This document shows, piece by piece, positions 1 through 64,000 of a stretch of DNA of 64,000 nt. Under the pieces are notes generated by a model that saw only the letters and a program-made list of their open reading frames with translations, made no database searches and was not told the origin of the DNA. Origin of the DNA: Candidatus Bathyarchaeota archaeon. GTDB lineage: Archaea > Thermoproteota > Bathyarchaeia > 40CM-2-53-6. How positions within the stretch are numbered: position 1 is the stretch's first letter; each line of letters opens with the position of its first letter. The stretch lies in contig CAWHWX010000001.1 of assembly GCA_963833125.1 (NCBI GenBank), positions 64,001 to 128,000 on the forward strand. The letters are read 5' to 3'. The position numbers and the translations under genes are program-made.

Positions 1-1
1 A

Positions 2-412
2 ACTGGACGAGTGCAGGTACTGAAGATGGTAGCAGCCTACGACGTAGGTAAAGCCATCAACCCGATTTCGGTTGAAGGCCAAATAGAGGGAGGTACGATT
101 CAAGGGTTAGGCTACGCCTTAATGGAAGAAATGATCCACAAGAATGGGGTAGTCGTTAACCCTAACCTGGGAGATTACTATGTTCCCACTTCACTCGACG
201 TACCCGAAATCAAAACGATAATCGTAGAATACCCAGGCCGCTTGGGACCTTACGGTGCGAAGGCCATTGGTGAACCTCCAATAGTCTTGCCGGCCCCTGC
301 GATCGTGAACGCCATCGACAACGCCATCGGTGTGAGAATCAACGAGATACCGGCGACTCCCGATAGAGTAATGGCGGGGTTGAGGACAACCAATCAGTTA
401 CGGAAGAGGTAG
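2..412 (+). CDS. Xanthine/CO dehydrogenase family molybdopterin-binding large subunit, C-terminal part (truncated by window edge)
   Basis: Motifs DVGKAINP, EGQIEGG, GAKAIGEPP and NAI.NAIG; XdhC is adjacent. Confidence 0.9.
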   Translation, partial: TGRVQVLKMVAAYDVGKAINPISVEGQIEGGTIQGLGYALMEEMIHKNGVVVNPNLGDYYVPTSLDVPEIKTIIVEYPGRLGPYGAKAIGEPPIVLPAPAIVNAIDNAIGVRINEIPATPDRVMAGLRTTNQLRKR

Positions 413-425
413 GGCTGGGGATCAT

Positions 426-1241
426 TTGAAGCTCGTTCCCGTTTACTCTGATAAGGCGTTACTTGAGGAGGCCCATGAGCTTATGCAAGCATCGCAGCCG
501 TTTGCTTGGGTAACGATAATCAATCAAGAGGGGTCGAGCGCTCGACATTTGGGTTCATCAATGTTGGTAACTAGCGAAGGTAAAGTCATAGGCACAGTTG
601 GCGGAGCAATTGCTGAGCTTCAACTTATCGAACAGTCAATGCAAGCAATTAAGGAAGGGAAACCGCGGACAATCAAGATACCGTTACCGGTTTGTGCGGG
701 CGTCATAACTTGTTTCGTAAATGTCTTCCACGCCCCTGATCACCTAATCCTCGTAGGAGGTGGTCACGTTGCCCAACCAATTTCAAAACTGGCGAAGATG
801 CTTGGCTTTCAAGTTACTGTAATAGATGACAGGGGTGAGTATGCGACGAAGGAACGATTCCCTGAGGCTGACAGGGTCATCGTTGACGATTGGGCCAAAG
901 CCTTGAACGAAGTCAGCATAAATTCGAACACGTACATCATTATCCTAACTTACGCTGGAGAATATGATGAGCTAGCTCTGAGAACGGTAGTCGCTTCGAA
1001 TGCGGCTTATATTGGGATGATCTCGAGCGAATCCAAAGCTAAAGGCATTCTCTCGAAGCTAAGGCGAGATGGAATTCCAGATGACCTCCTGCGAAAAGTC
1101 GTAACGCCCATCGGACTTGACATCGGTGCTGAGACACCTGCGGAGGTAGCTGTAAGCACGATGGCCGAGATAGTGATGCGAAGAAAGAAAAGGACAGGCA
1201 AACCTCTCTCAATAGCGGAACGAGAATTGATCAAGTCTTAA
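426..1241 (+). CDS. xdhC: XdhC/CoxI family Mo-cofactor maturation factor
   Basis: GTVGG, CAG, GGGHVA, DDR and PIGLDIGAETPAEVAVS motifs. Confidence 0.9.
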   Translation: MKLVPVYSDKALLEEAHELMQASQPFAWVTIINQEGSSARHLGSSMLVTSEGKVIGTVGGAIAELQLIEQSMQAIKEGKPRTIKIPLPVCAGVITCFVNVFHAPDHLILVGGGHVAQPISKLAKMLGFQVTVIDDRGEYATKERFPEADRVIVDDWAKALNEVSINSNTYIIILTYAGEYDELALRTVVASNAAYIGMISSESKAKGILSKLRRDGIPDDLLRKVVTPIGLDIGAETPAEVAVSTMAEIVMRRKKRTGKPLSIAERELIKS

Positions 1242-1348
1242 CCAACCCAAATTCAATTTGGATTCGTCTCGGAGTCCAGTTATGCTCTTCGGGGCCTGAG
1301 GAAGAAACTTTTAGATACTACAGTTATAGGAGGTTGTGGAGACTACCG

Positions 1349-1723
1349 ATGTCATTAGGCGAACTTCAAGCCGACATACTTGGCGTCTTGCAGAGACTAG
1401 GCAAAGCGTCTGCTCGAGAAGTAATGAAAGAGTTGGCCACGACTCGCCAGGTTGCTTACACAACCGTTGGAACAGTTCTCGATCGCCTCTACCGGAAGGG
1501 CTTGGTTCGAAGGACCAAGGTGGTTGGGCGTGGGGGCGCCAAATATCTCTACTATCCTGCGCCCTCTGAGGAGATTCAATCGAATCTTGTTCAGCGAGCG
1601 CTCGGCCAGCTCATAAACGCCTTCGGACCGTCTATAGTTCCGACAATTTACGATAACCTCGAACGAATTTCGAAGGAAGAAGCCGACGAGCTAAAGAGAA
1701 AGGTCGATAAGGCGAGAAGGTAG
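1349..1723 (+). CDS. BlaI/MecI/CopY family transcriptional repressor
   Basis: LGELQ..IL.VL, AYTTVGTVLDRLYRKGLV.R wHTH; ATG 1349 preferred over TTG 1334 because of SD spacing. Confidence 0.85.
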   Translation: MSLGELQADILGVLQRLGKASAREVMKELATTRQVAYTTVGTVLDRLYRKGLVRRTKVVGRGGAKYLYYPAPSEEIQSNLVQRALGQLINAFGPSIVPTIYDNLERISKEEADELKRKVDKARR

Positions 1724-1730
1724 CCCACAA

Positions 1731-2633
1731 TTGATCTTAGAAATCTATGCGGTCTACTTCAGCACTCTTAGAGTACTTGCCGCAATCATACTGCCTCTCG
1801 CATCCATCCTCGTATTATTCTTGATTTTCCGAAGAAGCAGTAACCCGAAATCCCGATCCTTGAGCCTCGGCATGATGATGCTCTCTTCAATCTTCTTCTG
1901 GCTCTTCATCAGCCTCAGCCTCGTCCTATGTTACGCCCTTTCAGAACTATACGAGTATCAACCAGGAGTTGCAGTTCGAACGGTCTTCGGAACCGTGCTA
2001 TTGCTTGCAATTATGGGCGGTCTGCCGCTATCCATCCTCCTAACGCGATTTTCTCCACGAATAGTTCTTGCAAAGGTGAAGAATCTCTCACCCCCTAAAC
2101 CAGATACCGCAGCCTCCTTCAACGCCCTCCGCAGAAGAATGGGAGTAGCAGACGCCGAACTAATGATCTCCAAGACAAACGTCCCCATCTCGTTCGCCGT
2201 TGAGGTCCACAAACCAATCATAGTCATGTCGGAGAAACTGCTAACTCTACTGAAGAAAGACGAAATTGAAGCGGTAATGGCTCACGAATTAGCTCACGTG
2301 AAGAACTCTGATACGATCCTGAAGGCCTTGGTCACCGCCTACAAGACCGCACTTCCCCATGACCCAATCATACGGTTGGTTGAAGCAGCTTTTCACCGAG
2401 AGAGGGAAATGGTTGCGGATGAGACCGCGGCCAGAACGACTGAGAAGCCTTTGTCACTTGCGTCGGCATTGCTGAAGATCTCTGACGCGTTTCCCAAGAA
2501 TGCCCTTCGATCCTACGGAACTCTATCGATTCTTGGGACGGGTAAAACACTGTTGAGCCGTCATCCGCCGATAAAGCTACGAATACAGCAGTTAGTTCAT
2601 TTGGCGGAAATCTATGGCTCTAGAACACGCTGA
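1731..2633 (+). CDS. M56/M48 family membrane zinc metallopeptidase (BlaR1/HtpX-like)
   Basis: N-terminal TM helices, AHELAH zincin motif, E..AD, LASALLK and SRHPP...RI; operon with BlaI. Confidence 0.85.
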   Translation: MILEIYAVYFSTLRVLAAIILPLASILVLFLIFRRSSNPKSRSLSLGMMMLSSIFFWLFISLSLVLCYALSELYEYQPGVAVRTVFGTVLLLAIMGGLPLSILLTRFSPRIVLAKVKNLSPPKPDTAASFNALRRRMGVADAELMISKTNVPISFAVEVHKPIIVMSEKLLTLLKKDEIEAVMAHELAHVKNSDTILKALVTAYKTALPHDPIIRLVEAAFHREREMVADETAARTTEKPLSLASALLKISDAFPKNALRSYGTLSILGTGKTLLSRHPPIKLRIQQLVHLAEIYGSRTR

Positions 2634-2641
2634 TCTACGCT

Positions 2642-3491
2642 CTAGGTTTTCTCGTCCTTCTTCTTAGTGAGATCCGCAACACTCACTACTCCCAATGGGG
2701 GGAATCCCATAGAAACCCCTGCGGTCGGTGTGTTCGTCGGGACCAACATCAGGGTTCCTTTGCTTTGAAGGCCAAGCTCGTAGAGAATGTTCATCCAACG
2801 CAATTCCAAAGCCCGAATATTCTTCTCGTAGAGATTCGCGGCGTCAACCATCTTCTGGGCCGCCTCATACTCTGCCATAGCCAAAGTCACCCGTGCCCTT
2901 CGCTCGCGTTTCAGCCTGGGCTTGTCTAGACATGGCATCCTGTAAAGCTCCTGGTATTCCGATGTCTTTGACCTCAACAGAGGACACCTTAATCCCCCAA
3001 TGTTCTGTTTTCTCGTCGATTATGTTCCGGGCCTCGACGCCTACCTTCTCGCGTTCCGCGAGTAATTCGTCAAAGCTAACTTTGCCTATGACCTCTCGCA
3101 AGGTTGTCTGAGCAGCCAGAGTGGTAGCATCTAGGTACCTTTCGACGTTCAAAATCACTTTCTCTACATCTATAGCTTGGTAGAACATTATTGCATCGAC
3201 GTTGACGGGAACATTGTCTTTGGTGAAAGTTTGTTCGGTTCTAAATGGGAACGTTTGTACGCGCGTTGAGACGATGTTTGGAATTCGATCTATGAACGGG
3301 ATTATGTAAAAGAGGCCAGGACCCTTCAAACCGGTAAAACGCCCTAGGCGTAGAACGGGCGCCCGTTCCCATTCCCTGATTACCCTAATGCCAGACGCCA
3401 CGATGACTACAACGAAAAGTAGGACTATGACTCCCACAATGAACCCAGGGTCAAACAACAAATCTGCAAGCGCCATGAAACTGTCCCTCAC
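2642..3491 (-). CDS. SPFH/stomatin (slipin) protein; 1-bp frameshift near 2905 joins two ORFs
   Basis: RLGRF..LKGPGL, TKDNVPV.VDA, AMSRQAQA continuing into RERRARV and ALELRW in the other frame. Confidence 0.85.
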
Positions 3492-4858
3492 TCCTGAGTT
3501 TGCAACGGCTTGACCTTTAAGACTAGCCCTTCTCTCCCAACGATCTCGACTTGCTCGCCCTCTTTCACTTGCGCACCAAGACTTTCAGCTTTCCAAATCT
3601 GACCTTCAAAACTCACTTCACCCCTCGGGACGAGAGATGACACCGCCGTCCCAGTCTTACCCATCATTTGATCCGGGCCAGCCTTTACTTTCAGTCGTCT
3701 TGACTGGGCCACCTTGAAAACTACGAACCCGAATATTCCGGACATCACGAGGGCTAGCGAGATCAGTGTTTCCCGTGCCGATTGGACTGAACTTGCGGCG
3801 ATCAGCTCCCATCCCGGGAGCGGAAATTCCAAGAAGCTCGCGGCGATTACCATTCCGATTCCAGCTATGGCGAAAATTCCGACGTGCGTTTTGATCTCTA
3901 GCAGAGTAAGCGCGATACCAAGAAGGAACAGGAGGGTGGCAGCGAGGTTGATTCCTATCGCTCCAAATCCTATCAACGCAAACAAAACCATCAGTGCACC
4001 GACAATCTCAACGCCGAACCCTGGCGTCTTGAACCCAATTATGACCGCGTACATGCCGACTAGGAAGAGCGCGATTGAGATTATGGGGTTGGAGAGGAAT
4101 GTTAGGAGTTGGACGCTGTAGCTAGGTGTGTAATTGTAGGTTGGGGCTTGTGAGATTCCTGAGAAATCAAAGCTCTTCGTGTAGGTTACATTGCTTAGTG
4201 TGGATGTCAAAACGAGTTTCCGCACGGAAGTGCCCATCTGGGTGGTTGAAAGAACCAGGGTGTAAGGTTGAAGTTGAGAGAGCAGGCTGTCGAGAGTGTC
4301 AGCTGCAAATTCGATGATGTGAAGCCTGAGCGCTTCCTCCGGGCCGAGGTTGATGTTCTGCGTGATGAACTGTTGAGCCGCTGTTTCGTTTCTATCGTGA
4401 AGTCGAGCGTTGTCCCGCATCAGCCCGGTTAGAGCGTTGATGATCTTCGTTTCGTTGATGGGTTCCCCCGCTGCTGTAACCGGTTGAGCTGAGCCTATGG
4501 TCGTTCCGGAGGCCATCACGGCTACGTCCGACGCCATCAAAATGTACGTCCCGCCGCTCCAGGCCGCCGCACCTGAAGGAGTAACCCATACAACAACCGG
4601 TATTGGTGAACCGTTGAACGCATTCATAATATCCGTTACGGAACTCAAATCTCCCCCAGGAGTGTTAAGCTCATAGACGATGAGTCGTGCTCCCCCAGCG
4701 GTTGCCTCATCAATGGAACGCGTCACTAACTCTACGGTAGGGCCAGCAATGTCTGAACTTACGCTAACAACAAGCACACTGCCCTGAGCCCGAGCAGTAG
4801 GCTGGAGCGCCATGAGCACTACGATGGTGACAACTGCAACCAGCGCTAGAGGCTTCAT
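3488..4858 (-). CDS. nfeD: NfeD long form (ClpP-class protease + TM + OB domain)
   Basis: LNTPGG, AWSGG, TIGSAQP, C-terminal GEV..EGQIWKA; translationally coupled to SPFH. Confidence 0.9.
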   Translation of the reverse strand: MKPLALVAVVTIVVLMALQPTARAQGSVLVVSVSSDIAGPTVELVTRSIDEATAGGARLIVYELNTPGGDLSSVTDIMNAFNGSPIPVVVWVTPSGAAAWSGGTYILMASDVAVMASGTTIGSAQPVTAAGEPINETKIINALTGLMRDNARLHDRNETAAQQFITQNINLGPEEALRLHIIEFAADTLDSLLSQLQPYTLVLSTTQMGTSVRKLVLTSTLSNVTYTKSFDFSGISQAPTYNYTPSYSVQLLTFLSNPIISIALFLVGMYAVIIGFKTPGFGVEIVGALMVLFALIGFGAIGINLAATLLFLLGIALTLLEIKTHVGIFAIAGIGMVIAASFLEFPLPGWELIAASSVQSARETLISLALVMSGIFGFVVFKVAQSRRLKVKAGPDQMMGKTGTAVSSLVPRGEVSFEGQIWKAESLGAQVKEGEQVEIVGREGLVLKVKPLQTQE

Positions 4859-4965
4859 TCAGTGTGGCGTCTCTTCATTGGGTAGGAGGAAGGCGTCCTT
4901 TAAACCCTGCTTCAGAATAGTCGACAAAATGTCCACAGTTCTGGAAAAGATTCGAGAGAAGACTC

Positions 4966-5625
4966 TTGTCACAATCAAGAACAACTAAGCAACGTTTGAT
5001 GCTTAGAATAATTGGCAGGAAATTTCCGGTAAAGGTCTGGAAGGCGGGGCGTCCTTTTGAAACCCTTATTGAAACCATACTATCACAGAACACTACCGAC
5101 CACAACAGTCACGCAGCGATGATAAAACTCAGGAAGCGGTACAAGATTAACCCGCGAACGCTCGCCAAAGCAAGGATTAGAGACTTAACGCCATGCATTA
5201 AGCAGGCTGGATTGTACAGGTCTAAGGGTCCACGAATCAAGGCAGTATCTAGAATTATTCAAACTCAGTACGGTGGGCGCCTCGCACCCATCATAAACCG
5301 GCCGTATGCGGAGGCAAAGGGTGAACTGATGACGCTTCCCGGAGTTGGGCCTAAGACCGCCGATATTCTGCTCGCATTCGTAGCGAAGAATCCAATAATC
5401 CCCGTAGATACGCACATTGCGAGAGTTACCAAACGACTCGGAATCGCTAAGCCTAACGCAAACTACGAACGAGTCCGATTGCCATTGGAGGCTCTGATTC
5501 CACCTCAAAAGAGAGTCCCATGGCACCTTTCCATTATTGCGTTCGGACGCGCAATCTGTCGCACACCCCGGCCTCGGTGCGCCATCTGTCCTGTGAATAA
5601 CTTGTGTCCCAGCAGCACCGTCTAA
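4966..5625 (+). CDS. nth: Endonuclease III (HhH-GPD, 4Fe-4S)
   Basis: ILSQNTTD, LPGVGPKTA, PVDTH, C-x6-C-x2-C-x5-C. Confidence 0.92.
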   Translation: MSQSRTTKQRLMLRIIGRKFPVKVWKAGRPFETLIETILSQNTTDHNSHAAMIKLRKRYKINPRTLAKARIRDLTPCIKQAGLYRSKGPRIKAVSRIIQTQYGGRLAPIINRPYAEAKGELMTLPGVGPKTADILLAFVAKNPIIPVDTHIARVTKRLGIAKPNANYERVRLPLEALIPPQKRVPWHLSIIAFGRAICRTPRPRCAICPVNNLCPSSTV

Positions 5626-5688
5626 CACGAAATCAACAGTAACCTGGTGTCAACAACTTTTTTTAGTGAATGTTCATTCCAAGCTTGA

Positions 5689-5895
5689 ATGAATGGTGAC
5701 TCGTTGCCAACAGAATTCAATGATGAGGACATTCCCTTCTACGCTGAAGTAACGGCAGGCGGAAGGATAACTATACCTGAAGAAATTCGCAAGATCTTCG
5801 AAATTAAGGATGGCGATGCAGTGTTCTGTCATTTGAAAATTATACCTAGGAAAAAGAACAATCTTCCTGCAAAGGAAGCCAAACAGGCTACTTAG
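5689..5895 (+). CDS. AbrB/MazE/SpoVT family DNA-binding protein
   Basis: GRITIPEEIRKIFEIKDGD signature. Confidence 0.8.
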   Translation: MNGDSLPTEFNDEDIPFYAEVTAGGRITIPEEIRKIFEIKDGDAVFCHLKIIPRKKNNLPAKEAKQAT

Positions 5896-6566
5896 TTTGT
5901 GTCGTTGAAAGAAGCGTTCGCCCAAGAGAGGTTAGCCTGACGCGGAGGCGGCCAGCGTTTTCCACGTTCAATCTCAACCAACCCCAGACTCTCCAATCCC
6001 TTACTCTCCTGCGATCCCCGAATGTGATAACTCAGAAGCGGCTTTCCGTAATTCACAATCTCACTCAACTTCTCTAGACTCTCAACATCGCCTCCAGAAC
6101 GCTCGATTGCACGCAGGATCTCGAGCTTAGGCTCAGTCACCGTTTGAGTATACCCATATTTCATAACCGGAAGCACTTCAGCACGATCTCCAGCCACGTC
6201 GAATGTTCTTATCCCGTGAATGAAAGCCGCCGTAACACCAGCGCACGTCAGATGCTTGCTGGCTGGTCCGACGTTTATGAGAAAATCCTGAAAGCCTTCC
6301 GTTTCCTTTTTCACTAGTTGCCCGATTGTATCGAGCATGGTTTGTATTGAGGAATCTTGAATCGGTACTATGTCAACCGCGAGCCGGAGTGTGTCATTTA
6401 GCTTTCCGGCAAGCTGTTGCGCTTGGTTCTTAGTTTCGGTTGTTGTAATGAGGACCAATTTGTGTGCTGGAAAGTTGCGGAGCCCAACAAAAACTGCTTC
6501 CTCGTTGCCTCCAAGAATCGCCATTTGAAGAGTCTTCAAAGGCATAGGGTCCGCATCCATTCGCAT
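5888..6566 (-). CDS. CARF-like (DUF6293/Csa3-like) + wHTH regulator; frameshift near 5955
   Basis: N-terminal Rossmann-like pattern (KLVLI, INV); C-terminal LSYHI...LESLGLVEI, continuing as RLRVRLTSLGRTLL in the shifted frame. Confidence 0.7.
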
Positions 6567-6641
6567 CTAATTAAACACTCAGATGTTTAATTGACTTATA
6601 CAGAAGGTGACGGCTGATCGCAAGAAAACTCAATCGGCGAA

Positions 6642-7880
6642 ATGGAGGAAGGAAGAGTGTGGTATTCGTCACGGTTACCGTTGAGCCGTTCACTCCTTTT
6701 TCAATCGCCGCTATATGTCTCGGTTTTTCTGATGAGGTTCAGCTTCGGACTTGTACTCTTCACCCTTCCAATCTACCTTCCAAAACATGAATTCTCGAAC
6801 CTGACCGTTGGAATAATCGCAGCCGCATACCCAGCAACCGAGACCATCTGCGGGCCATGGATCGGAATTCTAGTTGATAGATTTGGGCGGCGAAAATGGA
6901 TCTATCTCGGCCTGACAATCTCCACTGTGGCGCTGTTTGCATTCACATTGAGCACGAACATCGGATACTTGGTAGCCGTGCACGCAGTGCAAGGCGTCGC
7001 GGCGGCCATGATCATTGTTAGCGCCCTGACCATGGTAACGGACGCGAGCACCAGCGCAACGCGAGGGAAAGAAATGGGGGTCTACGATTTCGCAAATCTA
7101 GGAGGGTATATGGTCGGCATTATAGCGGCCGGAATTCTGACGCGAATTAGCTCACAAACGGCTCCGTTTTACTTTGCCGCCGCTCTCGCGGCAATCGGCG
7201 CTCTCTTCGCTTATTTCAAAGTTAAGGAAACAAAAGAGAAAGGAAAGCAACGCGCCCTCTCCCCAATCCAAACATTAAAGATTCTTTTGAGCCACCGACG
7301 CGCAGCCGCGATGTTTCCGATCTGGTTGGCCATAACCACGTTCGTTGGTGTAGCCCTGACATTCGGTCCACGCCTCGGCCCATCACCGATCTTGACGAGC
7401 CTATTGTTTGGGGGAGCGGTATTGGTATTGGCGGTTACACAACCATTCTTCGGCCACCTCTCCGACAAGTATGGCCGTGATAAGCTCATGATGCTGGGCT
7501 TGCTTTCCGTTTTGGGGCTGTTCTTCACCGCCATAAACATGCTTCGGGGTAGGTTAGGGTTCAATTTCGGAGCCCCCTTCCTCGTAGTCTTCGGAATAGG
7601 TAGTTTCGCTTTTCCACCCGCCGCGCTCGCAACATTGGGCGATCTAGCCCCCGAGCGCAACCGAGGAACGACCATGGGAGTCTATAGCGTTGTCATAAGT
7701 TTAGGAACGATTATTGGCCCGCTTCTCGGCGGTTATTTGCTGGATAAGTATGGGATGAGTAGCCTGTTCTATTCCGGGCTCGTGATATTGATCGGAGCAT
7801 TGGGTCTGTCGATTCTCATAGCTGGCTCGGGGTTCAGAATCACAAGGCCGCTTGGGTTTCGTAGGCAGGGTCGAAGCTAG
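6642..7880 (+). CDS. MFS transporter (true start probably slightly downstream)
   Basis: About 12 TM segments; motif A GILVDRFGRR and GHLSDKYGRD. Confidence 0.9.
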   Translation: MEEGRVWYSSRLPLSRSLLFQSPLYVSVFLMRFSFGLVLFTLPIYLPKHEFSNLTVGIIAAAYPATETICGPWIGILVDRFGRRKWIYLGLTISTVALFAFTLSTNIGYLVAVHAVQGVAAAMIIVSALTMVTDASTSATRGKEMGVYDFANLGGYMVGIIAAGILTRISSQTAPFYFAAALAAIGALFAYFKVKETKEKGKQRALSPIQTLKILLSHRRAAAMFPIWLAITTFVGVALTFGPRLGPSPILTSLLFGGAVLVLAVTQPFFGHLSDKYGRDKLMMLGLLSVLGLFFTAINMLRGRLGFNFGAPFLVVFGIGSFAFPPAALATLGDLAPERNRGTTMGVYSVVISLGTIIGPLLGGYLLDKYGMSSLFYSGLVILIGALGLSILIAGSGFRITRPLGFRRQGRS

Positions 7881-9280
7881 GTTTTCTTGGAGAGGTGTGT
7901 GATGACGTCCATTTTTGTTAAGACGCCGATGGCTACTCCATCGTGTACGACTACAACGGCGTTGTGGCCTGCTGTCAAGTGCTTGTATAGTTCGGAGATG
8001 TCCGCTTTCGAGTCTACGCTCGGGAGCGCTGCGTCCATGACTTCTTGGGTTGGTTGAGACAATGATGCTCCTCTTGTGAGCAGTTTCTTCATCACCGTAT
8101 CGTCGTAGATGGTACCAAGGACATGGCCCTCTTCAATCACCGGAAGTTGAGATACGTCATGATTTCGCATCAGTTCGACTGCCTTCGCGAGTGGTTCATT
8201 GAGGGTCACCGCAATCATGGCTGGCACCTGAGAGGGTTTTGCGTTCAATATCGCCTCGACCGTGATCTTGCCTTCCTTCTCAGCCTCAATGTATCCTAGT
8301 TCGAGCATCCACTCATCAGAATACATCTTACTGAGGTAGTTTCTTCCAGTATCCGGAAAGATGACGACCACTACCTGATCTTTGGAAACCTTCTTGGCGA
8401 CCTGGAGGGTGGCGTACATCGCTGCGCCGGAGGACCCTCCAACCAAAAGCCCTTCTTCTCTAGCAAGACGGCGGGCGGTGATGAACGAATCTTTGTCGCT
8501 GACACTAATCACTTCATTCACATAATCCATCTCGAGCGTTTTGGGCATGAAGTCCTCTCCGATCCCTTCGACCTTGTAGGGGTGGGGCGGTTTGTCGATC
8601 TTGTTGTAGCGCGGATAGAAAATCGAGCCTTCGGGGTCTACGCCAATGACTTTGACTTCAGGTTTCTTCTCTTTCAGATATTTCCCAACACCCGTAATCG
8701 TGCCCCCGGTACCCATACCAATCACCACGATGTCGACTTTCCCGTCGGTTTGCTTCCAAATTTCCGGTCCCGTGGTTTTGTAGTGGACGAGTGGGTTGAT
8801 TGGGTTCACGTACTGGTTGGGCATGTACGCGTTTGATGTTTCATTCGCGATTCTTTGAGCTACGTTGTAGTAGTTTTCTGGTGAGTCGGGTGGTACGTTC
8901 GTGGGGGCGATAACCACGCGCCCGCCGAGTGCTCGAATGAGCCTACGTTTTTCTTCACTCATCTTGTCAGGCATGGTGAAGATGGCTCTGTACCCTCTTA
9001 TGGTGGCTGTGAGCGCTAGTCCCATACCTGTATTTCCCGAAGTGGGCTCAACTATTGTGCCGCGGGGCTTCAGCAAACCTTTGCGTTCGGCATCGTCAAT
9101 CATGGCGATTCCGATTCGATCCTTCACGCTTCCGCCTGGATTCAGGTACTCCAGTTTCGCGAGGATTAGGCATCGCGCGCCGTTGGTTACTTTGTTTATC
9201 TTCACAATGGGAGTGTTGCCGATTAGGCTGAGAATGTTTTCATGATACTCCAAGGTCAGCACTCCAGTAAACTCCCTCAT
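7877..9280 (-). CDS. Cystathionine beta-synthase with C-terminal CBS pair
   Basis: NPGGSVKDR PLP lysine, EPTSGNTG, GTGGT, VEGIG, two CBS domains. Confidence 0.9.
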   Translation of the reverse strand: MREFTGVLTLEYHENILSLIGNTPIVKINKVTNGARCLILAKLEYLNPGGSVKDRIGIAMIDDAERKGLLKPRGTIVEPTSGNTGMGLALTATIRGYRAIFTMPDKMSEEKRRLIRALGGRVVIAPTNVPPDSPENYYNVAQRIANETSNAYMPNQYVNPINPLVHYKTTGPEIWKQTDGKVDIVVIGMGTGGTITGVGKYLKEKKPEVKVIGVDPEGSIFYPRYNKIDKPPHPYKVEGIGEDFMPKTLEMDYVNEVISVSDKDSFITARRLAREEGLLVGGSSGAAMYATLQVAKKVSKDQVVVVIFPDTGRNYLSKMYSDEWMLELGYIEAEKEGKITVEAILNAKPSQVPAMIAVTLNEPLAKAVELMRNHDVSQLPVIEEGHVLGTIYDDTVMKKLLTRGASLSQPTQEVMDAALPSVDSKADISELYKHLTAGHNAVVVVHDGVAIGVLTKMDVITHLSKKT

Positions 9281-9348
9281 CCAAGGCTATATCTTGTGCC
9301 TCAAATCCGGCACAATCGATAAATCGACCTATACCCTAAACCGCTAAC

Positions 9349-9699
9349 ATGGAAGCAGTATTCTTAGTCCAACCTTGGGTTCAGACCCGGACGGCAATGG
9401 ACTGTTGCAAGCTATGTTACCAGGAGAGAGAAAGCAAAGATCATTTGGAATGTAAACGAGCCCATCTGGCCGCCTACAATTCCCTCCTCGCGATTCTCAG
9501 ACTTGAAAAGGGAAAGGAGTTCGAGGACGCTCTGAAACAGTTGGAAGAAGCGAAAGCCAAATGCCTCTCAACACCCAAACCGGACAACCAATGCCACGGT
9601 AAGTCTCAAGAAGCGTTGGGTCAAACGCTTGCGATCTACGATAAGATATTGGAAAATTACAAGAGAATAATACCCATGCGGGCTGCTCCAAAACTATAA
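9349..9699 (+). CDS. Hypothetical helical protein with Cys/His motifs
   Basis: ORF fills the gap; CCKLC...H..C...H. Confidence 0.55.
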   Translation: MEAVFLVQPWVQTRTAMDCCKLCYQERESKDHLECKRAHLAAYNSLLAILRLEKGKEFEDALKQLEEAKAKCLSTPKPDNQCHGKSQEALGQTLAIYDKILENYKRIIPMRAAPKL

Positions 9700-9817
9700 G
9701 ATGCGCTAGGCGTGGATCGTGCGTATTGAGCTGTGAAAGGGTTCCTAAATCAGCCTTCCATACAACTTCAGATTTTAAGCCTCTTTAAGGCGGATTGAAA
9801 AAAGGGAACGTGGGAAC

Positions 9818-11562
9818 ATGCAACCTGAACAAGAGTCTAAGATCGGGTGGGTGGATTGGACCGAGGAAGCATTTCAGAGGGCGAAGGCAGAGAAGAAGCC
9901 GGTTCTAATGGACATTAGCGCGGTTTGGTGCCACTGGTGCCACAGACTCGATCAGGACACTTACGCGGTCCCCGACATAGCCGAATACATTCAAGCTAAT
10001 TTCATTCCGATCCGTGTGGACACAGACAAACGACCAGACATCAACCGCAGATACAACATGGGGGGTTGGCCCACAACCGCCTTCCTAACCCCAGACGGAC
10101 GTGTGATTGGCGGCGGGACTTACTTCCCTCCCGACCAGATGCGTCAACTTCTCGCGACATCAAATCAAACTGGCAGAAATCTCAAGAAAAAACCCCAACT
10201 GTGGCTTTGCCTTCCGAAGCCGAAAGCAGACCTGTCGGTGAATTGTCAAATTCCATCGTAGACGAAATACTTGGGGAGGTTGCCAACAACTTTGATCCCA
10301 TTTACGGCGGTTTCGGCTCGCAACCTAAGTTTCCCAACACGGAAGCTCAAGAATTAGCACTTTTGAAGTATCATTACACTCGGAATCGCGAGTTTCTGGG
10401 AATGGTACTTGTGACGTTGAACAATGCAGGCCGAAGTGGCACCTATGACAAGGAGATGGGAGGCTTCTTCCGATATTCAACATCTAGAGACTGGAGCATC
10501 CCACACTTTGAGAAAATGTCTGAGGACAACGCAAAATGGCTCGAACTGTACATGCACGCCTACCAATCCACCGCCGACCCATTCTACGCTGAAGTGTCAA
10601 GAGGCATTATCGAGTACGTGAACTCGTGGTTAAGTGATCAGAAGCAGGGGTGTTTCTACGGAAGCCAAGATGCGGATGAAGAATACTACAAACTAAGCAA
10701 AGCTGAACGCCTCAAGACAAAGCCACCCTTCGTTGACAAACGAATCTATACCAATTGGAATGCAATGATGATATCCGCATACCTCGATGCCTCCTTCATC
10801 CTAGCGGATCCGTTCCCACGAGAATTCGCACTCAAAAGTCTCGATCGGTTACTTCAGCTCAATTTCAGGAGAAATGAAGGCATGTACCATTGCTATGACG
10901 ACAAACCGCAACTGGAGAACCAGCTTGCCGACCAAGTACAAACCGTCAGTGCATTATGCCGTGCCAATGAATGCACGGGAGAAAGGAAGTACCTCAAGAC
11001 CGCAACAGAGCTGATGAATCTCACCGTAACAAAATTGCATGATCCAGAGTTTGGCGGGTTCTTCGATACTGTAGTTGACCCTAACGCTCCTGGCTTCCTC
11101 GGTAAACAAGCTAAACCCCTCGAAGAGAACAGCGCCGCGGCCCGCGTGCTTACAAAGCTACATCACCTAACAGGAGAACCATCCTATCGAACGCACGCGG
11201 AGGATACCTTGAAGCGTTTCGTGGATTCGTATCTCAGCTTCGGGTTCTCATCGGCCGAGTTCGCGTTGGCCGTTGACGCGTTCATGAATGAACCGAGTAT
11301 GATACAGATCGTTGGATCTCCGGACAAGCCGCAAACCAAGGGCCTACTTGCGGAGGCCAACCGCATCTATGAGCCAAGGAAGATCGTGCAAATCTTTGAC
11401 CCAGGTGTGGATTCCAAGGAAATAGAGGCGAAGGGTTACTCAATGAGTGATATTCCAACCGCCTACGTCTGTGTGGGAAGAGCCTGCACGGCTCCCATTA
11501 CGGAGCCGAAGCAGATTGCGCCGTCATTGGAACAGATGATCACGGCTAACATCAAACATTAA
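9818..11562 (+). CDS. Thioredoxin-domain DUF255/YyaL (SSP411) protein; frameshift near 10155
   Basis: WCHWCH, GGWPTT, GGTYFP, then GGFGSQPKFP, GGFFRYS, PHFEKM and AYVC...C in the second frame. Confidence 0.88.
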
Positions 11563-12002
11563 GCTTCAAGCTTCAGATTATCGACCGCTAGTTTCTTCCT
11601 GATTTCCTCCATTTGTTCTGGGCGCATGAGTTTTCTTGCATTGAATCCGGCGTTGTCGTTTGGGCTTCGAGGGATTATGTGAACGTGCGCGTGGGGTATG
11701 AGTTGGTTTGCGGCAGCACCGTCGTTTATGGAAATATGGGACGCGGCGGCCCCCATCTTGGATGTTATGAGCTTATTCAGAGCGTGTACGTGCGAGTAGA
11801 GTGCACAGAATTCACGCTGGGACATGTCGTTCACACGCTCGAAGTGTGCCTTGGGTAAGACGAGAGTGTGCCCTATAGAGATTGGATACTTATCGAGAAA
11901 TGCAACGTAGCCCTGGTCTTCGTAGATGATGTATGCTGGTGTTGTTTTGCTTACGATGTCGCAGAAGACACATGCCAATTGATGAGCCACTCTAGCCGTC
12001 AC
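11559..12002 (-). CDS. HIT family hydrolase
   Basis: CVFC, GHTLVLPK.H, HAHVHIIPR histidine triad. Confidence 0.92.
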   Translation of the reverse strand: MTARVAHQLACVFCDIVSKTTPAYIIYEDQGYVAFLDKYPISIGHTLVLPKAHFERVNDMSQREFCALYSHVHALNKLITSKMGAAASHISINDGAAANQLIPHAHVHIIPRSPNDNAGFNARKLMRPEQMEEIRKKLAVDNLKLEA

Positions 12003-12073
12003 TAGGTGATAAGGCGAAAGTTAGATAAAACGACTCGCAACTATAGGAATACCTCATCTGTAGGCGAAGAAAC

Positions 12074-12361
12074 TTGCCAAAACGAAAAAGAACGAGGCCT
12101 AAGAAAGCAAGAAGTCGGACCACCAGGAGAACGACGCCGAGAAGGACGTCAAGAACCAGACGAAAGCATGCGGCGCCAAAAGAAACGCACTTCAATGCTT
12201 TGCTTGTCTTCATGATGTTCCTATACATGCTCAGGCTCGTGGACGAAAAAACACTCAAACGAATGCAAAGAGACCTATCCCCTCAGAAGAAACCTCCCAC
12301 GAGGCGTAAAACGAAGCGTAGGGCGAAACCCAAAGCGAAGCGCCAAAGACGCAGAAAGTAA
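12074..12361 (+). CDS. Small extremely Arg/Lys-rich protein with a central hydrophobic helix
   Basis: Basic N- and C-terminal tails around FNALLVFMMFLYMLRLV. Confidence 0.6.
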   Translation: MPKRKRTRPKKARSRTTRRTTPRRTSRTRRKHAAPKETHFNALLVFMMFLYMLRLVDEKTLKRMQRDLSPQKKPPTRRKTKRRAKPKAKRQRRRK

Positions 12362-12394
12362 GGCATATTAGCGATCAGGTGAAGGTGTTGCGTC

Positions 12395-12733
12395 ATGAAA
12401 ACATTTTGCGGAGCATTCCCACTCCTTCCAGGTAAGACGGAAGCTGGGAAAGAGTTTGCGAAGGCATGCATGGGACCCAGACGCGCCGAATTTGCGGAAT
12501 CACTGAAGACACAAGGCGTAACGAAGGAATCATGGTTCCTACAGAAGACTCCCCAAGGCGACATGGTGATCGTTCACTTTGAAGCCGAGGACGTGGAGAA
12601 GGCTTTCGAAATTTTAGCCACGTCAAAAGACCCGTTTAGGGTATGGTTCAAACAACAAGTGAAATCAGTTACGGGAGTCGACCTAGAACAGCCCAGCGAT
12701 GAGCCACCGCCAGAAGAAATCGTGCACATGTAA
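12395..12733 (+). CDS. DUF6176-like small alpha/beta protein
   Basis: FPLLPGK...GVTKESWFLQ...DPF..WFK...TGVDL. Confidence 0.65.
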   Translation: MKTFCGAFPLLPGKTEAGKEFAKACMGPRRAEFAESLKTQGVTKESWFLQKTPQGDMVIVHFEAEDVEKAFEILATSKDPFRVWFKQQVKSVTGVDLEQPSDEPPPEEIVHM

Positions 12734-12948
12734 GCAAGAACCAAGAACGACACGATCCATACTCATTATCTTGAAAAAACTAGGTGAGTATGGGCCACCT
12801 TCAATCGCATTTTCAAAACCCTTCTATCAAGCGGCAACTTCACGTTACCGTCCAATCTCATATCCGCGGTTCTCAGAGAGAAAATAATAGCTTCACTCAA
12901 CTCTCTTGCTTATCTTCACAGGGGGTCTATTGTTCCCGTTGAGTAAAA

Positions 12949-13284
12949 TTGCCACTGAGACCTCTACTCTTGAAGACGCTGGGGAGCGAGGCCCGGTTAA
13001 GGATCCTATTAGTTCTTGCTCGAAGTCGTGGAGAAGATTTGACGATTTACAAGATTGCGAAGTTCAGCGGGTTGGACAGGAAGGTAATACGGAAACATTT
13101 AGGAAAATTAGTTGAAACAAACCTCGTACACATGAAAAGTTACGGCCCAATATCCGTATACAGCATAAACAGTGACAACGGTCCCGTCCAACGAGTAATA
13201 GACCTATTCAACGAAGCACGCCTACTCGCACAAGCACCCTTAGCAACGGTGCAAACAATGCATTGGTACGACATACGTGCATAA
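12949..13284 (+). CDS. Winged-helix (ArsR-like) regulator
   Basis: LGSEARLRIL, TIYKIAK.SGL.RK.IRKHL.KLVE. Confidence 0.75.
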   Translation: MPLRPLLLKTLGSEARLRILLVLARSRGEDLTIYKIAKFSGLDRKVIRKHLGKLVETNLVHMKSYGPISVYSINSDNGPVQRVIDLFNEARLLAQAPLATVQTMHWYDIRA

Positions 13285-13354
13285 ACCGAAAAACCACTTT
13301 TTGTCATCCAGGGAATCCTACCGGTATCTTTAGAGTATTCCCCAACCTCCCGCA

Positions 13355-13768
13355 ATGGGACCATCATTGACTCTCTGGAAAACACTCTACGCGATGGTCT
13401 GGCTTGCTTTCTTGCAAATCGTTATCATCGTAATGCCGCGCTTCACCCTCTACCTCGTTGACGTGCATGCGCTCCTCGGCGTGGTAATCTTGGCATTGGC
13501 GCACTACAACAATGCGAAGATGAAACATACTGAAGCGCCGAATCGGCTTAAACGGATTACAAAAGCCACGGCTATTTTGGCAACGGTTCAGATAATTCTA
13601 GGGGTAATACTCTACGCTAACCTCAGGATGAACGTGAGCATCCCCCTAGTAGAAGTCATAGTCTTCATTCACATTGTAATAGCATTGGCAATTATAACTC
13701 AGGCCGCGTCGGTTGCGACCGCTTACGATATGTGGGAAGACCACGAATACGAGGCTCCTAAGAAATGA
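13355..13768 (+). CDS. Four-TM membrane protein
   Basis: Four hydrophobic helices with conserved-looking His residues; AYDMWE tail. Confidence 0.7.
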   Translation: MGPSLTLWKTLYAMVWLAFLQIVIIVMPRFTLYLVDVHALLGVVILALAHYNNAKMKHTEAPNRLKRITKATAILATVQIILGVILYANLRMNVSIPLVEVIVFIHIVIALAIITQAASVATAYDMWEDHEYEAPKK

Positions 13769-13908
13769 AACTGAGCAGGTTCAGATCCGCATAGAGATTC
13801 CAGAATTCATCTGGGAGCTGAAGTTCGATCCACGCACATTTTGTGACCTATGATTGGTGAGTCGCATTCAAATGCGATTCAGGATAGCTTGGAAGAGGTT
13901 TTGTTCCC

Positions 13909-14802
13909 ATGAGACATAGAATTGGTGTTATCGGTGCTCCGCTCTGTGATGGTGAGCGCGAATTTGGCGTTGAGAATGCCCCTAGGGCGCTTCGTGATGC
14001 TGGCGTCCTCGAGAGTCTGAAGACGCGCTCGGAGGGTAGGGACTTTGGAAACGTCCCGCTCAAAACGCCTCTGAAGGATGAGTTCACAGGGAAAGCCCGA
14101 AACTTGAGGTCGGTTATTGAGAGTTGTCAAGCAATAAAACGCATGGTTTCTCAGCTTGTCAGCAGGGAATATTTCCCCTTGGTAATTGGCGGCGATTGCA
14201 CCCTCGTTCCAGCCGTACTGGCTGGTATTGTATCAGCAGATCATGACATTAGCGTAATTTACTTGGACGGGCATCCAGATTTTCATACTCCCGACACCAC
14301 AAGGTCTGGTTATTTCTCAGGTATGGCTCTAGCTATTACTGTGGGTTCTGGGCCTGACGAATTAACGCACATGGGCAGCCGATTCCCTATCGTTAACCCT
14401 CAGAATGTTCTGCTCGCAGGCCCTCGTGTGGGAAACATAGATCCATCTGAAACTGATGATCTAGCCAAAGTGGGTGTCAGAACGCTCATTCTGGAAAGCC
14501 AGGGAGCTGACAATTTCAGGAGCGAATTAAAACGCCTAGCTGAACAAATTCAGGGACCAGTATACTTGCACTTCGATTGTGATGTAATGAACTCTCAAGA
14601 CATGCCTTCGCTGGCAGGTATGAAGGCTAAGGTTCATTCTTCTGGCGGACTTACCCTCGAAGAAGCATTGTCCGTTTGCAAGGTTTTGTCTGATCTGCCG
14701 CTTGTGGGAATGGACGTTACACTCTACGATCCAACCGCAGACACAGGCGGTATGTGCGCTAAGAAAATTATCAGGCTGTTGGAAAATGTGCTTGTCCCTT
14801 AG
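13909..14802 (+). CDS. Arginase/ureohydrolase family protein
   Basis: GGDC, DGHPD, SG...GM, HFDCD, GGL. Confidence 0.85.
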   Translation: MRHRIGVIGAPLCDGEREFGVENAPRALRDAGVLESLKTRSEGRDFGNVPLKTPLKDEFTGKARNLRSVIESCQAIKRMVSQLVSREYFPLVIGGDCTLVPAVLAGIVSADHDISVIYLDGHPDFHTPDTTRSGYFSGMALAITVGSGPDELTHMGSRFPIVNPQNVLLAGPRVGNIDPSETDDLAKVGVRTLILESQGADNFRSELKRLAEQIQGPVYLHFDCDVMNSQDMPSLAGMKAKVHSSGGLTLEEALSVCKVLSDLPLVGMDVTLYDPTADTGGMCAKKIIRLLENVLVP

Positions 14803-14893
14803 CCTCTAGATTCGCTGACAATTAGTTGAGTGCGCCTGTTCTGTTTTGTTTTTTACAAAGGTGAGCCAACCCAGCTCCCGCTGCGTTAGTATC

Positions 14894-15220
14894 ATGGGCG
14901 GCCGTATTCACCAGGCTACTCTCGGAAACATGCGAGAGCTTCTAAAAAGCGAAAAACCGGTCGTTGTGGATTTTTGGGCTACCTGGTGCGCCCCCTGCCA
15001 CGTCATGACACCGATCCTTAGAGACATGGCTAAGAGATTTGAAGACCGGATAGTCTTCGCGAAAGTGGACACTCAGTACAGCAGGGACTTGGCCCAGCAA
15101 TTTGGAGTCAAAAGCATCCCAACCCTCATCCTCTTCAAGAACGGAAAAGAGTGGGACCGATTGACTGGGGTTAGGAGCCGGTCGGAACTTAACAAGCTTC
15201 TAGAGAAACTATCTTCCTGA
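14894..15220 (+). CDS. trxA: Thioredoxin
   Basis: DFWATWCAPC, SIPTL. Confidence 0.9.
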   Translation: MGGRIHQATLGNMRELLKSEKPVVVDFWATWCAPCHVMTPILRDMAKRFEDRIVFAKVDTQYSRDLAQQFGVKSIPTLILFKNGKEWDRLTGVRSRSELNKLLEKLSS

Positions 15221-15289
15221 GGCTAATTTAATGGCTCTGAGGATCAAGAGAATAATTAGTCTCTCTAAGTGAATCATAGCTGAAGAGTT

Positions 15290-15523
15290 ATGGCTGCGGT
15301 TCGTCCGGAACAGATGCTGAAGATCCTTGAGGTAACGGATTCACTGAATATGCATCGGGAATCAGTCACGATTCCACTCTCGACCGAAGGTGAAGGTAGC
15401 GTTACGATTCTTCCCGACCGGCGCGTACGAATCGTAGTTCCGAGTAACAAGCCATTCGAGGACTGGCTCACCGAGCTACGAGCTCAGTTGTCGAGGATGG
15501 ATCTGCCAACCTCACAGGAGTAA
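15290..15523 (+). CDS. Hypothetical protein
   Basis: 77-aa ORF with protein-like composition filling the gap. Confidence 0.6.
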   Translation: MAAVRPEQMLKILEVTDSLNMHRESVTIPLSTEGEGSVTILPDRRVRIVVPSNKPFEDWLTELRAQLSRMDLPTSQE

Positions 15524-15529
15524 GCTAAC

Positions 15530-16618
15530 TCACTTGTTCGGGTTGGCCCAGCGTAGTATGCTCTCTTGCTCCGAGTCTAGGCCTATCAGGGTCGATACTC
15601 GTACGCCGACGAGGCGGATCTTGCGGGGTGGATTCTCGAATTCTCGGAAGAGTTGTTTTACGTATTCCTCGATGATGGATTTTTCGTTTGTGTACCTCGT
15701 ATGGGTTCTTGCTCGGGTGAAGGTTTCGAAGTCTTCTAGCCTAACCTTGATGCCGATGGTTCGGAAGAGCATTCTTTGAGATTGAACTCGGGCGTGTACG
15801 TCTTGGATGAGGGAGTCAAAAGCCTGCATGACCTTTGTCTTGTCGATCACGTCTTCGTCAAAGGTGGTTTCTGAGCTGATGGATTTGATCGCTGATGATG
15901 TGATGACCTCTTCTTCGTCTATTCCATTCGCTATTTGCCAGATTCTCATCCCATATTTTCCGAAAATCTCAGTCAACCTGCTGGGATGCGTGGAAGCCAG
16001 TTGGCCGATAGTTACGATCCCTGTTTGAGTCAGTACCTCTGAGCTCTTCTTGCCGACTCCACTGATCTTTGTTACGGGCAGAGGGTCTAGGAATTCTCGG
16101 ATTTTCTGTGGCGGAACGCTGGTTAAGCCGTCTGGTTTCTTGAAGTCGGAGGCAATTTTCGCGATGGCTTTGTTCGGGGCGATGCCTATGGAGCAGGTGA
16201 GTTTTGCTTTCTCACGTATTTCCCGCTTGATCGTTTCGGCCAGTGCGGCGGCTTCTTCGAAACTGGATACTTTGTCAGTTATGTCTAGGAAGGCTTCGTC
16301 GATGCTCATTTGTTCAAGTTTCTCTGAGAAAGCTCGAAGCAGTCCGATAATCTGCTCCGAAGCCTGTTCGTATCGAGTGAAGTTGGGGTGTAGGTAGACG
16401 CCGTTTGGGCAAAGCCTGTAAGCGATGGAGATGGGCAGTGCGGAATGTACTCCAAGTTTGCGTGCCTCGTAGGAGCAGCCCATCACAACTCCTCGCCCTT
16501 TTCCTTCCCTTGGGTCCGCGCCGACAATCACGGGTTTCCCAATGAGGGTCGGGTTCTCGCGCTGCTCAACTGAGGAGTAGAATGCATCCATATCGATATG
16601 CAATATGACCCGAGGCAA
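15530..16618 (-). CDS. dinB: DNA polymerase IV (Y family)
   Basis: HIDMDAFYSSVE, SYEAR, SIDEAFLD, AKIASDFKKPDG, IRLVGV. Confidence 0.95.
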   Translation of the reverse strand: MPRVILHIDMDAFYSSVEQRENPTLIGKPVIVGADPREGKGRGVVMGCSYEARKLGVHSALPISIAYRLCPNGVYLHPNFTRYEQASEQIIGLLRAFSEKLEQMSIDEAFLDITDKVSSFEEAAALAETIKREIREKAKLTCSIGIAPNKAIAKIASDFKKPDGLTSVPPQKIREFLDPLPVTKISGVGKKSSEVLTQTGIVTIGQLASTHPSRLTEIFGKYGMRIWQIANGIDEEEVITSSAIKSISSETTFDEDVIDKTKVMQAFDSLIQDVHARVQSQRMLFRTIGIKVRLEDFETFTRARTHTRYTNEKSIIEEYVKQLFREFENPPRKIRLVGVRVSTLIGLDSEQESILRWANPNK

Positions 16619-16774
16619 GGCCTTAGGTTTCGGCTGGTTTCGTCGTTATTCAAGTTTGAGGAGTCTTCTGCGTTACCAGTTATATTCTATTATTTTCAGT
16701 TTCCTAGCTTTCAGTGGCCTGTCAGCTCAGAGTACAACTTGGATCAGCACAGAAGGAGCTACTCACATGAAACC

Positions 16775-17704
16775 TTACCGAGCCACTGCCATTTCCTGCT
16801 CGGCCATGGCTGTGAGCTCCTTTAGTTCAGCTGCGAGACCCTTTCTGATTGCCTGGTCCAGAGGGTAATATGGTGCTCTCGGCGGACCAGCCTTGAAGCC
16901 GCCCAGTTCTGCGCATGCTTTCAACCACGCCACCTCGTTTTCAGCTGTAATGTTCCTGAATAGTTCCGTGAACTTGACATGGAACGGAACGGCTCTTTCG
17001 AGATCCCGCTTCATGCAAGCGTTGAAGAATGCTAGAGTTCCTTTTGGCGTTCCAGGACCCACTACAGACACAATGCTGTTGGCACCAACCATTGCGTCCC
17101 CCAGGAGCCAATTCTCTCCTCCTGAGAACACATTGATACGACTAGAAATGTGACTGACCACCCGTGTCCTGTGAACGACTTCTCCATTAGATTCCTTCAC
17201 AGCTTTGATCCTCTCAAGCTCCATCAGCCTGTCCCAAAATTCAGGCGTCATATTGAAACGGAAGGAGGATGGATTGTTGTAAACCATTATCTGAATCTCA
17301 TCTACGGCATCGTTCACTTGGCGATAATGCTCATAGGCGGCCTCGAAAGTGCAGGGAATCAGATACGGCGAACCTATCATAACCCCATCGCCGCCCGCAT
17401 CTTCGACATATTTCGTACGCCTTATGCACTCAGCAGTATTGTGGAATGTAGTTCCGAAAACGCATGCAATCTTCTGAGTGACATCGACTGCGGTGTCCAC
17501 AACTTTTCTGAACTCTTCGTCGCTTGGAGCATAAAATTCGCCCATGCATCCAAAAGCCAAGTAACCTTGAAACCCTGCCTCCTCATAAGCAGTAATGTTG
17601 CTCTTGAGGCCATCCAAGTCGAGATCTTGGTTATTCTTGACGACAAACGGCATCAATGGAAAAACTCCTTTCAGGGCTTTTCGTGGCATTTTCTCTTGTC
17701 TCAC
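16775..17704 (-). CDS. Dihydrodipicolinate synthase (DapA-like) family aldolase
   Basis: GCMGEF, YNNP, VKES Schiff-base Lys, G.PRAP. Confidence 0.85.
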   Translation of the reverse strand: MRQEKMPRKALKGVFPLMPFVVKNNQDLDLDGLKSNITAYEEAGFQGYLAFGCMGEFYAPSDEEFRKVVDTAVDVTQKIACVFGTTFHNTAECIRRTKYVEDAGGDGVMIGSPYLIPCTFEAAYEHYRQVNDAVDEIQIMVYNNPSSFRFNMTPEFWDRLMELERIKAVKESNGEVVHRTRVVSHISSRINVFSGGENWLLGDAMVGANSIVSVVGPGTPKGTLAFFNACMKRDLERAVPFHVKFTELFRNITAENEVAWLKACAELGGFKAGPPRAPYYPLDQAIRKGLAAELKELTAMAEQEMAVAR

Positions 17705-17750
17705 ATGATTGGAATCTAGCTGTGTCTGTTATAGAACTTGCAGTTTATAG

Positions 17751-17777
17751 TACCGGTAAGTTGGGGTCAGAATCCCC
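17751..17777 (+). repeat. Family B intergenic repeat, copy 1
   Basis: TACCGGTAAGTTGGGGTCAGAATCCCC. Confidence 0.65.
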
Positions 17778-17924
17778 TACACCCTCTCTGATCTTATTCG
17801 GCTCTGTACTAATACTGAAAATGTATGCAAGCATTGCCAGTTCCAGTGACAATTCATCCTACTGGTGCGGGCAGACCGGTTCATCTTCTAATTAGGAATT
17901 CCTTGACGATCGCAGAACGATTGC

Positions 17925-18995
17925 TCAGGTTACTAACACGGTTGTTGCGGTCACGGTATTGTAGCCGTATCCGTACGCATTCCATACGGGTTCGACTGGT
18001 TGCCGAGCGCCGCTTCTATCATATGCCCGAGACATCAGAGCAAATCTTCCGGGTTTCTCCGGGGTCCAAGTTACTGACCAACGCCGCCATGCATAGGAAT
18101 TAGGCGCAATTTCGGATAATTCGGCGGTTTTCCATTCCGAATTGTGAGTTTTGAATTCGACCTTCGTTATTTGGCCGTAGCCCGACCATGCAACGCCCTT
18201 AACACTGCATGATCTGCCGCGCTTGAGAATCGCTTCTTCAGCAGGTTTTAGGATTAAGGATTTGACCCGAATCCGGTCCACCCCATGGTGCAGCCCTTCG
18301 GGCGGATCGTTGTAGACATATCTCTCATTCTGGAAATATCCTTGAAACGGTTCGGTTAGGACACGTACTTCAGTGAGCCACTTCACTGAAGCCATACCGT
18401 ACCATCCAGGCACGATTAGCCTCGCTGGGGCTCCGTGGATCCTCGAGATTGGTCTCTCATTCATTTTGTACGCCAATACTACGTCTTCATGGAGCGCCTC
18501 AGATAACGAGAGGCTTCTCTCAAACGATAATTCGCGACCGGCCTCTACACCCATGTCCGCACCTTTAAAGAGAAGTTCAACTGCGCTGTCTTTTGGCCCG
18601 GCTTTCTCCAATACATCCTTCAATGGCACACCGGTCCACGAGGCAGTGGCTACGGCGCAATCGCCCCAAGGGGTGCTGGGGGGAATGGGGTGCATCCGTG
18701 TCCGGCCATTACCCGCGCACTCAAGCGTAACAACCAGAGTTTTCTCACGCATTCGTGTGATTTCGCTTAGCGGCAGGGCTAGATGATTTTTTACCGCGCC
18801 GATTACACGCAATCTCCATGTCTTAGGATCGATTGTGGGCACTGAGAAATGATTCCGAACATAGAAGGAGCCGCTGGGTGTTATATTTCTACGAAGTAGA
18901 ATCTCTCGCGGAGTTTCAGCATTATAGGGTTCCGTCTCGACAAGGATCGGACGAGCCCCTGCTATTTGTCTGGAACCTTCTTTCAAGTTGCTCAT
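17925..18995 (-). CDS. Sulfite oxidase family molybdoenzyme
   Basis: FYVRNH, LECAGNGR, HGAPARLIVPGWYGMASVKWL, SRAYD..G..QP. Confidence 0.92.
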   Translation of the reverse strand: MSNLKEGSRQIAGARPILVETEPYNAETPREILLRRNITPSGSFYVRNHFSVPTIDPKTWRLRVIGAVKNHLALPLSEITRMREKTLVVTLECAGNGRTRMHPIPPSTPWGDCAVATASWTGVPLKDVLEKAGPKDSAVELLFKGADMGVEAGRELSFERSLSLSEALHEDVVLAYKMNERPISRIHGAPARLIVPGWYGMASVKWLTEVRVLTEPFQGYFQNERYVYNDPPEGLHHGVDRIRVKSLILKPAEEAILKRGRSCSVKGVAWSGYGQITKVEFKTHNSEWKTAELSEIAPNSYAWRRWSVTWTPEKPGRFALMSRAYDRSGARQPVEPVWNAYGYGYNTVTATTVLVT

Positions 18996-19068
18996 CTACG
19001 TTCTAATTTGCACGGAATACTTGAGACTCTCTTCAAGGAACGAAGAGCTTGAAATACGATTAATTCGT

Positions 19069-19218
19069 TCAGCGTTTGCGTTCTAGCGCTTTCATTCGGC
19101 GTTCTAGTTCTTCGATGCGTCTCGTGAGACCGTGGATGGCTTTGTGATGACCGTAACTGTGATCCACGAGATCGTTGAGGAGCTTCTTCAACTCTCGAGC
19201 GGTTTTTTCTTCCACCAA
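19069..19218 (-). CDS. Small coiled-coil protein, 49 aa (not in ORF track)
   Basis: MVEEKTARELKKLLNDLVDHSYGHHKAIHGLTRRIEELERRMKALERKR; heptad pattern. Confidence 0.55.
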   Translation of the reverse strand: MVEEKTARELKKLLNDLVDHSYGHHKAIHGLTRRIEELERRMKALERKR

Positions 19219-19410
19219 ATCCCATCATCCATTAATGGTTATCATGGTTATTTATGGGTAATTTGAGTCAGGTAATTTTGTGTGAGGGTCTACTGGATGT
19301 AGTTTAGGACCGTACCCAATCCGTTGTGGCCTTAGCCGTTCTCGAGTTACAATTTCCACTAAGTAGAAATGAGGCATAATTACCCTTTACGACTGTCTCT
19401 CCCAGTTACC

Positions 19411-19460
19411 TTAAATACTTAGTCGGCATATATACTCATTCTAGATGAGTTCTGGAGGTG
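19411..19460 (+). promoter_or_regulatory. Candidate TATA box and strong SD for the small ORF at 19469
   Basis: TTAAATA at 19411-19417; GGAGGTG at 19454-19460. Confidence 0.5.
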
Positions 19461-19468
19461 TTTTGAGG

Positions 19469-19549
19469 ATGGCTAAGAGTCGCAAAGTTAAGATGAAGTT
19501 AGGTACTGAGCACGACAAGAACGTTAAGCAAGAGGAAATGGTAGCTTAA
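19469..19549 (+). CDS. Small basic peptide, 26 aa (not in ORF track)
   Basis: MAKSRKVKMKLGTEHDKNVKQEEMVA; SD 8 nt upstream and hairpin terminator downstream. Confidence 0.55.
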   Translation: MAKSRKVKMKLGTEHDKNVKQEEMVA

Positions 19550-19561
19550 GGCTACAAAAGC

Positions 19562-19594
19562 GGGTGGATGTGTCCACCCCAATTTTCTTTCTTC
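19562..19594 (+). terminator. Hairpin plus T-rich tract
   Basis: GGGTGGA-TGTG-TCCACCC followed by CAATTTTCTTTCTTC. Confidence 0.55.
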
Positions 19595-19759
19595 ATTATC
19601 TAAACAATCCTTCAGACATTCCGGTCACTGCCAAAGGCGAATGGTTGACTCTGACTCAGAACGCTAAGAAACCGACTGAGCATGACCCTGGAAATACATA
19701 GGAAAAAGTGATTTGAGGGTGTGAATCTGGCGTTCAAGTGTAACTTTACGGGATCATGA

Positions 19760-20308
19760 TTAGATCATTATGGCGGCTGCGATTGCTGTCGTCCAGAGTC
19801 CGTCTTTGTTGCCTTCTGCCGATTGGCAGATGTTTCTTGTGGTGACCCTCATGCCTGATATGTTCCATATCTCTTGCTTAATGTCCCAAGCATTTTCAAC
19901 ATCAAACGACACGCCATGTGTCGAGGCGAGCATTGAAGCAGCCAGATCTTCGGCGTAGTCACCAGCTTTCTCCTGCGTCTGACCATACGAAGTGTGTTCA
20001 GACAGGTAACCGTACACCGCTCTTTCGTACGGTAAAGCCATCCCTATAGCCGCAGCCATCAGCCTGTTCGGCTCATTCGTATCAATCCGGCTCATCACAC
20101 AGAATAGTATTTGACCGGGTTTCAGAAGTGGCAAGATCTCGTGCCTCGACAGTACGTTGCAATTGGGAGGTACGATGCTTGACACATAGACTAGGTTACA
20201 GAAGGCTATGCCTGCATCGCGAAGAGCCAATTCGAAACTTGCCAGTCTTTCTTTGTGGGTACCGACGCCCTTTGTGAGAAATATTTTCTCAGGGATGTTT
20301 ACGTTCAT
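19760..20308 (-). CDS. pdaD: Pyruvoyl-dependent arginine decarboxylase
   Basis: SFELALRDAGI..CNLV.VSSI.PP (Ser-Ser cleavage site), YGYLSEH, AEDLAASMLA. Confidence 0.9.
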   Translation of the reverse strand: MNVNIPEKIFLTKGVGTHKERLASFELALRDAGIAFCNLVYVSSIVPPNCNVLSRHEILPLLKPGQILFCVMSRIDTNEPNRLMAAAIGMALPYERAVYGYLSEHTSYGQTQEKAGDYAEDLAASMLASTHGVSFDVENAWDIKQEIWNISGMRVTTRNICQSAEGNKDGLWTTAIAAAIMI

Positions 20309-20473
20309 CTAGGATACGATCAACAACGTTTCGTGGGCATTTTTCAAGATTACCATTTTGCAGGTTCAATGATGCGTGGCCGAGAGCGGGTAATGCGAAC
20401 GGTAGAAAACCGATGCCCGAGGATGGACCCGGGACGGAATTCTGCCTGTAGGTGTTAATGCGTTGAGGGTTTT

Positions 20474-20800
20474 CTAGATGAAGTGAAGTATTAGACCCAG
20501 CAAGCCGCCTAACAGCACTAGGATACCTCCAATGCCTCCGCCGAGAAAACCAACGACGATTAGAACAATCGCCCATATGGGTTCAAGGACACGTTTGGCT
20601 AGGATAATTGCTACTATCCCCAGAATCAGGGGGACGAAAGCGAAGCCAAATGTCATTCCTAGCAGCGGGACGCTGAAGGGGAGTGAAATGGCATGTCCGA
20701 TAAGTGCCAGGAGGGTCAAGACTACGAGTATAATGCCGCCAATGAGGACGAGGTAATAGGCTGCCTTATCCAATCCGTGTTGTTTAACCAAGTTTCTCAA
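20474..20800 (-). CDS. Small Gly-rich membrane protein
   Basis: Three to four TM helices, GGGIGGILVLLGGLLGL. Confidence 0.7.
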   Translation of the reverse strand: MRNLVKQHGLDKAAYYLVLIGGIILVVLTLLALIGHAISLPFSVPLLGMTFGFAFVPLILGIVAIILAKRVLEPIWAIVLIVVGFLGGGIGGILVLLGGLLGLILHFI

Positions 20801-20981
20801 TCGAGGTTGTTATACCAGCTACTAGATAGCGTTATCTATGCTTCTCTGCGGCGACGTTGCGCGACGTTGATCTGCATCTTGGGTACACACGACTAATTCT
20901 TGTCGGTTATCGGGAGGTATCTGATGCGAGACCTAGAAAATACGCAAACCAAACTCACGGCCGGATCTTAGGGCTGAGATG

Positions 20982-21008
20982 TACCGGTAAATTGGGGTCG
21001 GAACTCCC
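20982..21008 (+). repeat. Family B repeat, copy 2
   Basis: TACCGGTAAATTGGGGTCGGAACTCCC. Confidence 0.65.
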
Positions 21009-21062
21009 TGACCCATCTTGGAAGTCAGGTAGCCGATGATTTTTGTGAAGACGAAAAAAGGG

Positions 21063-21389
21063 CTAGGGCCAGAACCGTCTAGAATTTAGCAGGACTGGCC
21101 AGAGAGAGTTGGGTAGCATGTTACCGTAGCGATCAAACGCATATGATGCTGAAGGCATCTGTTTTTTTCTTAATTGGTATAGAACCGAGACAGGCATCGC
21201 GTCATTTACTTGCGGGTGCAGTTCAGTCGCATCTTGAATACGAAAGAGTTCAATGAACGGTGCTTGTTGTTCAGCGAACGTTCCAGCCTCTCTTCTTGTC
21301 GGGAAACGAGCTATGTTGAATGGCTGCTTTATGTCGATCATATTGCTTCGTAGGATATTTGGGTGATTCTGACCTAAAACCGTTGGCAT
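21063..21389 (-). CDS. Hypothetical protein
   Basis: 108-aa ORF lying between two family B repeats; no motif recognised. Confidence 0.4.
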   Translation of the reverse strand: MPTVLGQNHPNILRSNMIDIKQPFNIARFPTRREAGTFAEQQAPFIELFRIQDATELHPQVNDAMPVSVLYQLRKKQMPSASYAFDRYGNMLPNSLWPVLLNSRRFWP

Positions 21390-21471
21390 TCATCTTTATG
21401 CCATGATGCGACTATGGAACCCATTGTTCAGGCGTTGTTCAGGTATCCCTTGCTATTGTTACTCGGATGAC

Positions 21472-21488
21472 CGGGGTGAGAATCCCCG
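21472..21488 (+). repeat. Family B repeat, hairpin core only
   Basis: CGGGG-TGAGAAT-CCCCG. Confidence 0.4.
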
Positions 21489-21784
21489 TCTCTGATTTCG
21501 GGCTCAGTGCGAAAGGAGCTATTACTCGGAGTAGAAACTTGATTTTCTTACCCTGATGTTACAGAATGGGCACGTTGGCTGATATTCAGTGAAATTACTC
21601 TTGCATTTAGGACAATACCAAGCCATAGGAAGCACCCTTTCACTAATCTCTGAAGAACATACCTGAGTACTAGCCCTGCAAAGTGCCTACTACCGCAGAA
21701 ATGTCCGCTAGAACATCAGTAATACTCACATTGATGGGCAAAAAGTCCACTGAGAGTCAGAAAGCACGGTGCGCAGCGTATACG

Positions 21785-21813
21785 TACCCGTAAATTGGGT
21801 GGTCAGAACCCCC
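21785..21813 (+). repeat. Family B repeat, copy 4
   Basis: TACCCGTAAATTGGGTGGTCAGAACCCCC. Confidence 0.55.
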
Positions 21814-21903
21814 ATCGCCGGAAGGAGATTTGCTACGAGTAAGAGGGAGGCGCGCACCCAAACAGGTTCAAGCCCCTCCGTCTCTGACCCTGATCGAGTT
21901 AAG

Positions 21904-22440
21904 TTAAGTGCGTGTCTTTGGAGAAATGACAAGAGCATCCGTCGTATCCGATGTCAATTTTCGTGAACGTAGCGCACCTTGAATTTTCAATTTTGCAGCA
22001 TCACAGTACGCACTCCAAACAAATGGGTTTGGGTCGTAGACTCTAAGAAATTCCCTATCATAACCAAGCACACTCAGCATATGCCAGTTTTTCGGCGGAA
22101 TCGGTACCGAAATTATGGCGGGTCTATTTTCGTCTACACATTCTTCAAGAAAGCTAACTAACGCATTGAATGACCCATGAAATTGATACTCTTCACAATA
22201 TCGGATATCGGCCCACGAAAACTCGGAGTATTGCTTCAATACATCTTGGATTGGTTTGAGTCCTATCTGATCCAGCCCTTTCCTTCTCACGAATTCGCGT
22301 AGTATTTGCCCCTGCGTTACTGTTGAGTTCGGCATGTGATATTTTGCGACTGCCTCAATACTCGCAGGGATACACCAATCATGGTTTGGCGGTTGTCTTA
22401 CTTCAAACGGAAAGCGTTCGAAGTATCGAATCAGTTGCAA
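21904..22440 (-). CDS. Papain-fold C39-like peptidase
   Basis: Q....WCIPAS (Cys), WHMLSVLGYD (His), VYDP (Asp). Confidence 0.7.
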   Translation of the reverse strand: MQLIRYFERFPFEVRQPPNHDWCIPASIEAVAKYHMPNSTVTQGQILREFVRRKGLDQIGLKPIQDVLKQYSEFSWADIRYCEEYQFHGSFNALVSFLEECVDENRPAIISVPIPPKNWHMLSVLGYDREFLRVYDPNPFVWSAYCDAAKLKIQGALRSRKLTSDTTDALVISPKTRT

Positions 22441-22751
22441 GTCTTCTTACTCCTATACCCTGTGTTATACCGTTCGGCGTTTGAATCAATGTACGCGACT
22501 TATTTTCTCTGGCCGCACGGATTCCTATGTCAGTCGGTGTCCTTTCATTTAACCCAACGGTCCACTAACTGGACTTGAGCTGAATTCCAAACTGGGATAC
22601 AAGAGCTTCCGTTGTGACCTGATTAACTAGCGAAAGTGACCTCGCCTCCGGCAGGCTGCGATTTATGCGTTCAAGCGCCCGAATCTCATGCCTTAGATTT
22701 TCGAAGTCTTATTATGACAATATCCCGATTTCACTGAAGAGGGCGAAAGAA

Positions 22752-23168
22752 GTGAGTGATTTCAACGATTGGAACAGAAAGATCATCGATGAGTTTCGAG
22801 CGAATGAGGGGAAGGTCGGCGGGATGTTTGAAGGCAAAACGTTGCTTCTTTTACACGCTAAAGGGGCTAAGAGCCAGCAGGAACGTATCAATCCACTAGC
22901 GTATGTGCGAGATGGGGAAAGGTTCGTGGTGATTGCGTCTAAAGGAGGCGCACCGACAAACCCGGATTGGTACTACAACGTTGTTGCAACCCCCGAACTC
23001 ACGGTTGAAGTTGAAACGGAAAGATTTCGGGTTCATGCCACCGTAGCTGAAGAACCGGAACGGACGCGGTTATACAATAAGATGGTTGAGATGATGCCTG
23101 CCTTTGATGATTATCGACATAAGACTACGCGCAAAATTCCAGTCGTTGTGCTGACACCTATGAAGTAA
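22752..23168 (+). CDS. F420H2-dependent nitroreductase (Ddn family)
   Basis: N..IIDEFRAN.GKVGG, GAKS..R..PL, ASKGGAP.NPDWY.N, R.IPVVVL. Confidence 0.9.
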   Translation: MSDFNDWNRKIIDEFRANEGKVGGMFEGKTLLLLHAKGAKSQQERINPLAYVRDGERFVVIASKGGAPTNPDWYYNVVATPELTVEVETERFRVHATVAEEPERTRLYNKMVEMMPAFDDYRHKTTRKIPVVVLTPMK

Positions 23169-23307
23169 GAGTGAAATTGCTAAAAATATCTCGTCACAGC
23201 ACACTTTGCAGCGATTTTCACGCTCTTCTCGCATGACACTCACAGCCATCACAGCCATAGCCCTTAACGTCCGCAGAACCAAGAGTACTTGTCCAAGGCG
23301 ATAGCGG

Positions 23308-24180
23308 ATGGTTACTTTAGCTGTGATTGTACCATGTCGGAACGACTGCGACGCAGCGGAGAAGTTGGTTTCAAGTTTCAGTGAACAAACCATTCAACCA
23401 GACAAAGTTGTCGTAGGTCACGATAAGTGTCTTGGCCAGAGTGGATGCGTCCAGTTTGGAAACAAAGCTGCAACAATCAACTTCTACGCCAAGCAGCTCG
23501 ACACCGACTACATTGTAGTCTTGGATGCCGACATGGAGTTAACGCCAACATTCTTTGAGGCATTCAAGATCGCCTTCGAACGAACAATGCCGACCGTAGG
23601 CAGCGGCGTTGTCTACGCACTATCAGAGAATACGGCGGCGAGGAAGAACCGACTTATTGGATTCGGTAGTGGGGCAATGCGCTGGTACTGGTTCGGGGGA
23701 TGCATGTACATGCAAAGAAGCTTCCTCGTAGCCAACCCTATGCCTACGGAAACTGTACTTGAGGACGTTGTTTACGGTAAACTACTCGAGCAGAGGGGAA
23801 TCAACGCCGAATTCGTTCCCAACGCTGTCTGTTTCATGTGGAGGAAAAACGAGACCTTAATCCGACAACTACGAAGACAAATTCGGTTCATGCTGGGATC
23901 ACTCGAACAAACACGTTTCCATCTGAGTCGACACACGCCTGTCCTTTACGCCGCCCTTTCCACCGGCTATGTTCTTACCCTGCTGGGGGCTTTCAGGCTT
24001 AACCTGGTTTTTGGATTCAGCCTCTTTCTCGGCTACACTCTCCTAGTCGCAGCATGCTATTACTCCGGTTCTCAGTATGAAGAGAACGGTCTCGCCGTCA
24101 CTCTCACATACAGCCTATTGTGGCTTCCAATCTGCTGCTACACGTTTGCACTGTTTATCGCAAGGAAAAAGATATGGTAG
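23308..24180 (+). CDS. Glycosyltransferase family 2 with C-terminal TM helices
   Basis: VIVPCRN, NKAA.IN, LDAD, ED, RRQIRF (QxxRW-like). Confidence 0.8.
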   Translation: MVTLAVIVPCRNDCDAAEKLVSSFSEQTIQPDKVVVGHDKCLGQSGCVQFGNKAATINFYAKQLDTDYIVVLDADMELTPTFFEAFKIAFERTMPTVGSGVVYALSENTAARKNRLIGFGSGAMRWYWFGGCMYMQRSFLVANPMPTETVLEDVVYGKLLEQRGINAEFVPNAVCFMWRKNETLIRQLRRQIRFMLGSLEQTRFHLSRHTPVLYAALSTGYVLTLLGAFRLNLVFGFSLFLGYTLLVAACYYSGSQYEENGLAVTLTYSLLWLPICCYTFALFIARKKIW

Positions 24181-24193
24181 GCGCCGCCCCTAT

Positions 24194-24279
24194 CAAGAGT
24201 CCCTCGGAGTCTCACTATACCTGATACTCGCTGAAGGCTTACTAGTAAACTGGGGCTGAAATCCCCTCCCCCGCACATT
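24194..24279 (+). repeat. Family B long direct repeat, left copy
   Basis: CAAGAGTCCCTCGGA...TTACTAGTAAACTGGGGCTGAAATCCCCTCCCCCGCACATT. Confidence 0.7.
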
Positions 24280-24335
24280 GTACTGGCCTCAAAGAGTAGA
24301 AAGGCCCATCTCGATCTGTTAGGTCACGACTAATC

Positions 24336-24620
24336 ATGAGCTTGTTGAGTGGCATCGAACTCCTGTCGGTGCTTGTGGTAGTTGGTGTGCTGTTTCTTTT
24401 GGGCGTACGATTGAGAACGAGATCGAGTACCGCCATTCTATTGCTGATCATTACGTTTCTATTTCTGGCGTTGATCTCCTTAGGCAAATTGACTATGGCT
24501 TTGTTTACCGCGGCACTCTTTCTTGGGACGATACTAATCCTGTTTGTCTGGATCTCACTCCGCCACTCATCTCTTAGCATTCTACAGGTTTCGACGGAAG
24601 TCAGCCGGACCCGCACCTAA
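24336..24620 (+). CDS. Small three-TM membrane protein
   Basis: Hydrophobic ORF enclosed by direct repeats. Confidence 0.6.
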   Translation: MSLLSGIELLSVLVVVGVLFLLGVRLRTRSSTAILLLIITFLFLALISLGKLTMALFTAALFLGTILILFVWISLRHSSLSILQVSTEVSRTRT

Positions 24621-24627
24621 ATAGGTA

Positions 24628-24709
24628 CAAGTCCCTCCGGACCCGCCACACTTACGGTTCGCTTATGGTTACTAGTAATTTGGACCTGAAATCCACTCCC
24701 CCACACATT
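24628..24709 (+). repeat. Family B long direct repeat, right copy
   Basis: CAAGTCCCTCCGGA...TTACTAGTAATTTGGACCTGAAATCCACTCCCCCACACATT. Confidence 0.7.
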
Positions 24710-24934
24710 CCATAGAACCACGTGTACTCCCAAACGAAATCTCCGCCCGACTCTTGGAACGTGCGTTATGAACGCGGGGGAAAGAATAACCTGTCCAAGA
24801 AGGTTCCTGAGAGAAGACTCGAAGTGACCGGTCAGTTGGATTGCATATTCAAATTGCGCTCTTACTGCCATTGGAATATATTCTAAATAAATTGGGTCAA
24901 CAGAATTAGTGAAGATATACCGGGAGTATTGAAA

Positions 24935-25573
24935 CTATTCCTGAAGTTTGCGTTCTGATATTCGTCTGGCTGATGATACGATTAGTGGAATGAACCAGAA
25001 GTAGAATCGTATGGGTTGGTCGAAGAGTTTGATATTCCAGAATACTGGCAGCACGGTGATGGCGAATAGGGCTGCGGAGATGAATAGAATGTTCCTAACC
25101 CTCGTATATTTCGCGAGTGATTCCTTCGGAACCAACCCTTTCTCTTCCGAGGCTAATTGATGTGTGAATAATGCGAGGAGCAGCATCAGTCCGGCCATGT
25201 CTAGGGCGTACAGGATTGAGGCGTAGTAGAGGAATATTTCGTGGGTTAGGAGGTCGAAGGTTATGTTGAGGTAGAAGAGGTAGGGTTCAATGGAGACGAG
25301 AAAGAGTAGCACGAGGTTGAGGGTGACTATGGTGCTATCCTCCAGAGGGAGAACCGACATTATGTTCGTATAACTTAGCCATACAGAGATCAAAATCAGG
25401 AACCCAAAACCGAACTCTAGAATGTCGATAAGGATCCCGAACGGCTTCGGAGGGAGCCGAGTGATCAAGGGAATGGTACTGATCGCTAGGGCCAGTCCGA
25501 ATATGATGTCCGAGAGCGACTCGATCCGGGACTTGGCAATTCGCGGCCCAGCCTGTTTCATTGTTTCGTCCAA
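24935..25573 (-). CDS. TMEM175 family potassium channel
   Basis: RIESLSDIIFGLALAI matches the RxxxFSD signature; about 6 TM, W...N...L..V...P. Confidence 0.8.
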   Translation of the reverse strand: MDETMKQAGPRIAKSRIESLSDIIFGLALAISTIPLITRLPPKPFGILIDILEFGFGFLILISVWLSYTNIMSVLPLEDSTIVTLNLVLLFLVSIEPYLFYLNITFDLLTHEIFLYYASILYALDMAGLMLLLALFTHQLASEEKGLVPKESLAKYTRVRNILFISAALFAITVLPVFWNIKLFDQPIRFYFWFIPLIVSSARRISERKLQE

Positions 25574-25634
25574 AGAGGAATCGGGATTTAGTGGCTGAGC
25601 TGTGTTGAAAAGTTCTTTGATCGATTCTGGTAAA

Positions 25635-25892
25635 TCATGAGGATGGTTTCATGCGGTGACGTTTGGGTGGGTTCTGCCTGAGTGATATTTCGCAGACCAT
25701 CTTGACGATTTCCGAGACATCCTTTAACCCATCGAATGAGCCAATGAATTCGAAATTGTTTCTTTGAACTAAGAACGCTTTCCCTTTCCTCTTGCGTCTG
25801 GATTCAATGTCGAAAAGGATTGCTGGGCGAACTTGAGTAAGTTTACTTTGAATATGTGCTTTCAGCCTTACCCGGTTAAGTTTTGACATCAT
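25635..25892 (-). CDS. Hypothetical basic protein
   Basis: ORF with ATGA overlap to an upstream Cys-rich ORF. Confidence 0.45.
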   Translation of the reverse strand: MMSKLNRVRLKAHIQSKLTQVRPAILFDIESRRKRKGKAFLVQRNNFEFIGSFDGLKDVSEIVKMVCEISLRQNPPKRHRMKPSS

Positions 25893-26133
25893 ACAAGATT
25901 ACGTTTTCCAGTACCCAAAATCTCCATTACTTGTAACCTTCCTTCGCCTATGTGGCCGTGGCGTTTGAGGAGTTCAAAATCTTCCTCTGTTACTTCGCCT
26001 TTCCGATTGGGAGGGAATCGTAGGGTCTTGAATACTCGCACCGGAGATGAAGGTTCGGTGGGCACGGCACAGCAACTACAGCTTCATACCAGCTCTGCGA
26101 TTGCGGCTCGATGTACATCAAACACTTTCCCAT
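25889..26133 (-). CDS. Small Cys-rich protein, about 81 aa after correcting a 1-bp deletion near 26084
   Basis: MGKCLMYIEPQSQSWYE/SCSCCAVPTEPSSPVRVFKTLRFPPNRKGEVTEEDFELLKRHG...; stop overlaps the next ATG. Confidence 0.35.
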
Positions 26134-26406
26134 TATGAGGACCCAGTTTCCTCCCATCTCAGGAACTATTTCAAACTAATCGCAACACAACACATAGGAT
26201 TATTTGACATGGCTGTAAATCATCTAGAATCACATGAATTATTCGGAAAAATTGGCCATGAAGTTCTGCCAAAAATGACAAAGGGACGCGTAATCACCGG
26301 TAACGACGAGCCGCGCATCATGTGAATCAGTATTCATGTCGCGAAACAGATGAAATCTCCTCTTATCTTACATGACATTTCATAATACGATGAGAGGTGA
26401 AAAGAT

Positions 26407-26535
26407 TTGACGAAGAGAGAGAGCTTCAAGAAGTGGACGAAGAAAATGAAGAACGTTCGACAGACGATTCCCAAGAGCACAAAGAGTAGACTCATAACCG
26501 CAGATGACAGAGCGGAATGTTTAGCGGCCTCATAG
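26407..26535 (+). CDS. Small basic peptide, 42 aa (not in ORF track)
   Basis: SD GAGGTGA at 26394-26400, TTG start; MTKRESFKKWTKKMKNVRQTIPKSTKSRLITADDRAECLAAS. Confidence 0.4.
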   Translation: MTKRESFKKWTKKMKNVRQTIPKSTKSRLITADDRAECLAAS

Positions 26536-26652
26536 AAGGCTAGAGCAGGCGCTAGAAAGGACAAGTCTCTCTCTATAATATTCTACCCAAATTATCGTAA
26601 ATAGAAAAGCACTTTTACAGGCAAATCGCTCGTATAACGGGCTGGGAGAGTA

Positions 26653-27018
26653 ATTCTAACTCAAGACGGAGACAACGTCGCAAAGCTGGAAGAACGTTCC
26701 AATAGTGCACTCACCAAATCAATTGACGAAACAATCTCTGAATTCTTAGGTAGAGACGTTACCAAAGCCTTCAGCCATCACCTCTACGCGTATCTTGGAG
26801 TAAGTACGACAGACGTTCCGACCGATCTGAACGAGTTCTTCACAGAACTCAAGAGTTCGTTCGGTGTGGGCGGTAGTGTTCTAGGTCAGAGAATTATTCG
26901 AAGACTCCATGCGGAGTTTGGTTTGACTTTACCTACCCCGAATGCGGGGGTATCTGAATCTTCTCAACTGTTGGTCAATTTTGTTAAAGAAATCTCAACC
27001 TTAGGGAGAATGGTTTGA
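26653..27018 (+). CDS. DUF3227/NitrOD5-like small helical protein; no ATG/GTG/TTG start
   Basis: Frame open 26638-27018: LTKSIDETISEFLG..V..AF..HL...LG.....VP.....F...LKSSFGVGG.VL...II.RL...FGL; stop overlaps the next TTG. Confidence 0.6.
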   Translation: MLTQDGDNVAKLEERSNSALTKSIDETISEFLGRDVTKAFSHHLYAYLGVSTTDVPTDLNEFFTELKSSFGVGGSVLGQRIIRRLHAEFGLTLPTPNAGVSESSQLLVNFVKEISTLGRMV

Positions 27019-30000
27019 TCTTGTCGATGCCTAGGGGCAGATCAAGGCTTCCGCTCATAGTCTCAATATGCTTTGCTGCAGTAGCTGCGATTGGTGCGTT
27101 TGGAACTATAGCTTGGGTGACCGGTCAGTTTACCCTTGCACAAATTAACCCGTTGTTTGTTCCAATTGCCCCATTGACCATTCTGCTCCTAGTATTGCTG
27201 GGGACATCGTGGTTTCTGTACGGTATGAGGCCTAAATATTCCTGGTCTAGAATACAGGCTGGGGCGGTAGGTGTTCTCGTTGTCATACTGACATCCTTAA
27301 CCATTTATCACGCCGTGTTCCCGGGAAGTTTTAGTTTAGAAGCACTGCTATTTCCTAATCCCGGCACCGTTCAGGTATATCCGATAGCCAGGATATCACC
27401 CGTCACCAGCGTTATCTTCCTCCTTGGAGGCCTCTCCCTAGTCTTACTCGTCTCGTCTTCAGGTTCGCCGATCGAGAACCAGTGCCGCTTTGGTTGGGAT
27501 TGTTATCCTTTTCTCTGGTGTCGTGACGAGTCTCGGCTATCTGTATCAGGCACCGCTGCTTTATGGTAGCCCTACGATACCAGTTTCGATCCTAGCCGGG
27601 ATTGCTTTCCTGTTCTTGGGAACGGAAATTTGGGCGGCGGCTGGGCGAGATTGTTGGCCTACGCGGACTTTAACGGGTGATTCTGTCAAGGCTAGGCTAC
27701 TGCGTGCGTTTCTCCCAGCCTCAGCACTGACGTTGGTGATTTCTCTCGTCCTTGATGATGCGCTTGGGGGTATCTACGCTGCACCATTCGTAGCGTCGAT
27801 GACGCTGTTGGGATGGCTTGTGGTAGTGATCATTGGCATAGGGAGATTGAGCAGTAGGATTGGAGCTGGGATCGACCAAGGCATAGCCGAACGCGCACGT
27901 TTGGATAAGGCGCTGCAGGAGAGCGAAGATAAGTATCATGCGATGGTTGATAATTCTCCCAACATGATCGGCATTTTCCAGGATGGCATGCTGAAGTATG
28001 TCAACGCTACTGCAATCCAAGAGTTGGGTTGGAAGTACGAAGAGCTCGTATCGTCTTCTTTTGACCCAATGGAAAACATTGTGTCGCCGCAATCTAGGAG
28101 TCTGTTAAAGGAAAATGTTGGCAGGAGACTGCGTGGCGAAGACATCTCTCCTTACGAGATAAGCCTGACTAGGAAAGACGGTTCACAAATCCTAGTCAGT
28201 GTTAAAGGAACGATGCTTACCTACGAAGGAAAGCCTGCGATTCAGTTCTCATTTCGAGATATGACGAAGCGCGAACATGCTTATGAAACCAAGTCCTCTC
28301 TGGCTGCAATTGTTGAATCCTCGGATGATGCCATCATCGGCAAAACATTGGACGGAGTGATCACGAGCTGGAACAAGGGTGCCGAGAATTTATACGGCTA
28401 TTCTGCCGAAGAAACAAAGGGTAAGTCCGTCTCCATTCTCATCCCGCCTAGTCTTACCGATGAGCTGCCGAAGATATTCGAGAGAATCAAGAGAGGAGAG
28501 AGGATTGAACATTTCGAGACCGAACGCATGAAGAAAGATGGCACTGTCATACAAGTCTCTTTGGCAGTTTCCCCGATTCGAGATTCCACCGGTAGAATAG
28601 TTGGGGCCTCAACGATGGCCCGGGACATCACCGGTCGTAAACGGTTAGAGGAGGAATTGAAACAGCATTCGCTGCACTTGGAGGAATTGGTGGCTGAGAG
28701 GACGAAGGAGCTGGGTTCAGCTCGAGAACGACTGGAGTATGCAGTTGAATCGAATCCTGCGGTCCTCTGCATTGGAAAGCCTCTCCCCGATCAGTCGGAC
28801 TTCAATACAACATACCTTAGCAAGAACATCAAAGCCCTAACGGGATTTGAAGCTGACGAGTTGATTGGATTCAAAGGGGCGGAATTTTGGAAGACGAGAA
28901 TCCCACCCAATCACTATCAAAAATTCTTGGCTGAAATTCCACTCCTTTGGCGCAACGGACAGCATACCTTCGAGTATCAGTTCCTGCATAAGGACGGCGC
29001 CTATCGCTGGATACGTGAGGAGGAGAGAGTGATTCGTAATGCAAAGGGCGAGGTGCAGGATGTGATCGGTTACTGGACCGACGTAACGGAGAACAAGATG
29101 ATCGAGGAGCAGTATCGTGAGTTGTTCGAAGCCTCTCCAGTTTCCCTCTGGGAGGACGATTTCTCCGAAGTGAAACAGTTCCTAGACGAATTACGAAAAA
29201 GTGGGGTGTCAGATTTTGATGCTTACTTCGCCAACCATCCAAAAGATTTTGCTAAATGCGCTTCACTAATGCGAGTCGTCAACGTGAACAAAGCCACCTT
29301 AGACCTCACCGGCGCGAAGTCGAAGGATGAGATTATCGGAGGCGAACGGAAACACCGTAATCTTCTTAGACGGAGCGGGGCGGGAATTTGTGGGGGATAT
29401 CGTTGCGTTGGCTCAAGGCAAGACGCAGTATGAAGCAGAAATCGACAATCAGAACTGTGCACGGTGAGACGAAATACTGCAACTTGACATGCGCAGTGGC
29501 TCCTGGGTACGAGCAATCTCTCGCCAAGGTTCTGTACTGCTTAGTCGACTTAACTGCCCAGAAGAAAGCTGAGGAAGAGGTTCGAGCAGCGCGAGAACGC
29601 CTTGATTTCATATTACGCTCCAGCCCAGCTATCACTTTCACAGGTAAGCCTAATGCTGATCTAACTGATTTCACGATAACCTACATGAGTAGCAACGTTA
29701 AGCAGATTCTAGGTTACGATCCGGATAGATTACTTGGCCGATCCGAACTTTTGGGTGAATCATCTTCACCCCGAGGATTCCGATCTTACTCTATCACAAT
29801 TACGCCGCGTCTTCACAGATGGACACGTCAGCGTGGAGTACCGCTATTCATCGTAAGGACGGTACATATCAGTGGATGCGAGATACCGTCGATCTCATCA
29901 AAAATCCCGATGGCAAACCGATCGAGGTGGTGGGAACTTCCATCGAAATTAATGAACAAAAACGGATGGAGGAGGAAAACAGGAAGTTGAACGCTGAAGT

Positions 30001-30982
30001 GGCACTGCGTCTGACCGAAGTCACGGACCAGGTTGAATCATTATCCAGGTCAAGAGAGAGGTTGAAGACAGTTCCTGATGTAACTTCTGGGCTTGACATA
30101 ATTCTAGATTCAATTCTTTGGGATTTCGGTTTGGACTTTGGGGCTGTGCTCGTAATTGATCGGCATGAGAATCGAGCGAATGTTCGAGCGTCTAAGGGCA
30201 GAGAGCAGGCGCTTCGACTTGATGACAGTTATCCGCTTGGAAGCTTTGTGGAACTGGAAGACTTGCAGACAAAGAGCGTGAGTAAGTTAGCTGTGGAAGG
30301 TGAGAGAAGTATCTTTGGCAAAGCCGCAGTGCGGACAATAATCCCAATCCTTTCTGGAGCAGAGGTATATGGGCTGTTGGCGTTTGGCAGCGTGAAACAA
30401 CAAACGCTTGAACCAAGCAGCATGCGCATGCTGGAACTGTACGCCGAATTAGTCTACTCATTCATTATGGAAAAGTCCGTCGCCGTTGTTCCCGCACTAG
30501 AAACGAAAAGGGTTGGACGTGGATCGGGTGATCTTGAGACTGGTCAGATATACATAGTCAAGAAACATCCAGAAAAGGCATTCGAAATTTTCGCGAGCAA
30601 CGTGTTCAGTAACCATGAAGGCTTGTGTATAACGAGAAGGTATCCACCCAAGGTGCGGAGCGAGTATGGACTTGAGAAGACACCGATCGTTTGGTTGACG
30701 AGCGAAGCATCCGAGAGCGAGAAGACTGTTCAATCTATTCAGGACATATCAATCATAATCGCGAACTTCATGGAGAAAGCTACGAGCCCTGTAATATTGC
30801 TTGATGGGCTCGAATACCTCGTAACCAACAGTGGATTCGACTCTCTCATCAGGTTTCTACAGGTTCTCAATGACCGTCTTCAAAGAAAAAGCGGAGTGCT
30901 ATTCGCGCCCATCCTAGAGGAGGCTTTTGGAACCAAGGACCTTGCCCTACTGCACCGGGAAACAGTGAACTTAGCCGAGTAA
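27015..30982 (+). CDS. Membrane-anchored multi-PAS/PAC - GAF-like - DUF835 sensor, split into four ORFs by frameshifts
   Basis: About 7 TM; PAS motifs (AAIVESSDDAIIGKTLDG.ITSWNKGAE, KDG.YRW, RDIT.RK); C-terminal GLCITR.YP...IVWLT...VILLDGLEYL..N.GF (DUF835); no H-box or HATPase. Confidence 0.8.
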
Positions 30983-31070
30983 GCGAGACGAATCACCAGT
31001 TTGAACAAACAAGTGTTACAATCTTCCGATCCACGGGCGAGTCGAGTATCTCGTCGCAACTGTTAGCGTA

Positions 31071-31811
31071 TTGCTCGTAATCGTGTACGCTTACGGCACG
31101 ACGAATTTACGATTTATCGCTTTCTTCTCGAATGCGATCACGCCGTTTGAGGCGTTGGCTGCTTTCGCAGCTGCCGCGTTCTTGTTCAAGAACAATGTTG
31201 GGAGTAGAGGGGGAGGGATGACACGTCCCTACGGGTTGTATTTCCTAGGTATGGGATGCTGGTTCGTTGCAGAATGCATCTGGTCCGTGTACGAGCTGAT
31301 ACTTGGTATCAGTGTTCCTTTCCCATCGCTCGCTGACCTATTTTGGTTAGTGGGATATGCGCCACTTTTGGGTGCGCTGGTCTCTCAAGCTTGGCCGTTC
31401 AGAGATGTATTCCCTCCACGGAAAGGAGTGGCATTGATTGTAGCGATGTTGGCTGTGACGAGTATCATTCTATTGTTAACGATTCCGCCACTGTTTAAGG
31501 AGGATTTAGACTCCCTTTCTTTCCTGGTAAGTGTTGCCTATCCGTTCTTGGACACTATTTTGTTAACGGTTGCTGTACCCCTTCTCTTGCTGTTCCGCAA
31601 AGGGAGCTACTGGCGGCCGATGTTGTTTGTATTACTCGGGCTTGTTCTGCAATTAGTAGGTGACTTAGCGTTTGCTCAGGGTTTGTTGAATGGGGTCTAT
31701 TACGCGGGCAGTCCTACCGACTTGATTTTTGACTGGTCGTATCTAGCGCTTGCTCTAGGCTTCTATGAGGCTGCTAAACCTGCCCTGTTTGGGGATGAAG
31801 CGTCACTATGA
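31071..31811 (+). CDS. Multi-pass membrane sensor-type protein
   Basis: W..YE......PFPSLADLFWL.GY and AYP.LD..LL motifs typical of integral-membrane input domains. Confidence 0.7.
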   Translation: MLVIVYAYGTTNLRFIAFFSNAITPFEALAAFAAAAFLFKNNVGSRGGGMTRPYGLYFLGMGCWFVAECIWSVYELILGISVPFPSLADLFWLVGYAPLLGALVSQAWPFRDVFPPRKGVALIVAMLAVTSIILLLTIPPLFKEDLDSLSFLVSVAYPFLDTILLTVAVPLLLLFRKGSYWRPMLFVLLGLVLQLVGDLAFAQGLLNGVYYAGSPTDLIFDWSYLALALGFYEAAKPALFGDEASL

Positions 31812-32120
31812 GTGCGAGGGCTGCGGGTTTCGACGAAGCGTTAATCGAATCCGTGGACGAGGGAGTGAAGGCGCTTTTCAGTCAACAGGTTGTTGACGCC
31901 CTCTACTTGAATCTCAGCTAAGAGAAACATTGCTCGTGCAGATCTACCTAATCAGTTGCCTATTCTCAGCGTTGTTTTCGCAGACTATTTTGGGTTGGGA
32001 GCGCGAACGCTTGAAAGAACAATTGCTCGGCGGTTCTATGCGCGATTAGGGATACACTTCTCTGGAGTTCAGACTTACAATTTGACTGATTACGTCGAAC
32101 ACGCTGCAAGGCTAGGCTGA
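31808..32120 (+). CDS. Second DUF3227/NitrOD5-like protein; frameshift near 31915
   Basis: MSARAAGFDEALIESVDEGVKALFSQQVVDALYLNL/AKRNIARADLP...YFGLGARTLERTIARRFYARLG; ATGA overlap. Confidence 0.65.
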
Positions 32121-32166
32121 GCAGGTCCAAACACACTCGCCTTGCTCCCGAACCGGTTCCTATAGG

Positions 32167-32259
32167 TAGTGCGCCTATCCCCATTCGAACCATAGTCGTT
32201 CGTCGCTCGAAAAGTGCGTGTGTATCTCTTGGTGCGCACACACACTTAGAACGAAGGAC
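32167..32259 (+). repeat. Family A element: tRNA-3'-like half-site plus full hairpin copy
   Basis: GTCGTTCGT..AAGTGCGTGTG-TATCTCTTGGTGCG-CACACACACTT..ACGAAGGAC at 32195-32259. Confidence 0.85.
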
Positions 32260-32308
32260 CGAAATGTCCAACTTGCAGTGAACTCAAAGGTAATCCCGTG
32301 TTCTTGTG

Positions 32309-33015
32309 TTGCCGCAATTCCGTTAATCGAGGACTTAACAACTGAGCCGATACCTCCAGGGTCGAACCTGCTCGTTGAATTTGACCCGGCCTCAGAATGG
32401 TACAATGCGGCAGTTACAATCACGGCAGGATGGTTAAGTTCAGGCGGAAGGGTACACTACAACGTAAACGTTCGACCCCCAGACACTGTCCGCTCACACC
32501 TGAAAAAACTCGGTTTGAATCCGGAGGATTTTGAACGAGAAGACAAGTTGAGAATATACGACTGGTACTCACTCACCCTAGGCCGCAGGTCTGTAGGTAA
32601 GGATCCGGTCACCTCGCTAAAAGTGCACGAATTAAGTCCCGATTATGCCAACTGGATGCGAAGCGATGAGCTGAGCGAAAACGAGACCACGCTGAGAATG
32701 ATCGAGAACGGCTCGACACTAGCCAGATACAATGATGAGAAAGCGTATGTTGAATTCATCTTGACGAGAGTATTTCCCCGCTCAACACTCTGGAAAGCGA
32801 TTCTGATCAGCTCACACGTGAAGGGCTTGCACAGCGATTGGGTCAATGGGGCATTGGAATCAGCAGCCGATGGCGTAATCGATTTCAAGCTAGACGAAAC
32901 TACTGACCCGGCGCAGAATCTCATTCGGATTAGGAATTTGAGGAATGTGGGCTTCGACGGAAGGTGGCACAAGCTAAAGACTTCTAAGAGTCACGAAGTC
33001 ACCTTGGTCAAGTAA
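32309..33015 (+). CDS. KaiC/RAD55-like RecA-fold protein with degenerate Walker A (paralogue 1)
   Basis: IPLIEDL...IPPGSNLLVEFDPAS.WY, ADGVIDFK, IRIRNLR; probable TTG 32309 with a 1-bp deletion. Confidence 0.8.
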
Positions 33016-33019
33016 TTTT

Positions 33020-33051
33020 GTGTGTGGGTCGGCTGGTGCGCACACACACTT
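33020..33051 (+). repeat. Family A repeat
   Basis: GTGTGTGGGTCGGCTGGTGCGCACACACACTT fills the gap between convergent stops. Confidence 0.9.
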
Positions 33052-33055
33052 GGAC

Positions 33056-33457
33056 CTACTTTCGTTCTAACAGTTCTATCCATATGCCGTTTGGGTCTTT
33101 GACGTAGGCTTCTTTCCATCCTACGTCGAAGCCAATTTGGTATGGTTCCACGACCACTTCGATGCCTTTCCGTTTCAGTTCTTTCACGCTAGCTTCCAGA
33201 TCTTGAACGTCGAAGGCAACGTGGTCGAGGTCTTCGCCGTTAACGTAATGCGAGTTGAATGGGCTCAGGTCTTCATAATGGTTGAGTTCTAGAAGTTGCT
33301 GTGAGTTTGGGCTCTTGAGTGTAACCACACTCCCTTTTGTTGGTGTCGTCTTCTGAAGCGGCTCCACGATAACCATGCCCAAGATGCCCGTGTAGAACTT
33401 CAGAGATTCTTCCATATTTTTCACTCGTATACCGGTGTAGATGAAACGAAAATCCAA
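33056..33457 (-). CDS. VOC/glyoxalase family protein
   Basis: IRVKNMEESLKFY, LELN, DHVAFDV.D, DPNGIWIEL. Confidence 0.9.
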   Translation of the reverse strand: MDFRFIYTGIRVKNMEESLKFYTGILGMVIVEPLQKTTPTKGSVVTLKSPNSQQLLELNHYEDLSPFNSHYVNGEDLDHVAFDVQDLEASVKELKRKGIEVVVEPYQIGFDVGWKEAYVKDPNGIWIELLERK

Positions 33458-33524
33458 ACTAATGCACCTGTCGTGATCTCTTCTTCGATGGAATGGGTCT
33501 TAAGATCATTGGGGGGTAGGTCTG

Positions 33525-33606
33525 GTGTGTGTATAATCTGGTGCGGACGCCGACAATCGGACCGGTCGTTAGTGTAGGTGTGCGCACCAAGAGATACATA
33601 CACGAC
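33525..33606. repeat. Family A inverted doublet
   Basis: GTGTGTGTATAATCTGGTGCG ... GTGTGCGCACCAAGAGATACATACAC. Confidence 0.85.
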
Positions 33607-33633
33607 AAATCTAGTTACGTAGTCACAGTAGCA

Positions 33634-34575
33634 TTAGTCTGTCCGTTTCGAGTTTACTATGCGATTTATGACCTTTTTCTTAAATCCCCCACGTTTTGTG
33701 TTGTCCGGCAAGGCTTGCTCTATTATAGAGCTGTAAAATCGCATGAACTTGTAACCAAAGCACTTCTTGATGCCCGTAAGTTCACTTTTGGTTCGCATAA
33801 GTTCGATCCTAAGAGCATCTCTCTCCTTCTCCAATTCGAAGTAGAGGTCCATGAGCGCCGCGCTTCCGCCACAAAACTTTCGCCTCACCAGACGCGCATC
33901 TTCCAACACCTCAGCATATCGCTCAACAGTAATCTGATGCCTGTGAATTCTACGCCAATAGGTTACCTTAGGAATATGAAGAATATCGCAACTGGTCTTT
34001 CCAATAAGCAATGCAAGCTGCATGTCTTCCGCGTATTTTATTGACGTATCTAATCCTTCAGACTGCAAATAGAATTCTTTCCTGAAAAATAGCTCCGCTG
34101 AACCTGGCCACCATCCTGAAATTATAGCATCAACTAATGTCTTCCCGAAAGGGAGAAATTCATTCGGCCCCTTATCGCCAGTTGAATCAACCCAGTTCGT
34201 CCAAACGTAACCAAGACGAGGATTATCTTCAAATGCTGGCATTACAGCGGAAAGCGAATCAGGCATAAGCTTATCGTCACTACCTAAACATGTTATTACA
34301 GGTCCACGTGCATGCTCAATGCCCACTGCAGTAGCCGCGGAGCAACCTTCATGCTTCACCTGAACTAACGCGATTCGATCATCTGACAATTTGGACTTGA
34401 CAACTTCTACTGTTCGATCAATTGAACCGTCGTCAACAACTAAAACATCCCAATCACTATAATCCTGCGCAATCACCGAATCAATGGCGTCCCCAACGAA
34501 ACGTTCACGATCGTAAACAGGAATCAGAACGGTAACATGCAAAACATAACCACCACACCGAAAGAACTCTGCCAC
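33634..34575 (-). CDS. Glycosyltransferase family 2 with C-terminal coiled coil
   Basis: VLIPVYD, VVDDGS, LGSDD, ED. Confidence 0.88.
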   Translation of the reverse strand: MAEFFRCGGYVLHVTVLIPVYDRERFVGDAIDSVIAQDYSDWDVLVVDDGSIDRTVEVVKSKLSDDRIALVQVKHEGCSAATAVGIEHARGPVITCLGSDDKLMPDSLSAVMPAFEDNPRLGYVWTNWVDSTGDKGPNEFLPFGKTLVDAIISGWWPGSAELFFRKEFYLQSEGLDTSIKYAEDMQLALLIGKTSCDILHIPKVTYWRRIHRHQITVERYAEVLEDARLVRRKFCGGSAALMDLYFELEKERDALRIELMRTKSELTGIKKCFGYKFMRFYSSIIEQALPDNTKRGGFKKKVINRIVNSKRTD

Positions 34576-34590
34576 GTAGTTACCGTGGTT

Positions 34591-35526
34591 CTACTCTGTT
34601 CGGTACGAATCTCTTATGCAATCCTTAACCTTTCTCTTGAGCCTTCCACGTCTCGTGCCGTCCGGAAGTGCTGCGTCGATTATGGGGCCATACAGTTGCA
34701 TGAACTTGTAGCCAAGGCACTTTTTGATGTCCGTAAGTTCACTTCTGGTTCGCATAAGTTCACTCGTGATGCCCGTAAGTTCACTCCTAAGTGTTCCTAT
34801 CTCCTTCTCCAATTCGCCAAAGTAGAGGTCTGCCAGTGCGGCACTTCTTACCATAAACCTTCGCCTTATCAGATGCACTGCTTTTATCTGCTCATCGTAT
34901 GAAAGCTCATTTTGAATTCTGTGAGGATGAATTCTACGCCAGTAGGTTACCTTAGAAATATGGAGTGTGTCGCAGCCGGTCTTGGCGATCAGTAGAGCTA
35001 ATTGCAAATCCTCACCATATTGTATCGATTGGTCTAATCTTTCGGATTGCATATAGAAGCCTTTTTTGTAGAATAGCTGTGCTGAAGCGCGCCACCATCC
35101 CGAGATTAAAGCCTCAAACAATGTCTTCCCGTCAGGAAGAAAATCACTCGTACCCTTATCGCCAGTTGAATCAACCCAGTTCGTCCAAACGTAACCAAGA
35201 CGAGGATTATCTTCAAATGCTGGCATTACAGCGGAAAGCGAATCAGGCATAAGCTTATCGTCACTACCTAAATGTGTCACTACAGGTCCGCCTGCGTGCT
35301 CTATACCCATTGCAATAGCTCCCGTAACACCCGAGTGCTTCATTTGAATTAGTTGAATCCGGTCATCTGACAGCCTTGACTTGACAACTTCCACTGTTCG
35401 ATCAGTTGAACCGTCGTCAACAACTAACAGGTCCCAGTCATGATAATCCTGGCCAATCACCGAGTCAATTGCGTCCCCGATGAAATATTCACGGTTGTAA
35501 ACAGGTATTAGGACAGTAACATGCAA
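34591..35526 (-). CDS. Glycosyltransferase family 2, tandem paralogue
   Basis: VLIPVYN, VVDDGSTD, LGSDD, GED. Confidence 0.88.
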   Translation of the reverse strand: MHVTVLIPVYNREYFIGDAIDSVIGQDYHDWDLLVVDDGSTDRTVEVVKSRLSDDRIQLIQMKHSGVTGAIAMGIEHAGGPVVTHLGSDDKLMPDSLSAVMPAFEDNPRLGYVWTNWVDSTGDKGTSDFLPDGKTLFEALISGWWRASAQLFYKKGFYMQSERLDQSIQYGEDLQLALLIAKTGCDTLHISKVTYWRRIHPHRIQNELSYDEQIKAVHLIRRRFMVRSAALADLYFGELEKEIGTLRSELTGITSELMRTRSELTDIKKCLGYKFMQLYGPIIDAALPDGTRRGRLKRKVKDCIRDSYRTE

Positions 35527-35595
35527 AGTGTAACCTCACACATTGATCCAAATTACATTTATGCTCTTCGGCAACATTACATAAATATTTTTTTT

Positions 35596-35710
35596 GGGGG
35601 GCCCGGTGGTGCACACATTTAACCACCACTGCCCAGCGTGCGCGTGTCATAAGTTGAAGCGTCGTCATCCTAAAAGTGTGCGTGGGTCTAGTGGTGCGCA
35701 CACACGCACT
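35596..35710 (+). repeat. Family A cluster (degenerate copy, tRNA-like half-site, full copy)
   Basis: GGTGGTGCACACA; GTCGTC..AAAAGTGTGCGTGGGTCTAGTGGTGCGCACACACGCACT at 35661-35710. Confidence 0.85.
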
Positions 35711-35743
35711 GAGAGAGAAAAAGCGAGCTGACCATCAATCCTT

Positions 35744-36442
35744 TTGGTGAGAGAGTCAATCAGGAATGTCACAAACTTGAAGTACAGTATTGTTCTCAGC
35801 ACGACCGGAACCCGCCTCACTCTCCAAGCATCCGCAAACAATTTCGAGCACTTCACACGAACAAGAAATGATACGGAATTAATCATAGGCACGAACAACC
35901 CCACCTTAGAACAATCATGGGTCACAAAGCCACGCAACGCAAAAATCGTTTGTCGGCCCGACCATCGGGTTTGTTGGAGTGACGCAATAGATGCCTCAAG
36001 AGGTGAATTTATCGTAAACGTGGACGATGATCTCAAACTCGCCAACGACTACCTAACCCGAGCTGACCACATCTTTACGGACCCGACGCTTCAAATGATT
36101 CAACCCACCCTACTAGACGCGGAGGGCTATGTTTGTTTGCGGAAGCATTATCGAAGTTACACCATAAGCGTATTCCGTCGCAACCTCATAGAAAAGTTAG
36201 GGATGGATTATGATGGACGAGGTTCACGCTGGCCCGAAAACAACATCCCCTTTGTCGAAGCGGCGTGGGAGAAGGCTTCCGTTGTAGTCGCCATGAAGAT
36301 GTACGCGGTTCACTACGGTTACCCTACACCCCACGGAGTAGATTCAACAATTGCTCCTTACGGCAGCCGCTTAGATTTCTTGGAAGAGTGGCGTAAAGAG
36401 AACAATTACGAACGTATACCACTTGAGACAATCCTGCCATGA
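35744..36442 (+). CDS. Divergent GT-A fold glycosyltransferase
   Basis: YSIVLST, ASRGEFIVNVDDD. Confidence 0.65.
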   Translation: MVRESIRNVTNLKYSIVLSTTGTRLTLQASANNFEHFTRTRNDTELIIGTNNPTLEQSWVTKPRNAKIVCRPDHRVCWSDAIDASRGEFIVNVDDDLKLANDYLTRADHIFTDPTLQMIQPTLLDAEGYVCLRKHYRSYTISVFRRNLIEKLGMDYDGRGSRWPENNIPFVEAAWEKASVVVAMKMYAVHYGYPTPHGVDSTIAPYGSRLDFLEEWRKENNYERIPLETILP

Positions 36443-36459
36443 AAATTCTTGTTCTAACA

Positions 36460-36564
36460 GTCGTTCGTCGTGAGAAAGTGTGTGGGTCGGCTGGTGCGGG
36501 CACAGGAATTTGAACCGTGGTTCGTTTGAATTTCTTGGGGGTGCGCAGTGATACCGCACGCACG
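36460..36564. repeat. Family A inverted doublet
   Basis: GTCGTTCGTCG..AAAGTGTGTGGGTCGGCTGGTGCGGGCAC ... GGTGCGCAGTGATACCGCACGCAC. Confidence 0.85.
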
Positions 36565-36608
36565 AAAACTACAAATCTGCTGTACTAGAGGAGACCCCGG
36601 TGTTCTGA

Positions 36609-37310
36609 TTGCCGAAGATGCCGTTAGTCGAGGACTTGATTAAGGGACCGGTTCCTCCGGGTTCTAATATTCTCGTTGAATTTGATCCAGCCTCCCAGTG
36701 GCTTAACGCATCGCTAACGATTGCTGCCGGCTGGGTGAAGGATGGAGGCAGCGTTAGCTACATTGCCAACTCCCAATCCCCAGACGACATTCGTTCACAC
36801 CTTCGAAAACTGGGCCTTGCTGTTGAGGAACTCGAGAGGACCGATCGGTTATGGATTACTGATCTATACAGTGCGTCGATAGGACAGAAATCCAAAGAAA
36901 GATTCGCGGTTGAATCGTTGAAGGTCGCGGACCTTAGCATTTGGATAGGGAGAGAGGCGATGGGTGATTCACCCGCCCCCGAATTTCTCGTAATAGCGGA
37001 TAACAATTCAATTCTCGATAGATTCAACGCCGAGAGGAATTGGGTCGAATTGTACCTCACCCGACCCATTCCAATGGCAAAGCCCAGACAAATAACCCAA
37101 CTAATAGCGTTCATGAGCGGAATTCACAGTACCTGGGCGTACAAGCAGCTCGAGGCTGCCGTTGATGGTGTCATCGATTTCAAAATTGATGAGGTAAACG
37201 GAGAACGCAAGACCTTCATGGGAATTCGGAACATGCGGAATGTTCATTTCAATTCGCGATGGTACTCATTGAAGATCGGAAAAGACTTCGAAGTCGCCTT
37301 GGAAAAGTGA
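36609..37310 (+). CDS. KaiC/RAD55-like protein with degenerate Walker A (paralogue 2)
   Basis: MPLVEDL..GPVPPGSNILVEFDPASQW, DGVIDFK, IRNMR. Confidence 0.8.
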   Translation: MPKMPLVEDLIKGPVPPGSNILVEFDPASQWLNASLTIAAGWVKDGGSVSYIANSQSPDDIRSHLRKLGLAVEELERTDRLWITDLYSASIGQKSKERFAVESLKVADLSIWIGREAMGDSPAPEFLVIADNNSILDRFNAERNWVELYLTRPIPMAKPRQITQLIAFMSGIHSTWAYKQLEAAVDGVIDFKIDEVNGERKTFMGIRNMRNVHFNSRWYSLKIGKDFEVALEK

Positions 37311-37325
37311 GTGCGTTTAGCAGGG

Positions 37326-37370
37326 CGTTCGTTTAGTGTGCGCACCAGCCGACCCACCGCACGCAACTTT
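37326..37370 (-). repeat. Family A repeat
   Basis: Reverse complement GTGGGTCGGCTGGTGCGCACACTAAACGAACG; core identical to the 33020 copy. Confidence 0.88.
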
Positions 37371-37407
37371 CTAACAACTCTAGGCGCAATGGGGGCGCAC
37401 TCTCAAT

Positions 37408-37779
37408 CTAGCGATTGCCCGTCATGCCATACCCACTATAGAGCATCAATACGCCCATCAACAGCATAACCGAACCCGAAAGCGTTGAACCTTGCATCAT
37501 CGAGAACACTTGCGCGAGCATAGCCACTCCTAAAACCAACATAATTAGACCGTAGAGCAACATTAGCATTCTAATCGTCGAGCGGTTCTTCATCATATGC
37601 GACGTGAGCAAATACAGGCCGGTCAACAGAACGATTAACCCCAGTGTCAGAAGGAAATAACCGCCCCACCTGGCAGTGGAAGAAACCATCATTCCCGCGG
37701 GTTGAAGAAGCACTAAGCCTGCGACTACGTCGACAAACCCTCCGATGATCCCTATCGCGGCCGAGTAGATTTGCTTCAA
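37408..37779 (-). CDS. Four-TM membrane protein
   Basis: Hydrophobic Gly/Met-rich helices. Confidence 0.7.
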   Translation of the reverse strand: MKQIYSAAIGIIGGFVDVVAGLVLLQPAGMMVSSTARWGGYFLLTLGLIVLLTGLYLLTSHMMKNRSTIRMLMLLYGLIMLVLGVAMLAQVFSMMQGSTLSGSVMLLMGVLMLYSGYGMTGNR

Positions 37780-37839
37780 GCCATTACCGCAACCCTATCC
37801 GAGACTCCCAGAAACCATCCATATACAAAAGCGATTTCT

Positions 37840-37929
37840 TGTGTGGGTCGAGTGGTGCGCACACACACTTTACGATGGGCCACTGGCGGCGGTTCGAATT
37901 AGGACGGTTGCACGAATAGATACACACGC
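37840..37929. repeat. Family A inverted doublet
   Basis: TGTGTGGGTCGAGTGGTGCGCACACACACTT ... GTTCGAATT...GCACGAATAGATACACAC. Confidence 0.85.
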
Positions 37930-38097
37930 CTGAACAACATGTCCGATTTCTGACGGCACCAGCAGAAGTGTTATTTGCATTTGTATCCAATCGGTTTAGA
38001 CATTATTGAACATACTATGCGTTGGTATTCGATAAATCCACAATCGCTCCTAGATCCAATCCTAAATGAACTGAGGCTGTTTGAGTTGCAGATTTCC

Positions 38098-39186
38098 ATG
38101 CACAAAGTCTTCGAGGATATTTGGAAAATCTATCCTGAAAATATGCTCAAGAACCGCACCTGGCACTGGTGGTGGTGGATTTACTTTTTCGAGAACCCTG
38201 ACGCTCCCGAATTCCCGAGACAGCTAATGGTCCTTTGGGGCACTAGGAATTGCAGAAAGGTTCGCGTGAATGATTTCTACTGGGAACCGACAATCCCAAT
38301 GGAGACTGACGGCAAGCACGCTAGTTTCGAATCGATGGTGGCCTCCTGGTATTATGACGGCAAAAAAATGCACGAACCGCTCCTCATTGATCACGGGAAG
38401 ACTGAGACCGAGTGGGATGACCACTATGGAAGAATCAGGATGGAAGGGCGCAAAGGGGTTTATTCATACGGCGGAAACCGCGAAAAATTCTGGCTGAAGA
38501 TAGACACGGACAGCGTAGGAATTGAACTGTCAATGGAGAAATGGAAAGACGCAATGGCGGAACTGGTGTCAACGGGAAGGAAATTCGTTGGAAACATGGG
38601 ATATTCGATGTTGAAATACAGGGGTCTGTCCTCCTCGGGAAGGATCCGATTAGGCGACACCGAAACCCCAGTCAAGGGTAGATCGTATTTCCAGAAGGTG
38701 CGAATATCTTCACTAACTCCTTGTTGGTATTGGGGCACAGTACAATGGGACAATGGAGCCTACCTACAATACTTTTTGCCCCACATCGGGGTCCCGATGC
38801 TCAGACATTCAATATCCCATGAGAGTACCATGGACTGGGGTGAGAAGATGATTTCAAAGACACTCAACTTCTACGACCCCGAGGAAGGGAAGGAGTATTC
38901 CATGACGGACGTTAAGTTAACCAAGCACTACGAAAATGACCTCCCCGTATTCAATGTGAGCGCAACCTCCGGTCAAAGCGAGCTCAGCATAGAGATGGCA
39001 ACATACGCGAGATGTTGCTGGAACATATCACAACCTCTCATCGGACCAATTTGGTCTGGGATCTTCTACAATGAGTACCCAGCAACGGTCAGGAATTTCA
39101 AATTCAAAAACAGCAATCGAAGCGCAAACAATGATGATTTTGGCAAAAGCTACTGCAACTGCGAGCACACATGGGGGCTGGTTTAG
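38098..39186 (+). CDS. Trp-rich hypothetical protein, possibly AttH/tocopherol-cyclase-like beta fold
   Basis: TWHWWWWIYFF, G.I..G.....V.GRSYFQK, WYWG; fold assignment is inference. Confidence 0.55.
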   Translation: MHKVFEDIWKIYPENMLKNRTWHWWWWIYFFENPDAPEFPRQLMVLWGTRNCRKVRVNDFYWEPTIPMETDGKHASFESMVASWYYDGKKMHEPLLIDHGKTETEWDDHYGRIRMEGRKGVYSYGGNREKFWLKIDTDSVGIELSMEKWKDAMAELVSTGRKFVGNMGYSMLKYRGLSSSGRIRLGDTETPVKGRSYFQKVRISSLTPCWYWGTVQWDNGAYLQYFLPHIGVPMLRHSISHESTMDWGEKMISKTLNFYDPEEGKEYSMTDVKLTKHYENDLPVFNVSATSGQSELSIEMATYARCCWNISQPLIGPIWSGIFYNEYPATVRNFKFKNSNRSANNDDFGKSYCNCEHTWGLV

Positions 39187-39226
39187 GAAAACTGTGACTA
39201 CGAGAGTTAGTCATTCGACTGCTTTC

Positions 39227-39300
39227 TGGGTGTGCACACACACTTTTCAAACGAACGACGTTCCGATTTTGACCGGCCGCACCATTGATACCACACACAA
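39227..39300. repeat. Family A inverted doublet
   Basis: GGTGTGCACACACACTTTTCAAACGAACGAC ... CGCACCATTGATACCACACAC. Confidence 0.85.
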
Positions 39301-39432
39301 GGGATACGCGTGAAAGTCGAGCTGGTGTGTAAAGTCCGGGATTCCACTGCGCCGTGACATTAACGAAGAATCATAACATAGAAATCGTACAGACGACAAG
39401 CATAGATTTGTTTTGCCAGAGGAGACCCGCGC

Positions 39433-40158
39433 TTGGCTACCGTTATGGTTCCCCCATTCTTGAAGGAACTAGTTCCCGGTGGGTTCGAATATGGTGCCAA
39501 TCTTCTTGTTGAATTTGACTCCGACTCCGTCTGGTACGAAACGTCGCTCACAATCGCGGCTGGCGCAATAAGAGCGGGGATAAAGATTGACTACCACAAT
39601 TTCCAGCACACTCCCGATGACATCAGAAAAGCCCTCGACCGACGAGGATTAGACGTGAAGAGGCTAGAAGATGAGGACATGCTTTGGATCGTTGATAGCT
39701 ACACAGTACAGACAGGAGTTGATAGCTCTAGAGACCGGTCGGATGTTACTGAAGTCTCCGTGAAGCTTTCGGATTGGAGCATCGCTCTGGCTAAGGATCT
39801 TAAGGCAGGCATCTCTGAAGCCATGAAAAAGCGCCTGCATATTGACGATAACACTGGTATCCTGCTTCAGTACAACGAGGAGAAGTCCATCATAGACTTC
39901 TGGCGTACCCGGTATATACCCTATTCGAGAGCACGCGAATGTGTCATGGTACAAGCACTCTTGAAGGGCGTGGCTTCCTCCTCATTCTACAAGCAGTACG
40001 AATCGTTATGTGACGGAATAATTGATTTCAAGAGCGAAGAACGAGAGAACGAAATTCAACATTACGTGAGAGTCAGAAGTCTTCGCGGCAGGGAATGCGA
40101 TTCACGGTGGAGGAAGCTCCGGTTGTCGGATAACGGCGAAGTCACACTATTCGAATAG
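39433..40158 (+). CDS. KaiC/RAD55-like protein with degenerate Walker A (paralogue 3, more divergent)
   Basis: LVPGGFEYGANLLVEFDSDS.WY, CDGIIDFK, VRVRSLRG. Confidence 0.8.
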   Translation: MATVMVPPFLKELVPGGFEYGANLLVEFDSDSVWYETSLTIAAGAIRAGIKIDYHNFQHTPDDIRKALDRRGLDVKRLEDEDMLWIVDSYTVQTGVDSSRDRSDVTEVSVKLSDWSIALAKDLKAGISEAMKKRLHIDDNTGILLQYNEEKSIIDFWRTRYIPYSRARECVMVQALLKGVASSSFYKQYESLCDGIIDFKSEERENEIQHYVRVRSLRGRECDSRWRKLRLSDNGEVTLFE

Positions 40159-40191
40159 AAAAGTCAGTGGGTCTCCTGGTGCGCACACACA
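40159..40191 (+). repeat. Family A repeat
   Basis: AAAAGTCAGTGGGTCTCCTGGTGCGCACACACA directly after the stop. Confidence 0.85.
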
Positions 40192-40579
40192 GAAGTCCGG
40201 TGCCACAAAGCTCTCCCACTGAAACCTTGGTGCCCTTTGGAACTGTTTTATTTCATACCCATTTTTCTTAGGCGATGAGTGCTGCATTCGCGAATATTCA
40301 GACAAAGCCGTAGTTCAAAGCAAGGACATTCTTGCGATGTACTTGTCTTTCTATCCTTATATTGAACCAAGGCGAGAATGCACAAAGTTAGTTGTCATGA
40401 ACGAGAGGGACGAGTCATTTGCAACGATTGACCGCATGTTCTTCTTCTTGTTGCAACTGACCGAAGTCGCCGGAGTCTGAGGAAACAACCGAAATCTCGT
40501 TCCGACGGTAAGTGAAAGACGGAACCAGTCTTCGGCTTCATCTTGGACCCGCGACGTGGAAGATAAGGAGAAAAAATCG

Positions 40580-41809
40580 ATGAGTACTTTCGAGAAACTG
40601 GGTTTAAGCCCAGAAATATTGGATGCTATCAAAGCACTTGGGTTCGAGCGACAGTTTCCGATCCAAGAAGCAACGATTCCGCTTCTGCAGCGCGGAACCG
40701 ATGTGATTGGTCAAGCTCATACTGGAACTGGAAAGACCGCAGCCTTCGGGCTACCGCTCCTGGAGATCGTTGACGAAAAGAATCTGAATATTCAGGCGCT
40801 GGTGCTAGTTCCGACACGCGAGCTTGCGGTGCAAGTAGCAGGCGACATTAACTCGTATGGCAGATTCACTCGCAAGCGTGCTCTTGCGATCTATGGTGGT
40901 CAATCAATTAACCTTCAAATGCGCGCCTTGGAAGATTGCCCTCAGATTATAGTTGGAACGCCCGGGCGAATCATCGATCATATAGAGCGCGGATCCGTTC
41001 ACCTTGACAAAGTCCAGTACGTTGTTCTGGATGAGGCTGACAGGTTGCTGGACATGGGTTTCATTGGTGACATTGAGCATATTCTAACTAAGACTAGAAG
41101 TAAACGTCAAATCGCATTCTTCTCCGCAACTATGCCCAAGGATGTACTGAAACTTGCCCGTAGATATATGAAGAATCCTCGCGAAGTTCTGATCGAACCG
41201 GAGGATCTCAGCGTCAGGGAGATCAGCCAATACTACTACCAAGTGGACCATGAAAGAAAACTTGATGCGCTCCTAAGAATCCTGCAGGACAAAGAAGTAC
41301 AACGTGCCATAGTTTTCTGCCGAACCAAACGCAGCACATTCTGGCTGAACCAATCACTCAGGAGAAGAAATCAAGACGCCATAGCGCTAAACGGTGACCT
41401 CAGCCAACATCAACGCGATAGAGCAATGAACTCATTTCGAGGGGGTCACAGCCGTATACTGGTTGCCACTGACCTAGCCGGAAGAGGTTTAGACATTGAC
41501 GGCGTTACACACATCATCAACTATGACGTTCCTGAGAATCCGTATACTTACTTCCACAGGATTGGTCGAACCGGTCGAGCTGGCAAAACAGGAAGGGCAG
41601 TGACGATAGTATCCGCGGAACAAAATAGCGACTTTCGAGCAATACAATCGATGGCAGACGACCGGATTGAGCGACTTAACTTCACCTCTGGCCCTGGGGG
41701 GCGAGAGGAATCGTGGATATCTAGTGGTGAAACTCGTCGCGCTTTCGGGGGAAGATCACAATACCCAAGGCACCGCCGCCATTCAAACTATCGATATTCG
41801 CGCCGCTGA
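40580..41809 (+). CDS. DEAD-box RNA helicase
   Basis: Q motif, TGTGKT, PTRELA, TPGR, DEAD, SAT, ATDLAGRGLD, HRIGRTGR. Confidence 0.95.
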   Translation: MSTFEKLGLSPEILDAIKALGFERQFPIQEATIPLLQRGTDVIGQAHTGTGKTAAFGLPLLEIVDEKNLNIQALVLVPTRELAVQVAGDINSYGRFTRKRALAIYGGQSINLQMRALEDCPQIIVGTPGRIIDHIERGSVHLDKVQYVVLDEADRLLDMGFIGDIEHILTKTRSKRQIAFFSATMPKDVLKLARRYMKNPREVLIEPEDLSVREISQYYYQVDHERKLDALLRILQDKEVQRAIVFCRTKRSTFWLNQSLRRRNQDAIALNGDLSQHQRDRAMNSFRGGHSRILVATDLAGRGLDIDGVTHIINYDVPENPYTYFHRIGRTGRAGKTGRAVTIVSAEQNSDFRAIQSMADDRIERLNFTSGPGGREESWISSGETRRAFGGRSQYPRHRRHSNYRYSRR

Positions 41810-41923
41810 AGCTGCGCATTCATGAAATATTGTAGCGGCTAGTATCCTATACTTCTATACTACCGTAAAATCAGCAAACACATAACAAACGTGACGCCAC
41901 GTCGGGTTTTCCGCGAATCTGGG

Positions 41924-42292
41924 CTAGTCAGTGGGACTCAACTGGAGCGCTCCCTTCCTGACAATGATCTCATCCCCACTTCGTATCCATAGAATTCGTT
42001 CCTCTTCGTGGGGTGTGGATTTCAGTTTCAAAAATTCCCTAATATGTTTGGGAACGGCCGCCCTTCCACCTCTACTGAGGATTGTTTTTCTGAAACTCGA
42101 TTGGAGCGTTCCTCTTCTGACGATCACCTCATCGGCCTTTTGTATCCATAGCAGTTTTTCCCTCTTTTGGGGTGTGTATCTCAGTTTCAATACTTTCATT
42201 ACCTGTTTAGGAACGGTCGTCCTTCCGCCTCTGCTGAGAATTGATATTCCGAGAGGAAGTTCGTTTGCCAAATCTGCACGCAGACACTCCAA
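41924..42292 (-). CDS. Tandem AbrB/MraZ-like DNA-binding protein
   Basis: Internal duplication ILSRGGR..VPK....LKL..TP...E..LWI...DE.IVR.G. Confidence 0.7.
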   Translation of the reverse strand: MECLRADLANELPLGISILSRGGRTTVPKQVMKVLKLRYTPQKREKLLWIQKADEVIVRRGTLQSSFRKTILSRGGRAAVPKHIREFLKLKSTPHEEERILWIRSGDEIIVRKGALQLSPTD

Positions 42293-42397
42293 ATCACCCG
42301 ACTCTTATTAAGCATAAACGAGTTTGGAGCTAGTTACAAATGTGACCGTCCACAAACCCACGGTTTCAACACCACGCAATTTATCAGCTCGATTTCT

Positions 42398-42481
42398 TGC
42401 GTGTACGCACACCACCCACTTGCAACATGATAAATCGATGAAGATCTCCAGTGGTAGTGCGCACCCACACCAAAACGGACG
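42398..42481. repeat. Degenerate family A copies
   Basis: GCGTGTACGCACACCACCCAC; GTGGTAGTGCGCACCCACACCAAAACGGACG. Confidence 0.55.
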
Positions 42482-42556
42482 CTACATCGCCGGCTTACTG
42501 TGTTGATGGGAACGACAAATGGCGAAGCGGAGTGGGCAATTAAAGCCGGGAACGCT

Positions 42557-43956
42557 TCACCGTGTAGTCGAAGATGAGAGCTTCCTTCTCGAAGTAGCTA
42601 TGGCGATTCCGCCCAGCACTACTGCTATGGCTATCGCCGCATACCCGAGGTACATAGCGTTACTCGTCTGATTCTGAAGATTCGCGAGTGAGTTTTGAAG
42701 AGCGCTTTGGGAAGCTTGTACAATACTTATCTGGTCACTCAACGCGCTTACCGCCGTCTGGTTCTCGACTGCGCCCAGCAACTGGACCTTCACGGATGAG
42801 CTTGCGATGTTTCCCACAATCGTGGTCTTCGAAGCGTTGAACACTCCGATCCCGTAGACTTCATTCTGGATAGTATTTCCCATTACTAGAGTGTCCGTCA
42901 CTGGATCATTGGTGGGTGATAGCACGGCTATTGCCGTCGGAGCTGGCTGGGGAAAGTCGTAGTCCGGTCCGTTTCCGCTCAAGACGTTTCCTATGACGCT
43001 GTTACCCGCCACCGTTGTGTTCGGTGAGCTGCCATCGATGTCAACGCCTTCGGTTGCGCTGTTTACGATCGTGTTATCCTTCACGGTATTATTGACCACG
43101 GGATGTCCCAGGTATGGGCGTCGCCACGACAACTCCTTCGGCATTGCCTGAAACAACGTTGTTAAGGATCACATTGTCCAGCACCCCCTGACCCGGATCA
43201 TATGCAGAAACCACAATTCCGCAGCCTCCGACATTGTTGATGACAGTGTTGTCGGCGACCAAGTTGTTGGTGGATGGGTGGTTTGCACCGGGTGTAGCAG
43301 GATGGAACACGTTTTCGACTATTCCCAGGATCGAGCGGTCCGTCATCGCTGATTCCGATTCCCCCATCACCGACGCTTCCGACAACTGTGTTCCCGATAA
43401 CGGTTGACTGTGAGCTTCCGACGAGTTGTATCGCTTTGTCGTCCAGGATACATGACGGAGTACTGGCGAGGATGTTGATAGGACAAACCTGACTCGCGTT
43501 GAGGACGCTGTTGAACACGTAGTCGAACTGAACGTCACGCGAGGCGTCCTGGACGTATATCCCTTGGGCGTTGGCGTTTTCAACTGTGAGGCCTTCGATC
43601 GTCGTTCCATTCGCATTTGCGCCGGTGATCGCGACGCCATTGAGCGCACCGGCAGCATTGATGATCGTATTTGTCGGTTGTGAGCTTTCTGATTCCAGAG
43701 TCAGCGGTTTGGTTATTGTCACGGATTCGGTATAAGTCCCTGGAGCAATCTTGAGGATTGCGCCAGCTGGTGCGACGCTAACTGCGTAAGTAATGTTCGC
43801 GTAGGGATTGGTTGATGAACCGTTACCTTTGGCGTCGCTTCCGGTGGGGCTTACGTAAATGATCGTCGGTTGCTGACCGTGAACCGCGATAACGGGAAGG
43901 GTTGATAGGAAACAGATAATGAGGATTGTCAGTTCAAACTTCTTGAGGGTCGACAT
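42557..43956 (-). CDS. Secreted parallel beta-helix (NosD/DUF1565-like) protein with C-terminal TM anchor, split by frameshifts
   Basis: Signal peptide, IYVSPTGSD..GNGS..NPY..I, Asn/Gly-rich PbH1 repeats across three ORFs, TM followed by RRK. Confidence 0.75.
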
Positions 43957-44058
43957 CTTTCTGCCGATATATTCTTGCCGCACTCGTCTAAGCCTCTCCC
44001 CATTGGTCCGTAGCGTCCTCTAAAATAAATTACACTGAGAGATACTTCGCTTTCTTGA

Positions 44059-44074
44059 TGCGCACCAATAGACC
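44059..44074 (-). repeat. Family A core
   Basis: Reverse complement GGTCTATTGGTGCGCA. Confidence 0.6.
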
Positions 44075-44280
44075 TCGCCGGATGCGATTGCAGATTATTC
44101 CCAATAGACTGCAACGTGACTCCATAGGCCACGATCGGCTGCGTGACTCGAAGGAAAATCCTCGCAGACATCGTCGGGAGAGTCACTCTCGATTAGAGCG
44201 AGCTCAGTTCGTTCTTAACTTAAATATGGGTCGTTACGAGTTGTCGCAAAGGTATTTCCGCGTGACGCAAAGAAACACAT

Positions 44281-45856
44281 GTGTTTGTGCGTGATGCAAC
44301 TGGCCTGACACGGCAGATCGGAACCTGGGAATCATTCTTGGGGAATATCCTCGCTATGGGGATAGCCTACTTCTTCGTCTTCGAGTTCTTTGCTACTTTG
44401 CTATTCCCGGGAGTGAACCTTCCAATTACCGTGTTGGTAACGTTGATTCCAGGCGTGGTCGTTGCGCTCCTTTACTATCTGTTCACGGTAGCCATGCCCC
44501 GAACCGGTGGAGACTATGTTTGGACAAGTAGGATATTGCATCCATCTCTCGGTTTCATGACAAATCTTCTGCTCACGTTCACGTGGCTTAGCAGCATAGC
44601 TACAGCGGTCGCGTGGGGCATTAGTTATGGCATGGTTCCCTCGCTGGCCGCGATCGGCCTGGTCGACAACAATCCAGCACTGACCAGCCTTTCTGCAATG
44701 CTTAACGTCGCCAATGAACGCCTTTATCTTGACCTCCGTTTTGATCGCCGTCTTCATTCTTCCCATCTTGCTGGGAACTAGGATTTCATTTCGCGTTATG
44801 ATGGTAATGTTTGTAATATCTCTCATAGGCACGCTAGTGACCGCCGCGGCATTCTATTCCGCCCCGCAGGCCACATTTATCGCGAATTTCAACAAATTTT
44901 CGGGCATGAACTATGCCACTACGATTAGCACGGCTGCACTCCCGTTGGGTTTTGCCGCAACAGCGACTCTTACTGGATCAATTTTCACAATGACGAACTT
45001 TCTAGGGTTCTTCAGCTCATCTTACTTCGCAGGTGAGGTAAAGCGGGTTGCACGCTCTCAGGTCATAGCAATGTTTGGCTCGCTATTCTTCCTCATGGCG
45101 ATCGCATTCTTAGTTTACGGCTCGGCTTACTACTCCGCCGGTTCAGATTTTCTCAACGCGATTTCCACCCTAGCTGGAACAGGAGCCACAAGTTACACAT
45201 TGCCCGCGGTTCCGGTTTTGAATTTCCTAGTAGCATTTGCTACACCTAACCCGTTTGTGATAGCACTTTCCGGGATTGCGCTCTTGGCGACGGGCTTAGG
45301 TGGAACAACACTTTTTGCGTTCGTATGCGTAAGGAACCTATTTGCCTGGTCGTTTGACAGGGTAATGCCAACGGCTATGACCAGGCTTGACTCAAAGAGA
45401 GGAGCACCTTACGTCGCGGTGCTCGTAATTCTCGTACTTGCCATTGTCTTCGCCGCTGTCTATTTCTTTACTCCGTTTTTCACTTTTTACGTTTACGCGA
45501 CGCTTAACCTCTTCATAGTATTCATAATGGTTTCAATAGCAGCGATCCTCTTTCCATACAGACAAAAATCCATTTTCGAGGCTTCTCCAAGGACAGTGAG
45601 GTGGAAGATCGGAGGAGTACCATTCATAACGATTCTCGGAATAATAGGTGTGATCGTGAACGCGTATTTTGGTTACGCAACGACTTCCCCAGCCATTACG
45701 CCGCCGCCTAGCGGAGCCGTTCTCCAGTCCCTCGCTTTTGCAAGCGTTCCTCTTACCATAATTGCGGGCTTACTGATATACGCGGTCTCCTATTACGTGA
45801 GAAAGTCACAGGGCATCACTCTAGGCCTCGCGTTCAAACAACTCCCGCCAGAGTAA
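44281..45856 (+). CDS. APC family amino-acid permease; frameshift near 44710
   Basis: FVRDATGL.R, AMPRTGGDYVW.SR.LHP, AGEVK, FAWSFDR..P, FKQLPPE. Confidence 0.88.
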
Positions 45857-45980
45857 GACGAAACATCGTCACGACACTCACCTTCTCCAAGTCAAGAGAA
45901 ATAGTGGCCATGTTCCATCTCAGTAATGCTACTTCATGCAAGGTTACCTCGATATTAGCCGGACGCGACAACGCCATTTG

Positions 45981-46889
45981 ATGAAAGCAATGGTCAAGAG
46001 AACTGAAGGCAAAGTCAGGGTACTGGGCTTCAAGCTCTTCTACAAGGTCTTCAGTCCCGAGAGTTACAATAGCACGCTCGTCTGTTTGCATGGTGGACCT
46101 GGAGCGACTCACGACTATCTCTTGCCGCTTGCGGATCTTGCAGACTTCGGATTTCGTGTCGTATTCTATGATCAGCTAGGCTGTGGAAGCTCGGAACTCC
46201 CCAAGAACCCTGCCCTCTACATAGTCGAGAGAGCAGTCGAAGAATTGGAAGCTTTCAGACGGACGTTGAAACTCGGACGGATACACCTAATGGGCTCTAG
46301 CTACGGCGGAATGCTCGCCCTTGCATACGCACTCAAATATCAAAGAAATCTCAACAGCATAATCACAACTGGAGGTCTCGCAAGCGTCCCTCTCACTGTT
46401 GCAGAGATGCAGAGGCTAAAGTCTCAGTTGCCGCTGAAGATTAGAAGGATACTCGAAAAGTACGAAGCGCTAGGAGAGTACGAAAATCCCGCATATGAAA
46501 AAGCGGTCATGTTCTTCTACCGGAAACATCTCCTCAGGCTTCGAAAGTGGCCGCCTGAGCAGAATTACACGATGGCCCACCTCAGCAAGCCCGTCTACTT
46601 CACAATGAACGGACCAAACGAGTTCACAATAATCGGAAACACAAGGTATTGGGACGTGACAGGTCAACTTCACACGATACGAGTACCCACGTTAGTTACT
46701 GGCGGGAAGTACGATGAGGTGACTCCCAAGGTCGCTCGAAGCATTCACAGGGAAATTAAAGGGTCGAAACTTGTCACGTTTCGAAAGAGCTCACATCTTC
46801 CCATGTGGGAGGAGAGGGAAAAATACATCCAAACTCTCAGAAGGTTCTTGTTTTCAGTCGACTCTGGACTTGCAATGAGACAAGCATAG
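45981..46889 (+). CDS. pip: Proline iminopeptidase (alpha/beta hydrolase, tricorn factor F1-like)
   Basis: LHGGPG, YDQLGCG.S, GSSYGG, MNGPNEF, SSH. Confidence 0.9.
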   Translation: MKAMVKRTEGKVRVLGFKLFYKVFSPESYNSTLVCLHGGPGATHDYLLPLADLADFGFRVVFYDQLGCGSSELPKNPALYIVERAVEELEAFRRTLKLGRIHLMGSSYGGMLALAYALKYQRNLNSIITTGGLASVPLTVAEMQRLKSQLPLKIRRILEKYEALGEYENPAYEKAVMFFYRKHLLRLRKWPPEQNYTMAHLSKPVYFTMNGPNEFTIIGNTRYWDVTGQLHTIRVPTLVTGGKYDEVTPKVARSIHREIKGSKLVTFRKSSHLPMWEEREKYIQTLRRFLFSVDSGLAMRQA

Positions 46890-46916
46890 AGTTAGTGATT
46901 GAAGGTTCCCTTACGG

Positions 46917-47736
46917 TTATGCTTCAGGTTTTGATAGCCAATATCGAGCGATTTCTTGCGCCGTCGCTATCCAGACTCCTTCATGGGACTTGACATGCGT
47001 TATTATTTTTTCAAGCGTTTTGCTTGGAGCTGGCCTACCTGTAACCAGCGGGTGCATTGTTAGGCAATAGAATTTTCCTTCCTCATATAGGACATCGAAT
47101 TCATCTCGCCAGAGCTGGAACACTTCTTCCGGCGAGTATCCCCTCTCCGTAGTTATCGTAATCGTCGAGGGTAACGGCGCTGGGAAGTTCAACAATATGT
47201 TTCCCATCGTCGAACTTGTGAATGTAGGGTAGATCGTTGTCGAGTGCATCACCCCTCCAGATGAACCCGCCCATCTCATGGAGCAGGTTGATGGTGCTCT
47301 TGCTAGGATTCCAATCCGGAGTCCTGTGTCCGACCGGCCTTTTCCCTAGAATCTTCTGAACAATGTCAACCGTCTTTTGAATATCCATTTTCTCCTCTTC
47401 CTCTTTCATGTTGTAGTATGGGCGATGATCCCATCCGTGAACGGCGACCTCATGGCCCTTGTCTCGTATCGCCTTCACAACATCAGGCCTCTTCTCTGCG
47501 GTTCTCCCAACCATGCAGAATGTCCCCTTCACGTTCTGTCGATCGAGGATTCTCAAGACGCGCCACGTCCCGGCGTTTGTATCATAGTAGCCCTGACTAA
47601 CGTAGAACATTTTGTCCGGTCCGAATGAGTCAATCATTCCCGATTCGTCATCGTTGTCAAAAGAGAATACAACCGCGCATCTAATACCTGGAGGCCATAT
47701 TTTTTCGCTAGACAAACTCTTATCGCATCCACACAA
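46917..47736 (-). CDS. Polysaccharide deacetylase (CE4); frameshift near 47140
   Basis: SFDND, HEVAVHGWDH, G.R.P, then W..EFD...TMHP..TGRP in the second frame. Confidence 0.85.
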
Positions 47737-47869
47737 TTTTCGTGAGAATCAATCTTCGCAGTTGACCCTGACAGAATATTTGAGTTTTTTCATCACGCTG
47801 TGGGAGTGCTCGAGTCGTTCTTTGAAGGGTTTTTGCGGGCGACGGCGTCGAATGGCTCAATCATCGTTT

Positions 47870-47905
47870 CTGTGTGGTGGGGGGTATGCTGGTGCGCACA
47901 CACAG
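47870..47905 (+). repeat. Family A repeat
   Basis: CTGTGTG GTGGGGGGTATGCTGGTGCG CACACACAG. Confidence 0.8.
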
Positions 47906-48191
47906 CTTCTTGGGCATCCATCTTAGCCCTTTCGTGACAACATATCATAATGTGAAGCGTTCCTAGTGATACGTGGAAAGGGCGGCTTTTCGATCTTTCT
48001 TCTTCTCGCGTGCTTTCGACTCCCTCTTATCTCTAGCAGCCGTCCACGCTTTCTTAGATGCCCTACTCTGCTTTGCCATACATTAATCACCTCTCAGACA
48101 CAACATAGTACTCACACTCGAATAAGCAACTTCCGACGCTTTCGTAAAACTGGCCTTTATCTGCAACTTACCAGCTGTTCAATTACGAAGC

Positions 48192-48731
48192 ATGAAGGTG
48201 AAGGTCCTCGTGGAACCTATCCTGGCGACTTCGACTGTATACATTTTCGGCGGAGGCCATATCGCTGTGCATCTGGCTCAGTTCGCAAAGGCGCTTGACT
48301 TCGCAGTGATAGTGGTTGACGACCGAGAAGAGTTCGCTAATGGAAAGCGCTTTCCCATGGCTGACGAGGTGAAGTCTGGCGATTTCGTTGAAGTAATCAA
48401 GTCCATTGATTTCGCTGCAGAGGATTGCGTCGTCATAGTGACTCACGAGCACCAGCATGATGAAGTCGTCTTGAAAGAATGCCTCTCCAAGAAGAGACTA
48501 CCCGGCTACATAGGCATGATTGGGCATAAAGAGAAAGTCACAGCAAACTTCTCTCACCTGAAAGAACAGGGCATCACAGAAGAGCTGTTGGCAAGAGTAA
48601 ACGCGCCGATAGGGTTGGACATAGGATCCCACACGCCGGCCGAAATAGCGCTGAGCATAATGGCAGAAATTATCGGCCACAAGCATGGAAAGAACAATAA
48701 AGAAGACTACGGGCCGATGAGAAATCTTTAG
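48192..48731 (+). CDS. XdhC family protein, C-terminal Rossmann domain only
   Basis: FGGGHIA, DDR, YIGMIG, PIGLDIG..TPAEIA.SI; lacks the CoxI N-terminal domain. Confidence 0.8.
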   Translation: MKVKVLVEPILATSTVYIFGGGHIAVHLAQFAKALDFAVIVVDDREEFANGKRFPMADEVKSGDFVEVIKSIDFAAEDCVVIVTHEHQHDEVVLKECLSKKRLPGYIGMIGHKEKVTANFSHLKEQGITEELLARVNAPIGLDIGSHTPAEIALSIMAEIIGHKHGKNNKEDYGPMRNL

Positions 48732-48735
48732 GAGT

Positions 48736-48951
48736 TTACTGCGGCGTTGTCTCTTTTGCCCCATCCCAAACCCAATTACAAGTGCAGTCTTTCTCAATGC
48801 AACGCTTTCTTACCGGAGAGCTATTCGCGAAATGATTGATGACGGGGTGCCCGCAATTCTTGCAGCTCACATATTCGAGGGATTGGGTTTGAACGGTAGT
48901 TTGAGGAAGCATGAACGGAGAGCTTGCAGGAGGGGTTAGATTAATTCGCAC
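48736..48951 (-). CDS. Small putative Zn-binding protein
   Basis: CKNCGH...H.........C....C.C. Confidence 0.5.
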   Translation of the reverse strand: MRINLTPPASSPFMLPQTTVQTQSLEYVSCKNCGHPVINHFANSSPVRKRCIEKDCTCNWVWDGAKETTPQ

Positions 48952-49151
48952 AACATTTACGCCATAATTCAGCCGCGGAAATTCGTCATGATTAACAAGC
49001 CGGTATATTCCCGAACCGCCATGTCAACTGGAAAACTCAGACACGCCCGCGTTCTCGTGTCTTTCGGTTTCTCCCGTCATCCCAACAAACAACCAAACAG
49101 GCTTTCGTAAGCTAGAATTTGGAATCGAGAGGCAAAGAGACAGTCAGTTGG

Positions 49152-49806
49152 TCAACTTTTCTTTCGCAGAGTAACGAAGAAGAGGTTTCGAGGAAGTTCT
49201 CCTTCCTGGAATTGCTGGACATCCATTATCTCGTATCCTTCTGCCAAAGATTCCACTTGTTTTTCATCAAAGAAACGAACGACGAACCCATCAGTTTCGT
49301 ACATATCCTCACCCCTAGCGATTCCTCTCGCGTAATGCGGATCCTGTTTTGTTCTGACGGTGAAAATGTTCAGGCCGTTAGCTTTGAGAATTCGTTTCAC
49401 CTCTCGTGAAAGAGATTCGAGCTGATCCACTGTTAAGGCCATAGAGTACAACATGTGAGAGTAGCAACCGTCCATAGATTTGCTTGGAAAGGGAAGTGGA
49501 GGTTCGCACGTCATGACACATGGAAATTACTGAATTGGAAAGTCCTAACGCTTGTGCCGTTCTCTTCAATGCGTCTATTGCAGTCTTACTGTAATCTATC
49601 GCATGCACTCTAACACCATGTAGGGCGAAAAATAACGTGTCTCTACCGTGACCACATCCGAGTTCAAGGATGTCGCGGATGTCGTTTGCCTTGAATTGTT
49701 GTAGTGCCCTTTGTGCGGCGAAGCTTGGAAGTTTGCCGTACAGAGTTGGTTCTTTTGAATAGGTGCTTTCCCAATGCTCAACTTGTCTGTTCAGCAGATC
49801 CTTCAT
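49152..49806 (-). CDS. Class I SAM-dependent methyltransferase; frameshift near 49495
   Basis: ILELGCGHGRD motif I, then PLPF...D..YS and RILK.NG in the second frame. Confidence 0.85.
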
Positions 49807-49918
49807 TTTACCAACGCCTGCTTTCAGTTTTCTTTGCTACCTGCGTATTTTCGATAAGCTTGGAGAAATAGAACGATCCCCAGAGTCGTTGAATGTGACC
49901 GCTTCAGAAGTGTGTTTC

Positions 49919-50617
49919 TTACAATCCTGTTAGTCCGGAGTTTACTTTGATGTTCTCTTCGTAGTGATCGGGTTTAGGCGGCCATCCTTCTTTCATGTAT
50001 TGCAGGAAATCTTCTCTTGCCTTCAGTTTCAGTGCCGGGTTGGTTCGACGTTCGAGTCCAATTGTGGATGAAGCATCGCCTGACACGAAGTGGGTCTTCC
50101 CCACGTGGCCAGGCATCACCTCGACGTGATCTTCGAGCTTAAGCAGCTTGTTGAAGATCGAATCATAGAGTTGGTTCGGGTCGCCTCTGCCGAGGTCGGT
50201 TCGCCCCACATCCCCGACTAATAGTGTATCACCCGTCAGTACCGACTTGTCCTCAACGAGAAGACTGACGTGTTCAGGCGCGTGGCCCGGCGTATGAAGG
50301 ACCCGGAACTTCAAGTTGGCTATATGGTATTCTTGCTCTGTTAGAGGAACGAACGGAAACTTGACCGGGCTTGTCTCATACATGTAGATTGGGCAATCAT
50401 TGAGTTTCTGTATCTCACGGGTGCCGGAGATGTGATCAGCGTGGATGTGCGTATCGATAACGCCTACGATTTTGCCCTCTTCTTGCTGGGCTTTCTTCAT
50501 GAACCGTTCAACATCAATCAACGGGTCGACTAGAACGAATTCTTTCCCAGAACCGGCTAAGTAAGTGCAGCATCCAGAATCTTGGGCAATCATCTGGTGG
50601 AGCAGGCGATTCACCAA
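49919..50617 (-). CDS. MBL-fold hydrolase (ETHE1/persulfide dioxygenase-like)
   Basis: DTHIHADH, TPGH, TGD.L, GRTD, PGH. Confidence 0.88.
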   Translation of the reverse strand: MVNRLLHQMIAQDSGCCTYLAGSGKEFVLVDPLIDVERFMKKAQQEEGKIVGVIDTHIHADHISGTREIQKLNDCPIYMYETSPVKFPFVPLTEQEYHIANLKFRVLHTPGHAPEHVSLLVEDKSVLTGDTLLVGDVGRTDLGRGDPNQLYDSIFNKLLKLEDHVEVMPGHVGKTHFVSGDASSTIGLERRTNPALKLKAREDFLQYMKEGWPPKPDHYEENIKVNSGLTGL

Positions 50618-50633
50618 CTCATCCAGTGATTAG

Positions 50634-51600
50634 CTAGTGGCGTCGGTAGGGTTGTCCGGTGAAGGTGAATGTTTTGAATAATTCGTATACTTTGTCTGGT
50701 ATGCCTTCGACGACGTTGAGGCCTATGGCTCGGGCTACGTCGAGTGTTATGGGTGTGGCGTGGGACATGTAGCCGCGGGCGAGGAAGTCGGCGACTCGTT
50801 CCGCTTGTTCCTTATCCATCTTTCCCTGCAGGAGCCACATTACGAATGCTTTGGCGTTTTCTATTTCGAGGTTGGCGACATCTGACATTATGACCATGCG
50901 GTCGGTTATGTTCTGAATTGGTTTTGTTTTCGCTAGGGTGGTGATTGAGCCAGCGGGGTACATGCCGTCTGGTGTTGGAATCTGTGGGTCCACGGGGCCG
51001 AGAACGCTGTACTTCTCCATCCGTATCTCACCCGCTGCTAAACTCATTAGAGAACCTCCGGACATCGCGTAGAATGGTACCATGACGGTAACTTTCGATG
51101 GATGGAATTTGATCGCCATAGCCATCATTTGAGCCGCCAACGCGTAGCCTCCGGGAGTGTGGATGATGAAATCTATGGGCGTGTCCGGTGGAATCTTACG
51201 CATCTTCTGAAGAATACCCTCAGTGTCCTCAATTCCAATTTCGGGATCTGCGTCAGGCTCGGTCCAGAGCTCCTTTTTGTGAATCATCGTGAGAACTCTG
51301 GTTCCACGCTCCTTCTCCAGATCTTCGATGATGCTTTGGCGCCACGCTAGAATCCCTGCCTTGGTCGTAGGCCGCTTGAATTCTGTCTCTGCTGGGGTTT
51401 CCTTGGGGCTTAGCGCTCCCTCCCTTTCCTCTGAGGATTCAGTTTCCTCTTCCTTCTCGTCGTCTTCTTCTTCCTCGTCCTTGGATCTCTGTTTTCCATT
51501 GGGTGGGTTAATTTTGCGAAGCACGTAGAGGAGTGCGGTTGAGTTAATGGCAGTAATAGCGAGTAATCCCTAGTCCGAGGAAGAGTTCCGCGTCATCCAT
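50634..51600 (-). CDS. SDH-family ClpP-class serine protease with N-terminal TM and acidic linker; frameshift near 51569
   Basis: HTPGG, AMSGGS, LGPVDPQ, SH..PI; N-terminus MDDAELFLGL/GLLAITAINSTALLYVLR restored by removing one G. Confidence 0.85.
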
Positions 51601-51618
51601 CCTAGATCCCTTACTCCT

Positions 51619-52554
51619 TTACTGGTATTGTTTACCCGGCCTGAGGCCGCCTGTGAATTCGATGGTTTCGAAGAGTTGGTGAACTTTCTCAGGCACACCC
51701 TCTACAACATTCAACCCGATAGCGCGTGCCACATCCAACGTGATCGGTGTACTACTCGACATAAACCCGCCAACCAGGAAGTTGGCTACCTGTGTCGCTT
51801 GTTCTTCGTTCATATGATCGATCAAGAGCCATTTCACAAACTCTTTTGCATTTTCTTCCTCCATGCGTGCAGATTCGGCGAGGAGGATGGTGCGGTCGGA
51901 GATGGTTTCGATTGGTTTACGCTTCAGGATACCCATTACCAGGGTCGCTGGCATATCATCAATGAGCGGCTCTAGGGGGGCTAGGATGCTGCATTTCTCC
52001 ATCATGATCTCGTCCGCGGCCAGGACGACGTATGTGCCGTCGGACATGGCGTAGAACGGAACCATAACCGTCACCTTCGCCTGATGATACCTCAACGCCA
52101 TCGAGATCAGGTCAGCAGCAAAAGTCAGCCCGCCTTCTGTGTGTACGATGAAGTCTATCGGCTTATCCGGCGGAGTCTCTCGCACTTGTTGGAGGATTAA
52201 TTCAGAATCCTCAAACCCGATCTCGGGCTCATCATCACTCGCACTCCAAGGCTCCTTCCGGTGAATAAGGGTTAGAACCCTCGACCCACGCTCCTCCTCC
52301 AACTCATGAACCAACTGAGCCCTCCGAGAGAGTATCTCTTCTTTCGAGGGGGTCCTCTCGGTTTCACCTTCAGCCTCATCCTCGTCCTCGTCTTCATCGT
52401 CTTCCTCGTCCTCTTCATCACTCCCCTTCGTTATGGGGGTGGGTGTTTGGGGGATCTGCCAGAAACGGTGTATCACAAAGAGATTGGTCAATGAACTAAG
52501 AGAAGCCACTACCACGATCGCTATGGCAAGGAGTAGGTCCAACTCTTGCATCAT
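51619..52554 (-). CDS. SDH-family paralogue, probably catalytically inactive
   Basis: HTEGG, AMSDGT, LAPLEPL, SSSTPI in place of the canonical motifs. Confidence 0.8.
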   Translation of the reverse strand: MMQELDLLLAIAIVVVASLSSLTNLFVIHRFWQIPQTPTPITKGSDEEDEEDDEDEDEDEAEGETERTPSKEEILSRRAQLVHELEEERGSRVLTLIHRKEPWSASDDEPEIGFEDSELILQQVRETPPDKPIDFIVHTEGGLTFAADLISMALRYHQAKVTVMVPFYAMSDGTYVVLAADEIMMEKCSILAPLEPLIDDMPATLVMGILKRKPIETISDRTILLAESARMEEENAKEFVKWLLIDHMNEEQATQVANFLVGGFMSSSTPITLDVARAIGLNVVEGVPEKVHQLFETIEFTGGLRPGKQYQ

Positions 52555-52660
52555 GCTTCACCTGTAACCACGTCACAAAATCTAGGTGAGTGTAGTAGTT
52601 GGAGTCTAAAGGTTTTCGTGTATCGAGGACTAGATACCTGCTGGAGAACCACGACTATTC

Positions 52661-52730
52661 AGTGTGGTGCACACGCACAGAATCCGGGAGGGGTCAAATT
52701 TGAGTGCTCGCACCATCAGACCAACACACC
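52661..52730. repeat. Family A inverted doublet
   Basis: GTGTGGTGCACACGCACAG ... GGTCAAATTTGAGTGCTCGCACCATCAGACCAACACACC. Confidence 0.8.
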
Positions 52731-52789
52731 CTGAAAAAACCGAAAACCAAAACTCCCAGTCTAATAGATGATTATTGTGTGTTCCCCTC

Positions 52790-53491
52790 GTGCCGAGGAT
52801 CCCGTTAATCGAGAACCTAACCACCGCTCCCATACCACCTGGCACGAATATTCTTGTAGAGTTTGATGCTGCTTCGCAGTGGTACAATGCGTGCGTAACA
52901 ATTCTGGCAGGCTGGGTCAAGACAGGCGGAAGCACCTCCTACCTTTTGTCTGCTAGACCTCCGGAGAGCATCCGCTCACAACTTCGCCGTTTTGGGTTAG
53001 ATCCGGGAGAACTCGAGAGTAAGGGCAGGCTTCAGATATGGGACTTTTACTCTGCCACTCTCGGCCAGAGGTCCCAAGAAAAGTACGGCTTCGATTCACT
53101 GAAAGTCGCCGACCTAAGCATAATTATCTCAAGAGGGCAAATGCATCGACAGCCCTCACCGGACCACATGTACATCACCGAAAACACTTCCGTCCTCACC
53201 AGATTCAACGACGAGAAAAGTACGGTCGAATACCTTTTGACAAGAGCGCTTCCGACAGCAACCATAACTAAATCCACTAGCGTCCGCGGCATCATCACGG
53301 GTGTTCACAGTGACTCGGTTTACAGGCAACTTGAGGCGGCCGCGGACGGTGTTGTTGATCTTAAAGTCGAAGAGGTGGAAGGCGAGGTAAAGAATCTCAT
53401 TCGCATCCGAAAAATGCTTAACGCCACGTTTGACGCGCGCTGGCATCCGCTAAAGGTCGACCAAAACTTCGAAGTCACGTTAGATACGTAG
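52790..53491 (+). CDS. KaiC/RAD55-like protein with degenerate Walker A (paralogue 4)
   Basis: PRIPLIENL...IPPGTNILVEFDAASQWY, ADGVVDLK, IRIRKM. Confidence 0.8.
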   Translation: MPRIPLIENLTTAPIPPGTNILVEFDAASQWYNACVTILAGWVKTGGSTSYLLSARPPESIRSQLRRFGLDPGELESKGRLQIWDFYSATLGQRSQEKYGFDSLKVADLSIIISRGQMHRQPSPDHMYITENTSVLTRFNDEKSTVEYLLTRALPTATITKSTSVRGIITGVHSDSVYRQLEAAADGVVDLKVEEVEGEVKNLIRIRKMLNATFDARWHPLKVDQNFEVTLDT

Positions 53492-53499
53492 ACGCTAAC

Positions 53500-53540
53500 T
53501 CGTTTTTGGTGTGTGCCCAACATTGATCCCACACACAAAA
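53500..53540 (-). repeat. Family A repeat
   Basis: Reverse complement TTTTGTGTGTGGGATCAATGTTGGGCACACACCAAAAACGA. Confidence 0.75.
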
Positions 53541-53628
53541 AAATTGGGCTTCTACTCAAGGTTAACCTAGCAGTTAATTCCCGAGTAATCGGATGCGCGG
53601 CATCTCAACCCAAGTCTTTTATGCATAG

Positions 53629-55401
53629 TTGATCCTTTCAATTGGGAGCGTATCTTTTTCGTTGAGAACGATCCGCGTTATATTTTTCATAGCTCTCGCA
53701 CTCTTACTCTTAGTTCCCTCCCACCTGTCAAGTACACCGGTTTGGGCCTGTGATCCAAATGATCCTTCCACATGGCCTGACCTAGTGACCAGCTTCGTTT
53801 CTGCGAACAACGTAGTCAAAATCACTTCCGCCCAAACCGATCAGCTAAGTTACATGGTAGGTGGCAAGGTGATAGTAAGCGGAACGGTCACGTTAACATA
53901 TGAAGAGACTGACCTAGTAAGCAGCGTGACATGCGGTTTCTCTGAATCCGTTCAAAACTCTAGCCCAGCCGACCCTTCCGGCGTTACCATAACAATCGGC
54001 GGAAATCAATTTGCTGTAAGCTCCTCCGGCTCCTTCTCAGCCACCCTCACACTCCCGGAATCGGTGAAGACTGGCACCTACAATTTTCCAGTGACCGCGA
54101 CCATGCCGACAAGTACCGTCGAAACGAATTTCGGAGCCGAATCCGTTGACGGATCCACGGTCACAGTCAACACGAATAACTTCGATGTTACTCAATATAT
54201 GCCAACCTTAACGGTCAACCCTACATCCGCCTATCCAGGCGACACGGTTCAGATATCAGGGGACGAGTGGATGCCGAACCAACCTGTATCAATAGTATTC
54301 CCAGGCATAGGCCAAGCACAAGCTTCCTCAGATGGGTCGGGACACTTCAATCCAGTAAGCCTACAACTTGCGCTAGATTACAGTCTTTACACGAATGCCG
54401 GCCTTTTCAAAGGCCCTGCCACGATAACAGGAACTCAAGGGAACCTCAAGGCTACGGTAGACATAACAATCAAAGAACACACCTTGGACATAACTCAAGT
54501 CTCGGTGATGCCAAGCGAAGTTTGGCCAGGAACCGAGATAACAATCACTGGCAAGGTTACAGACCACCAAGAGCCCAACAGATCTGTATCGGGCGTAACC
54601 GTGGAGGCGGGCTGCTCTTTCCTCGTCCCCTCCGTACCTGAGAGTACGACGACCCTCCCTGACGGATCATTCAGCCTAAATTGCCAGGAGGAGTGGACAC
54701 CTGTCGAGGACAAGGTAAATCTGTATGTGATTAACGCGAATTTGCGAGGATACGGGACAGGTAGCGAACCATCGGCCACGTTCGCCGTCAACAAAAGAGG
54801 AACCATCTGCGGCTTAGTGAGCTGGAACTGTGGTTGTTTGATCGCGACAGCAACGTTCGGATCCGAGCTTGCGCCGGAAGTTCAGCTGCTGCGAAACTTT
54901 CGGGATGATTCGATAATGTCGACCCACGCTGGCAGGCAATTCATGCTCCTCTTCAACGCGTGGTATTACTCCTTCAGCCCATACGTGGCCTTCCAAATCT
55001 CAACGCATCCTGCTGGGAGAGAGTTGATGAAGGGCGTGTTATATCCTCTAATCGGAATAATGGCGTTAACATCAGCAACCTACTCTTTGCTTCAGGCTCA
55101 ACCGGAGATTGCTGTTCTAGTCTCCGGTCTACTCGCAAGCTCCCTCATAGGCGCATTCTACATAGGCATACCAGTGGGGTTGCTAAGGGCAAGAATTTCA
55201 CGACAGCGATGGAAAAGCCGGGCCTTGTTGGAGAAGGCGCTGACCTTGATGATAGGTGGGGGGATTCTACTCTTAATCGTCGGCGAGTACTTCTCCACGC
55301 TCCTACTTATGATCTCGACAGCAATGATCGTGCTCTCAACCGTAAGCCTAACCGCAACCATAACCTCATCAAGGATAGCAGCTAAGCTGAAAAGACTCTG
55401 A
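53629..55401 (+). CDS. Surface protein with Ig-like domains and CFI-box-CTERM domain
   Basis: Signal peptide, Thr/Ser-rich beta repeats, GCLIATATFGSELAPEVQLLRNFRD...FNAWYYSFSP.VA, terminal TM helices. Confidence 0.85.
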   Translation: MILSIGSVSFSLRTIRVIFFIALALLLLVPSHLSSTPVWACDPNDPSTWPDLVTSFVSANNVVKITSAQTDQLSYMVGGKVIVSGTVTLTYEETDLVSSVTCGFSESVQNSSPADPSGVTITIGGNQFAVSSSGSFSATLTLPESVKTGTYNFPVTATMPTSTVETNFGAESVDGSTVTVNTNNFDVTQYMPTLTVNPTSAYPGDTVQISGDEWMPNQPVSIVFPGIGQAQASSDGSGHFNPVSLQLALDYSLYTNAGLFKGPATITGTQGNLKATVDITIKEHTLDITQVSVMPSEVWPGTEITITGKVTDHQEPNRSVSGVTVEAGCSFLVPSVPESTTTLPDGSFSLNCQEEWTPVEDKVNLYVINANLRGYGTGSEPSATFAVNKRGTICGLVSWNCGCLIATATFGSELAPEVQLLRNFRDDSIMSTHAGRQFMLLFNAWYYSFSPYVAFQISTHPAGRELMKGVLYPLIGIMALTSATYSLLQAQPEIAVLVSGLLASSLIGAFYIGIPVGLLRARISRQRWKSRALLEKALTLMIGGGILLLIVGEYFSTLLLMISTAMIVLSTVSLTATITSSRIAAKLKRL

Positions 55402-55429
55402 GATCGATCGAACCATAAGCCTGTACGTG

Positions 55430-55497
55430 CAGGTTGGGCAACGTAATTTGAACCATCGTCGTCCGTAAAAGTGTGCGCGCACCATTAGACCCACACA
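55430..55497 (-). repeat. Family A repeat with degenerate partner
   Basis: AATTTGAACC-ATCGTCGTCCGTAAAAGTGTGCGCGCACCATTAGACCCACACA. Confidence 0.85.
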
Positions 55498-55673
55498 TGC
55501 GCCGTTACGTCATTTGCTGCTCTCGAAGGCAAGGATAACCCTTCTCACTTGCCTGCCCGAAGCTCTAGGCTAAGGTTCGAGATCAGAACCCTTCGCCGGG
55601 TACACTTCCTACCAAACCATCTGGAACTCTTCCTGAGAGCTAATGTGAATGTAGTACCCTAGTACATTCGAGT

Positions 55674-56180
55674 CTATGGTGCCTGCTGGCTTTCAGGTTG
55701 CCTACGCACTCGCTGAATGGCTTGGAGCAGGGCGTTCTCTGCCGTCAAATACGAGATCAGACCTGTGGTCAGCAGTGTTTCGCAGGCGTCACTCTTCGAC
55801 GTCCGTTTTGTCGCCGCATAGGCTTCAATCAACCTAGCGTAGCCTGCGGGAAGGATCAACGTGAACACATCAGTCTCTCGACCCACATCATCCCTCACGA
55901 TAGGGTAAATTCTCGTTCGGGGCTTATGTGAAGCAGCCTGCTCTAACATGTCAGCCATGCGGCCCAGATGAACCATTGTCTCTAGCCTGTCCCGATTCTC
56001 TTGCTTCCGTAACCCCAGCCACTTCAGAGTTGCTCCGAGAACTATCAGCATCCTCACAAGATCACTCAACGCCCATTTTTCTTTCTGAGCCACACCCCTC
56101 ACCTGGAAGAGAAGCATTCTTGGAACTCGAATCGACCAACGCCTATATCGCGTGGCCACCGTCCCTGTAGCCTCGGCCAC
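55674..56180 (-). CDS. Hypothetical protein with two ribbon-helix-helix-like segments
   Basis: WSIRVP.......A......LSDLVR and FTLILP.......A......KSDAC; inference. Confidence 0.5.
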   Translation of the reverse strand: MAEATGTVATRYRRWSIRVPRMLLFQVRGVAQKEKWALSDLVRMLIVLGATLKWLGLRKQENRDRLETMVHLGRMADMLEQAASHKPRTRIYPIVRDDVGRETDVFTLILPAGYARLIEAYAATKRTSKSDACETLLTTGLISYLTAENALLQAIQRVRRQPESQQAP

Positions 56181-56186
56181 GTTCGA

Positions 56187-56414
56187 TCATCGGCCTTGCT
56201 TCTCAGGATCCGCCATGAGATTCTTGAGGATCTCATTCATCCTCTGCGCCTCCTGCATTGCTATAATGGTCTTCGTGATTTGTTCGTCAATCGCTTGTCT
56301 TTTCTTGAGCAAGCATTGGTATTTCTGTTCGAGGGCCCTGTCTTCTTCTTTGATTAGAGCGTCAAGGTCCTCAGATGTGGGTACGCGAGCCTTCTCACGC
56401 AAACTCTGCTTCAC
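56187..56414 (-). CDS. Small coiled-coil protein
   Basis: Heptad-rich ORF, operonic with 55674-56180. Confidence 0.55.
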   Translation of the reverse strand: MKQSLREKARVPTSEDLDALIKEEDRALEQKYQCLLKKRQAIDEQITKTIIAMQEAQRMNEILKNLMADPEKQGR

Positions 56415-56481
56415 TTTCCAACCGTCTCAGAATAGCAAGTACGTGGCAAAGTTATAACTGTCTATGTTATAGACATATATC

Positions 56482-56991
56482 ATGGTTAGACATATACAGC
56501 CCGACCAGAGGCCTGTACCACGCATTTTGGAAGCTCTGGCCACCTCTTCGCTACCTCTCAATAAGTACCAGATTCAGAAATCGTGCAAGGTCGGAAGACA
56601 GACGCTCTACAACGAGATATCACGGTTCAAGCGACTTGGTTGGATTACGATCACAGCCACCGCGAAGTCGCGAGTGGGCCTTCCAGTCGAGTTCTACACG
56701 CTCACGGACTTGGGGCTCTACAGAGCTGGCGACCTAAACCCCCATTTGCATGATGAGGTAAGGACGAGGCTTGGAGGCAAGTTCGAACAATTTGAAACTA
56801 CGGTTCATAGAAACCGGCTGATGCACCTACAAGAGCACTTCAGGCTCTTTCAGAACGCTATTGAGAGAGAAAAAGCTCCGCCCAATTGGTATATGAGACT
56901 TCAAATCAACGCCGACGCGGCGGGACGCGTTCGAGGTTACGCTGTAAGTTACGGTGACTCAACTGTCGCGAAACTCCGCAGAAGTAAATAA
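56482..56991 (+). CDS. Winged-helix DNA-binding protein
   Basis: LNKYQIQK...VGRQTLYNEI.RF..LGWI...FYTLTDLG. Confidence 0.7.
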   Translation: MVRHIQPDQRPVPRILEALATSSLPLNKYQIQKSCKVGRQTLYNEISRFKRLGWITITATAKSRVGLPVEFYTLTDLGLYRAGDLNPHLHDEVRTRLGGKFEQFETTVHRNRLMHLQEHFRLFQNAIEREKAPPNWYMRLQINADAAGRVRGYAVSYGDSTVAKLRRSK

Positions 56992-57108
56992 CGGCAGACC
57001 ATGAACCCTGGAGTTTTACGCAATCCACGAACTGGATAGTTCTCGGGCCCATATTCAAACTTGCAAAGCCACCCGAACCGATAGGCGAATGAGCTCCAAC
57101 GGACTTTA

Positions 57109-57147
57109 TTGTGCAGTATTGCTTGTGCGCACAAGACTGAAACGGAC
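57109..57147 (+). repeat. Degenerate family A copy
   Basis: GTATTGCTTGTGCGCACAAGACTGAAACGGAC. Confidence 0.45.
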
Positions 57148-57203
57148 TATCGTTAGGCTAATGATAGAGGAACGATTATGAGCGACTCGCTTGGAGACCG
57201 CTA

Positions 57204-57803
57204 TTGTCTCACACCAAACACAAAGGACAACCCATAACGCGGTTTCGAATCAGGGAACTCGGAAAGCGCACATGGCCCGATTTCGTGCGAATTATGGAGA
57301 AGCACAATGGTGTGTGGGGTGGCTGCTGGTGCGTCACATTCCACCTCAACCGCAACGAGGAAAAAAAGTGGACTGGGCAGCACAGGAAGTTGAAGGAGAA
57401 ACTTGTTCAAGAGAACCGGTCCCACGCCGCCCTCGTCTACGACGGGGCGAACGTCGTTGGTTGGTGTCAGTTCGGACCACCCTCCGAGCTCCCAGCCCGA
57501 ATGGGAGGATTTCTTAAATTGGGTGCGGCGCCTCCTGACTGGAGGATTACATGCTTCTTCGTCGACAGTGACCGAAGGAAGGAGGGCGTAGCAGAAGCCG
57601 CCTTGGGAGGCGCACTCGGTATGATTGCCGCCAAAGGGGGCGGGACGGTCGACGGGTATCCAATCGCCACCCGAGGGAAACCTTACTCGAGTTCATTCTT
57701 GTGGGGTGGAACTGAATCAATGTTCGCCGAGGCCGGATTCCGTCCGATCGGTCATCTCGGCATAAGCAAGCTGGTGATGCGAAAAGCGATTCGCGGTCGA
57801 TGA
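57204..57803 (+). CDS. GNAT family N-acetyltransferase
   Basis: GGCWC, VGWCQFGP, ITCFFV...RR.EGVA, GYP, F..AGF. Confidence 0.85.
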   Translation: MSHTKHKGQPITRFRIRELGKRTWPDFVRIMEKHNGVWGGCWCVTFHLNRNEEKKWTGQHRKLKEKLVQENRSHAALVYDGANVVGWCQFGPPSELPARMGGFLKLGAAPPDWRITCFFVDSDRRKEGVAEAALGGALGMIAAKGGGTVDGYPIATRGKPYSSSFLWGGTESMFAEAGFRPIGHLGISKLVMRKAIRGR

Positions 57804-57889
57804 TGTCTTCCTAAGGCTTGCAGAGGAGGTGCTCATTGAACCACTGAACGGCCAGATCCGCTTGGTACTCTAATCCCTGCTTCGCTATC

Positions 57890-57930
57890 GTGTGAGTCTA
57901 TGGGTGCGCACACACACCAACCGAACGACG
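57890..57930 (+). repeat. Family A repeat
   Basis: GTGTGAGTCTATGGGTGCGCACACACACCAACCGAACGACG. Confidence 0.85.
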
Positions 57931-57949
57931 TTGGAAACGAAAGGTTGAC

Positions 57950-58150
57950 TGATAGATTCGTTCCGCACTTCGGATTCTTCTCTTCACTAATTCGAAGGCT
58001 AGTATCATCAGAAGGACGAGTACTACTAAGCCGAGAGGATACTCAGGGATGGGTGGACTGTTCTTAGTATTAAGTACCAAACCCGCTTCAGCCCAATCCA
58101 CTACAATTCCTCCGAGCGTTGCAGAGACAGTAGTTGGCGAGGAGACGCAC
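57950..58150 (-). pseudogene. C-terminal stub of a surface protein with a PEF-CTERM-like sorting signal
   Basis: IPEYP + TM helix + KRR; no credible upstream gene body. Confidence 0.5.
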
Positions 58151-58402
58151 GAGCGGGGATTCATTTACAGGGAGATACGTTTTGGAACGTTATGGAATAG
58201 GAAAACGGGCGAGTGGGATTATAGACGGGTTGAAGTTTTCAAGGCGACGCCTTGGACGCAGCGTGAAAGACAACGCATATGGGGCTTCTTCAAAGCACAC
58301 AGACCCAAACAAAACTTAGGAATCTTCGTAATCCACGAAAACAAGCTCTACATGTATCCTGTGGAAAAGCACAGCGGTCAGAAAGGCACATGCATTGGCT
58401 GA
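58049..58402 (+). CDS. Hypothetical protein or gene fragment
   Basis: The 3' two-thirds reads as protein; the 5' part overlaps the opposite-strand stub. Confidence 0.3.
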   Translation: MGGLFLVLSTKPASAQSTTIPPSVAETVVGEETHERGFIYREIRFGTLWNRKTGEWDYRRVEVFKATPWTQRERQRIWGFFKAHRPKQNLGIFVIHENKLYMYPVEKHSGQKGTCIG

Positions 58403-58664
58403 CCTTGATTAGAAATGCCGCGGAATTCAATCAATCTAAGATGAAAATGAAACGATTGCAGCAAAAGAGTTATTTTCCTAGCTCCGACTATAGAGGAAAG
58501 TGGGAAAGCTTGCCGTCTGACTTGTATATTTCACCTCATTCTGAGCAAAGGATAGACGCGTCGCTGTCAAAGGCTCTGTGTGCTCAAGCGGAACGAACAA
58601 ATCTCCATTGCGCCACTCGCCCGCACCAATTTGCGGCGACGAAATCTAAGATTGGAGATTAGTA

Positions 58665-59138
58665 TTGAGCAGCGTTTTGAATCAGGTTCACAAGTTCGAT
58701 GCGGATGCTTCTGGGTTACGTTACGGCTTGCTCGAAATAGAGCCGAAAGAAGAAATACATGTAAAGAGAAAATTTGGAATGAAATTCATTGAGCGAACAA
58801 TGACATTCGAACCATCTGCCAATTATCAAGACTTCGTAGCGTTCAACACGGCGGCAACAATCGATAACATGTCGCTTCCTAGCAACATCAAGGCTGAAGA
58901 CCTTGCCACTCGAATCTCAAACAAACGCATTGAGTTGATTGAGTCTGACGCGGAATTCAAGAAAATGCTTGAATTTGCAGACCGAATCAAGAGCACTTCA
59001 CAAGGACCGCGATATTTACCGAAGTTCATACAATTCTTCTTGGACAGACAAAGAAATGCTGTGAATAACCTCATCGAAGCGTACCGCGAGACTGCTACTA
59101 GAAGACAACAGGAACTTACCGCTGCAAATATTCACTGA
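58665..59138 (+). CDS. Hypothetical protein
   Basis: 157-aa ORF, AT-rich, first of three co-oriented ORFs. Confidence 0.55.
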   Translation: MSSVLNQVHKFDADASGLRYGLLEIEPKEEIHVKRKFGMKFIERTMTFEPSANYQDFVAFNTAATIDNMSLPSNIKAEDLATRISNKRIELIESDAEFKKMLEFADRIKSTSQGPRYLPKFIQFFLDRQRNAVNNLIEAYRETATRRQQELTAANIH

Positions 59139-59154
59139 CCTTACTGATTTCGAA

Positions 59155-59562
59155 GTGACCTATGGTGCGACACTTGAGGTAATCCTATCATTGGTCCGAA
59201 AGTTCGCGGCACTAATGGCTACTGGAAGAGCCAAATCTAGCTCAGATATATTCAAGAGACGTTTTGATGAGATGAAATTCAAATTATCTCCGCTGATTGA
59301 AGAAGTCGAAAGTGCCCTCATACGCGCCCAAACCCTGAAGTGGTACATGATTCTGTCCGATAGTGCAGACGATGTTGAGAAATCATTACAATTCACTCTG
59401 GACAAAGATGAGTTGAATAGACTACACTGGGAATTCAAAGAGGAGGCAACGCATCTGAGAAAGACGATTATGCGTCTTGATAGTGACGCCTTCAAATCTC
59501 TCGTGCCTGACAGCGAACTCAAATCCAATTTCGACGAGATGGCGATGTCCGTAATTGGCTGA
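59155..59562 (+). CDS. Hypothetical acidic helical protein, candidate antitoxin/partner
   Basis: Immediately upstream of the PIN gene. Confidence 0.5.
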   Translation: MTYGATLEVILSLVRKFAALMATGRAKSSSDIFKRRFDEMKFKLSPLIEEVESALIRAQTLKWYMILSDSADDVEKSLQFTLDKDELNRLHWEFKEEATHLRKTIMRLDSDAFKSLVPDSELKSNFDEMAMSVIG

Positions 59563-59569
59563 TTGACGT

Positions 59570-60328
59570 TTGTCTCTTCCGCCAAGGCCGATACTCTTCT
59601 TAGATTCATCAATTGTGATGTCCCATGTACTGAATCAGAATCAAACAATAATGACCAAATTCACGAAGGACATACCCAAGTATCACTTGAATTGCGCTGT
59701 GTCCAGCAGCGTGAAATCCGAGACCGTCTACAAAGTAAATCAATTGATTCAGTTTCTTGATAAGGCACTAATTGTCACGATCAAGAACACAATGGCAAAA
59801 CAACGAAAGTTGGATAAAAGGAAGGATTCTGAACCCATTGGCATACGTGATTTTCTGGCCGTGGAAGCGGCGTTCTACCATTTCTATCTTTACGGAGCTG
59901 GTATTGCAGATCTGAAAGCGATTGAGACCTTTGTCGTATGCTATCTTGAGAACAAACTCTCTTCTAATCCCCCAATTACACCTCAAACCGCTTTTATAGA
60001 AATGGTAGCATGGGTTCTCAAGAGAATTTCTGATATTCGCACTGCTCTTGACAAAGCAATCTTACTGAAACAAGAATTAGCTAAAGAGTACACGATTACG
60101 CCAAACCAAGCTGATGTAATCATGCTTGAGGGATTTGGCTTGGATAAGAGAGACGCTGAGCACATAGCTAGTGCCAAACAAGCACAACGGGGCGGAATAT
60201 GCAGCAAGGCTATTTTCGTCACGCTTGATTATACGACAATTATAACATATCAAACAAGGATTTTCAATGAGCCTCAACTAGCAATATGGTGCACAGATCC
60301 TCTCTATTGTGCATACCACACCTTCTAG
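59570..60328 (+). CDS. PIN-domain (VapC-like) nuclease with a long helical insertion
   Basis: LFLDSS, V..E, DAEHIASA, FVTLD acidic tetrad. Confidence 0.7.
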   Translation: MSLPPRPILFLDSSIVMSHVLNQNQTIMTKFTKDIPKYHLNCAVSSSVKSETVYKVNQLIQFLDKALIVTIKNTMAKQRKLDKRKDSEPIGIRDFLAVEAAFYHFYLYGAGIADLKAIETFVVCYLENKLSSNPPITPQTAFIEMVAWVLKRISDIRTALDKAILLKQELAKEYTITPNQADVIMLEGFGLDKRDAEHIASAKQAQRGGICSKAIFVTLDYTTIITYQTRIFNEPQLAIWCTDPLYCAYHTF

Positions 60329-60690
60329 CGTGGACCAGTTTTCTACTCGACGCTTAGCTCCTTCAACCGACTTTTTGAAGGTAAAGCTATCAATCGTCAA
60401 ATTCACGTTACCCATCGCTTGGGATTTTTCCCGCTTAGTATATCCATAGTTTCATATTCTTCAGTGCGGCGTTTTCTAAGGTTCCTCGCCGCTTCCGCGT
60501 ATACTTTCACTGTTGTGTAGCCTTCGCGTGCTTCAATTCTCATAACTTATAATCTATCGACTTGTCGTTTTCACTTCATTTCCATTCATTTTCCGTTTCA
60601 CAGAGACTTACGTTCCGTAGAGAGTGCGATTCGCCGACGTTACGCCAACATACCCTCATCGTGCACAACGTATTTACGGCGGCGGGGGCG

Positions 60691-60741
60691 GCGCACCATT
60701 AATACCACGCACACTTTTACCGACGACGGACGGACGACGAC
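60691..60741 (-). repeat. Family A repeat
   Basis: Reverse complement GTCGTCGTCCGTCCGTCGTCGGTAAAAGTGTGCGTGGTATTAATGGTGCGC. Confidence 0.82.
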
Positions 60742-60793
60742 AAAGTTGAATATCTTATCATAAGAGTTAGGATCCTGCGTGTCTGCAGAAGTA

Positions 60794-61288
60794 ATGAACA
60801 TGATACAAAAAATAACTCCATTTCTATGGTTCGATGGCCAGGCCGAAGAAGCAGCGATATTTTACGTTTCCATTTTCAAGAATTCAAAAATTCTGAATGT
60901 TTCCCGCTACACCGAGGTGGGAAATGAAGTCCATGGGCGAGAGCCTGGGTCAGTTATGATTGTGGAGTTCCAGTTGGAGGGACAAAGGTTCATCGCACTC
61001 AATGGTGGGCCGCAGTTCAAGTTCACCGAGGCCGTATCGTTCTCCGTGGACTGTAAGACCCAAGAGGAAGTTGACCGTTTCTGGAAGAAGCTCTCTGAAG
61101 GCGGAGAGGAAGGGCCGTGCGGCTGGTTGAAAGATAAATACGGATTGTCGTGGCAGATCAATCCCACCATCTTAGGCGAATTATTGGGGGACAAGGACGC
61201 CGAGAAAGCGGGAAGAGTTATGGACGCAATGCTCAAGATGAAAAAGATCGACATCGCGGCGCTGAGAAAGGCGTACAAGGGACGATAG
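60794..61288 (+). CDS. VOC/PhnB (3-demethylubiquinone-9 3-methyltransferase domain) protein
   Basis: [41 protein letters not shown]. Confidence 0.9.
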
Positions 61289-61372
61289 TATAAGAGCGAA
61301 GTAACCCAACATCAGGAGGTCCGTCGAAGGAGGGTCCCTCGACAGGTCCCTCCCCCCCGGTTTACCAGGGTG

Positions 61373-61423
61373 TTCGTTTAGTGTGCGTGTGCGCGCACCA
61401 TTAGTACCCCACACACACTAAAC
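61373..61423 (-). repeat. Family A repeat, last copy
   Basis: GTTTAGTGTG CGTGTGCGCGCACCATTAGTACCCCACA CACACTAAAC; perfect 10-bp outer stem. Confidence 0.88.
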
Positions 61424-61526
61424 CCGCCTACTAGACGAGTCTCAAATTGAACGCTGGCTTCCCAACATTAGGCCTTAGATTACAGCTACCGGAGAAGCGG
61501 AGGAAAATTCTCCCAGCAACTCTACC

Positions 61527-62892
61527 TCATTGGACTAGTTTTGGGACTTCGATGTGGGTTGGTTCGTAGTCTTGGAGCTTGCCGGCTAGGAAGGCGTCGT
61601 ATGCTTGAAGGTCGAGTAGGCCGTGTCCGCAGTTGTTGAACGCTATCACTTTCTTCTCTCCGGATTTCTTGCAGCGTAAGGCTTCATCAATCGCATATTT
61701 CACAACGTGCGCCGTTTCCGGCGCTGTTAGCATGCCCTTCTGTTCGTGCTAGGGTTCGTGCGGCTTCGAAGACTTCGGTTTGTGAGTAGGCAACGGAACT
61801 CATGTAACCCTTGTTGATCAGGTAACAGAGCGACGGCGCTTTCCCATGGTAACGGAGTCCGCCTGCGTGGATTGGGGGCGGTTGATACTTGTGGCCAACA
61901 GTGTACATTTTGATTAACGGTGTCATCTCAGCCGTGTCACCGAAATCGTAGGTGTAGACGCCGCGGGTTGTTGATGGGACGGCTTTCGGTTCACAGGCAA
62001 CGTATTCAGTTTCGGATTTGCCTTTCAATTTATCAGCCATGAACGGGTATGCAAATCCAGCGAAATTCGATCCGCCACCAATGCAACCACAGATCAAGTC
62101 CGGGGTAACGTCTATCATTTCGAATTGCTTCTTCGCCTCCTGCCCAATAATCGTCTGGTGTAGGAGGACGTGGTTGAGGACTGAGCCGAGACAGTATTTC
62201 GTATCCTCGTGACTTACGCAGTCTTCGATGGCTTCGCTTATCGCCATGCCCAATGACCCAGTGTTATTGGGATCCGATTCGAGGACCGATCTACCGTATT
62301 TTGTATTCTTGCTAGGCGAAGCAACCACATCAGCACCCATCGTCTCCATCATCGTCCTTCTTCCCGGTTTCTGGTCGTAGCTCGCGCGAACCATGTAGAC
62401 ACTACACTTCAAACCAAAAATCGCCGAGGCCATAGCTAAGGCGGAACCCCACTGTCCTGCGCCGGTTTCTGTTACGAGGCGTTTGGTTCCCTCGGCCATG
62501 TTGTAGTAGGCTTGCGCTATTGCGGTGTTGGGCTTGTGACTGCCTGTGGGGTTGACGTATTCACATTTGTAGTAAATCTCGGCGGGTGTGTTCAGAAACT
62601 TCTCAAGCCTCCGCGCTCGAATTAACGGCGTGGGACGCGGGAGGCGCAGGTACGCATCGTAGATTTCGTCGGGGATCTTGATGAAACGTTCAGCGGAGAC
62701 TTCCTGCATGACGACTTCTTTCGCGAAAAGTCGCAGCAATGGTTCAGGCGACATGGGCTTCAAAGTTCCCGGATCTAGAGGCGGAGGTAGCTGCTCGGGA
62801 AGGTCTGCAAGAATATTGTACCAGTGGGTTGGCATTTCATCTTGGGGCAGGTAGACTGCATGTTCTTTGTCGATAGAGCCTGGTTTACTCAT
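61527..62892 (-). CDS. trpB2: Tryptophan synthase beta chain type 2; frameshift near 61735
   Basis: WYNI.ADLP, RPTPL.RA, GSHKPN, TETGAGQWG, GGGSN, HAGGLRYHG, APET.H, GHGLLDL. Confidence 0.93.
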
Positions 62893-62988
62893 GAGTGCAC
62901 TATCCTGTTGATTGATGTCGCTCTGAAGCTTCATAGCAGCATTTAAGACTTCGTTGCACAAATATGTACGTCATAGGTTCGACTGCTA

Positions 62989-63494
62989 ATGTGGAGGCAA
63001 ATCTCCGACAAACTCAAAGAATATCCCGGACGGCAGAAGGTCGCAAGAGCCCTAGTAGAATCCGGGTTGGCCATCAAGGAAGGCAACAAGATCTACTGTG
63101 GAGGCATCGAACTCTCGGACGTCAAGATCGCCCGATTCCTAGACGTCGATCGAAGGACCGTAAGGGATACAGCACAACTCATAACCTCAGACCCCGGAAC
63201 TCAAGTCTGTTTTTGAAAAGCTCAAACCTGCAGGCCCTTTCCTAGCCGACGTCGCTAAATTTCTCGGCTACAGTGTAATCGAAATCTACCGCGGACCCTC
63301 ACACCGTTGGCGTCGTGGCATCGGCCGCGGCCTTAGTTGCGAAAGAAAACATCGCCATCAGACAAGCAGTAGCTGACGACCCCGACCTCACCCCGGAACC
63401 AAAGCTAACCCTAGTCGTTGAGAAACAGCCTAGCGGTACAACGCTCCAGAAACTACTCAAGATCCCTGGCGTCATCAAGATTTCGACGTACTAA
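62989..63494 (+). CDS. ACT-domain regulator of amino-acid metabolism (COG2150-like); two frameshifts
   Basis: YPGRQKVA..L...GL, IARFLDVDRRTV, then IRQAVADDPDL.PEPKL.L in a shifted frame. Confidence 0.75.
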
Positions 63495-63994
63495 CCGCTT
63501 GTCCGAATCTCTCGCTGTGCACTATTTCGCTTAACGGTTTACGATTCTTCTTTCCCTTCGCCTTTGGTTCAATCGGATAGCCAAACGGCATAACCGTAAC
63601 CAGTTTCATCCTCTGAGGCGCACCAAGCAAGTCTTTCACTCCGTCATCATAGAAATTGGTGACCCAACACGAACCAATCCCCATGTCCCACGCCTCAAGT
63701 ACCATGTTCTGAACCGCACGCGCACCATCAATCTCAGGAAGCTTTGCTTGGTCCATCAGAATTGCGATTGCCAGCGGTGCCTTTGCGATGTGTTCGCCGG
63801 TAGGCGTCAATTCGGAGATCTTCTTGAGCGTTACCTTATCTCTGATTACTATGAAATGCCAAGGTTGCGAGTTCTTGGAACTCGGGGCTAGGCGACCTGC
63901 CTCTAGGATTCGTTGGAGGCTTTCGTCAGGGATCGGCTTGTCTAGGTAATCTCGGATCTTCGCGGCGCGTTCTGATGCAGGTGAAAGTATCCAT
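63475..63994 (-). CDS. Nitroreductase family protein; frameshift near 63960
   Basis: MDTFTCIRTRR/IRDY, LAPSSKNSQPWHF, GIGSCW, GYP, RKPL. Confidence 0.9.
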
Positions 63995-64000
63995 GACAAT

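Follow-up and report, generated by a model that had tools for sequence, protein, structure and literature searches.

A tRNA 3'-end-like intergenic unit associated with shuffled gene modules in a Bathyarchaeia genome

In a 64-kb stretch of DNA from a soil archaeon, Candidatus Bathyarchaeota archaeon (GCA_963833125.1, contig CAWHWX010000001.1, 64,001-128,000; hereafter the window), seven 24-nt sites reproduce the T-loop-to-CCA register of a tRNA 3' end. This register is not due to chance and is strongly non-random genome-wide. The 24-mers are parts of a larger intergenic unit of about 60 nt, whose conserved boxes set apart one- or two-gene modules that related species carry at scattered positions. 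We lean modestly towards the view that the sites are att-like, derive from tRNA 3' ends and delimit shuffled cassettes.

The unit and its tRNA register

The coordinates and strands initially proposed for the seven sites (Table 1) were borne out, for sites 1 and 2 by reading every letter and for all seven by inspection of the intergenic sequence. Each contains the inner 20-nt pattern YCRAH-N11-GCAC, whose own enrichment in the window is only weak (11 occurrences versus 5.94 expected; at least 11 in 4 of 100 shuffles). Genome-wide, TYCRAHT and CGCACCA occur within 30 nt of each other in 39 pairs, 28 of them with a gap of exactly 9, and the reversed genome yields one pair in all. In loci from other genomes the gap is 9 in 20 of 20 such pairs, a count that takes one site twice because two loci overlap. 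Variable spacing, named beforehand as grounds for rejecting the initial interpretation, therefore gives no such grounds.

As first noted, position 61 is never C at the window sites. The accompanying claim that each copy has a different sequence at positions 62-69 is true within the window but overstated, since 35 distinct non-tRNA copies give a consensus middle (T61 in 28, G64 in 23, G67 in 30 and C68 in 25). The middle weakly resembles the T-stem and acceptor of tRNA-Gly (3.71 of 9 identities versus 2.62 +/- 0.2 in shuffles), and in the three units compared ahead of K4-like genes it hardly varies. Partly conserved in this way, it does not bear out the hypervariable crossover spacer between two binding arms that had been envisaged. 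Nor do the breaks fall there: between genomes, homology is lost further downstream, at CGCACCA and the trailer or beyond them.

Within the unit, the tRNA-like 24-mer is followed by a trailer (NNN-GAYMC-CACACAC), a T-run and a GACGACGAACGACG linker. The most conserved portion, CGCACCA plus trailer, is often mirrored by GTGTGTG, giving a box of about 30 nt. The box PWM has 78 matches in this genome, 17 of them in the window, and none in the reversed genome. Of the 22 other genomes in the genus, 21 contain the 14-mer TGGTGCGCACACAC, as do 9 of the 10 from a second genus. Genomes G063, G061 and G062 have 13-22 copies of it, and its reversed control is absent from all 59 genomes. Bare 61-nt units form tandem arrays at C1:321.6 kb, C32, C9 and C39.

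Table 1. Sites, boxes and modules in the window (inner, match to YCRAH-N11-GCAC)
Feature	Position	Strand	Description
Module run	32302..40158	.	K1, glyoxalase, two GT2 genes, 232-aa ORF, K2, 123-aa ORF, 403-aa ORF, K3
Site 1	32167..32190	-	tRNA-like 24-mer (inner 32169-32188); degenerate end CGCACTA, decayed trailer; second unit of a minus-strand tandem pair
Box 1	32215..32247	+	GTGTG..TATC-TCT-TGGTGCG-CACACAC; upstream of KaiC-like K1; PWM 37.9 bits
Box 2	33019..33051	+	PWM 47.9 bits
Composite	33524..33604	-	box 4 (33572-33604), short linker, site 2 (33539-33562; inner 33541-33560), box 3
Box 3	33524-33556		CGCACCA + trailer of site 2
Composite	35636..35709	-	box 5 (35677-35709), linker, site 3 (35636-35659, end CGCACGC; inner 35638-35657)
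Composite	36477..36570	-	upstream of K2; degenerate box (about 36540-36570), linker, site 4 (36492-36515; inner 36494-36513), box 6
Box 6	36477-36509		CGCACCA + trailer of site 4
Box 7	37330..37362	-	between convergent K2 and 123-aa ORF
Composite	37838..37930	+	box 8 (37838-37870), linker, site 5 (37892-37915, end GCACGA; inner 37894-37913), trailer
Composite	39225..39305	+	degenerate box, TTTTC-AAACGAACGACG linker, site 6 (39261-39284; inner 39263-39282), trailer = box 9 (39267-39299)
Box 10	40162..40194	+	4 nt past K3 stop codon
Box 11	47875..47907	+	left edge of 304-nt block, 92% identical to G063:C2:522193-522496
Composite	52660..52730	+	upstream of K4; degenerate box, site 7 (52692-52715; inner 52694-52713), trailer = box 12 (52698-52730)
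Box 13	53505..53537	-	14 nt past K4 stop codon
Box 14	55467..55499	-	linker + GTAATTTGAAC arm to its left
Box 15	57887..57919	+	box PWM
Cassette	60681..61415	+	boxes 16 (60681-60713) and 17 (61383-61415) around 169-aa gene

The initial suggestion that the sites derive from, or mimic, the 3' ends of tRNAs beginning GCG and ending CGC-A-CCA is supported by Gly-like and Leu-like tRNA genes of the same genome, which share terminal sequences with them. The tRNA at C16:463649-463744 ends GTCCGAATCCCGGCGGCCGCACCA, matches the Rfam tRNA model with 48 bits and has the anticodon loop of Gly-UCC in the Rfam alignment; five intron-rich Leu/Ser-type genes end ...CCCCGCACCA. Five of the 28 gap-9 pairs are Leu/Ser-type tRNA ends and four are Gly-type ends, namely the C16 tRNA and the C6, C18 and C29 copies with an intact T stem. 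In C18 the tRNA end runs directly into unit trailer and linker, then a further unit and a KaiC-like gene. The two trailer subtypes correspond to those of the Gly-type and Leu-type genes, and tRNA-Leu 3' fragments adjoin unit clusters. Site 6 retains the acceptor strand CGGCCGC-A-CCA of the tRNA-Gly-like genes. The window itself holds no tRNA gene, and there is no Rfam match at 28-58 kb.

The copies might also act as RNA, as split-tRNA 3' halves or as tRNA-mimic processing signals in transcripts. The exact G53-A76 register, including an encoded CCA, would suit this, as would a lineage whose tRNA genes are heavily fragmented, intron-rich and mostly missed by ARAGORN and Rfam. Such a role is nonetheless very improbable: T replaces C61 in the 28 copies mentioned, no complementary T-stem or acceptor 5' strand was read upstream, tRNA and Rfam searches give no match, and copies lie in both orientations relative to genes.

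Module shuffling and genomic position of the boxes

The idea that the sites bound mobile gene modules gains support from comparison with related genomes, where homology breaks at box edges and box-flanked blocks are relocated. The modules at 32302..40158 map to scattered places in 22 other genomes of the genus; between 29.8 and 42.4 kb synteny is found in 0 of the 22 and each gene block maps elsewhere. With G063 the backbone is syntenic and the islands are different, the island-2 junction falling directly after a box in both genomes. Synteny with G063 ends at 52678, directly after a CACACGCAC tract, and the degenerate box of the 52660..52730 composite lies at the edge of the conserved backbone. 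Both the GT2 module (homology from 33583 to 35698) and the 169-aa module have boxes on both flanks in this genome and in G063. In the latter case, a block at 60691-61389 is 96% identical to G063:C2:524354-525052, where it is again box-flanked but has different neighbours, with the inside of one cassette box inverted. In G063, the K3 orthologue is likewise accompanied by a box, at the position of box 10. Nine consecutive blocks at G063:C2:517.9-529.7 kb are each most similar to a different place in this genome, nine in all, spread over five contigs. The DEAD-helicase module is 94% identical to that of G062, versus about 70-75% for backbone genes. Module borders also lie away from boxes, at the DEAD helicase and at both ends of island 1.

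Boxes cluster in intergenic sequence: the midpoints of 27 of 78 lie inside any crude ORF, although that ORF caller scores 86% of the genome as 'coding'. Convergent, divergent and tandem gaps hold 16, 24 and 34 of 77 boxes, against a background of 633, 622 and 1963. Box 1 is 96% complementary to box 4 over 24 nt. Box 7 is 100% complementary to box 2 over 22 nt, and its centre, GGC, is that of boxes 2 and 6.

An operator, promoter or terminator of a stress or detoxification regulon, conserved through a DNA-binding regulator or a special TBP/TFB pair, is a further candidate. Neighbouring genes are rich in such functions (glyoxalases, metallo-beta-lactamase fold, catalase-peroxidase, DinB, GNAT, EamA, HxlR) and one cluster has a TBP paralogue. 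Moreover, A-runs and T-runs flank many boxes, and five of the seven sites precede a co-oriented gene by 45-150 nt (45 nt for the 37838..37930 composite and the 403-aa ORF). We consider this improbable, however. Boxes have no positional bias, those between convergent genes being at background rate, and box 2 occupies the whole 40-nt gap between the stop codons of the convergent K1 and glyoxalase genes. Of the cases in the window, our tally has 10 with the box core facing a gene start and 8 without. Folding shows no excess stability over shuffles (z between -0.6 and +1.1 in 9 of 12 boxes), and regulation leaves the homology breaks at boxes unaccounted for.

Integrases and the origin of the sites

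On the att-like reading, the unit would be a copy of the stretch from T-loop to CCA in those tRNA genes of this Bathyarchaeia lineage that encode their CCA, a Gly-like (GCGGCCG...CGGCCGC-A-CCA) and a Leu-like (...CCCCGC-A-CCA) type. Units and boxes would be att-type junction sites, left by tyrosine integrases that integrate site-specifically at the very 3' terminus of these genes. Arrays of site-separated one- or two-gene modules could have built up as integration recurred, first at tRNA ends and later at att copies already in place. The junction sites probably remain usable for integration, and recombination at them would move, invert and exchange modules within and between species. The integrase would act in trans, none being encoded beside the arrays in this genome.

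A tyrosine integrase (PF00589, 37.1 bits; cut-off 27.1 bits) lies 273 nt from a full unit on a viral contig, G067, which carries an HK97-gp10-like gene and, beyond the unit, a host-like gene. Its homologues occur at 17 loci of the genus. Six of these are beside tRNA-Gly or tRNA-Leu ends in CGCACCA, three adjoining the Gly end ...GGCCGCACCA and three the Leu end ...CCCCGCACCA, and one is 1.3 kb from a unit. The proposed integrase link thus holds for G067 and for the matching tRNAs, but not for island ends, where an integrase and tRNA were to be looked for: neither is found in the window or on its contig. We infer that the G067-type family recombines the sites, with the crossover at or to the right of CGCACCA; the system is probably still active.

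Several observations go against the att-like reading. Box orientation is mixed, whereas simple serial integration should leave direct repeats, and the inner 14 nt are inverted between orthologous sites. Tandem arrays of bare units are an unexpected integration product, and some module borders are not at boxes. The window's contig has no PF00589 integrase, none of the genome's 12 PF00589 matches adjoins a unit, and 101 ORFs in 12 other clusters include no recombinase or transposase domain. G063, G061 and G062 have the 14-mer and no G067-integrase homologue at E <= 1e-8. Finally, at 10 of the 17 integrase loci neither a tRNA end nor a unit lies within 1.5 kb, and the three non-pseudogene hits most similar to the viral enzyme are among these 10.

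Alternatively, the boxes may be selfish or structural repeats of REP/BIME or MITE type, quasi-palindromes of about 30 nt spread intergenically with their linkers by a mechanism of their own. Modules would then shuffle through homologous recombination at dispersed repeats, and tRNA likeness would mark ultimate origin only. The mostly extragenic boxes, used in all gap types at roughly background rates and in both orientations, the box-linker-box composites, the bare tandem units and the recombinase-free surroundings fit such elements, as do box loops that flip between orthologues like small hairpin inversions. Still, this explanation seems rather unlikely to us. The genome (88% complete) has no Y1 (RAYT/IS200) transposase, boxes fold no better than shuffles, and no unit-only insertion with target duplication was found. 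Nor would repeats of this kind account for the exact tRNA register, for T-loop and CGCACCA being so strictly conserved, or for the integrase beside one unit and beside matching tRNAs.

Comparison with known systems

Archaeal integrative elements, such as those with pTN3-type integrases in Thermococcales, have att sites at tRNA genes (Cossu et al. 2017, PMC5495485). The likeness lies in the partial tRNA-3' copy at element borders and the tyrosine integrase adjoining a tRNA. Unlike those att sites, the present ones number dozens per genome in both orientations, mostly far from tRNA or integrase. Instead of enclosing one large element they set single-gene modules apart, and they keep only the T-loop and last 7 nt plus a conserved extra-tRNA trailer.

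CALINs, integron cassette arrays without an integrase, have been reported in archaeal MAGs including Thermoproteota (Ghaly et al. 2022, PMC9668308). The two systems share mostly single-gene cassettes with diverse cargo, a repeated separating site that is more alike within a lineage, arrays mostly without adjoining recombinase, and cassette exchange between species. In contrast to CALINs, the sites here are sequence-conserved and tRNA-derived, genes and sites lie in both orientations, and IntI-type integrase and attI were not found. The attC motif has R''/R' ends, which the present sites lack when compared by eye.

REP/BIME elements with RAYT transposases are short extragenic quasi-palindromes in both orientations that form mosaics with linker motifs. 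The boxes resemble them in all these respects but differ in their tRNA-end origin, the missing RAYT gene and the ordinary hairpin stability.

In the 'dif modules' of Acinetobacter plasmids, sites flank small gene modules. Relative to the Xer/dif architecture (Cortez et al. 2010, PMC2958812), the site here has 78 copies whereas dif is unique per chromosome, and the arms agree at outer rather than inner positions under a putative 11-6-11 parsing. In this parsing, the site of about 28 nt may be divided, like dif, into arms of 11 nt on either side of a 6-nt centre, GTGTGTGGGTC / NNNTGG / TGCGCACACAC, the first three letters of the centre being variable. Like Xer/dif modules, too, it flanks small gene modules and would depend on a recombinase encoded elsewhere.

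Register and anatomy of the tRNA-like sites

All seven 24-nt segments that the initial annotation had described as copies of the T-loop-to-CCA part of a tRNA were recovered in place, by pattern matching and in the intergenic sequence. The loose motif is mildly enriched in the window (11 matches versus 5.94 expected, a count reached by 4 of 100 shuffles). In the 3.07-Mb genome, TYCRAHT and CGCACCA occur within 30 nt of each other 39 times, and the gap between them is exactly 9 nt in 28 of these pairs, against a single co-occurrence in the reversed genome. The gap is also 9 nt in all 20 pairs taken from loci of other genomes, one site being counted twice. The fixed spacing noted at the outset thus holds well beyond the window, and the T-loop-to-CGCACCA register is far from chance.

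In the sites, GTTCRAAT and CGCACCA occupy the tRNA register. Nevertheless, they lack the marks of genuine tRNA genes: ARAGORN detects none in the window, an Rfam scan of 28-58 kb gives no match at E <= 1, position 61 is G, G, T, T, T, T and T in the seven sites, never C, and the 5 nt upstream are not complementary, leaving no T stem. That the sites represent tRNA-like RNA pieces is very improbable, given the missing C61 and the absence of partner strands. Among 35 distinct non-tRNA copies, the 9-nt middle displays a consensus of its own, with T61 in 28, G64 in 23, G67 in 30 and C68 in 25. It is identical to tRNA-Gly at 3.71 of 9 positions, compared with 2.62 for 2000 within-site shuffles (sd 0.2, maximum 3.43), and site 6 has up to 11 contiguous nucleotides in common with Gly-type tRNA genes. 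Upstream of genes resembling K4, one of the four KaiC-like genes of the window, the middles are nearly alike in the three units examined (TTGAGTGCT, TTGGTTGCT and TTGGGTGCT). The middle had been regarded as a hypervariable crossover spacer; its consensus and its partial identity with tRNA-Gly do not bear this out, and it looks like decayed stem sequence, not like a designed spacer.

Intergenic sequence and an alignment of the seven regions place the 24-mers inside a larger unit of ~60 nt, the parts of which are listed in the table. Four other places in the genome have bare units in head-to-tail arrays, repeating every ~61 nt. The best-conserved piece of the unit is CGCACCA plus the trailer, often with GTGTGTG on the opposite side. 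Together these form a ~30-nt quasi-palindrome (the box), whose other strand reads TGTGTGTGGGTC-NNN-TGGTGCG-CACACAC. The CGCACCA arm proposed initially is therefore the edge of this box. A box weight matrix yields 78 genomic matches, against none when the sequence is reversed; 17 of the 78 lie in the window, from 32.2 to 61.4 kb, in mixed orientations. In three boxes (window 60668-60690, C1:352820 and C16:447246) an unusual G/C-only extension (…TGGTGCGCCGCCCCCGCC) replaces CACACAC. Twelve boxes were folded and form hairpins of -7 to -18 kcal/mol. Nine of these are no more stable than their shuffles (z -0.64 to +1.11) and three reach z <= -1.7. A hairpin or terminator reading was rejected, since there is no general excess of stability.

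Several strict matches to the 9-nt register are the ends of resident tRNA genes. Five of the 28 are 3' ends of intron-rich class-II genes terminating in GTTCGAATCCCCTCCCCCGCACCA or a near variant; ARAGORN called one of them Ser and missed the rest. Another is the tRNA at C16:463649-463744, ending GTCCGAATCCCGGCGGCCGCACCA, which scores 48 bits with Rfam; the alignment places UCC in the anticodon loop, while ARAGORN says Ala. Three more, on contigs C6, C18 and C29, are copies of one gene having the same first 15 nt, an intact T arm and the same last 16 nt. This gene is read as a putative multi-intron tRNA-Gly, an assignment for which no confirmation by a tool was obtained. Directly 3' of the C18 copy come a unit trailer and linker, then another unit, then a KaiC-like gene. 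Trailers of the TAGACCC-like and GATACC-like subtypes match the sequences 3' of Gly-type and Leu-type genes. Short tRNA-Leu 3' fragments adjoin unit clusters, and on C16 the tRNA at 463.7 kb is accompanied by a same-strand copy, GTCCGATTTTGAACGGCCGCACCA, at 449.2 kb. The register, the resident tRNA ends and the similarity of the middle bear out the initial proposal that the 3' end of a tRNA beginning GCG is the ancestor or model of the sites.

Several introns occupy unusual positions in the tRNA genes C18:125838-125997, C5:76246-76379, the C16 gene just described, and others. ARAGORN reports no more than 7 tRNAs in 3.07 Mb, and the intron-bearing genes fall below the Rfam gathering threshold; standard tools therefore annotate the tRNAs of this lineage very incompletely. 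Because such fragmented genes escape the standard finders, relationships between tRNAs and repeats stay hidden.

Distribution and genomic setting of the boxes

The 14-mer TGGTGCGCACACAC is present in 19 copies in the genome containing the window. It is found in 21 of the 22 other genomes of the same genus, in 9 of 10 of a second genus, in 2 of 22 of a third and in one of four genomes from two further genera. The reversed 14-mer occurs in none of 59 genomes. The relatives are MAGs, and the gene calls used here are crude ORFs.

Box midpoints fall inside a crude ORF in 27 of 78 cases, though the caller marks 86% of the genome as coding. When ORFs of >= 90 aa are considered, 12 of 77 boxes overlap an ORF end (by <= 113 nt) and the others lie between ORFs. 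The gap classes of these 77 (convergent 16, divergent 24, tandem 34) are close to background proportions; one box occupies the entire 40-nt gap between two stop codons. In the window, ten cases have the core aimed at a gene start and eight do not. A promoter or terminator element was discarded, as neither position nor orientation is biased and the gap classes are near background. More generally, a regulatory element would suit a cargo of detoxification and stress type, but the background-like placement of the boxes makes it unlikely.

Most ORFs adjacent to boxes (78 of 104) are singletons. The sole enriched neighbour is a ~235-aa family of KaiC/RecA fold without Walker A, the loop being replaced (…GSNILVEFDPASQW…). 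Of the 21 copies in the genome, several are broken, and 12 adjoin a box. Copy number ranges from 0 to 28 across the genus. Genomes of the second genus carry up to 35 copies of the 14-mer with 0-2 KaiC-like matches each; conversely, those of the third have 2-6 KaiC-like genes and almost no boxes. The family was thus dismissed as required machinery, since it can be absent from box-rich genomes and present in genomes without boxes. This uncoupling marks the KaiC-like proteins as cargo. KaiC-like homologues also occur on three contigs (L027-L029) of DATKOK01, titled Methylomirabilota bacterium, with boxes and units on their flanks as in the Bathyarchaeia genomes; these contigs probably belong to Bathyarchaeia and ended up in a bacterial bin. 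A TATA-binding-protein paralogue lies within a unit cluster at C32:24744-25331 (L050:3244-3831).

Parts of the repeated unit and coordinates of window features, with their counterparts in G063, the closest genome
Feature	Window position	Counterpart in G063	Remarks
Unit, part 1			tRNA-like 24-mer
Unit, part 2			Trailer NNN-GAYMC-CACACAC
Unit, part 3			T-run and GACGACGAACGACG-like linker
KaiC-like copies	32302-33015, 36609-37310, 39433-40158, 52775-53491		17 more in the genome
Collinear backbone	2.7-25.6 kb	C1:495-521.8 kb	
Collinear backbone	48.7-52.7 kb	C1:521.9-525.8 kb	
Collinear backbone	61.5-64 kb	C1:541.2-543.7 kb	
Two-glycosyltransferase module	33583-35698	Block at C1:1330 kb	89% identical; units on both sides in both genomes
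169-aa-gene module	60691-61389	C2:524354-525052	96% identical

Exchange of modules between genomes

Each of the other 22 genomes of the genus matches window segment 29.8-42.4 kb, but does so gene by gene and at scattered places. Collinear backbone blocks are shared with G063 (table), and the islands between them differ from those of the window. At the second window island, homology ends directly 3' of a box's CACAC tract, in the window's genome and in G063 alike. The high identity of the 169-aa-gene module begins directly after a trailer and stops at the GTGTG of the next box. Intergenomic homology breaks at CGCACCA or to its right rather than within the 9-nt middle, which would put the crossover at the same position. 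In the box that ends the 169-aa-gene module, the inner 14 nt are inverted in one genome relative to the other; flips of this kind, seen between orthologous boxes, may be no more than common inversions of a small hairpin loop.

The reordering is extensive. The best homologues of nine consecutive blocks at G063:C2:517.9-529.7 kb are dispersed over nine positions and five contigs of the window's genome, and four of the nine blocks are separated by boxes in G063. No clean empty site was found when the border of this array was compared with contig C12 of the window's genome. A DEAD-helicase module is 94-95% identical to its counterparts in three relatives (G058, G060 and G062), while the backbone genes of G062 are only ~70-75% identical, which points to recent transfer. 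Not all borders carry a box: those of this module and both ends of the first island lack one. In another relative, G061, the helicase module begins ~140 nt after a tRNA-Gly gene of the integrase-adjacent type (see below). In contigs of four DNA runs, loose ends and short-sided joints (22-56 nt) at box edges are repeat copies in related organisms.

A 955-nt block at window 23245-24199, with no box, may be another recently moved module. Its counterpart, G063:C1:434609-435563, is 97% identical and lies at a distance from the position expected by synteny. Two further repeats were noted. Following the DEAD-helicase module, a 126-aa ORF contains two tandem repeats of 158-159 nt, 74% identical (window 41936-42252). 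At C1:169.6-174.1 kb, five near-identical coding repeats with GGTGCGCAC, which have no relation to the boxes, form part of what seems to be a very large gene for a repetitive protein.

Integrases and relation to known systems

No PF00589 match was detected on the window's contig, and none of the 12 found elsewhere in the genome adjoins a unit. Likewise, there are no recombinase domains among 101 ORFs of 12 other clusters. The integrase clusters at C16:0.5-13.5 kb and on C28 have no units near them and score only as generic Xer-like enzymes. The former, at the start of its contig, comprises at least four, perhaps six, Xer-like tyrosine recombinase genes on one strand (C16:556-13451).

A link to integrases emerged from viral contigs. 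The bare 24-mer pattern is unspecific here (at least 119 matches) because any tRNA end matches it. With CGCACCA-NNN-GACCCACACAC, four matches were obtained, two of which are full units at ~50% G+C. One viral record, G067 (51.7 kb), has an HK97-gp10-like tail gene and a tyrosine integrase (PF00589, 37.1 bits; cut-off 27.1) that starts 273 nt from a unit; the product of a gene beyond the unit is 59% identical to a protein of the window's genome. Judged from gene order, this succession of integrase, unit and host-like gene is that of a putative provirus-host junction. In a provirus record, G068, two units lie close to the end and no Pfam integrase was found in the first 10 kb. Within the genus, 10 of 23 genomes encode homologues of the G067 integrase, at 17 loci in total; the nearest cellular homologue is at G011:C1:532002-533024. 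Three of these loci are found shortly downstream of a tRNA-Gly end (...GGCCGCACCA), three adjoin a tRNA-Leu end (...CCCCGCACCA) and one is 1.3 kb from a unit. The other ten have no tRNA end or unit within 1.5 kb.

We infer from this adjacency that integrases of the G067 family may act on the sites. Their docking point would be the very 3' terminus of tRNA genes that finish in CGCACCA. Every integration would deposit an att copy that combines a tRNA-like arm brought by the element with the shared CGCACCA and the trailer. Later integrations would target earlier att copies, and it is proposed that this reuse is how site-separated arrays of small modules accumulate. Recombination among the sites would then relocate and invert modules, with interspecies transfer to follow. 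The sites may still be active today.

A rather doubtful alternative is that a REP/MITE-like repeat merely supplies homology for recombination. Such a repeat would be in keeping with sites in both orientations, with bare units in tandem and with the absence of nearby recombinases, but hairpin stability is not in excess and the tRNA register and integrase link would be left unexplained. Moreover, the Y1 (RAYT) transposase, PF01797, has no match in the genome (88% complete), for which reason a REP/BIME element with RAYT was rejected. A more far-reaching and more tentative proposal is an integron-like cassette exchange in this Bathyarchaeia family, based on sites of another kind. These sites, ~30-60 nt long, would imitate a tRNA 3' end followed by the trailer, and virus-type tyrosine integrases would recognise them in trans. 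Such a system would pick up single genes, change their order and orientation and carry them from one species to another, and genuine tRNA-Gly and tRNA-Leu genes would be its primary docking points.

Partial tRNA copies are well known as integration scars. Here the scar is a high-copy site conserved across two genera, dividing variable islands into single-gene cassettes exchanged between species, among them modules that are 94-96% identical on backbones of 70-91% identity. To our knowledge, a tRNA-end-derived site that is so numerous, extends over two genera and partitions islands in this manner is a novel version of systems already described. A literature search on tRNA-derived repeats in Bathyarchaeia returned nothing, which is not proof of absence in print. 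For archaea, one study establishes partial tRNA repeats at element borders and places tRNA-Leu and tRNA-Gly genes at breakpoints of integrase-driven rearrangements (PMC5495485). Cassette arrays without integrase have been reported in archaeal MAGs, in an account whose relevant portion makes no mention of tRNA (PMC9668308).

The arrangement resembles integrons and CALINs in that single-gene cassettes are separated by a repeated, here putative, recombination site. Integron attC sites end in GTTRRRY/RYYYAAC (R''/R'); unlike them, the sites described here, compared by eye, are without such ends. The integrase-like ORFs of the genome score far below the integron-integrase (IntI) cut-offs. Like Xer sites, the box can be parsed as 11-6-11, a candidate parsing that follows the site architecture outlined in PMC2958812. 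However, dif is one 11-6-11 site per replicon near the terminus, in contrast to the 78 copies on many contigs found here. If the sites still recombined, they would tie virus integrases to host gene shuffling, offer a concrete and testable mechanism by which accessory genomes became mosaic in an abundant, uncultured lineage of soils and sediments, and constitute an archaeal counterpart of integrons or dif modules.

Follow-up and report, generated by a model that had tools for sequence, protein, structure and literature searches.

The hairpin-like sites that bound small genes in the analysed stretch of Bathyarchaeia DNA (64,000 nucleotides, referred to as the window) are probably junctions left by casposon-type transposition of small gene-carrying elements beside tRNA-like sequences. 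An earlier note, made from the sequence alone, had read them as part of an integron-like cassette platform. This cassette idea is partly supported. The anatomy of the sites, the pairs of putative target-site duplications (TSDs), the co-distribution with Cas1 and the site-bounded breaks in gene content point to casposon-type junctions; the sites look like these and not like attC-type recombination sites, a mechanism that we favour with some confidence.

The repeat family is real in the window. The core word TGGTGCGCACAC was found 22 times with at most 2 mismatches, and 21 of these matches fall in 32,230-61,400; in a set of 100 shuffles the mean was 4.09 and the highest count 9. A 50-nt profile trained on 15 copies and run over the window with nhmmer (E<=20) gave 35 matches, of which 19 reached E<=0.3, every one within 32,223-61,407; three weak copies complete the total over this span. 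Seventeen of the 18 intergenic loci listed earlier were recovered at E<=0.3, the exception being the one at 42450 (E about 9-13). Three matches before 32 kb (E 2-10) and one after 61.5 kb (E 14) were disregarded since such values are at chance level, leaving no credible copy in the window outside 32-61.5 kb. The restriction to 32-61.5 kb described earlier thus holds within the window but not genome-wide, as the whole 3.07-Mb assembly contains 58 matches (E<=0.05). These are grouped in several islands and are not uniformly spread, with 15 in the window island and others at C1:321-350 kb, C28:139-159 kb, C14, C16, C18 and small contigs.

When read on the opposite strand, each site is composed of (GT)n, the 14-mer CGCA-CCA-NNN-GACC and (CA)n. 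The tRNA-sense consensus over 277 distinct copies is tgTGTGTGTG-CGCA-CCA-nTA-GACC-CACACACA. The 14-mer is identical to the final 7 nt of an intron-bearing tRNA gene in this genome plus the 7 nt 3' of the gene; this gene (L001:7838-7997) has the 3' end ..GGCCGCACCA, followed by CCAGACC-CACACACAC and then by a second partial copy. The "directional core" of the earlier note is a tRNA 3' end, which had been missed. Among 336 sites, (GT)n was observed in 240 and (CA)n in 217, while a T-loop-like stretch takes the place of (GT)n in 57 (~17%). T-loop motifs are strongly oriented, with 42 of the 277 copies having one downstream in sense (4 in the control) and 59 having one upstream in reverse complement (7 in the control). 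A composite of element end, 14-bp TSD and element end fits this anatomy better than an integron-like site. A point against it is that the proposed terminal repeats are no more than (CA)n tracts, 8-18 nt long and of low complexity. The copies in the window are as follows.

Site 1, 32223..32236, minus strand: 14-mer CGCACCAAGAGATA, (GT)n arm before it in sense; upstream of KaiC-like 1; E 7.5e-09.
Site 2, 33027..33040, minus strand: 14-mer CGCACCAGCCGACC, both arms, (GT)n and (CA)n; flanked by the stop codons of KaiC-like 1 (12 nt past 33015) and VOC (16 nt ahead of 33056); forms an identical direct pair as the downstream member, site 6 being the upstream one; E 1.9e-10.
Site 3, 33532..33545, minus strand: 14-mer CGCACCAGATTATA, tRNA-T-arm-like stretch upstream; back-to-back with site 4; E 2e-05.
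Site 4, 33583..33596, plus strand: 14-mer CGCACCAAGAGATA, that of site 1 inverted.
Site 5, 35685..35698, minus strand: 14-mer CGCACCACTAGACC, (GT)n arm; right edge of the GT2 unit.
Site 6, 36485..36498, minus strand: 14-mer CGCACCAGCCGACC, T-arm-like "leader" (..GGTTCAAATTCCTGTGCC) before and (CA)n after; upstream member of the pair with site 2.
Site 7, 37341..37354, plus strand: 14-mer CGCACCAGCCGACC, that of site 6 inverted; 31 nt past the KaiC-like 2 stop.
Site 8, 37846..37859, minus strand: 14-mer CGCACCACTCGACC, both arms; divergent intergenic region; E 8e-10.
Site 9, 39221..39234, minus strand: degenerate, CACACCCAGAAAGC, (GT)n arm; E 0.037.
Site 10, 39278..39291, plus strand: 14-mer CGCACCATTGATAC; upstream ..CCGGCCGCACCA is similar to the real tRNA 3' end; E 0.098.
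Site 11, 40170..40183, minus strand: 14-mer CGCACCAGGAGACC, (GT)n arm; 12 nt past the KaiC-like 3 stop (40158).
Site 12, 44061..44074, plus strand: 14-mer CGCACCAATAGACC, without arms; E 0.26.
Site 13, 47883..47896, minus strand: 14-mer CGCACCAGCATACC, (GT)n arm; E 1.7e-06.
Site 14, 52709..52722, plus strand: 14-mer CGCACCATCAGACC, T-arm-like stretch upstream; E 2e-07.
52658-52671: weak inverted partner of site 14; E 1.
Site 15, 53516..53529, plus strand: degenerate 14-mer CCCAACATTGATCC, both arms; 25 nt past the KaiC-like 4 stop; E 8.9e-07.
Site 16, 55478..55491, plus strand: 14-mer CGCACCATTAGACC, (CA)n arm; E 1.6e-08.
Site 17, 57895..57908, minus strand: 14-mer CGCACCCATAGACT, (GT)n arm; E 5.2e-08.
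Site 18, 60692..60705, plus strand: 14-mer CGCACCATTAATAC; the (GGC)n-type arm before it is a second kind of element end (compare L126); E 0.067.
Site 19, 61394..61407, plus strand: 14-mer CGCACCATTAGTAC; last copy of the island; E 5e-08.
42448..42473, strand not assigned: doubtful weak copy; E 9-13.
35600-35613: second weak copy; E 0.29.

The tRNA 3' end in the copies and the T-arm-like stretch in 57 of 336 would also suit att-site scars of tyrosine-integrase elements targeting the tRNA gene ("gene capture"), where repeated integration and later decay of such elements would leave trapped genes flanked by incomplete tRNA 3' copies. Excerpts of PMC6563490 describe archaeal integrative elements as often using tRNA genes and forming arrays, and one integrase gene is located ~5 kb from the C28 island. 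However, no other integrase or fragment was found in the 8 island loci scanned (121 ORFs), and a 98%-complete relative with 59 copies (G018) has no gene of the Phage_integrase family (PF00589). The GT-arm form, which makes up 215 of the 277 distinct copies, has a consensus that differs from the tRNA and is conserved across genera, which is unexpected for decaying scars, and the duplicated identity covers 14-15 nt and not the whole tRNA-like part. We consider this origin very unlikely.

All copies are intergenic, as the earlier note had stated for credible coding sequences. The 32 ORFs taken as genes are free of copies at E<=0.3; most of these ORFs have Pfam support (a few have none, e.g. 31071-31811, 35744-36442, 37975-39186 and 55674-56180), and the sole ORF overlap is a chance-level profile match at 57317 (E 2.2). 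The intergenic types of the 58 assembly copies are near-random in proportion (15 3'/3', 14 5'/5' and 27 tandem). Several copies are located 5-30 nt from stop codons, a proximity noticed earlier and exemplified by sites 2 and 11, and A/T runs border the arms. These features could indicate host regulatory or terminator hairpins that travel with the genes they serve, but 14 of the 58 copies lie between divergent gene starts, the T-run comes before and the A-run after the hairpin on both strands of the consensus, and the distribution in relatives is patchy. Rfam gave 0 matches over the window at gathering thresholds, and ARAGORN gave 0 tRNAs. A terminator role is thus scarcely credible.

The TSD signal is an excess of identical 14-mers on direct neighbours. 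Neighbouring direct copies share an identical 14-mer 3.4-fold above chance, with the same variable 7 nt in 10 of 94 adjacent direct pairs compared with 3.1% of random pairs (P=7e-4). Among inverted neighbours this was observed in 0 of 52 (+,-) pairs and 3 of 34 (-,+) pairs. In the ten identical direct pairs, the upstream member is leader-like in 7 (background 17%, P=3e-4) and the downstream member in 0, with (GT)n in 8 of the latter. Across all 93 direct pairs, 23 upstream and 8 downstream copies have a leader, and (GT)n is carried by 62 upstream and 82 downstream copies. Sequence identity within the identical pairs ends after 14-15 nt. The pair in the window is formed by sites 36485 and 33027. 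The resulting order, leader-TSD-(CA)n...(GT)n-TSD, matches published casposase targets, where a 14-bp duplication beginning with CGCA lies at a tRNA 3' end. As a counterpoint, the other direct neighbours, 84 of 94, differ in their 14-mers, and inverted pairs, which simple tandem insertion does not predict, form nearly half of the neighbouring pairs (86 of 180). Three inverted pairs have an identical 14-mer, including 36485/37341 flanking KaiC-like 2.

In one case (C32 vs L078) two genomes share a flank, yet the core beside it points one way in the first and the other way in the second, which also counts against casposon-type insertion. This would be in keeping with a selfish or host palindrome of the REP/MITE kind with no dedicated Cas1 link, a ~35-nt hairpin that spreads or is maintained in intergenic DNA and whose many copies act as short homologies where ordinary recombination reshuffles the enclosed genes. 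The sites resemble REPs and BIMEs in being strictly extragenic imperfect palindromes in either orientation with some back-to-back inverted pairs. The random use of intergenic types and a copy number that varies from 0 to 76 among genomes of one genus also fit this reading. Furthermore, an IS110-family element in one relative has three insertions at the same point of the site, and IS110 elements insert in REPs. On the other hand, a HUH/Y1 (RAYT) transposase, one of the genes that the earlier note suggested looking for, is present in just 1 of 41 genomes. A plain REP accounts neither for the polarity of identical direct pairs, with the leader on the upstream and (GT)n on the downstream copy, nor for the 14-nt identity limit, nor for a 14-mer that equals a tRNA 3' end and its trailer, nor for the co-distribution with a casposase-like gene, and the clustering in islands is also unlike REPs. 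We regard this REP/MITE-like reading as unlikely.

Genes common to different species were observed to break at the sites. The units that the sites delimit are small, most have one gene, and their cargo is of the accessory type, as the earlier note had proposed. The main units and genes are given below.

33041..36484, minus strand: 3.4-kb candidate composite element, delimited by sites 6 and 2 with their identical direct 14-mers and containing a 232-aa ORF, two GT2 genes, a VOC gene and nested sites 3-5.
33597..35684, no strand: two-glycosyltransferase (GT2) unit, 89% identity to a unit in another species.
40202..41883, plus strand: DEAD-box helicase unit, 91-95% identity at 7 other loci with unrelated neighbours.
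32308-33015: KaiC-like 1.
36609..37310, plus strand: KaiC-like 2; Walker A motif missing.
39433-40158: KaiC-like 3.
52775-53491: KaiC-like 4.

The GT2 unit and its counterpart in the relative are homologous from right after the (CA)-type arm of site 4 up to the TGGTGCG of site 5, and in the other species the unit (33583-35698 including sites) is also edged on both sides by family copies, with unrelated neighbours. Single genes were found at 86-95% identity in unrelated contexts, ending at sites, and C18 and C29, strain-level contigs of this MAG, differ solely in the stretch between two fixed sites. The reshuffling of units between genomes anticipated earlier is thus borne out. A point against the casposon reading is that the left edge of the helicase unit has no fixed point. 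KaiC-like genes are often found as cargo adjoining sites; same-orientation copies enclose KaiC-like 1 and 4 as had been described, but those around KaiC-like 2 are inverted and the arrangement is not regular overall.

Arrays of small accessory genes in which imperfect palindromes, asymmetric at the centre, lie between the genes, together with reshuffling at the unit level and cassettes common to species in different contexts, recall integrons, in which folded single-stranded hairpins are recombined by a structure-specific recombinase and cassettes move as circles. No recombinase gene was found in the window island, consistent with the earlier placement of it elsewhere, and many clusters lack one nearby, as in CALINs, which excerpts of PMC9668308 describe as attC clusters without a recombinase. 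However, no IntI was found, the RYYYAAC/GTTRRRY ends of attC are absent from the sites (as already noticed), base-pair covariation beyond composition is absent, genes lie on either strand, placement is near-random, and no tyrosine recombinase co-occurs in G018. The composite site, its 14-bp duplication and the leader polarity are foreign to the conservative attC x attC exchange. An integron-like mechanism is therefore highly improbable.

In the casposon-type model, each site would have three parts: the right end of an element already inserted (...(GT)n), the 14-bp TSD CGCA-CCA-NNN-GACC, and (CA)n..., with which either the next element begins on its left or the old flank resumes. The primary target would be the extreme 3' end of a tRNA gene (its final 7 bp, among them CGCA and CCA, and the 7 bp that follow the gene), with the tRNA T-arm region as upstream "leader", and the tRNA-3'-like pseudo-leaders scattered in the islands may provide additional targets. 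Incoming (CA)n-ended DNA would integrate at a leader-like stretch plus CGCACCANNNGACC. The insertions would be carried out by a putative integrase that some relatives encode, a stand-alone Cas1 that is homologous to casposases and has the C-terminal HTH, and the elements may excise or be copied and move between cells. The ~20 window units (VOC, GNAT, GT2, KaiC-like, helicase and others, mostly single-gene) would be non-autonomous, PolB-less elements of 0.5-3.5 kb, because Cas1 is reduced to a relic in this genome, and would have been inserted in tandem and nested and reshuffled afterwards.

Of 101 loci with the repeat in relatives, 9 contain a Cas1 of 404-425 aa. This Cas1 is similar to the Methanosarcina casposase over its full length, including the C-terminal extension/HTH: residues 4-402 align with chain 6opm_A (E 3.9e-74), the casposase structure reported in PMC6977970, compared with E 6e-24 or weaker for CRISPR Cas1 chains. 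This Cas1 is co-distributed with the repeat and almost confined to genomes that hold it. Among 41 relatives, matches of at least 40% identity were found in 17 of 23 genomes with at least 6 repeats and in 0 of 18 with fewer, and a class-wide sample of 151 genomes gave a co-distribution table of 11/5/4/131 across six families. Related genomes are not independent samples, so that the Fisher P values overstate the case. In two loci of relatives, L119 (8.6 kb) and L126 (7.2 kb), Cas1 lies between identical direct 14-mers with a leader-like copy upstream, making them candidate autonomous elements. On the negative side for the model, this MAG (G000) has only a 58-codon Cas1 fragment and no PF01867 match, and no casposase-like match to the stand-alone Cas1 was found in the repeat-rich genomes G018 (59 copies), G016 (38), G007 (37) and G005 (17). 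Cas1 could be merely another cargo of the islands, since homology among its copies is limited to the ORF and its contexts are operon-like with no element ends adjoining the gene.

CRISPR arrays (Cas1-Cas2) share the enzyme family and the leader-adjacent insertion that duplicates a short repeat to give repeat-insert-repeat. Unlike in CRISPR arrays, each insert here is as long as a gene and brings ends of its own, the repeat measures 14 bp, the ORFs scanned around the Cas1 loci include neither Cas2 nor Cas4 nor effector genes, and there is no crRNA evidence. If the model is true, the sites would represent a naturally occurring intermediate between transposons and CRISPR arrays.

The closest comparison is with family 2 casposons (Methanosarcina mazei / Aciduliprofundum boonei), which also have a Cas1-family integrase with a C-terminal extension. 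As described in excerpts of PMC6977970 and PMC4779613, M. mazei casposons produce TSDs of 14 bp that begin with an invariant, essential CGCA, insert at the tRNA-Leu 3' end with a requirement for ~30 bp of upstream tRNA sequence, and form tandem arrays with one common TSD and solo TIRs left behind; the 14-15-bp duplication starting with CGCA, the extreme tRNA 3' end with tRNA sequence alongside, the tandem elements with one common duplication and the solo ends are all likenesses to the present sites. In contrast, no family-B polymerase was found among the ORFs scanned around 19 bathyarchaeal Cas1 loci, most units of 0.5-3.5 kb carry one or few cargo genes without Cas1, and 40-76 sites occur per genome where casposons number one to three. 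Instead of TIRs of ~31 bp the units end in short tracts of (CA)n or (CCG)n, tRNA-like pseudo-leaders are spread through the islands, many sites are inverted, and the host belongs to Bathyarchaeia. A further point against the model is that, by our own count and with an inferred numbering offset, the arginine pair that reads CGCA in M. mazei aligns with H-Q in the bathyarchaeal Cas1.

The core word of family A, TGGTGCGCACAC, was found 22 times in the window with up to two mismatches allowed, against a mean of 4.09 and a maximum of 9 in shuffled sequence, and 21 of the 22 matches lie within 32.2-61.4 kb. Repeat finding recovered the same family (repeat families D4, D6, D7 and D10). A 50-nt profile built on 15 copies gave 19 window matches at E<=0.3, all within 32,223-61,407, and three extra weak copies were seen at 35600, 42448-42473 and 52658; beyond 32,223-61,407 all profile matches in the window had E>=2. 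The hairpin family proposed in the earlier note is therefore real, and 17 of its 18 positions were confirmed, the one at 42450 being doubtful. Its remark that no copy lies within a credible coding sequence also held, as no credible copy overlaps the 32 ORFs taken as genes, most of which have Pfam support. There were no matches in the window at Rfam gathering thresholds. ARAGORN, which can miss intron-rich archaeal tRNAs, called no tRNA in the window or in ten relatives' loci holding leader-like copies, i.e. sites with a tRNA T-arm-like stretch in place of the (GT)n arm.

The opposite strand of what had been described as a directional core reads ...GCGCA-CCA-NNN-GACC-CACACAC. With introns allowed, ARAGORN called a tRNA gene with the acceptor GCGGCCG on contig C18 of the same MAG (G000) and again on C6, C29 and C16. 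The 3' end of this gene is ...GGCCGCACCA, followed by CCAGACC-CACACACAC-TTT..ACGAACGAC, and beyond the trailer there is a second partial copy with the T-arm-like sequence GGTTCAAATTT. The repeat is thus made up of the last 7 nt of the tRNA, 7 nt of trailer and a (CA)n tract. The asymmetric centre CGCACCANNNGACC is exactly 14 nt long, begins with CGCA and lies at a tRNA 3' end, and a minority of copies have T-arm-like sequence in front of it. The consensus of 277 distinct copies from G000 and relatives' loci is tgTGTGTGTG CGCA CCA nTA GACC CACACACA, where CGCACCA is the best-conserved part (1.6-1.7 bits per position for CGCA) and NNN is free. The (GT)n arm was observed directly upstream in 215 of the 277 copies and a T-loop-like word in its place in 30. 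T-loop words in the sense orientation were counted downstream of these copies 42 times against 4 in the control orientation, and as reverse complements upstream 59 times against 7 in the control.

The palindromic appearance of the sites is due to the (GT)n and (CA)n arms, and we found no support for selected base pairing. RNAalifold on 15 copies gave an invariant helix of only 3 bp without covariation, the paired fractions in fixed-register counts over the 277 copies equalled the expectation from column composition, and the complementarity of true flank pairs was not above that of permuted partners, a control that is weak because it shares the family motifs. A BLAST comparison of tRNA 3' ends with the genome was swamped by cross-matches among tRNAs. 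The majority of tRNA genes in G000 have at least one intron and an encoded CCA end, and several 'introns' of 0.5-1.9 kb in the ARAGORN output probably mark artefactual calls or interrupted genes. The sites imitate the 3' ends of more than one tRNA, since a chimeric copy in the relatives' locus L059 (~7792-7860) has the family linker and T-loop word and then ends in the acceptor of another tRNA (..CCCTCTCCCGGCGCCA). In the window, a second family of repeats (GTACCGGTAAGTTGGGGTCAGAATCCCCT..; 15091-15128, 17750-17787, 20981-21018 and 52255-52292) is similar to the T-arm of other G000 tRNAs (..GGGGTTCGAATCCCCTCCCCCGCACCA), and longer versions of it ending in CGCACCA adjoin family A copies on C9 and C11.

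Family A is not special to the window. The whole assembly (3.07 Mb in 39 contigs, 87.8% complete, 7% contaminated), of which the window is C1:64001-128000, contains 58 matches at E<=0.05, of which 15 are in the window island. Other clusters were found at C1:321-350 kb, C28:139-159 kb, C14:65-67 kb, C16:446-449 kb and C18:126-129 kb, and the remaining copies are on small contigs, often with the contig end near a copy. Most of the 58 copies are intergenic as judged with a crude ORF caller, and the neighbouring gene ends are 3'/3' at 15, 5'/5' at 14 and tandem at 27, so the copies show no bias to gene 3' ends. Loci matching an exact 19-base pattern come mostly from Bathyarchaeia MAGs. A sequence-only covariance model found the family in 21 of 22 same-genus genomes (0-76 copies each), with 22 and 25 copies in two genomes from other families of the order, and in an even class-wide sample it occurs in 16 of 151 genomes. 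This patchy distribution is the expectation for a mobile element.

The repeat is a boundary marker of mobile, mostly single-gene units. No long synteny of the island or its left flank was observed with the 22 same-genus genomes, where only single genes are in common. As an example, a unit with two GT2 (glycosyltransferase) genes at 33583-35698 is 89% identical in the relative G016, with family A copies at both sides and outer DNA unrelated to the window; the homology begins directly past the (CA) arm and ends at TGGTGCG. A DEAD-box helicase unit (40202-41883) was found at 91-95% identity in seven loci with differing neighbours, and a family A copy lies about 100 nt beyond the stop in four of them. 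KaiC-like genes, a 403-aa gene and a beta-helix pair are likewise common to same-genus genomes as single units, and of 63 HSPs between genomes (400 nt or longer), many stop no more than 30 nt from a copy in at least one of the two genomes. Gene order in relatives therefore agrees with the earlier proposal in that single units are reshuffled with breaks at the sites, while a comparison of the window as a whole has no long synteny to draw on.

Polymorphism of the same kind was observed within the assembly. Contigs C18 and C29 have flanks that are 93-98% identical, and they agree up to the tRNA and its trailer and resume their agreement at a fixed degenerate copy. Between these points C18 has one KaiC-like gene, whereas C29 has a KaiC-like fragment, a site, a VOC gene and a further site. 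On C29 (~4620-6330) the tRNA gene is preceded by a 1.7-kb segment that contains an NHL-repeat gene and is framed by direct repeats (25 nt) of the tRNA 5' end; this insertion is absent from C18 (C18:125833-125857) and may be of a different type at the same tRNA. C6 duplicates 7.9 kb of C18 at 96% identity and C39 holds a second helicase unit at 95% identity, and the MAG is a mixture of related strains (C6, C29 and C39 versus C18 and C1). Part of C28 may be foreign or chimeric because it has intron-less tRNA genes with an integrase beside one of them. Among public runs, the best one contains 23% of the sampled window words. Contigs of four runs (90% likeness) diverge from the window at sites, and their loose ends at 33019, 35676, 37840, 39299, 40167 and 41883 indicate only that other populations hold single units in common with the window. 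Joints such as 33049>35677 and 35710>39255 were set aside as evidence since their sides of 20-31 letters can reflect repeats or other organisms.

The earlier note had proposed for the array an integron-analogous platform with its recombinase elsewhere. The analogy holds for the outcome, in which accessory genes are captured and shuffled as modules and the enzyme has its gene elsewhere, and fails for the mechanism. No PF00589 gene, and hence no IntI, was found on C1 or in the relative G018, which is 98% complete and has 59 copies, and family A sequences have neither the RYYYAAC...GTTRRRY (R''/R') boxes of attC nor a conserved fold. A tyrosine recombinase co-distributed with the motif, as the earlier note had suggested, was accordingly rejected. 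Six Phage_integrase-family matches lie within 12 kb at the start of C16 (1240-12959). The other suggested enzyme, an HUH (TnpA-REP-like) protein, was also rejected, as a Y1/HUH transposase (PF01797, IS200/IS605-like) occurs in one of 41 genomes and G000 is without it. An IS110-family transposase was discarded as the recombinase; it occurs in only nine of the 41 genomes, G000 not among them, and is therefore regarded as a secondary invader of the sites. One relative has three copies of an IS110-family element (L022:3467-4825, L070:1335-2694 and L019:1-1119; 99.8% identity) with an ORF of 356 aa carrying DEDD_Tnp_IS110 and Transposase_20 domains. All three copies are located at the same point in the (CA) arm of a family A site, between ..GACCCACAC and CTATG.., and the element uses family A sites as targets.

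The commonest neighbours of the sites are P-loop-less KaiC-like paralogs, of which the window has four:

32308-33015, KaiC-like 1
36609-37310, KaiC-like 2
39433-40158, KaiC-like 3
52775-53491, KaiC-like 4

This KaiC/RecA-fold family (~235 aa) is without the Walker A motif (..PPGSNILVEFDPASQW..), many of its copies are truncated, and it is absent from several repeat-rich relatives. In G000, where hmmsearch gave 26 matches, it is strongly enriched beside the sites: twelve matches, all from the 20 best-scoring, are no farther than 400 nt from a repeat. The paralogs were nevertheless rejected as candidate enzyme, since the numbers of repeats and paralog copies do not vary together in relatives (71/1 in G002, 53/0 in G013, 55/0 in G017 and 2/9 in G001).

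The closest known system is the family 2 casposon. According to passages of PMC6977970 and PMC4779613, Methanosarcina mazei casposons have 14-bp duplications in which the first four bases, CGCA, are invariant and required. The same passages describe a target overlapping the last bases of a tRNA-Leu gene, a need for ~30 bp of upstream tRNA sequence, a single duplication common to tandem elements, and solo ends. If a family A site is taken as a right end (GT)n, a 14-bp duplication and a left end (CA)n, a single insertion is predicted to be flanked by identical direct 14-mers, the upstream copy following the leader and the downstream copy following (GT)n. Adjacent site pairs 150-6000 nt apart number 180, made up of 94 direct, 52 (+,-) and 34 (-,+) pairs. 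The variable 7 nt were found to be identical in 10 of the 94 direct pairs against 3.1% of random pairs (P = 7e-4), in none of the (+,-) pairs and in three of the (-,+) pairs. In the ten identical direct pairs the upstream copy is leader-like in seven, compared with a background of 57/336 (P = 3e-4), and the downstream copy is never leader-like and has (GT)n in eight. For all 93 direct pairs, leaders were counted 23 times upstream and 8 times downstream, and (GT)n 62 times upstream and 82 times downstream. Where the flanks differ, pair identity stops after 14-15 nt. One window pair, 36485 (leader-like) and 33027 ((GT)n), encloses 3.4 kb with nested sites.

Two traits of family 2 casposons are thus present at the sites, namely direct target-site duplications of 14-15 bp, though most direct pairs are not identical, and a target that begins with CGCA, lies at a tRNA 3' end and has a tRNA determinant upstream. 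The (CA)n after and (GT)n before the 14-mers have 8-18 nt of inverted identity in pairs, which is short and of low complexity. Other observations fit poorly: nearly half of the neighbouring site pairs are inverted, in three inverted pairs, including the pair around KaiC-like 2, the two copies have the same 14-mer, and in one case two genomes with an identical flank differ in the orientation of the core. A passage of PMC6977970 describes a symmetrised target as usable by the casposase, and the palindrome TGCGCA places CGCA on the opposite strand as well, which may account for the inversions.

When 802 ORFs from 101 repeat-bearing loci of relatives were clustered, a Cas1 family was found in nine loci as three full-length genes (404-425 aa) and six fragments. 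Intact stand-alone Cas1 ORFs of relatives include G014:C1:1333438-1334583 and G013:C3:145187-146395. Residues 4-402 of this Cas1-solo align to chain 6opm_A (E 3.9e-74), whereas CRISPR Cas1 chains reach 6e-24 or weaker. 6OPM is the structure of the M. mazei casposase, for which a passage of PMC6977970 gives the C-terminal HTH domain as essential for integration, and the alignment spans the part so termed. The two CGCA-contacting arginines of the solved enzyme stand opposite H-Q in Cas1-solo by our alignment count, a further poor fit. Cas2, Cas4, effector and B-family polymerase genes were absent among the scanned Cas1 neighbours, which include AIPR, DUF4365, YaaC, Ymh, TIR, HNH, DNA methylase, ParB-N and unknowns. 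DNA_pol_B, expected of a self-synthesising casposon, was found neither in the Pfam matches of 31 ORFs around six Cas1 loci (E<=1e-3) nor around 13 further Cas1 loci, where the scan (E<=1e-5) took in the 71 ORFs nearest to cas1 out of 113 that are 100 aa or longer and lie within 4.5 kb. Two elements in relatives, L119 (8.6 kb) and L126 (7.2 kb), have Cas1 between identical direct 14-mers with a leader-like copy upstream; the ends are (CA)n/(GT)n in L119 and (CCG)n/(CGG)n in L126, a type also observed at window site 60692.

A query with the protein of locus L084 matched at 40% identity or more in 17 of 23 relatives with at least six repeats, both outlying families included, and in none of the 18 with fewer. 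The class-wide sample has both features in 11 genomes, repeats only in 5, casposase-like fragments only in 4 and neither in 131, and the positives are in six families whose other members are without both features. The P values for co-distribution (7e-7 in relatives and 3e-10 in the class-wide sample) ignore kinship and overstate the case because kin are not independent. It fits poorly that four relatives (G018, G016, G007 and G005) have 17-59 copies and no casposase-like match. A minority of genomes have an intact Cas1-solo gene and many have fragments, the picture given by an autonomous element on which numerous non-autonomous ones depend. Cas1 may instead be mere cargo, as its paralogs are alike over the ORF only and are found in operon-like settings.

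G000 has no PF01867 match anywhere and only a 58-codon Cas1 fragment (C1:351580-351699), so no window unit encodes a casposase. L119 and L126 do carry the gene, and the window units can at most be non-autonomous derivatives. Set against the MITE, a short non-coding element with terminal inverted repeats, a target-site duplication and an autonomous parent, the comparison points both ways: a duplication, short ends and a candidate for the parent were found, but the units contain genes and have no internal sequence in common with the Cas1 elements. Because two defining features of the family 2 casposon, casposase and polymerase, are absent, we file the units as non-autonomous casposon-like cargo elements and not as members.

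The pairing of 14-mers and the distribution of Cas1-solo suggest that the sites probably arose by casposon-type insertion, in which a stand-alone Cas1 without PolB would insert a unit at a tRNA-3'-like target and each event would leave a 14-bp CGCA-led duplication. A wider proposal is offered tentatively: Bathyarchaeia might possess a casposase-driven cassette system, in which a PolB-less Cas1 builds leader-repeat-insert-repeat arrays of dozens of accessory genes per genome. Gene-sized DNA would then be inserted beside a tRNA-like leader with the 14-bp CGCA repeat duplicated each time. Such a system would stand between casposons and CRISPR arrays as a living intermediate and would be a third route to modular gene capture, besides integrons and pdif-type modules. 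Casposons are proposed ancestors of CRISPR adaptation and have hitherto been known in small numbers per genome, as large elements that carry a polymerase. The same target grammar, a 14-bp duplication led by CGCA beside a tRNA-like leader, recurs here 40-76 times in a genome, where it surrounds single accessory genes and the integrase is mostly absent. If stand-alone Cas1 makes the insertions, it would be a general gene-capture enzyme shaping the flexible genome in a lineage that is abundant in soil and peat, and short-repeat arrays with inserted DNA beside a leader, a postulated step towards CRISPR, would exist in nature. Our literature search, which covered article texts, returned passing mentions of casposons and no description of such casposons or Cas1-solo elements in Bathyarchaeia; on non-autonomous or miniature casposons there was nothing relevant among the matches listed. 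For annotation, the sites mark the boundaries of mobile units and explain contig breaks in the MAGs studied here.

In the window, adjacent or overlapping ORF pairs at 49152-49806, 42557-43983 and 44281-45856 each have a single domain family split between the two ORFs (methyltransferase, beta-helix and amino-acid permease), which suggests frameshifted or decaying cargo genes. TATA-binding-protein paralogs were found in repeat-rich islands at 5 of the 101 relatives' loci, including L033:3779-4456, and GYD, DoxX and DUF4386 genes are likewise recurrent in these islands.
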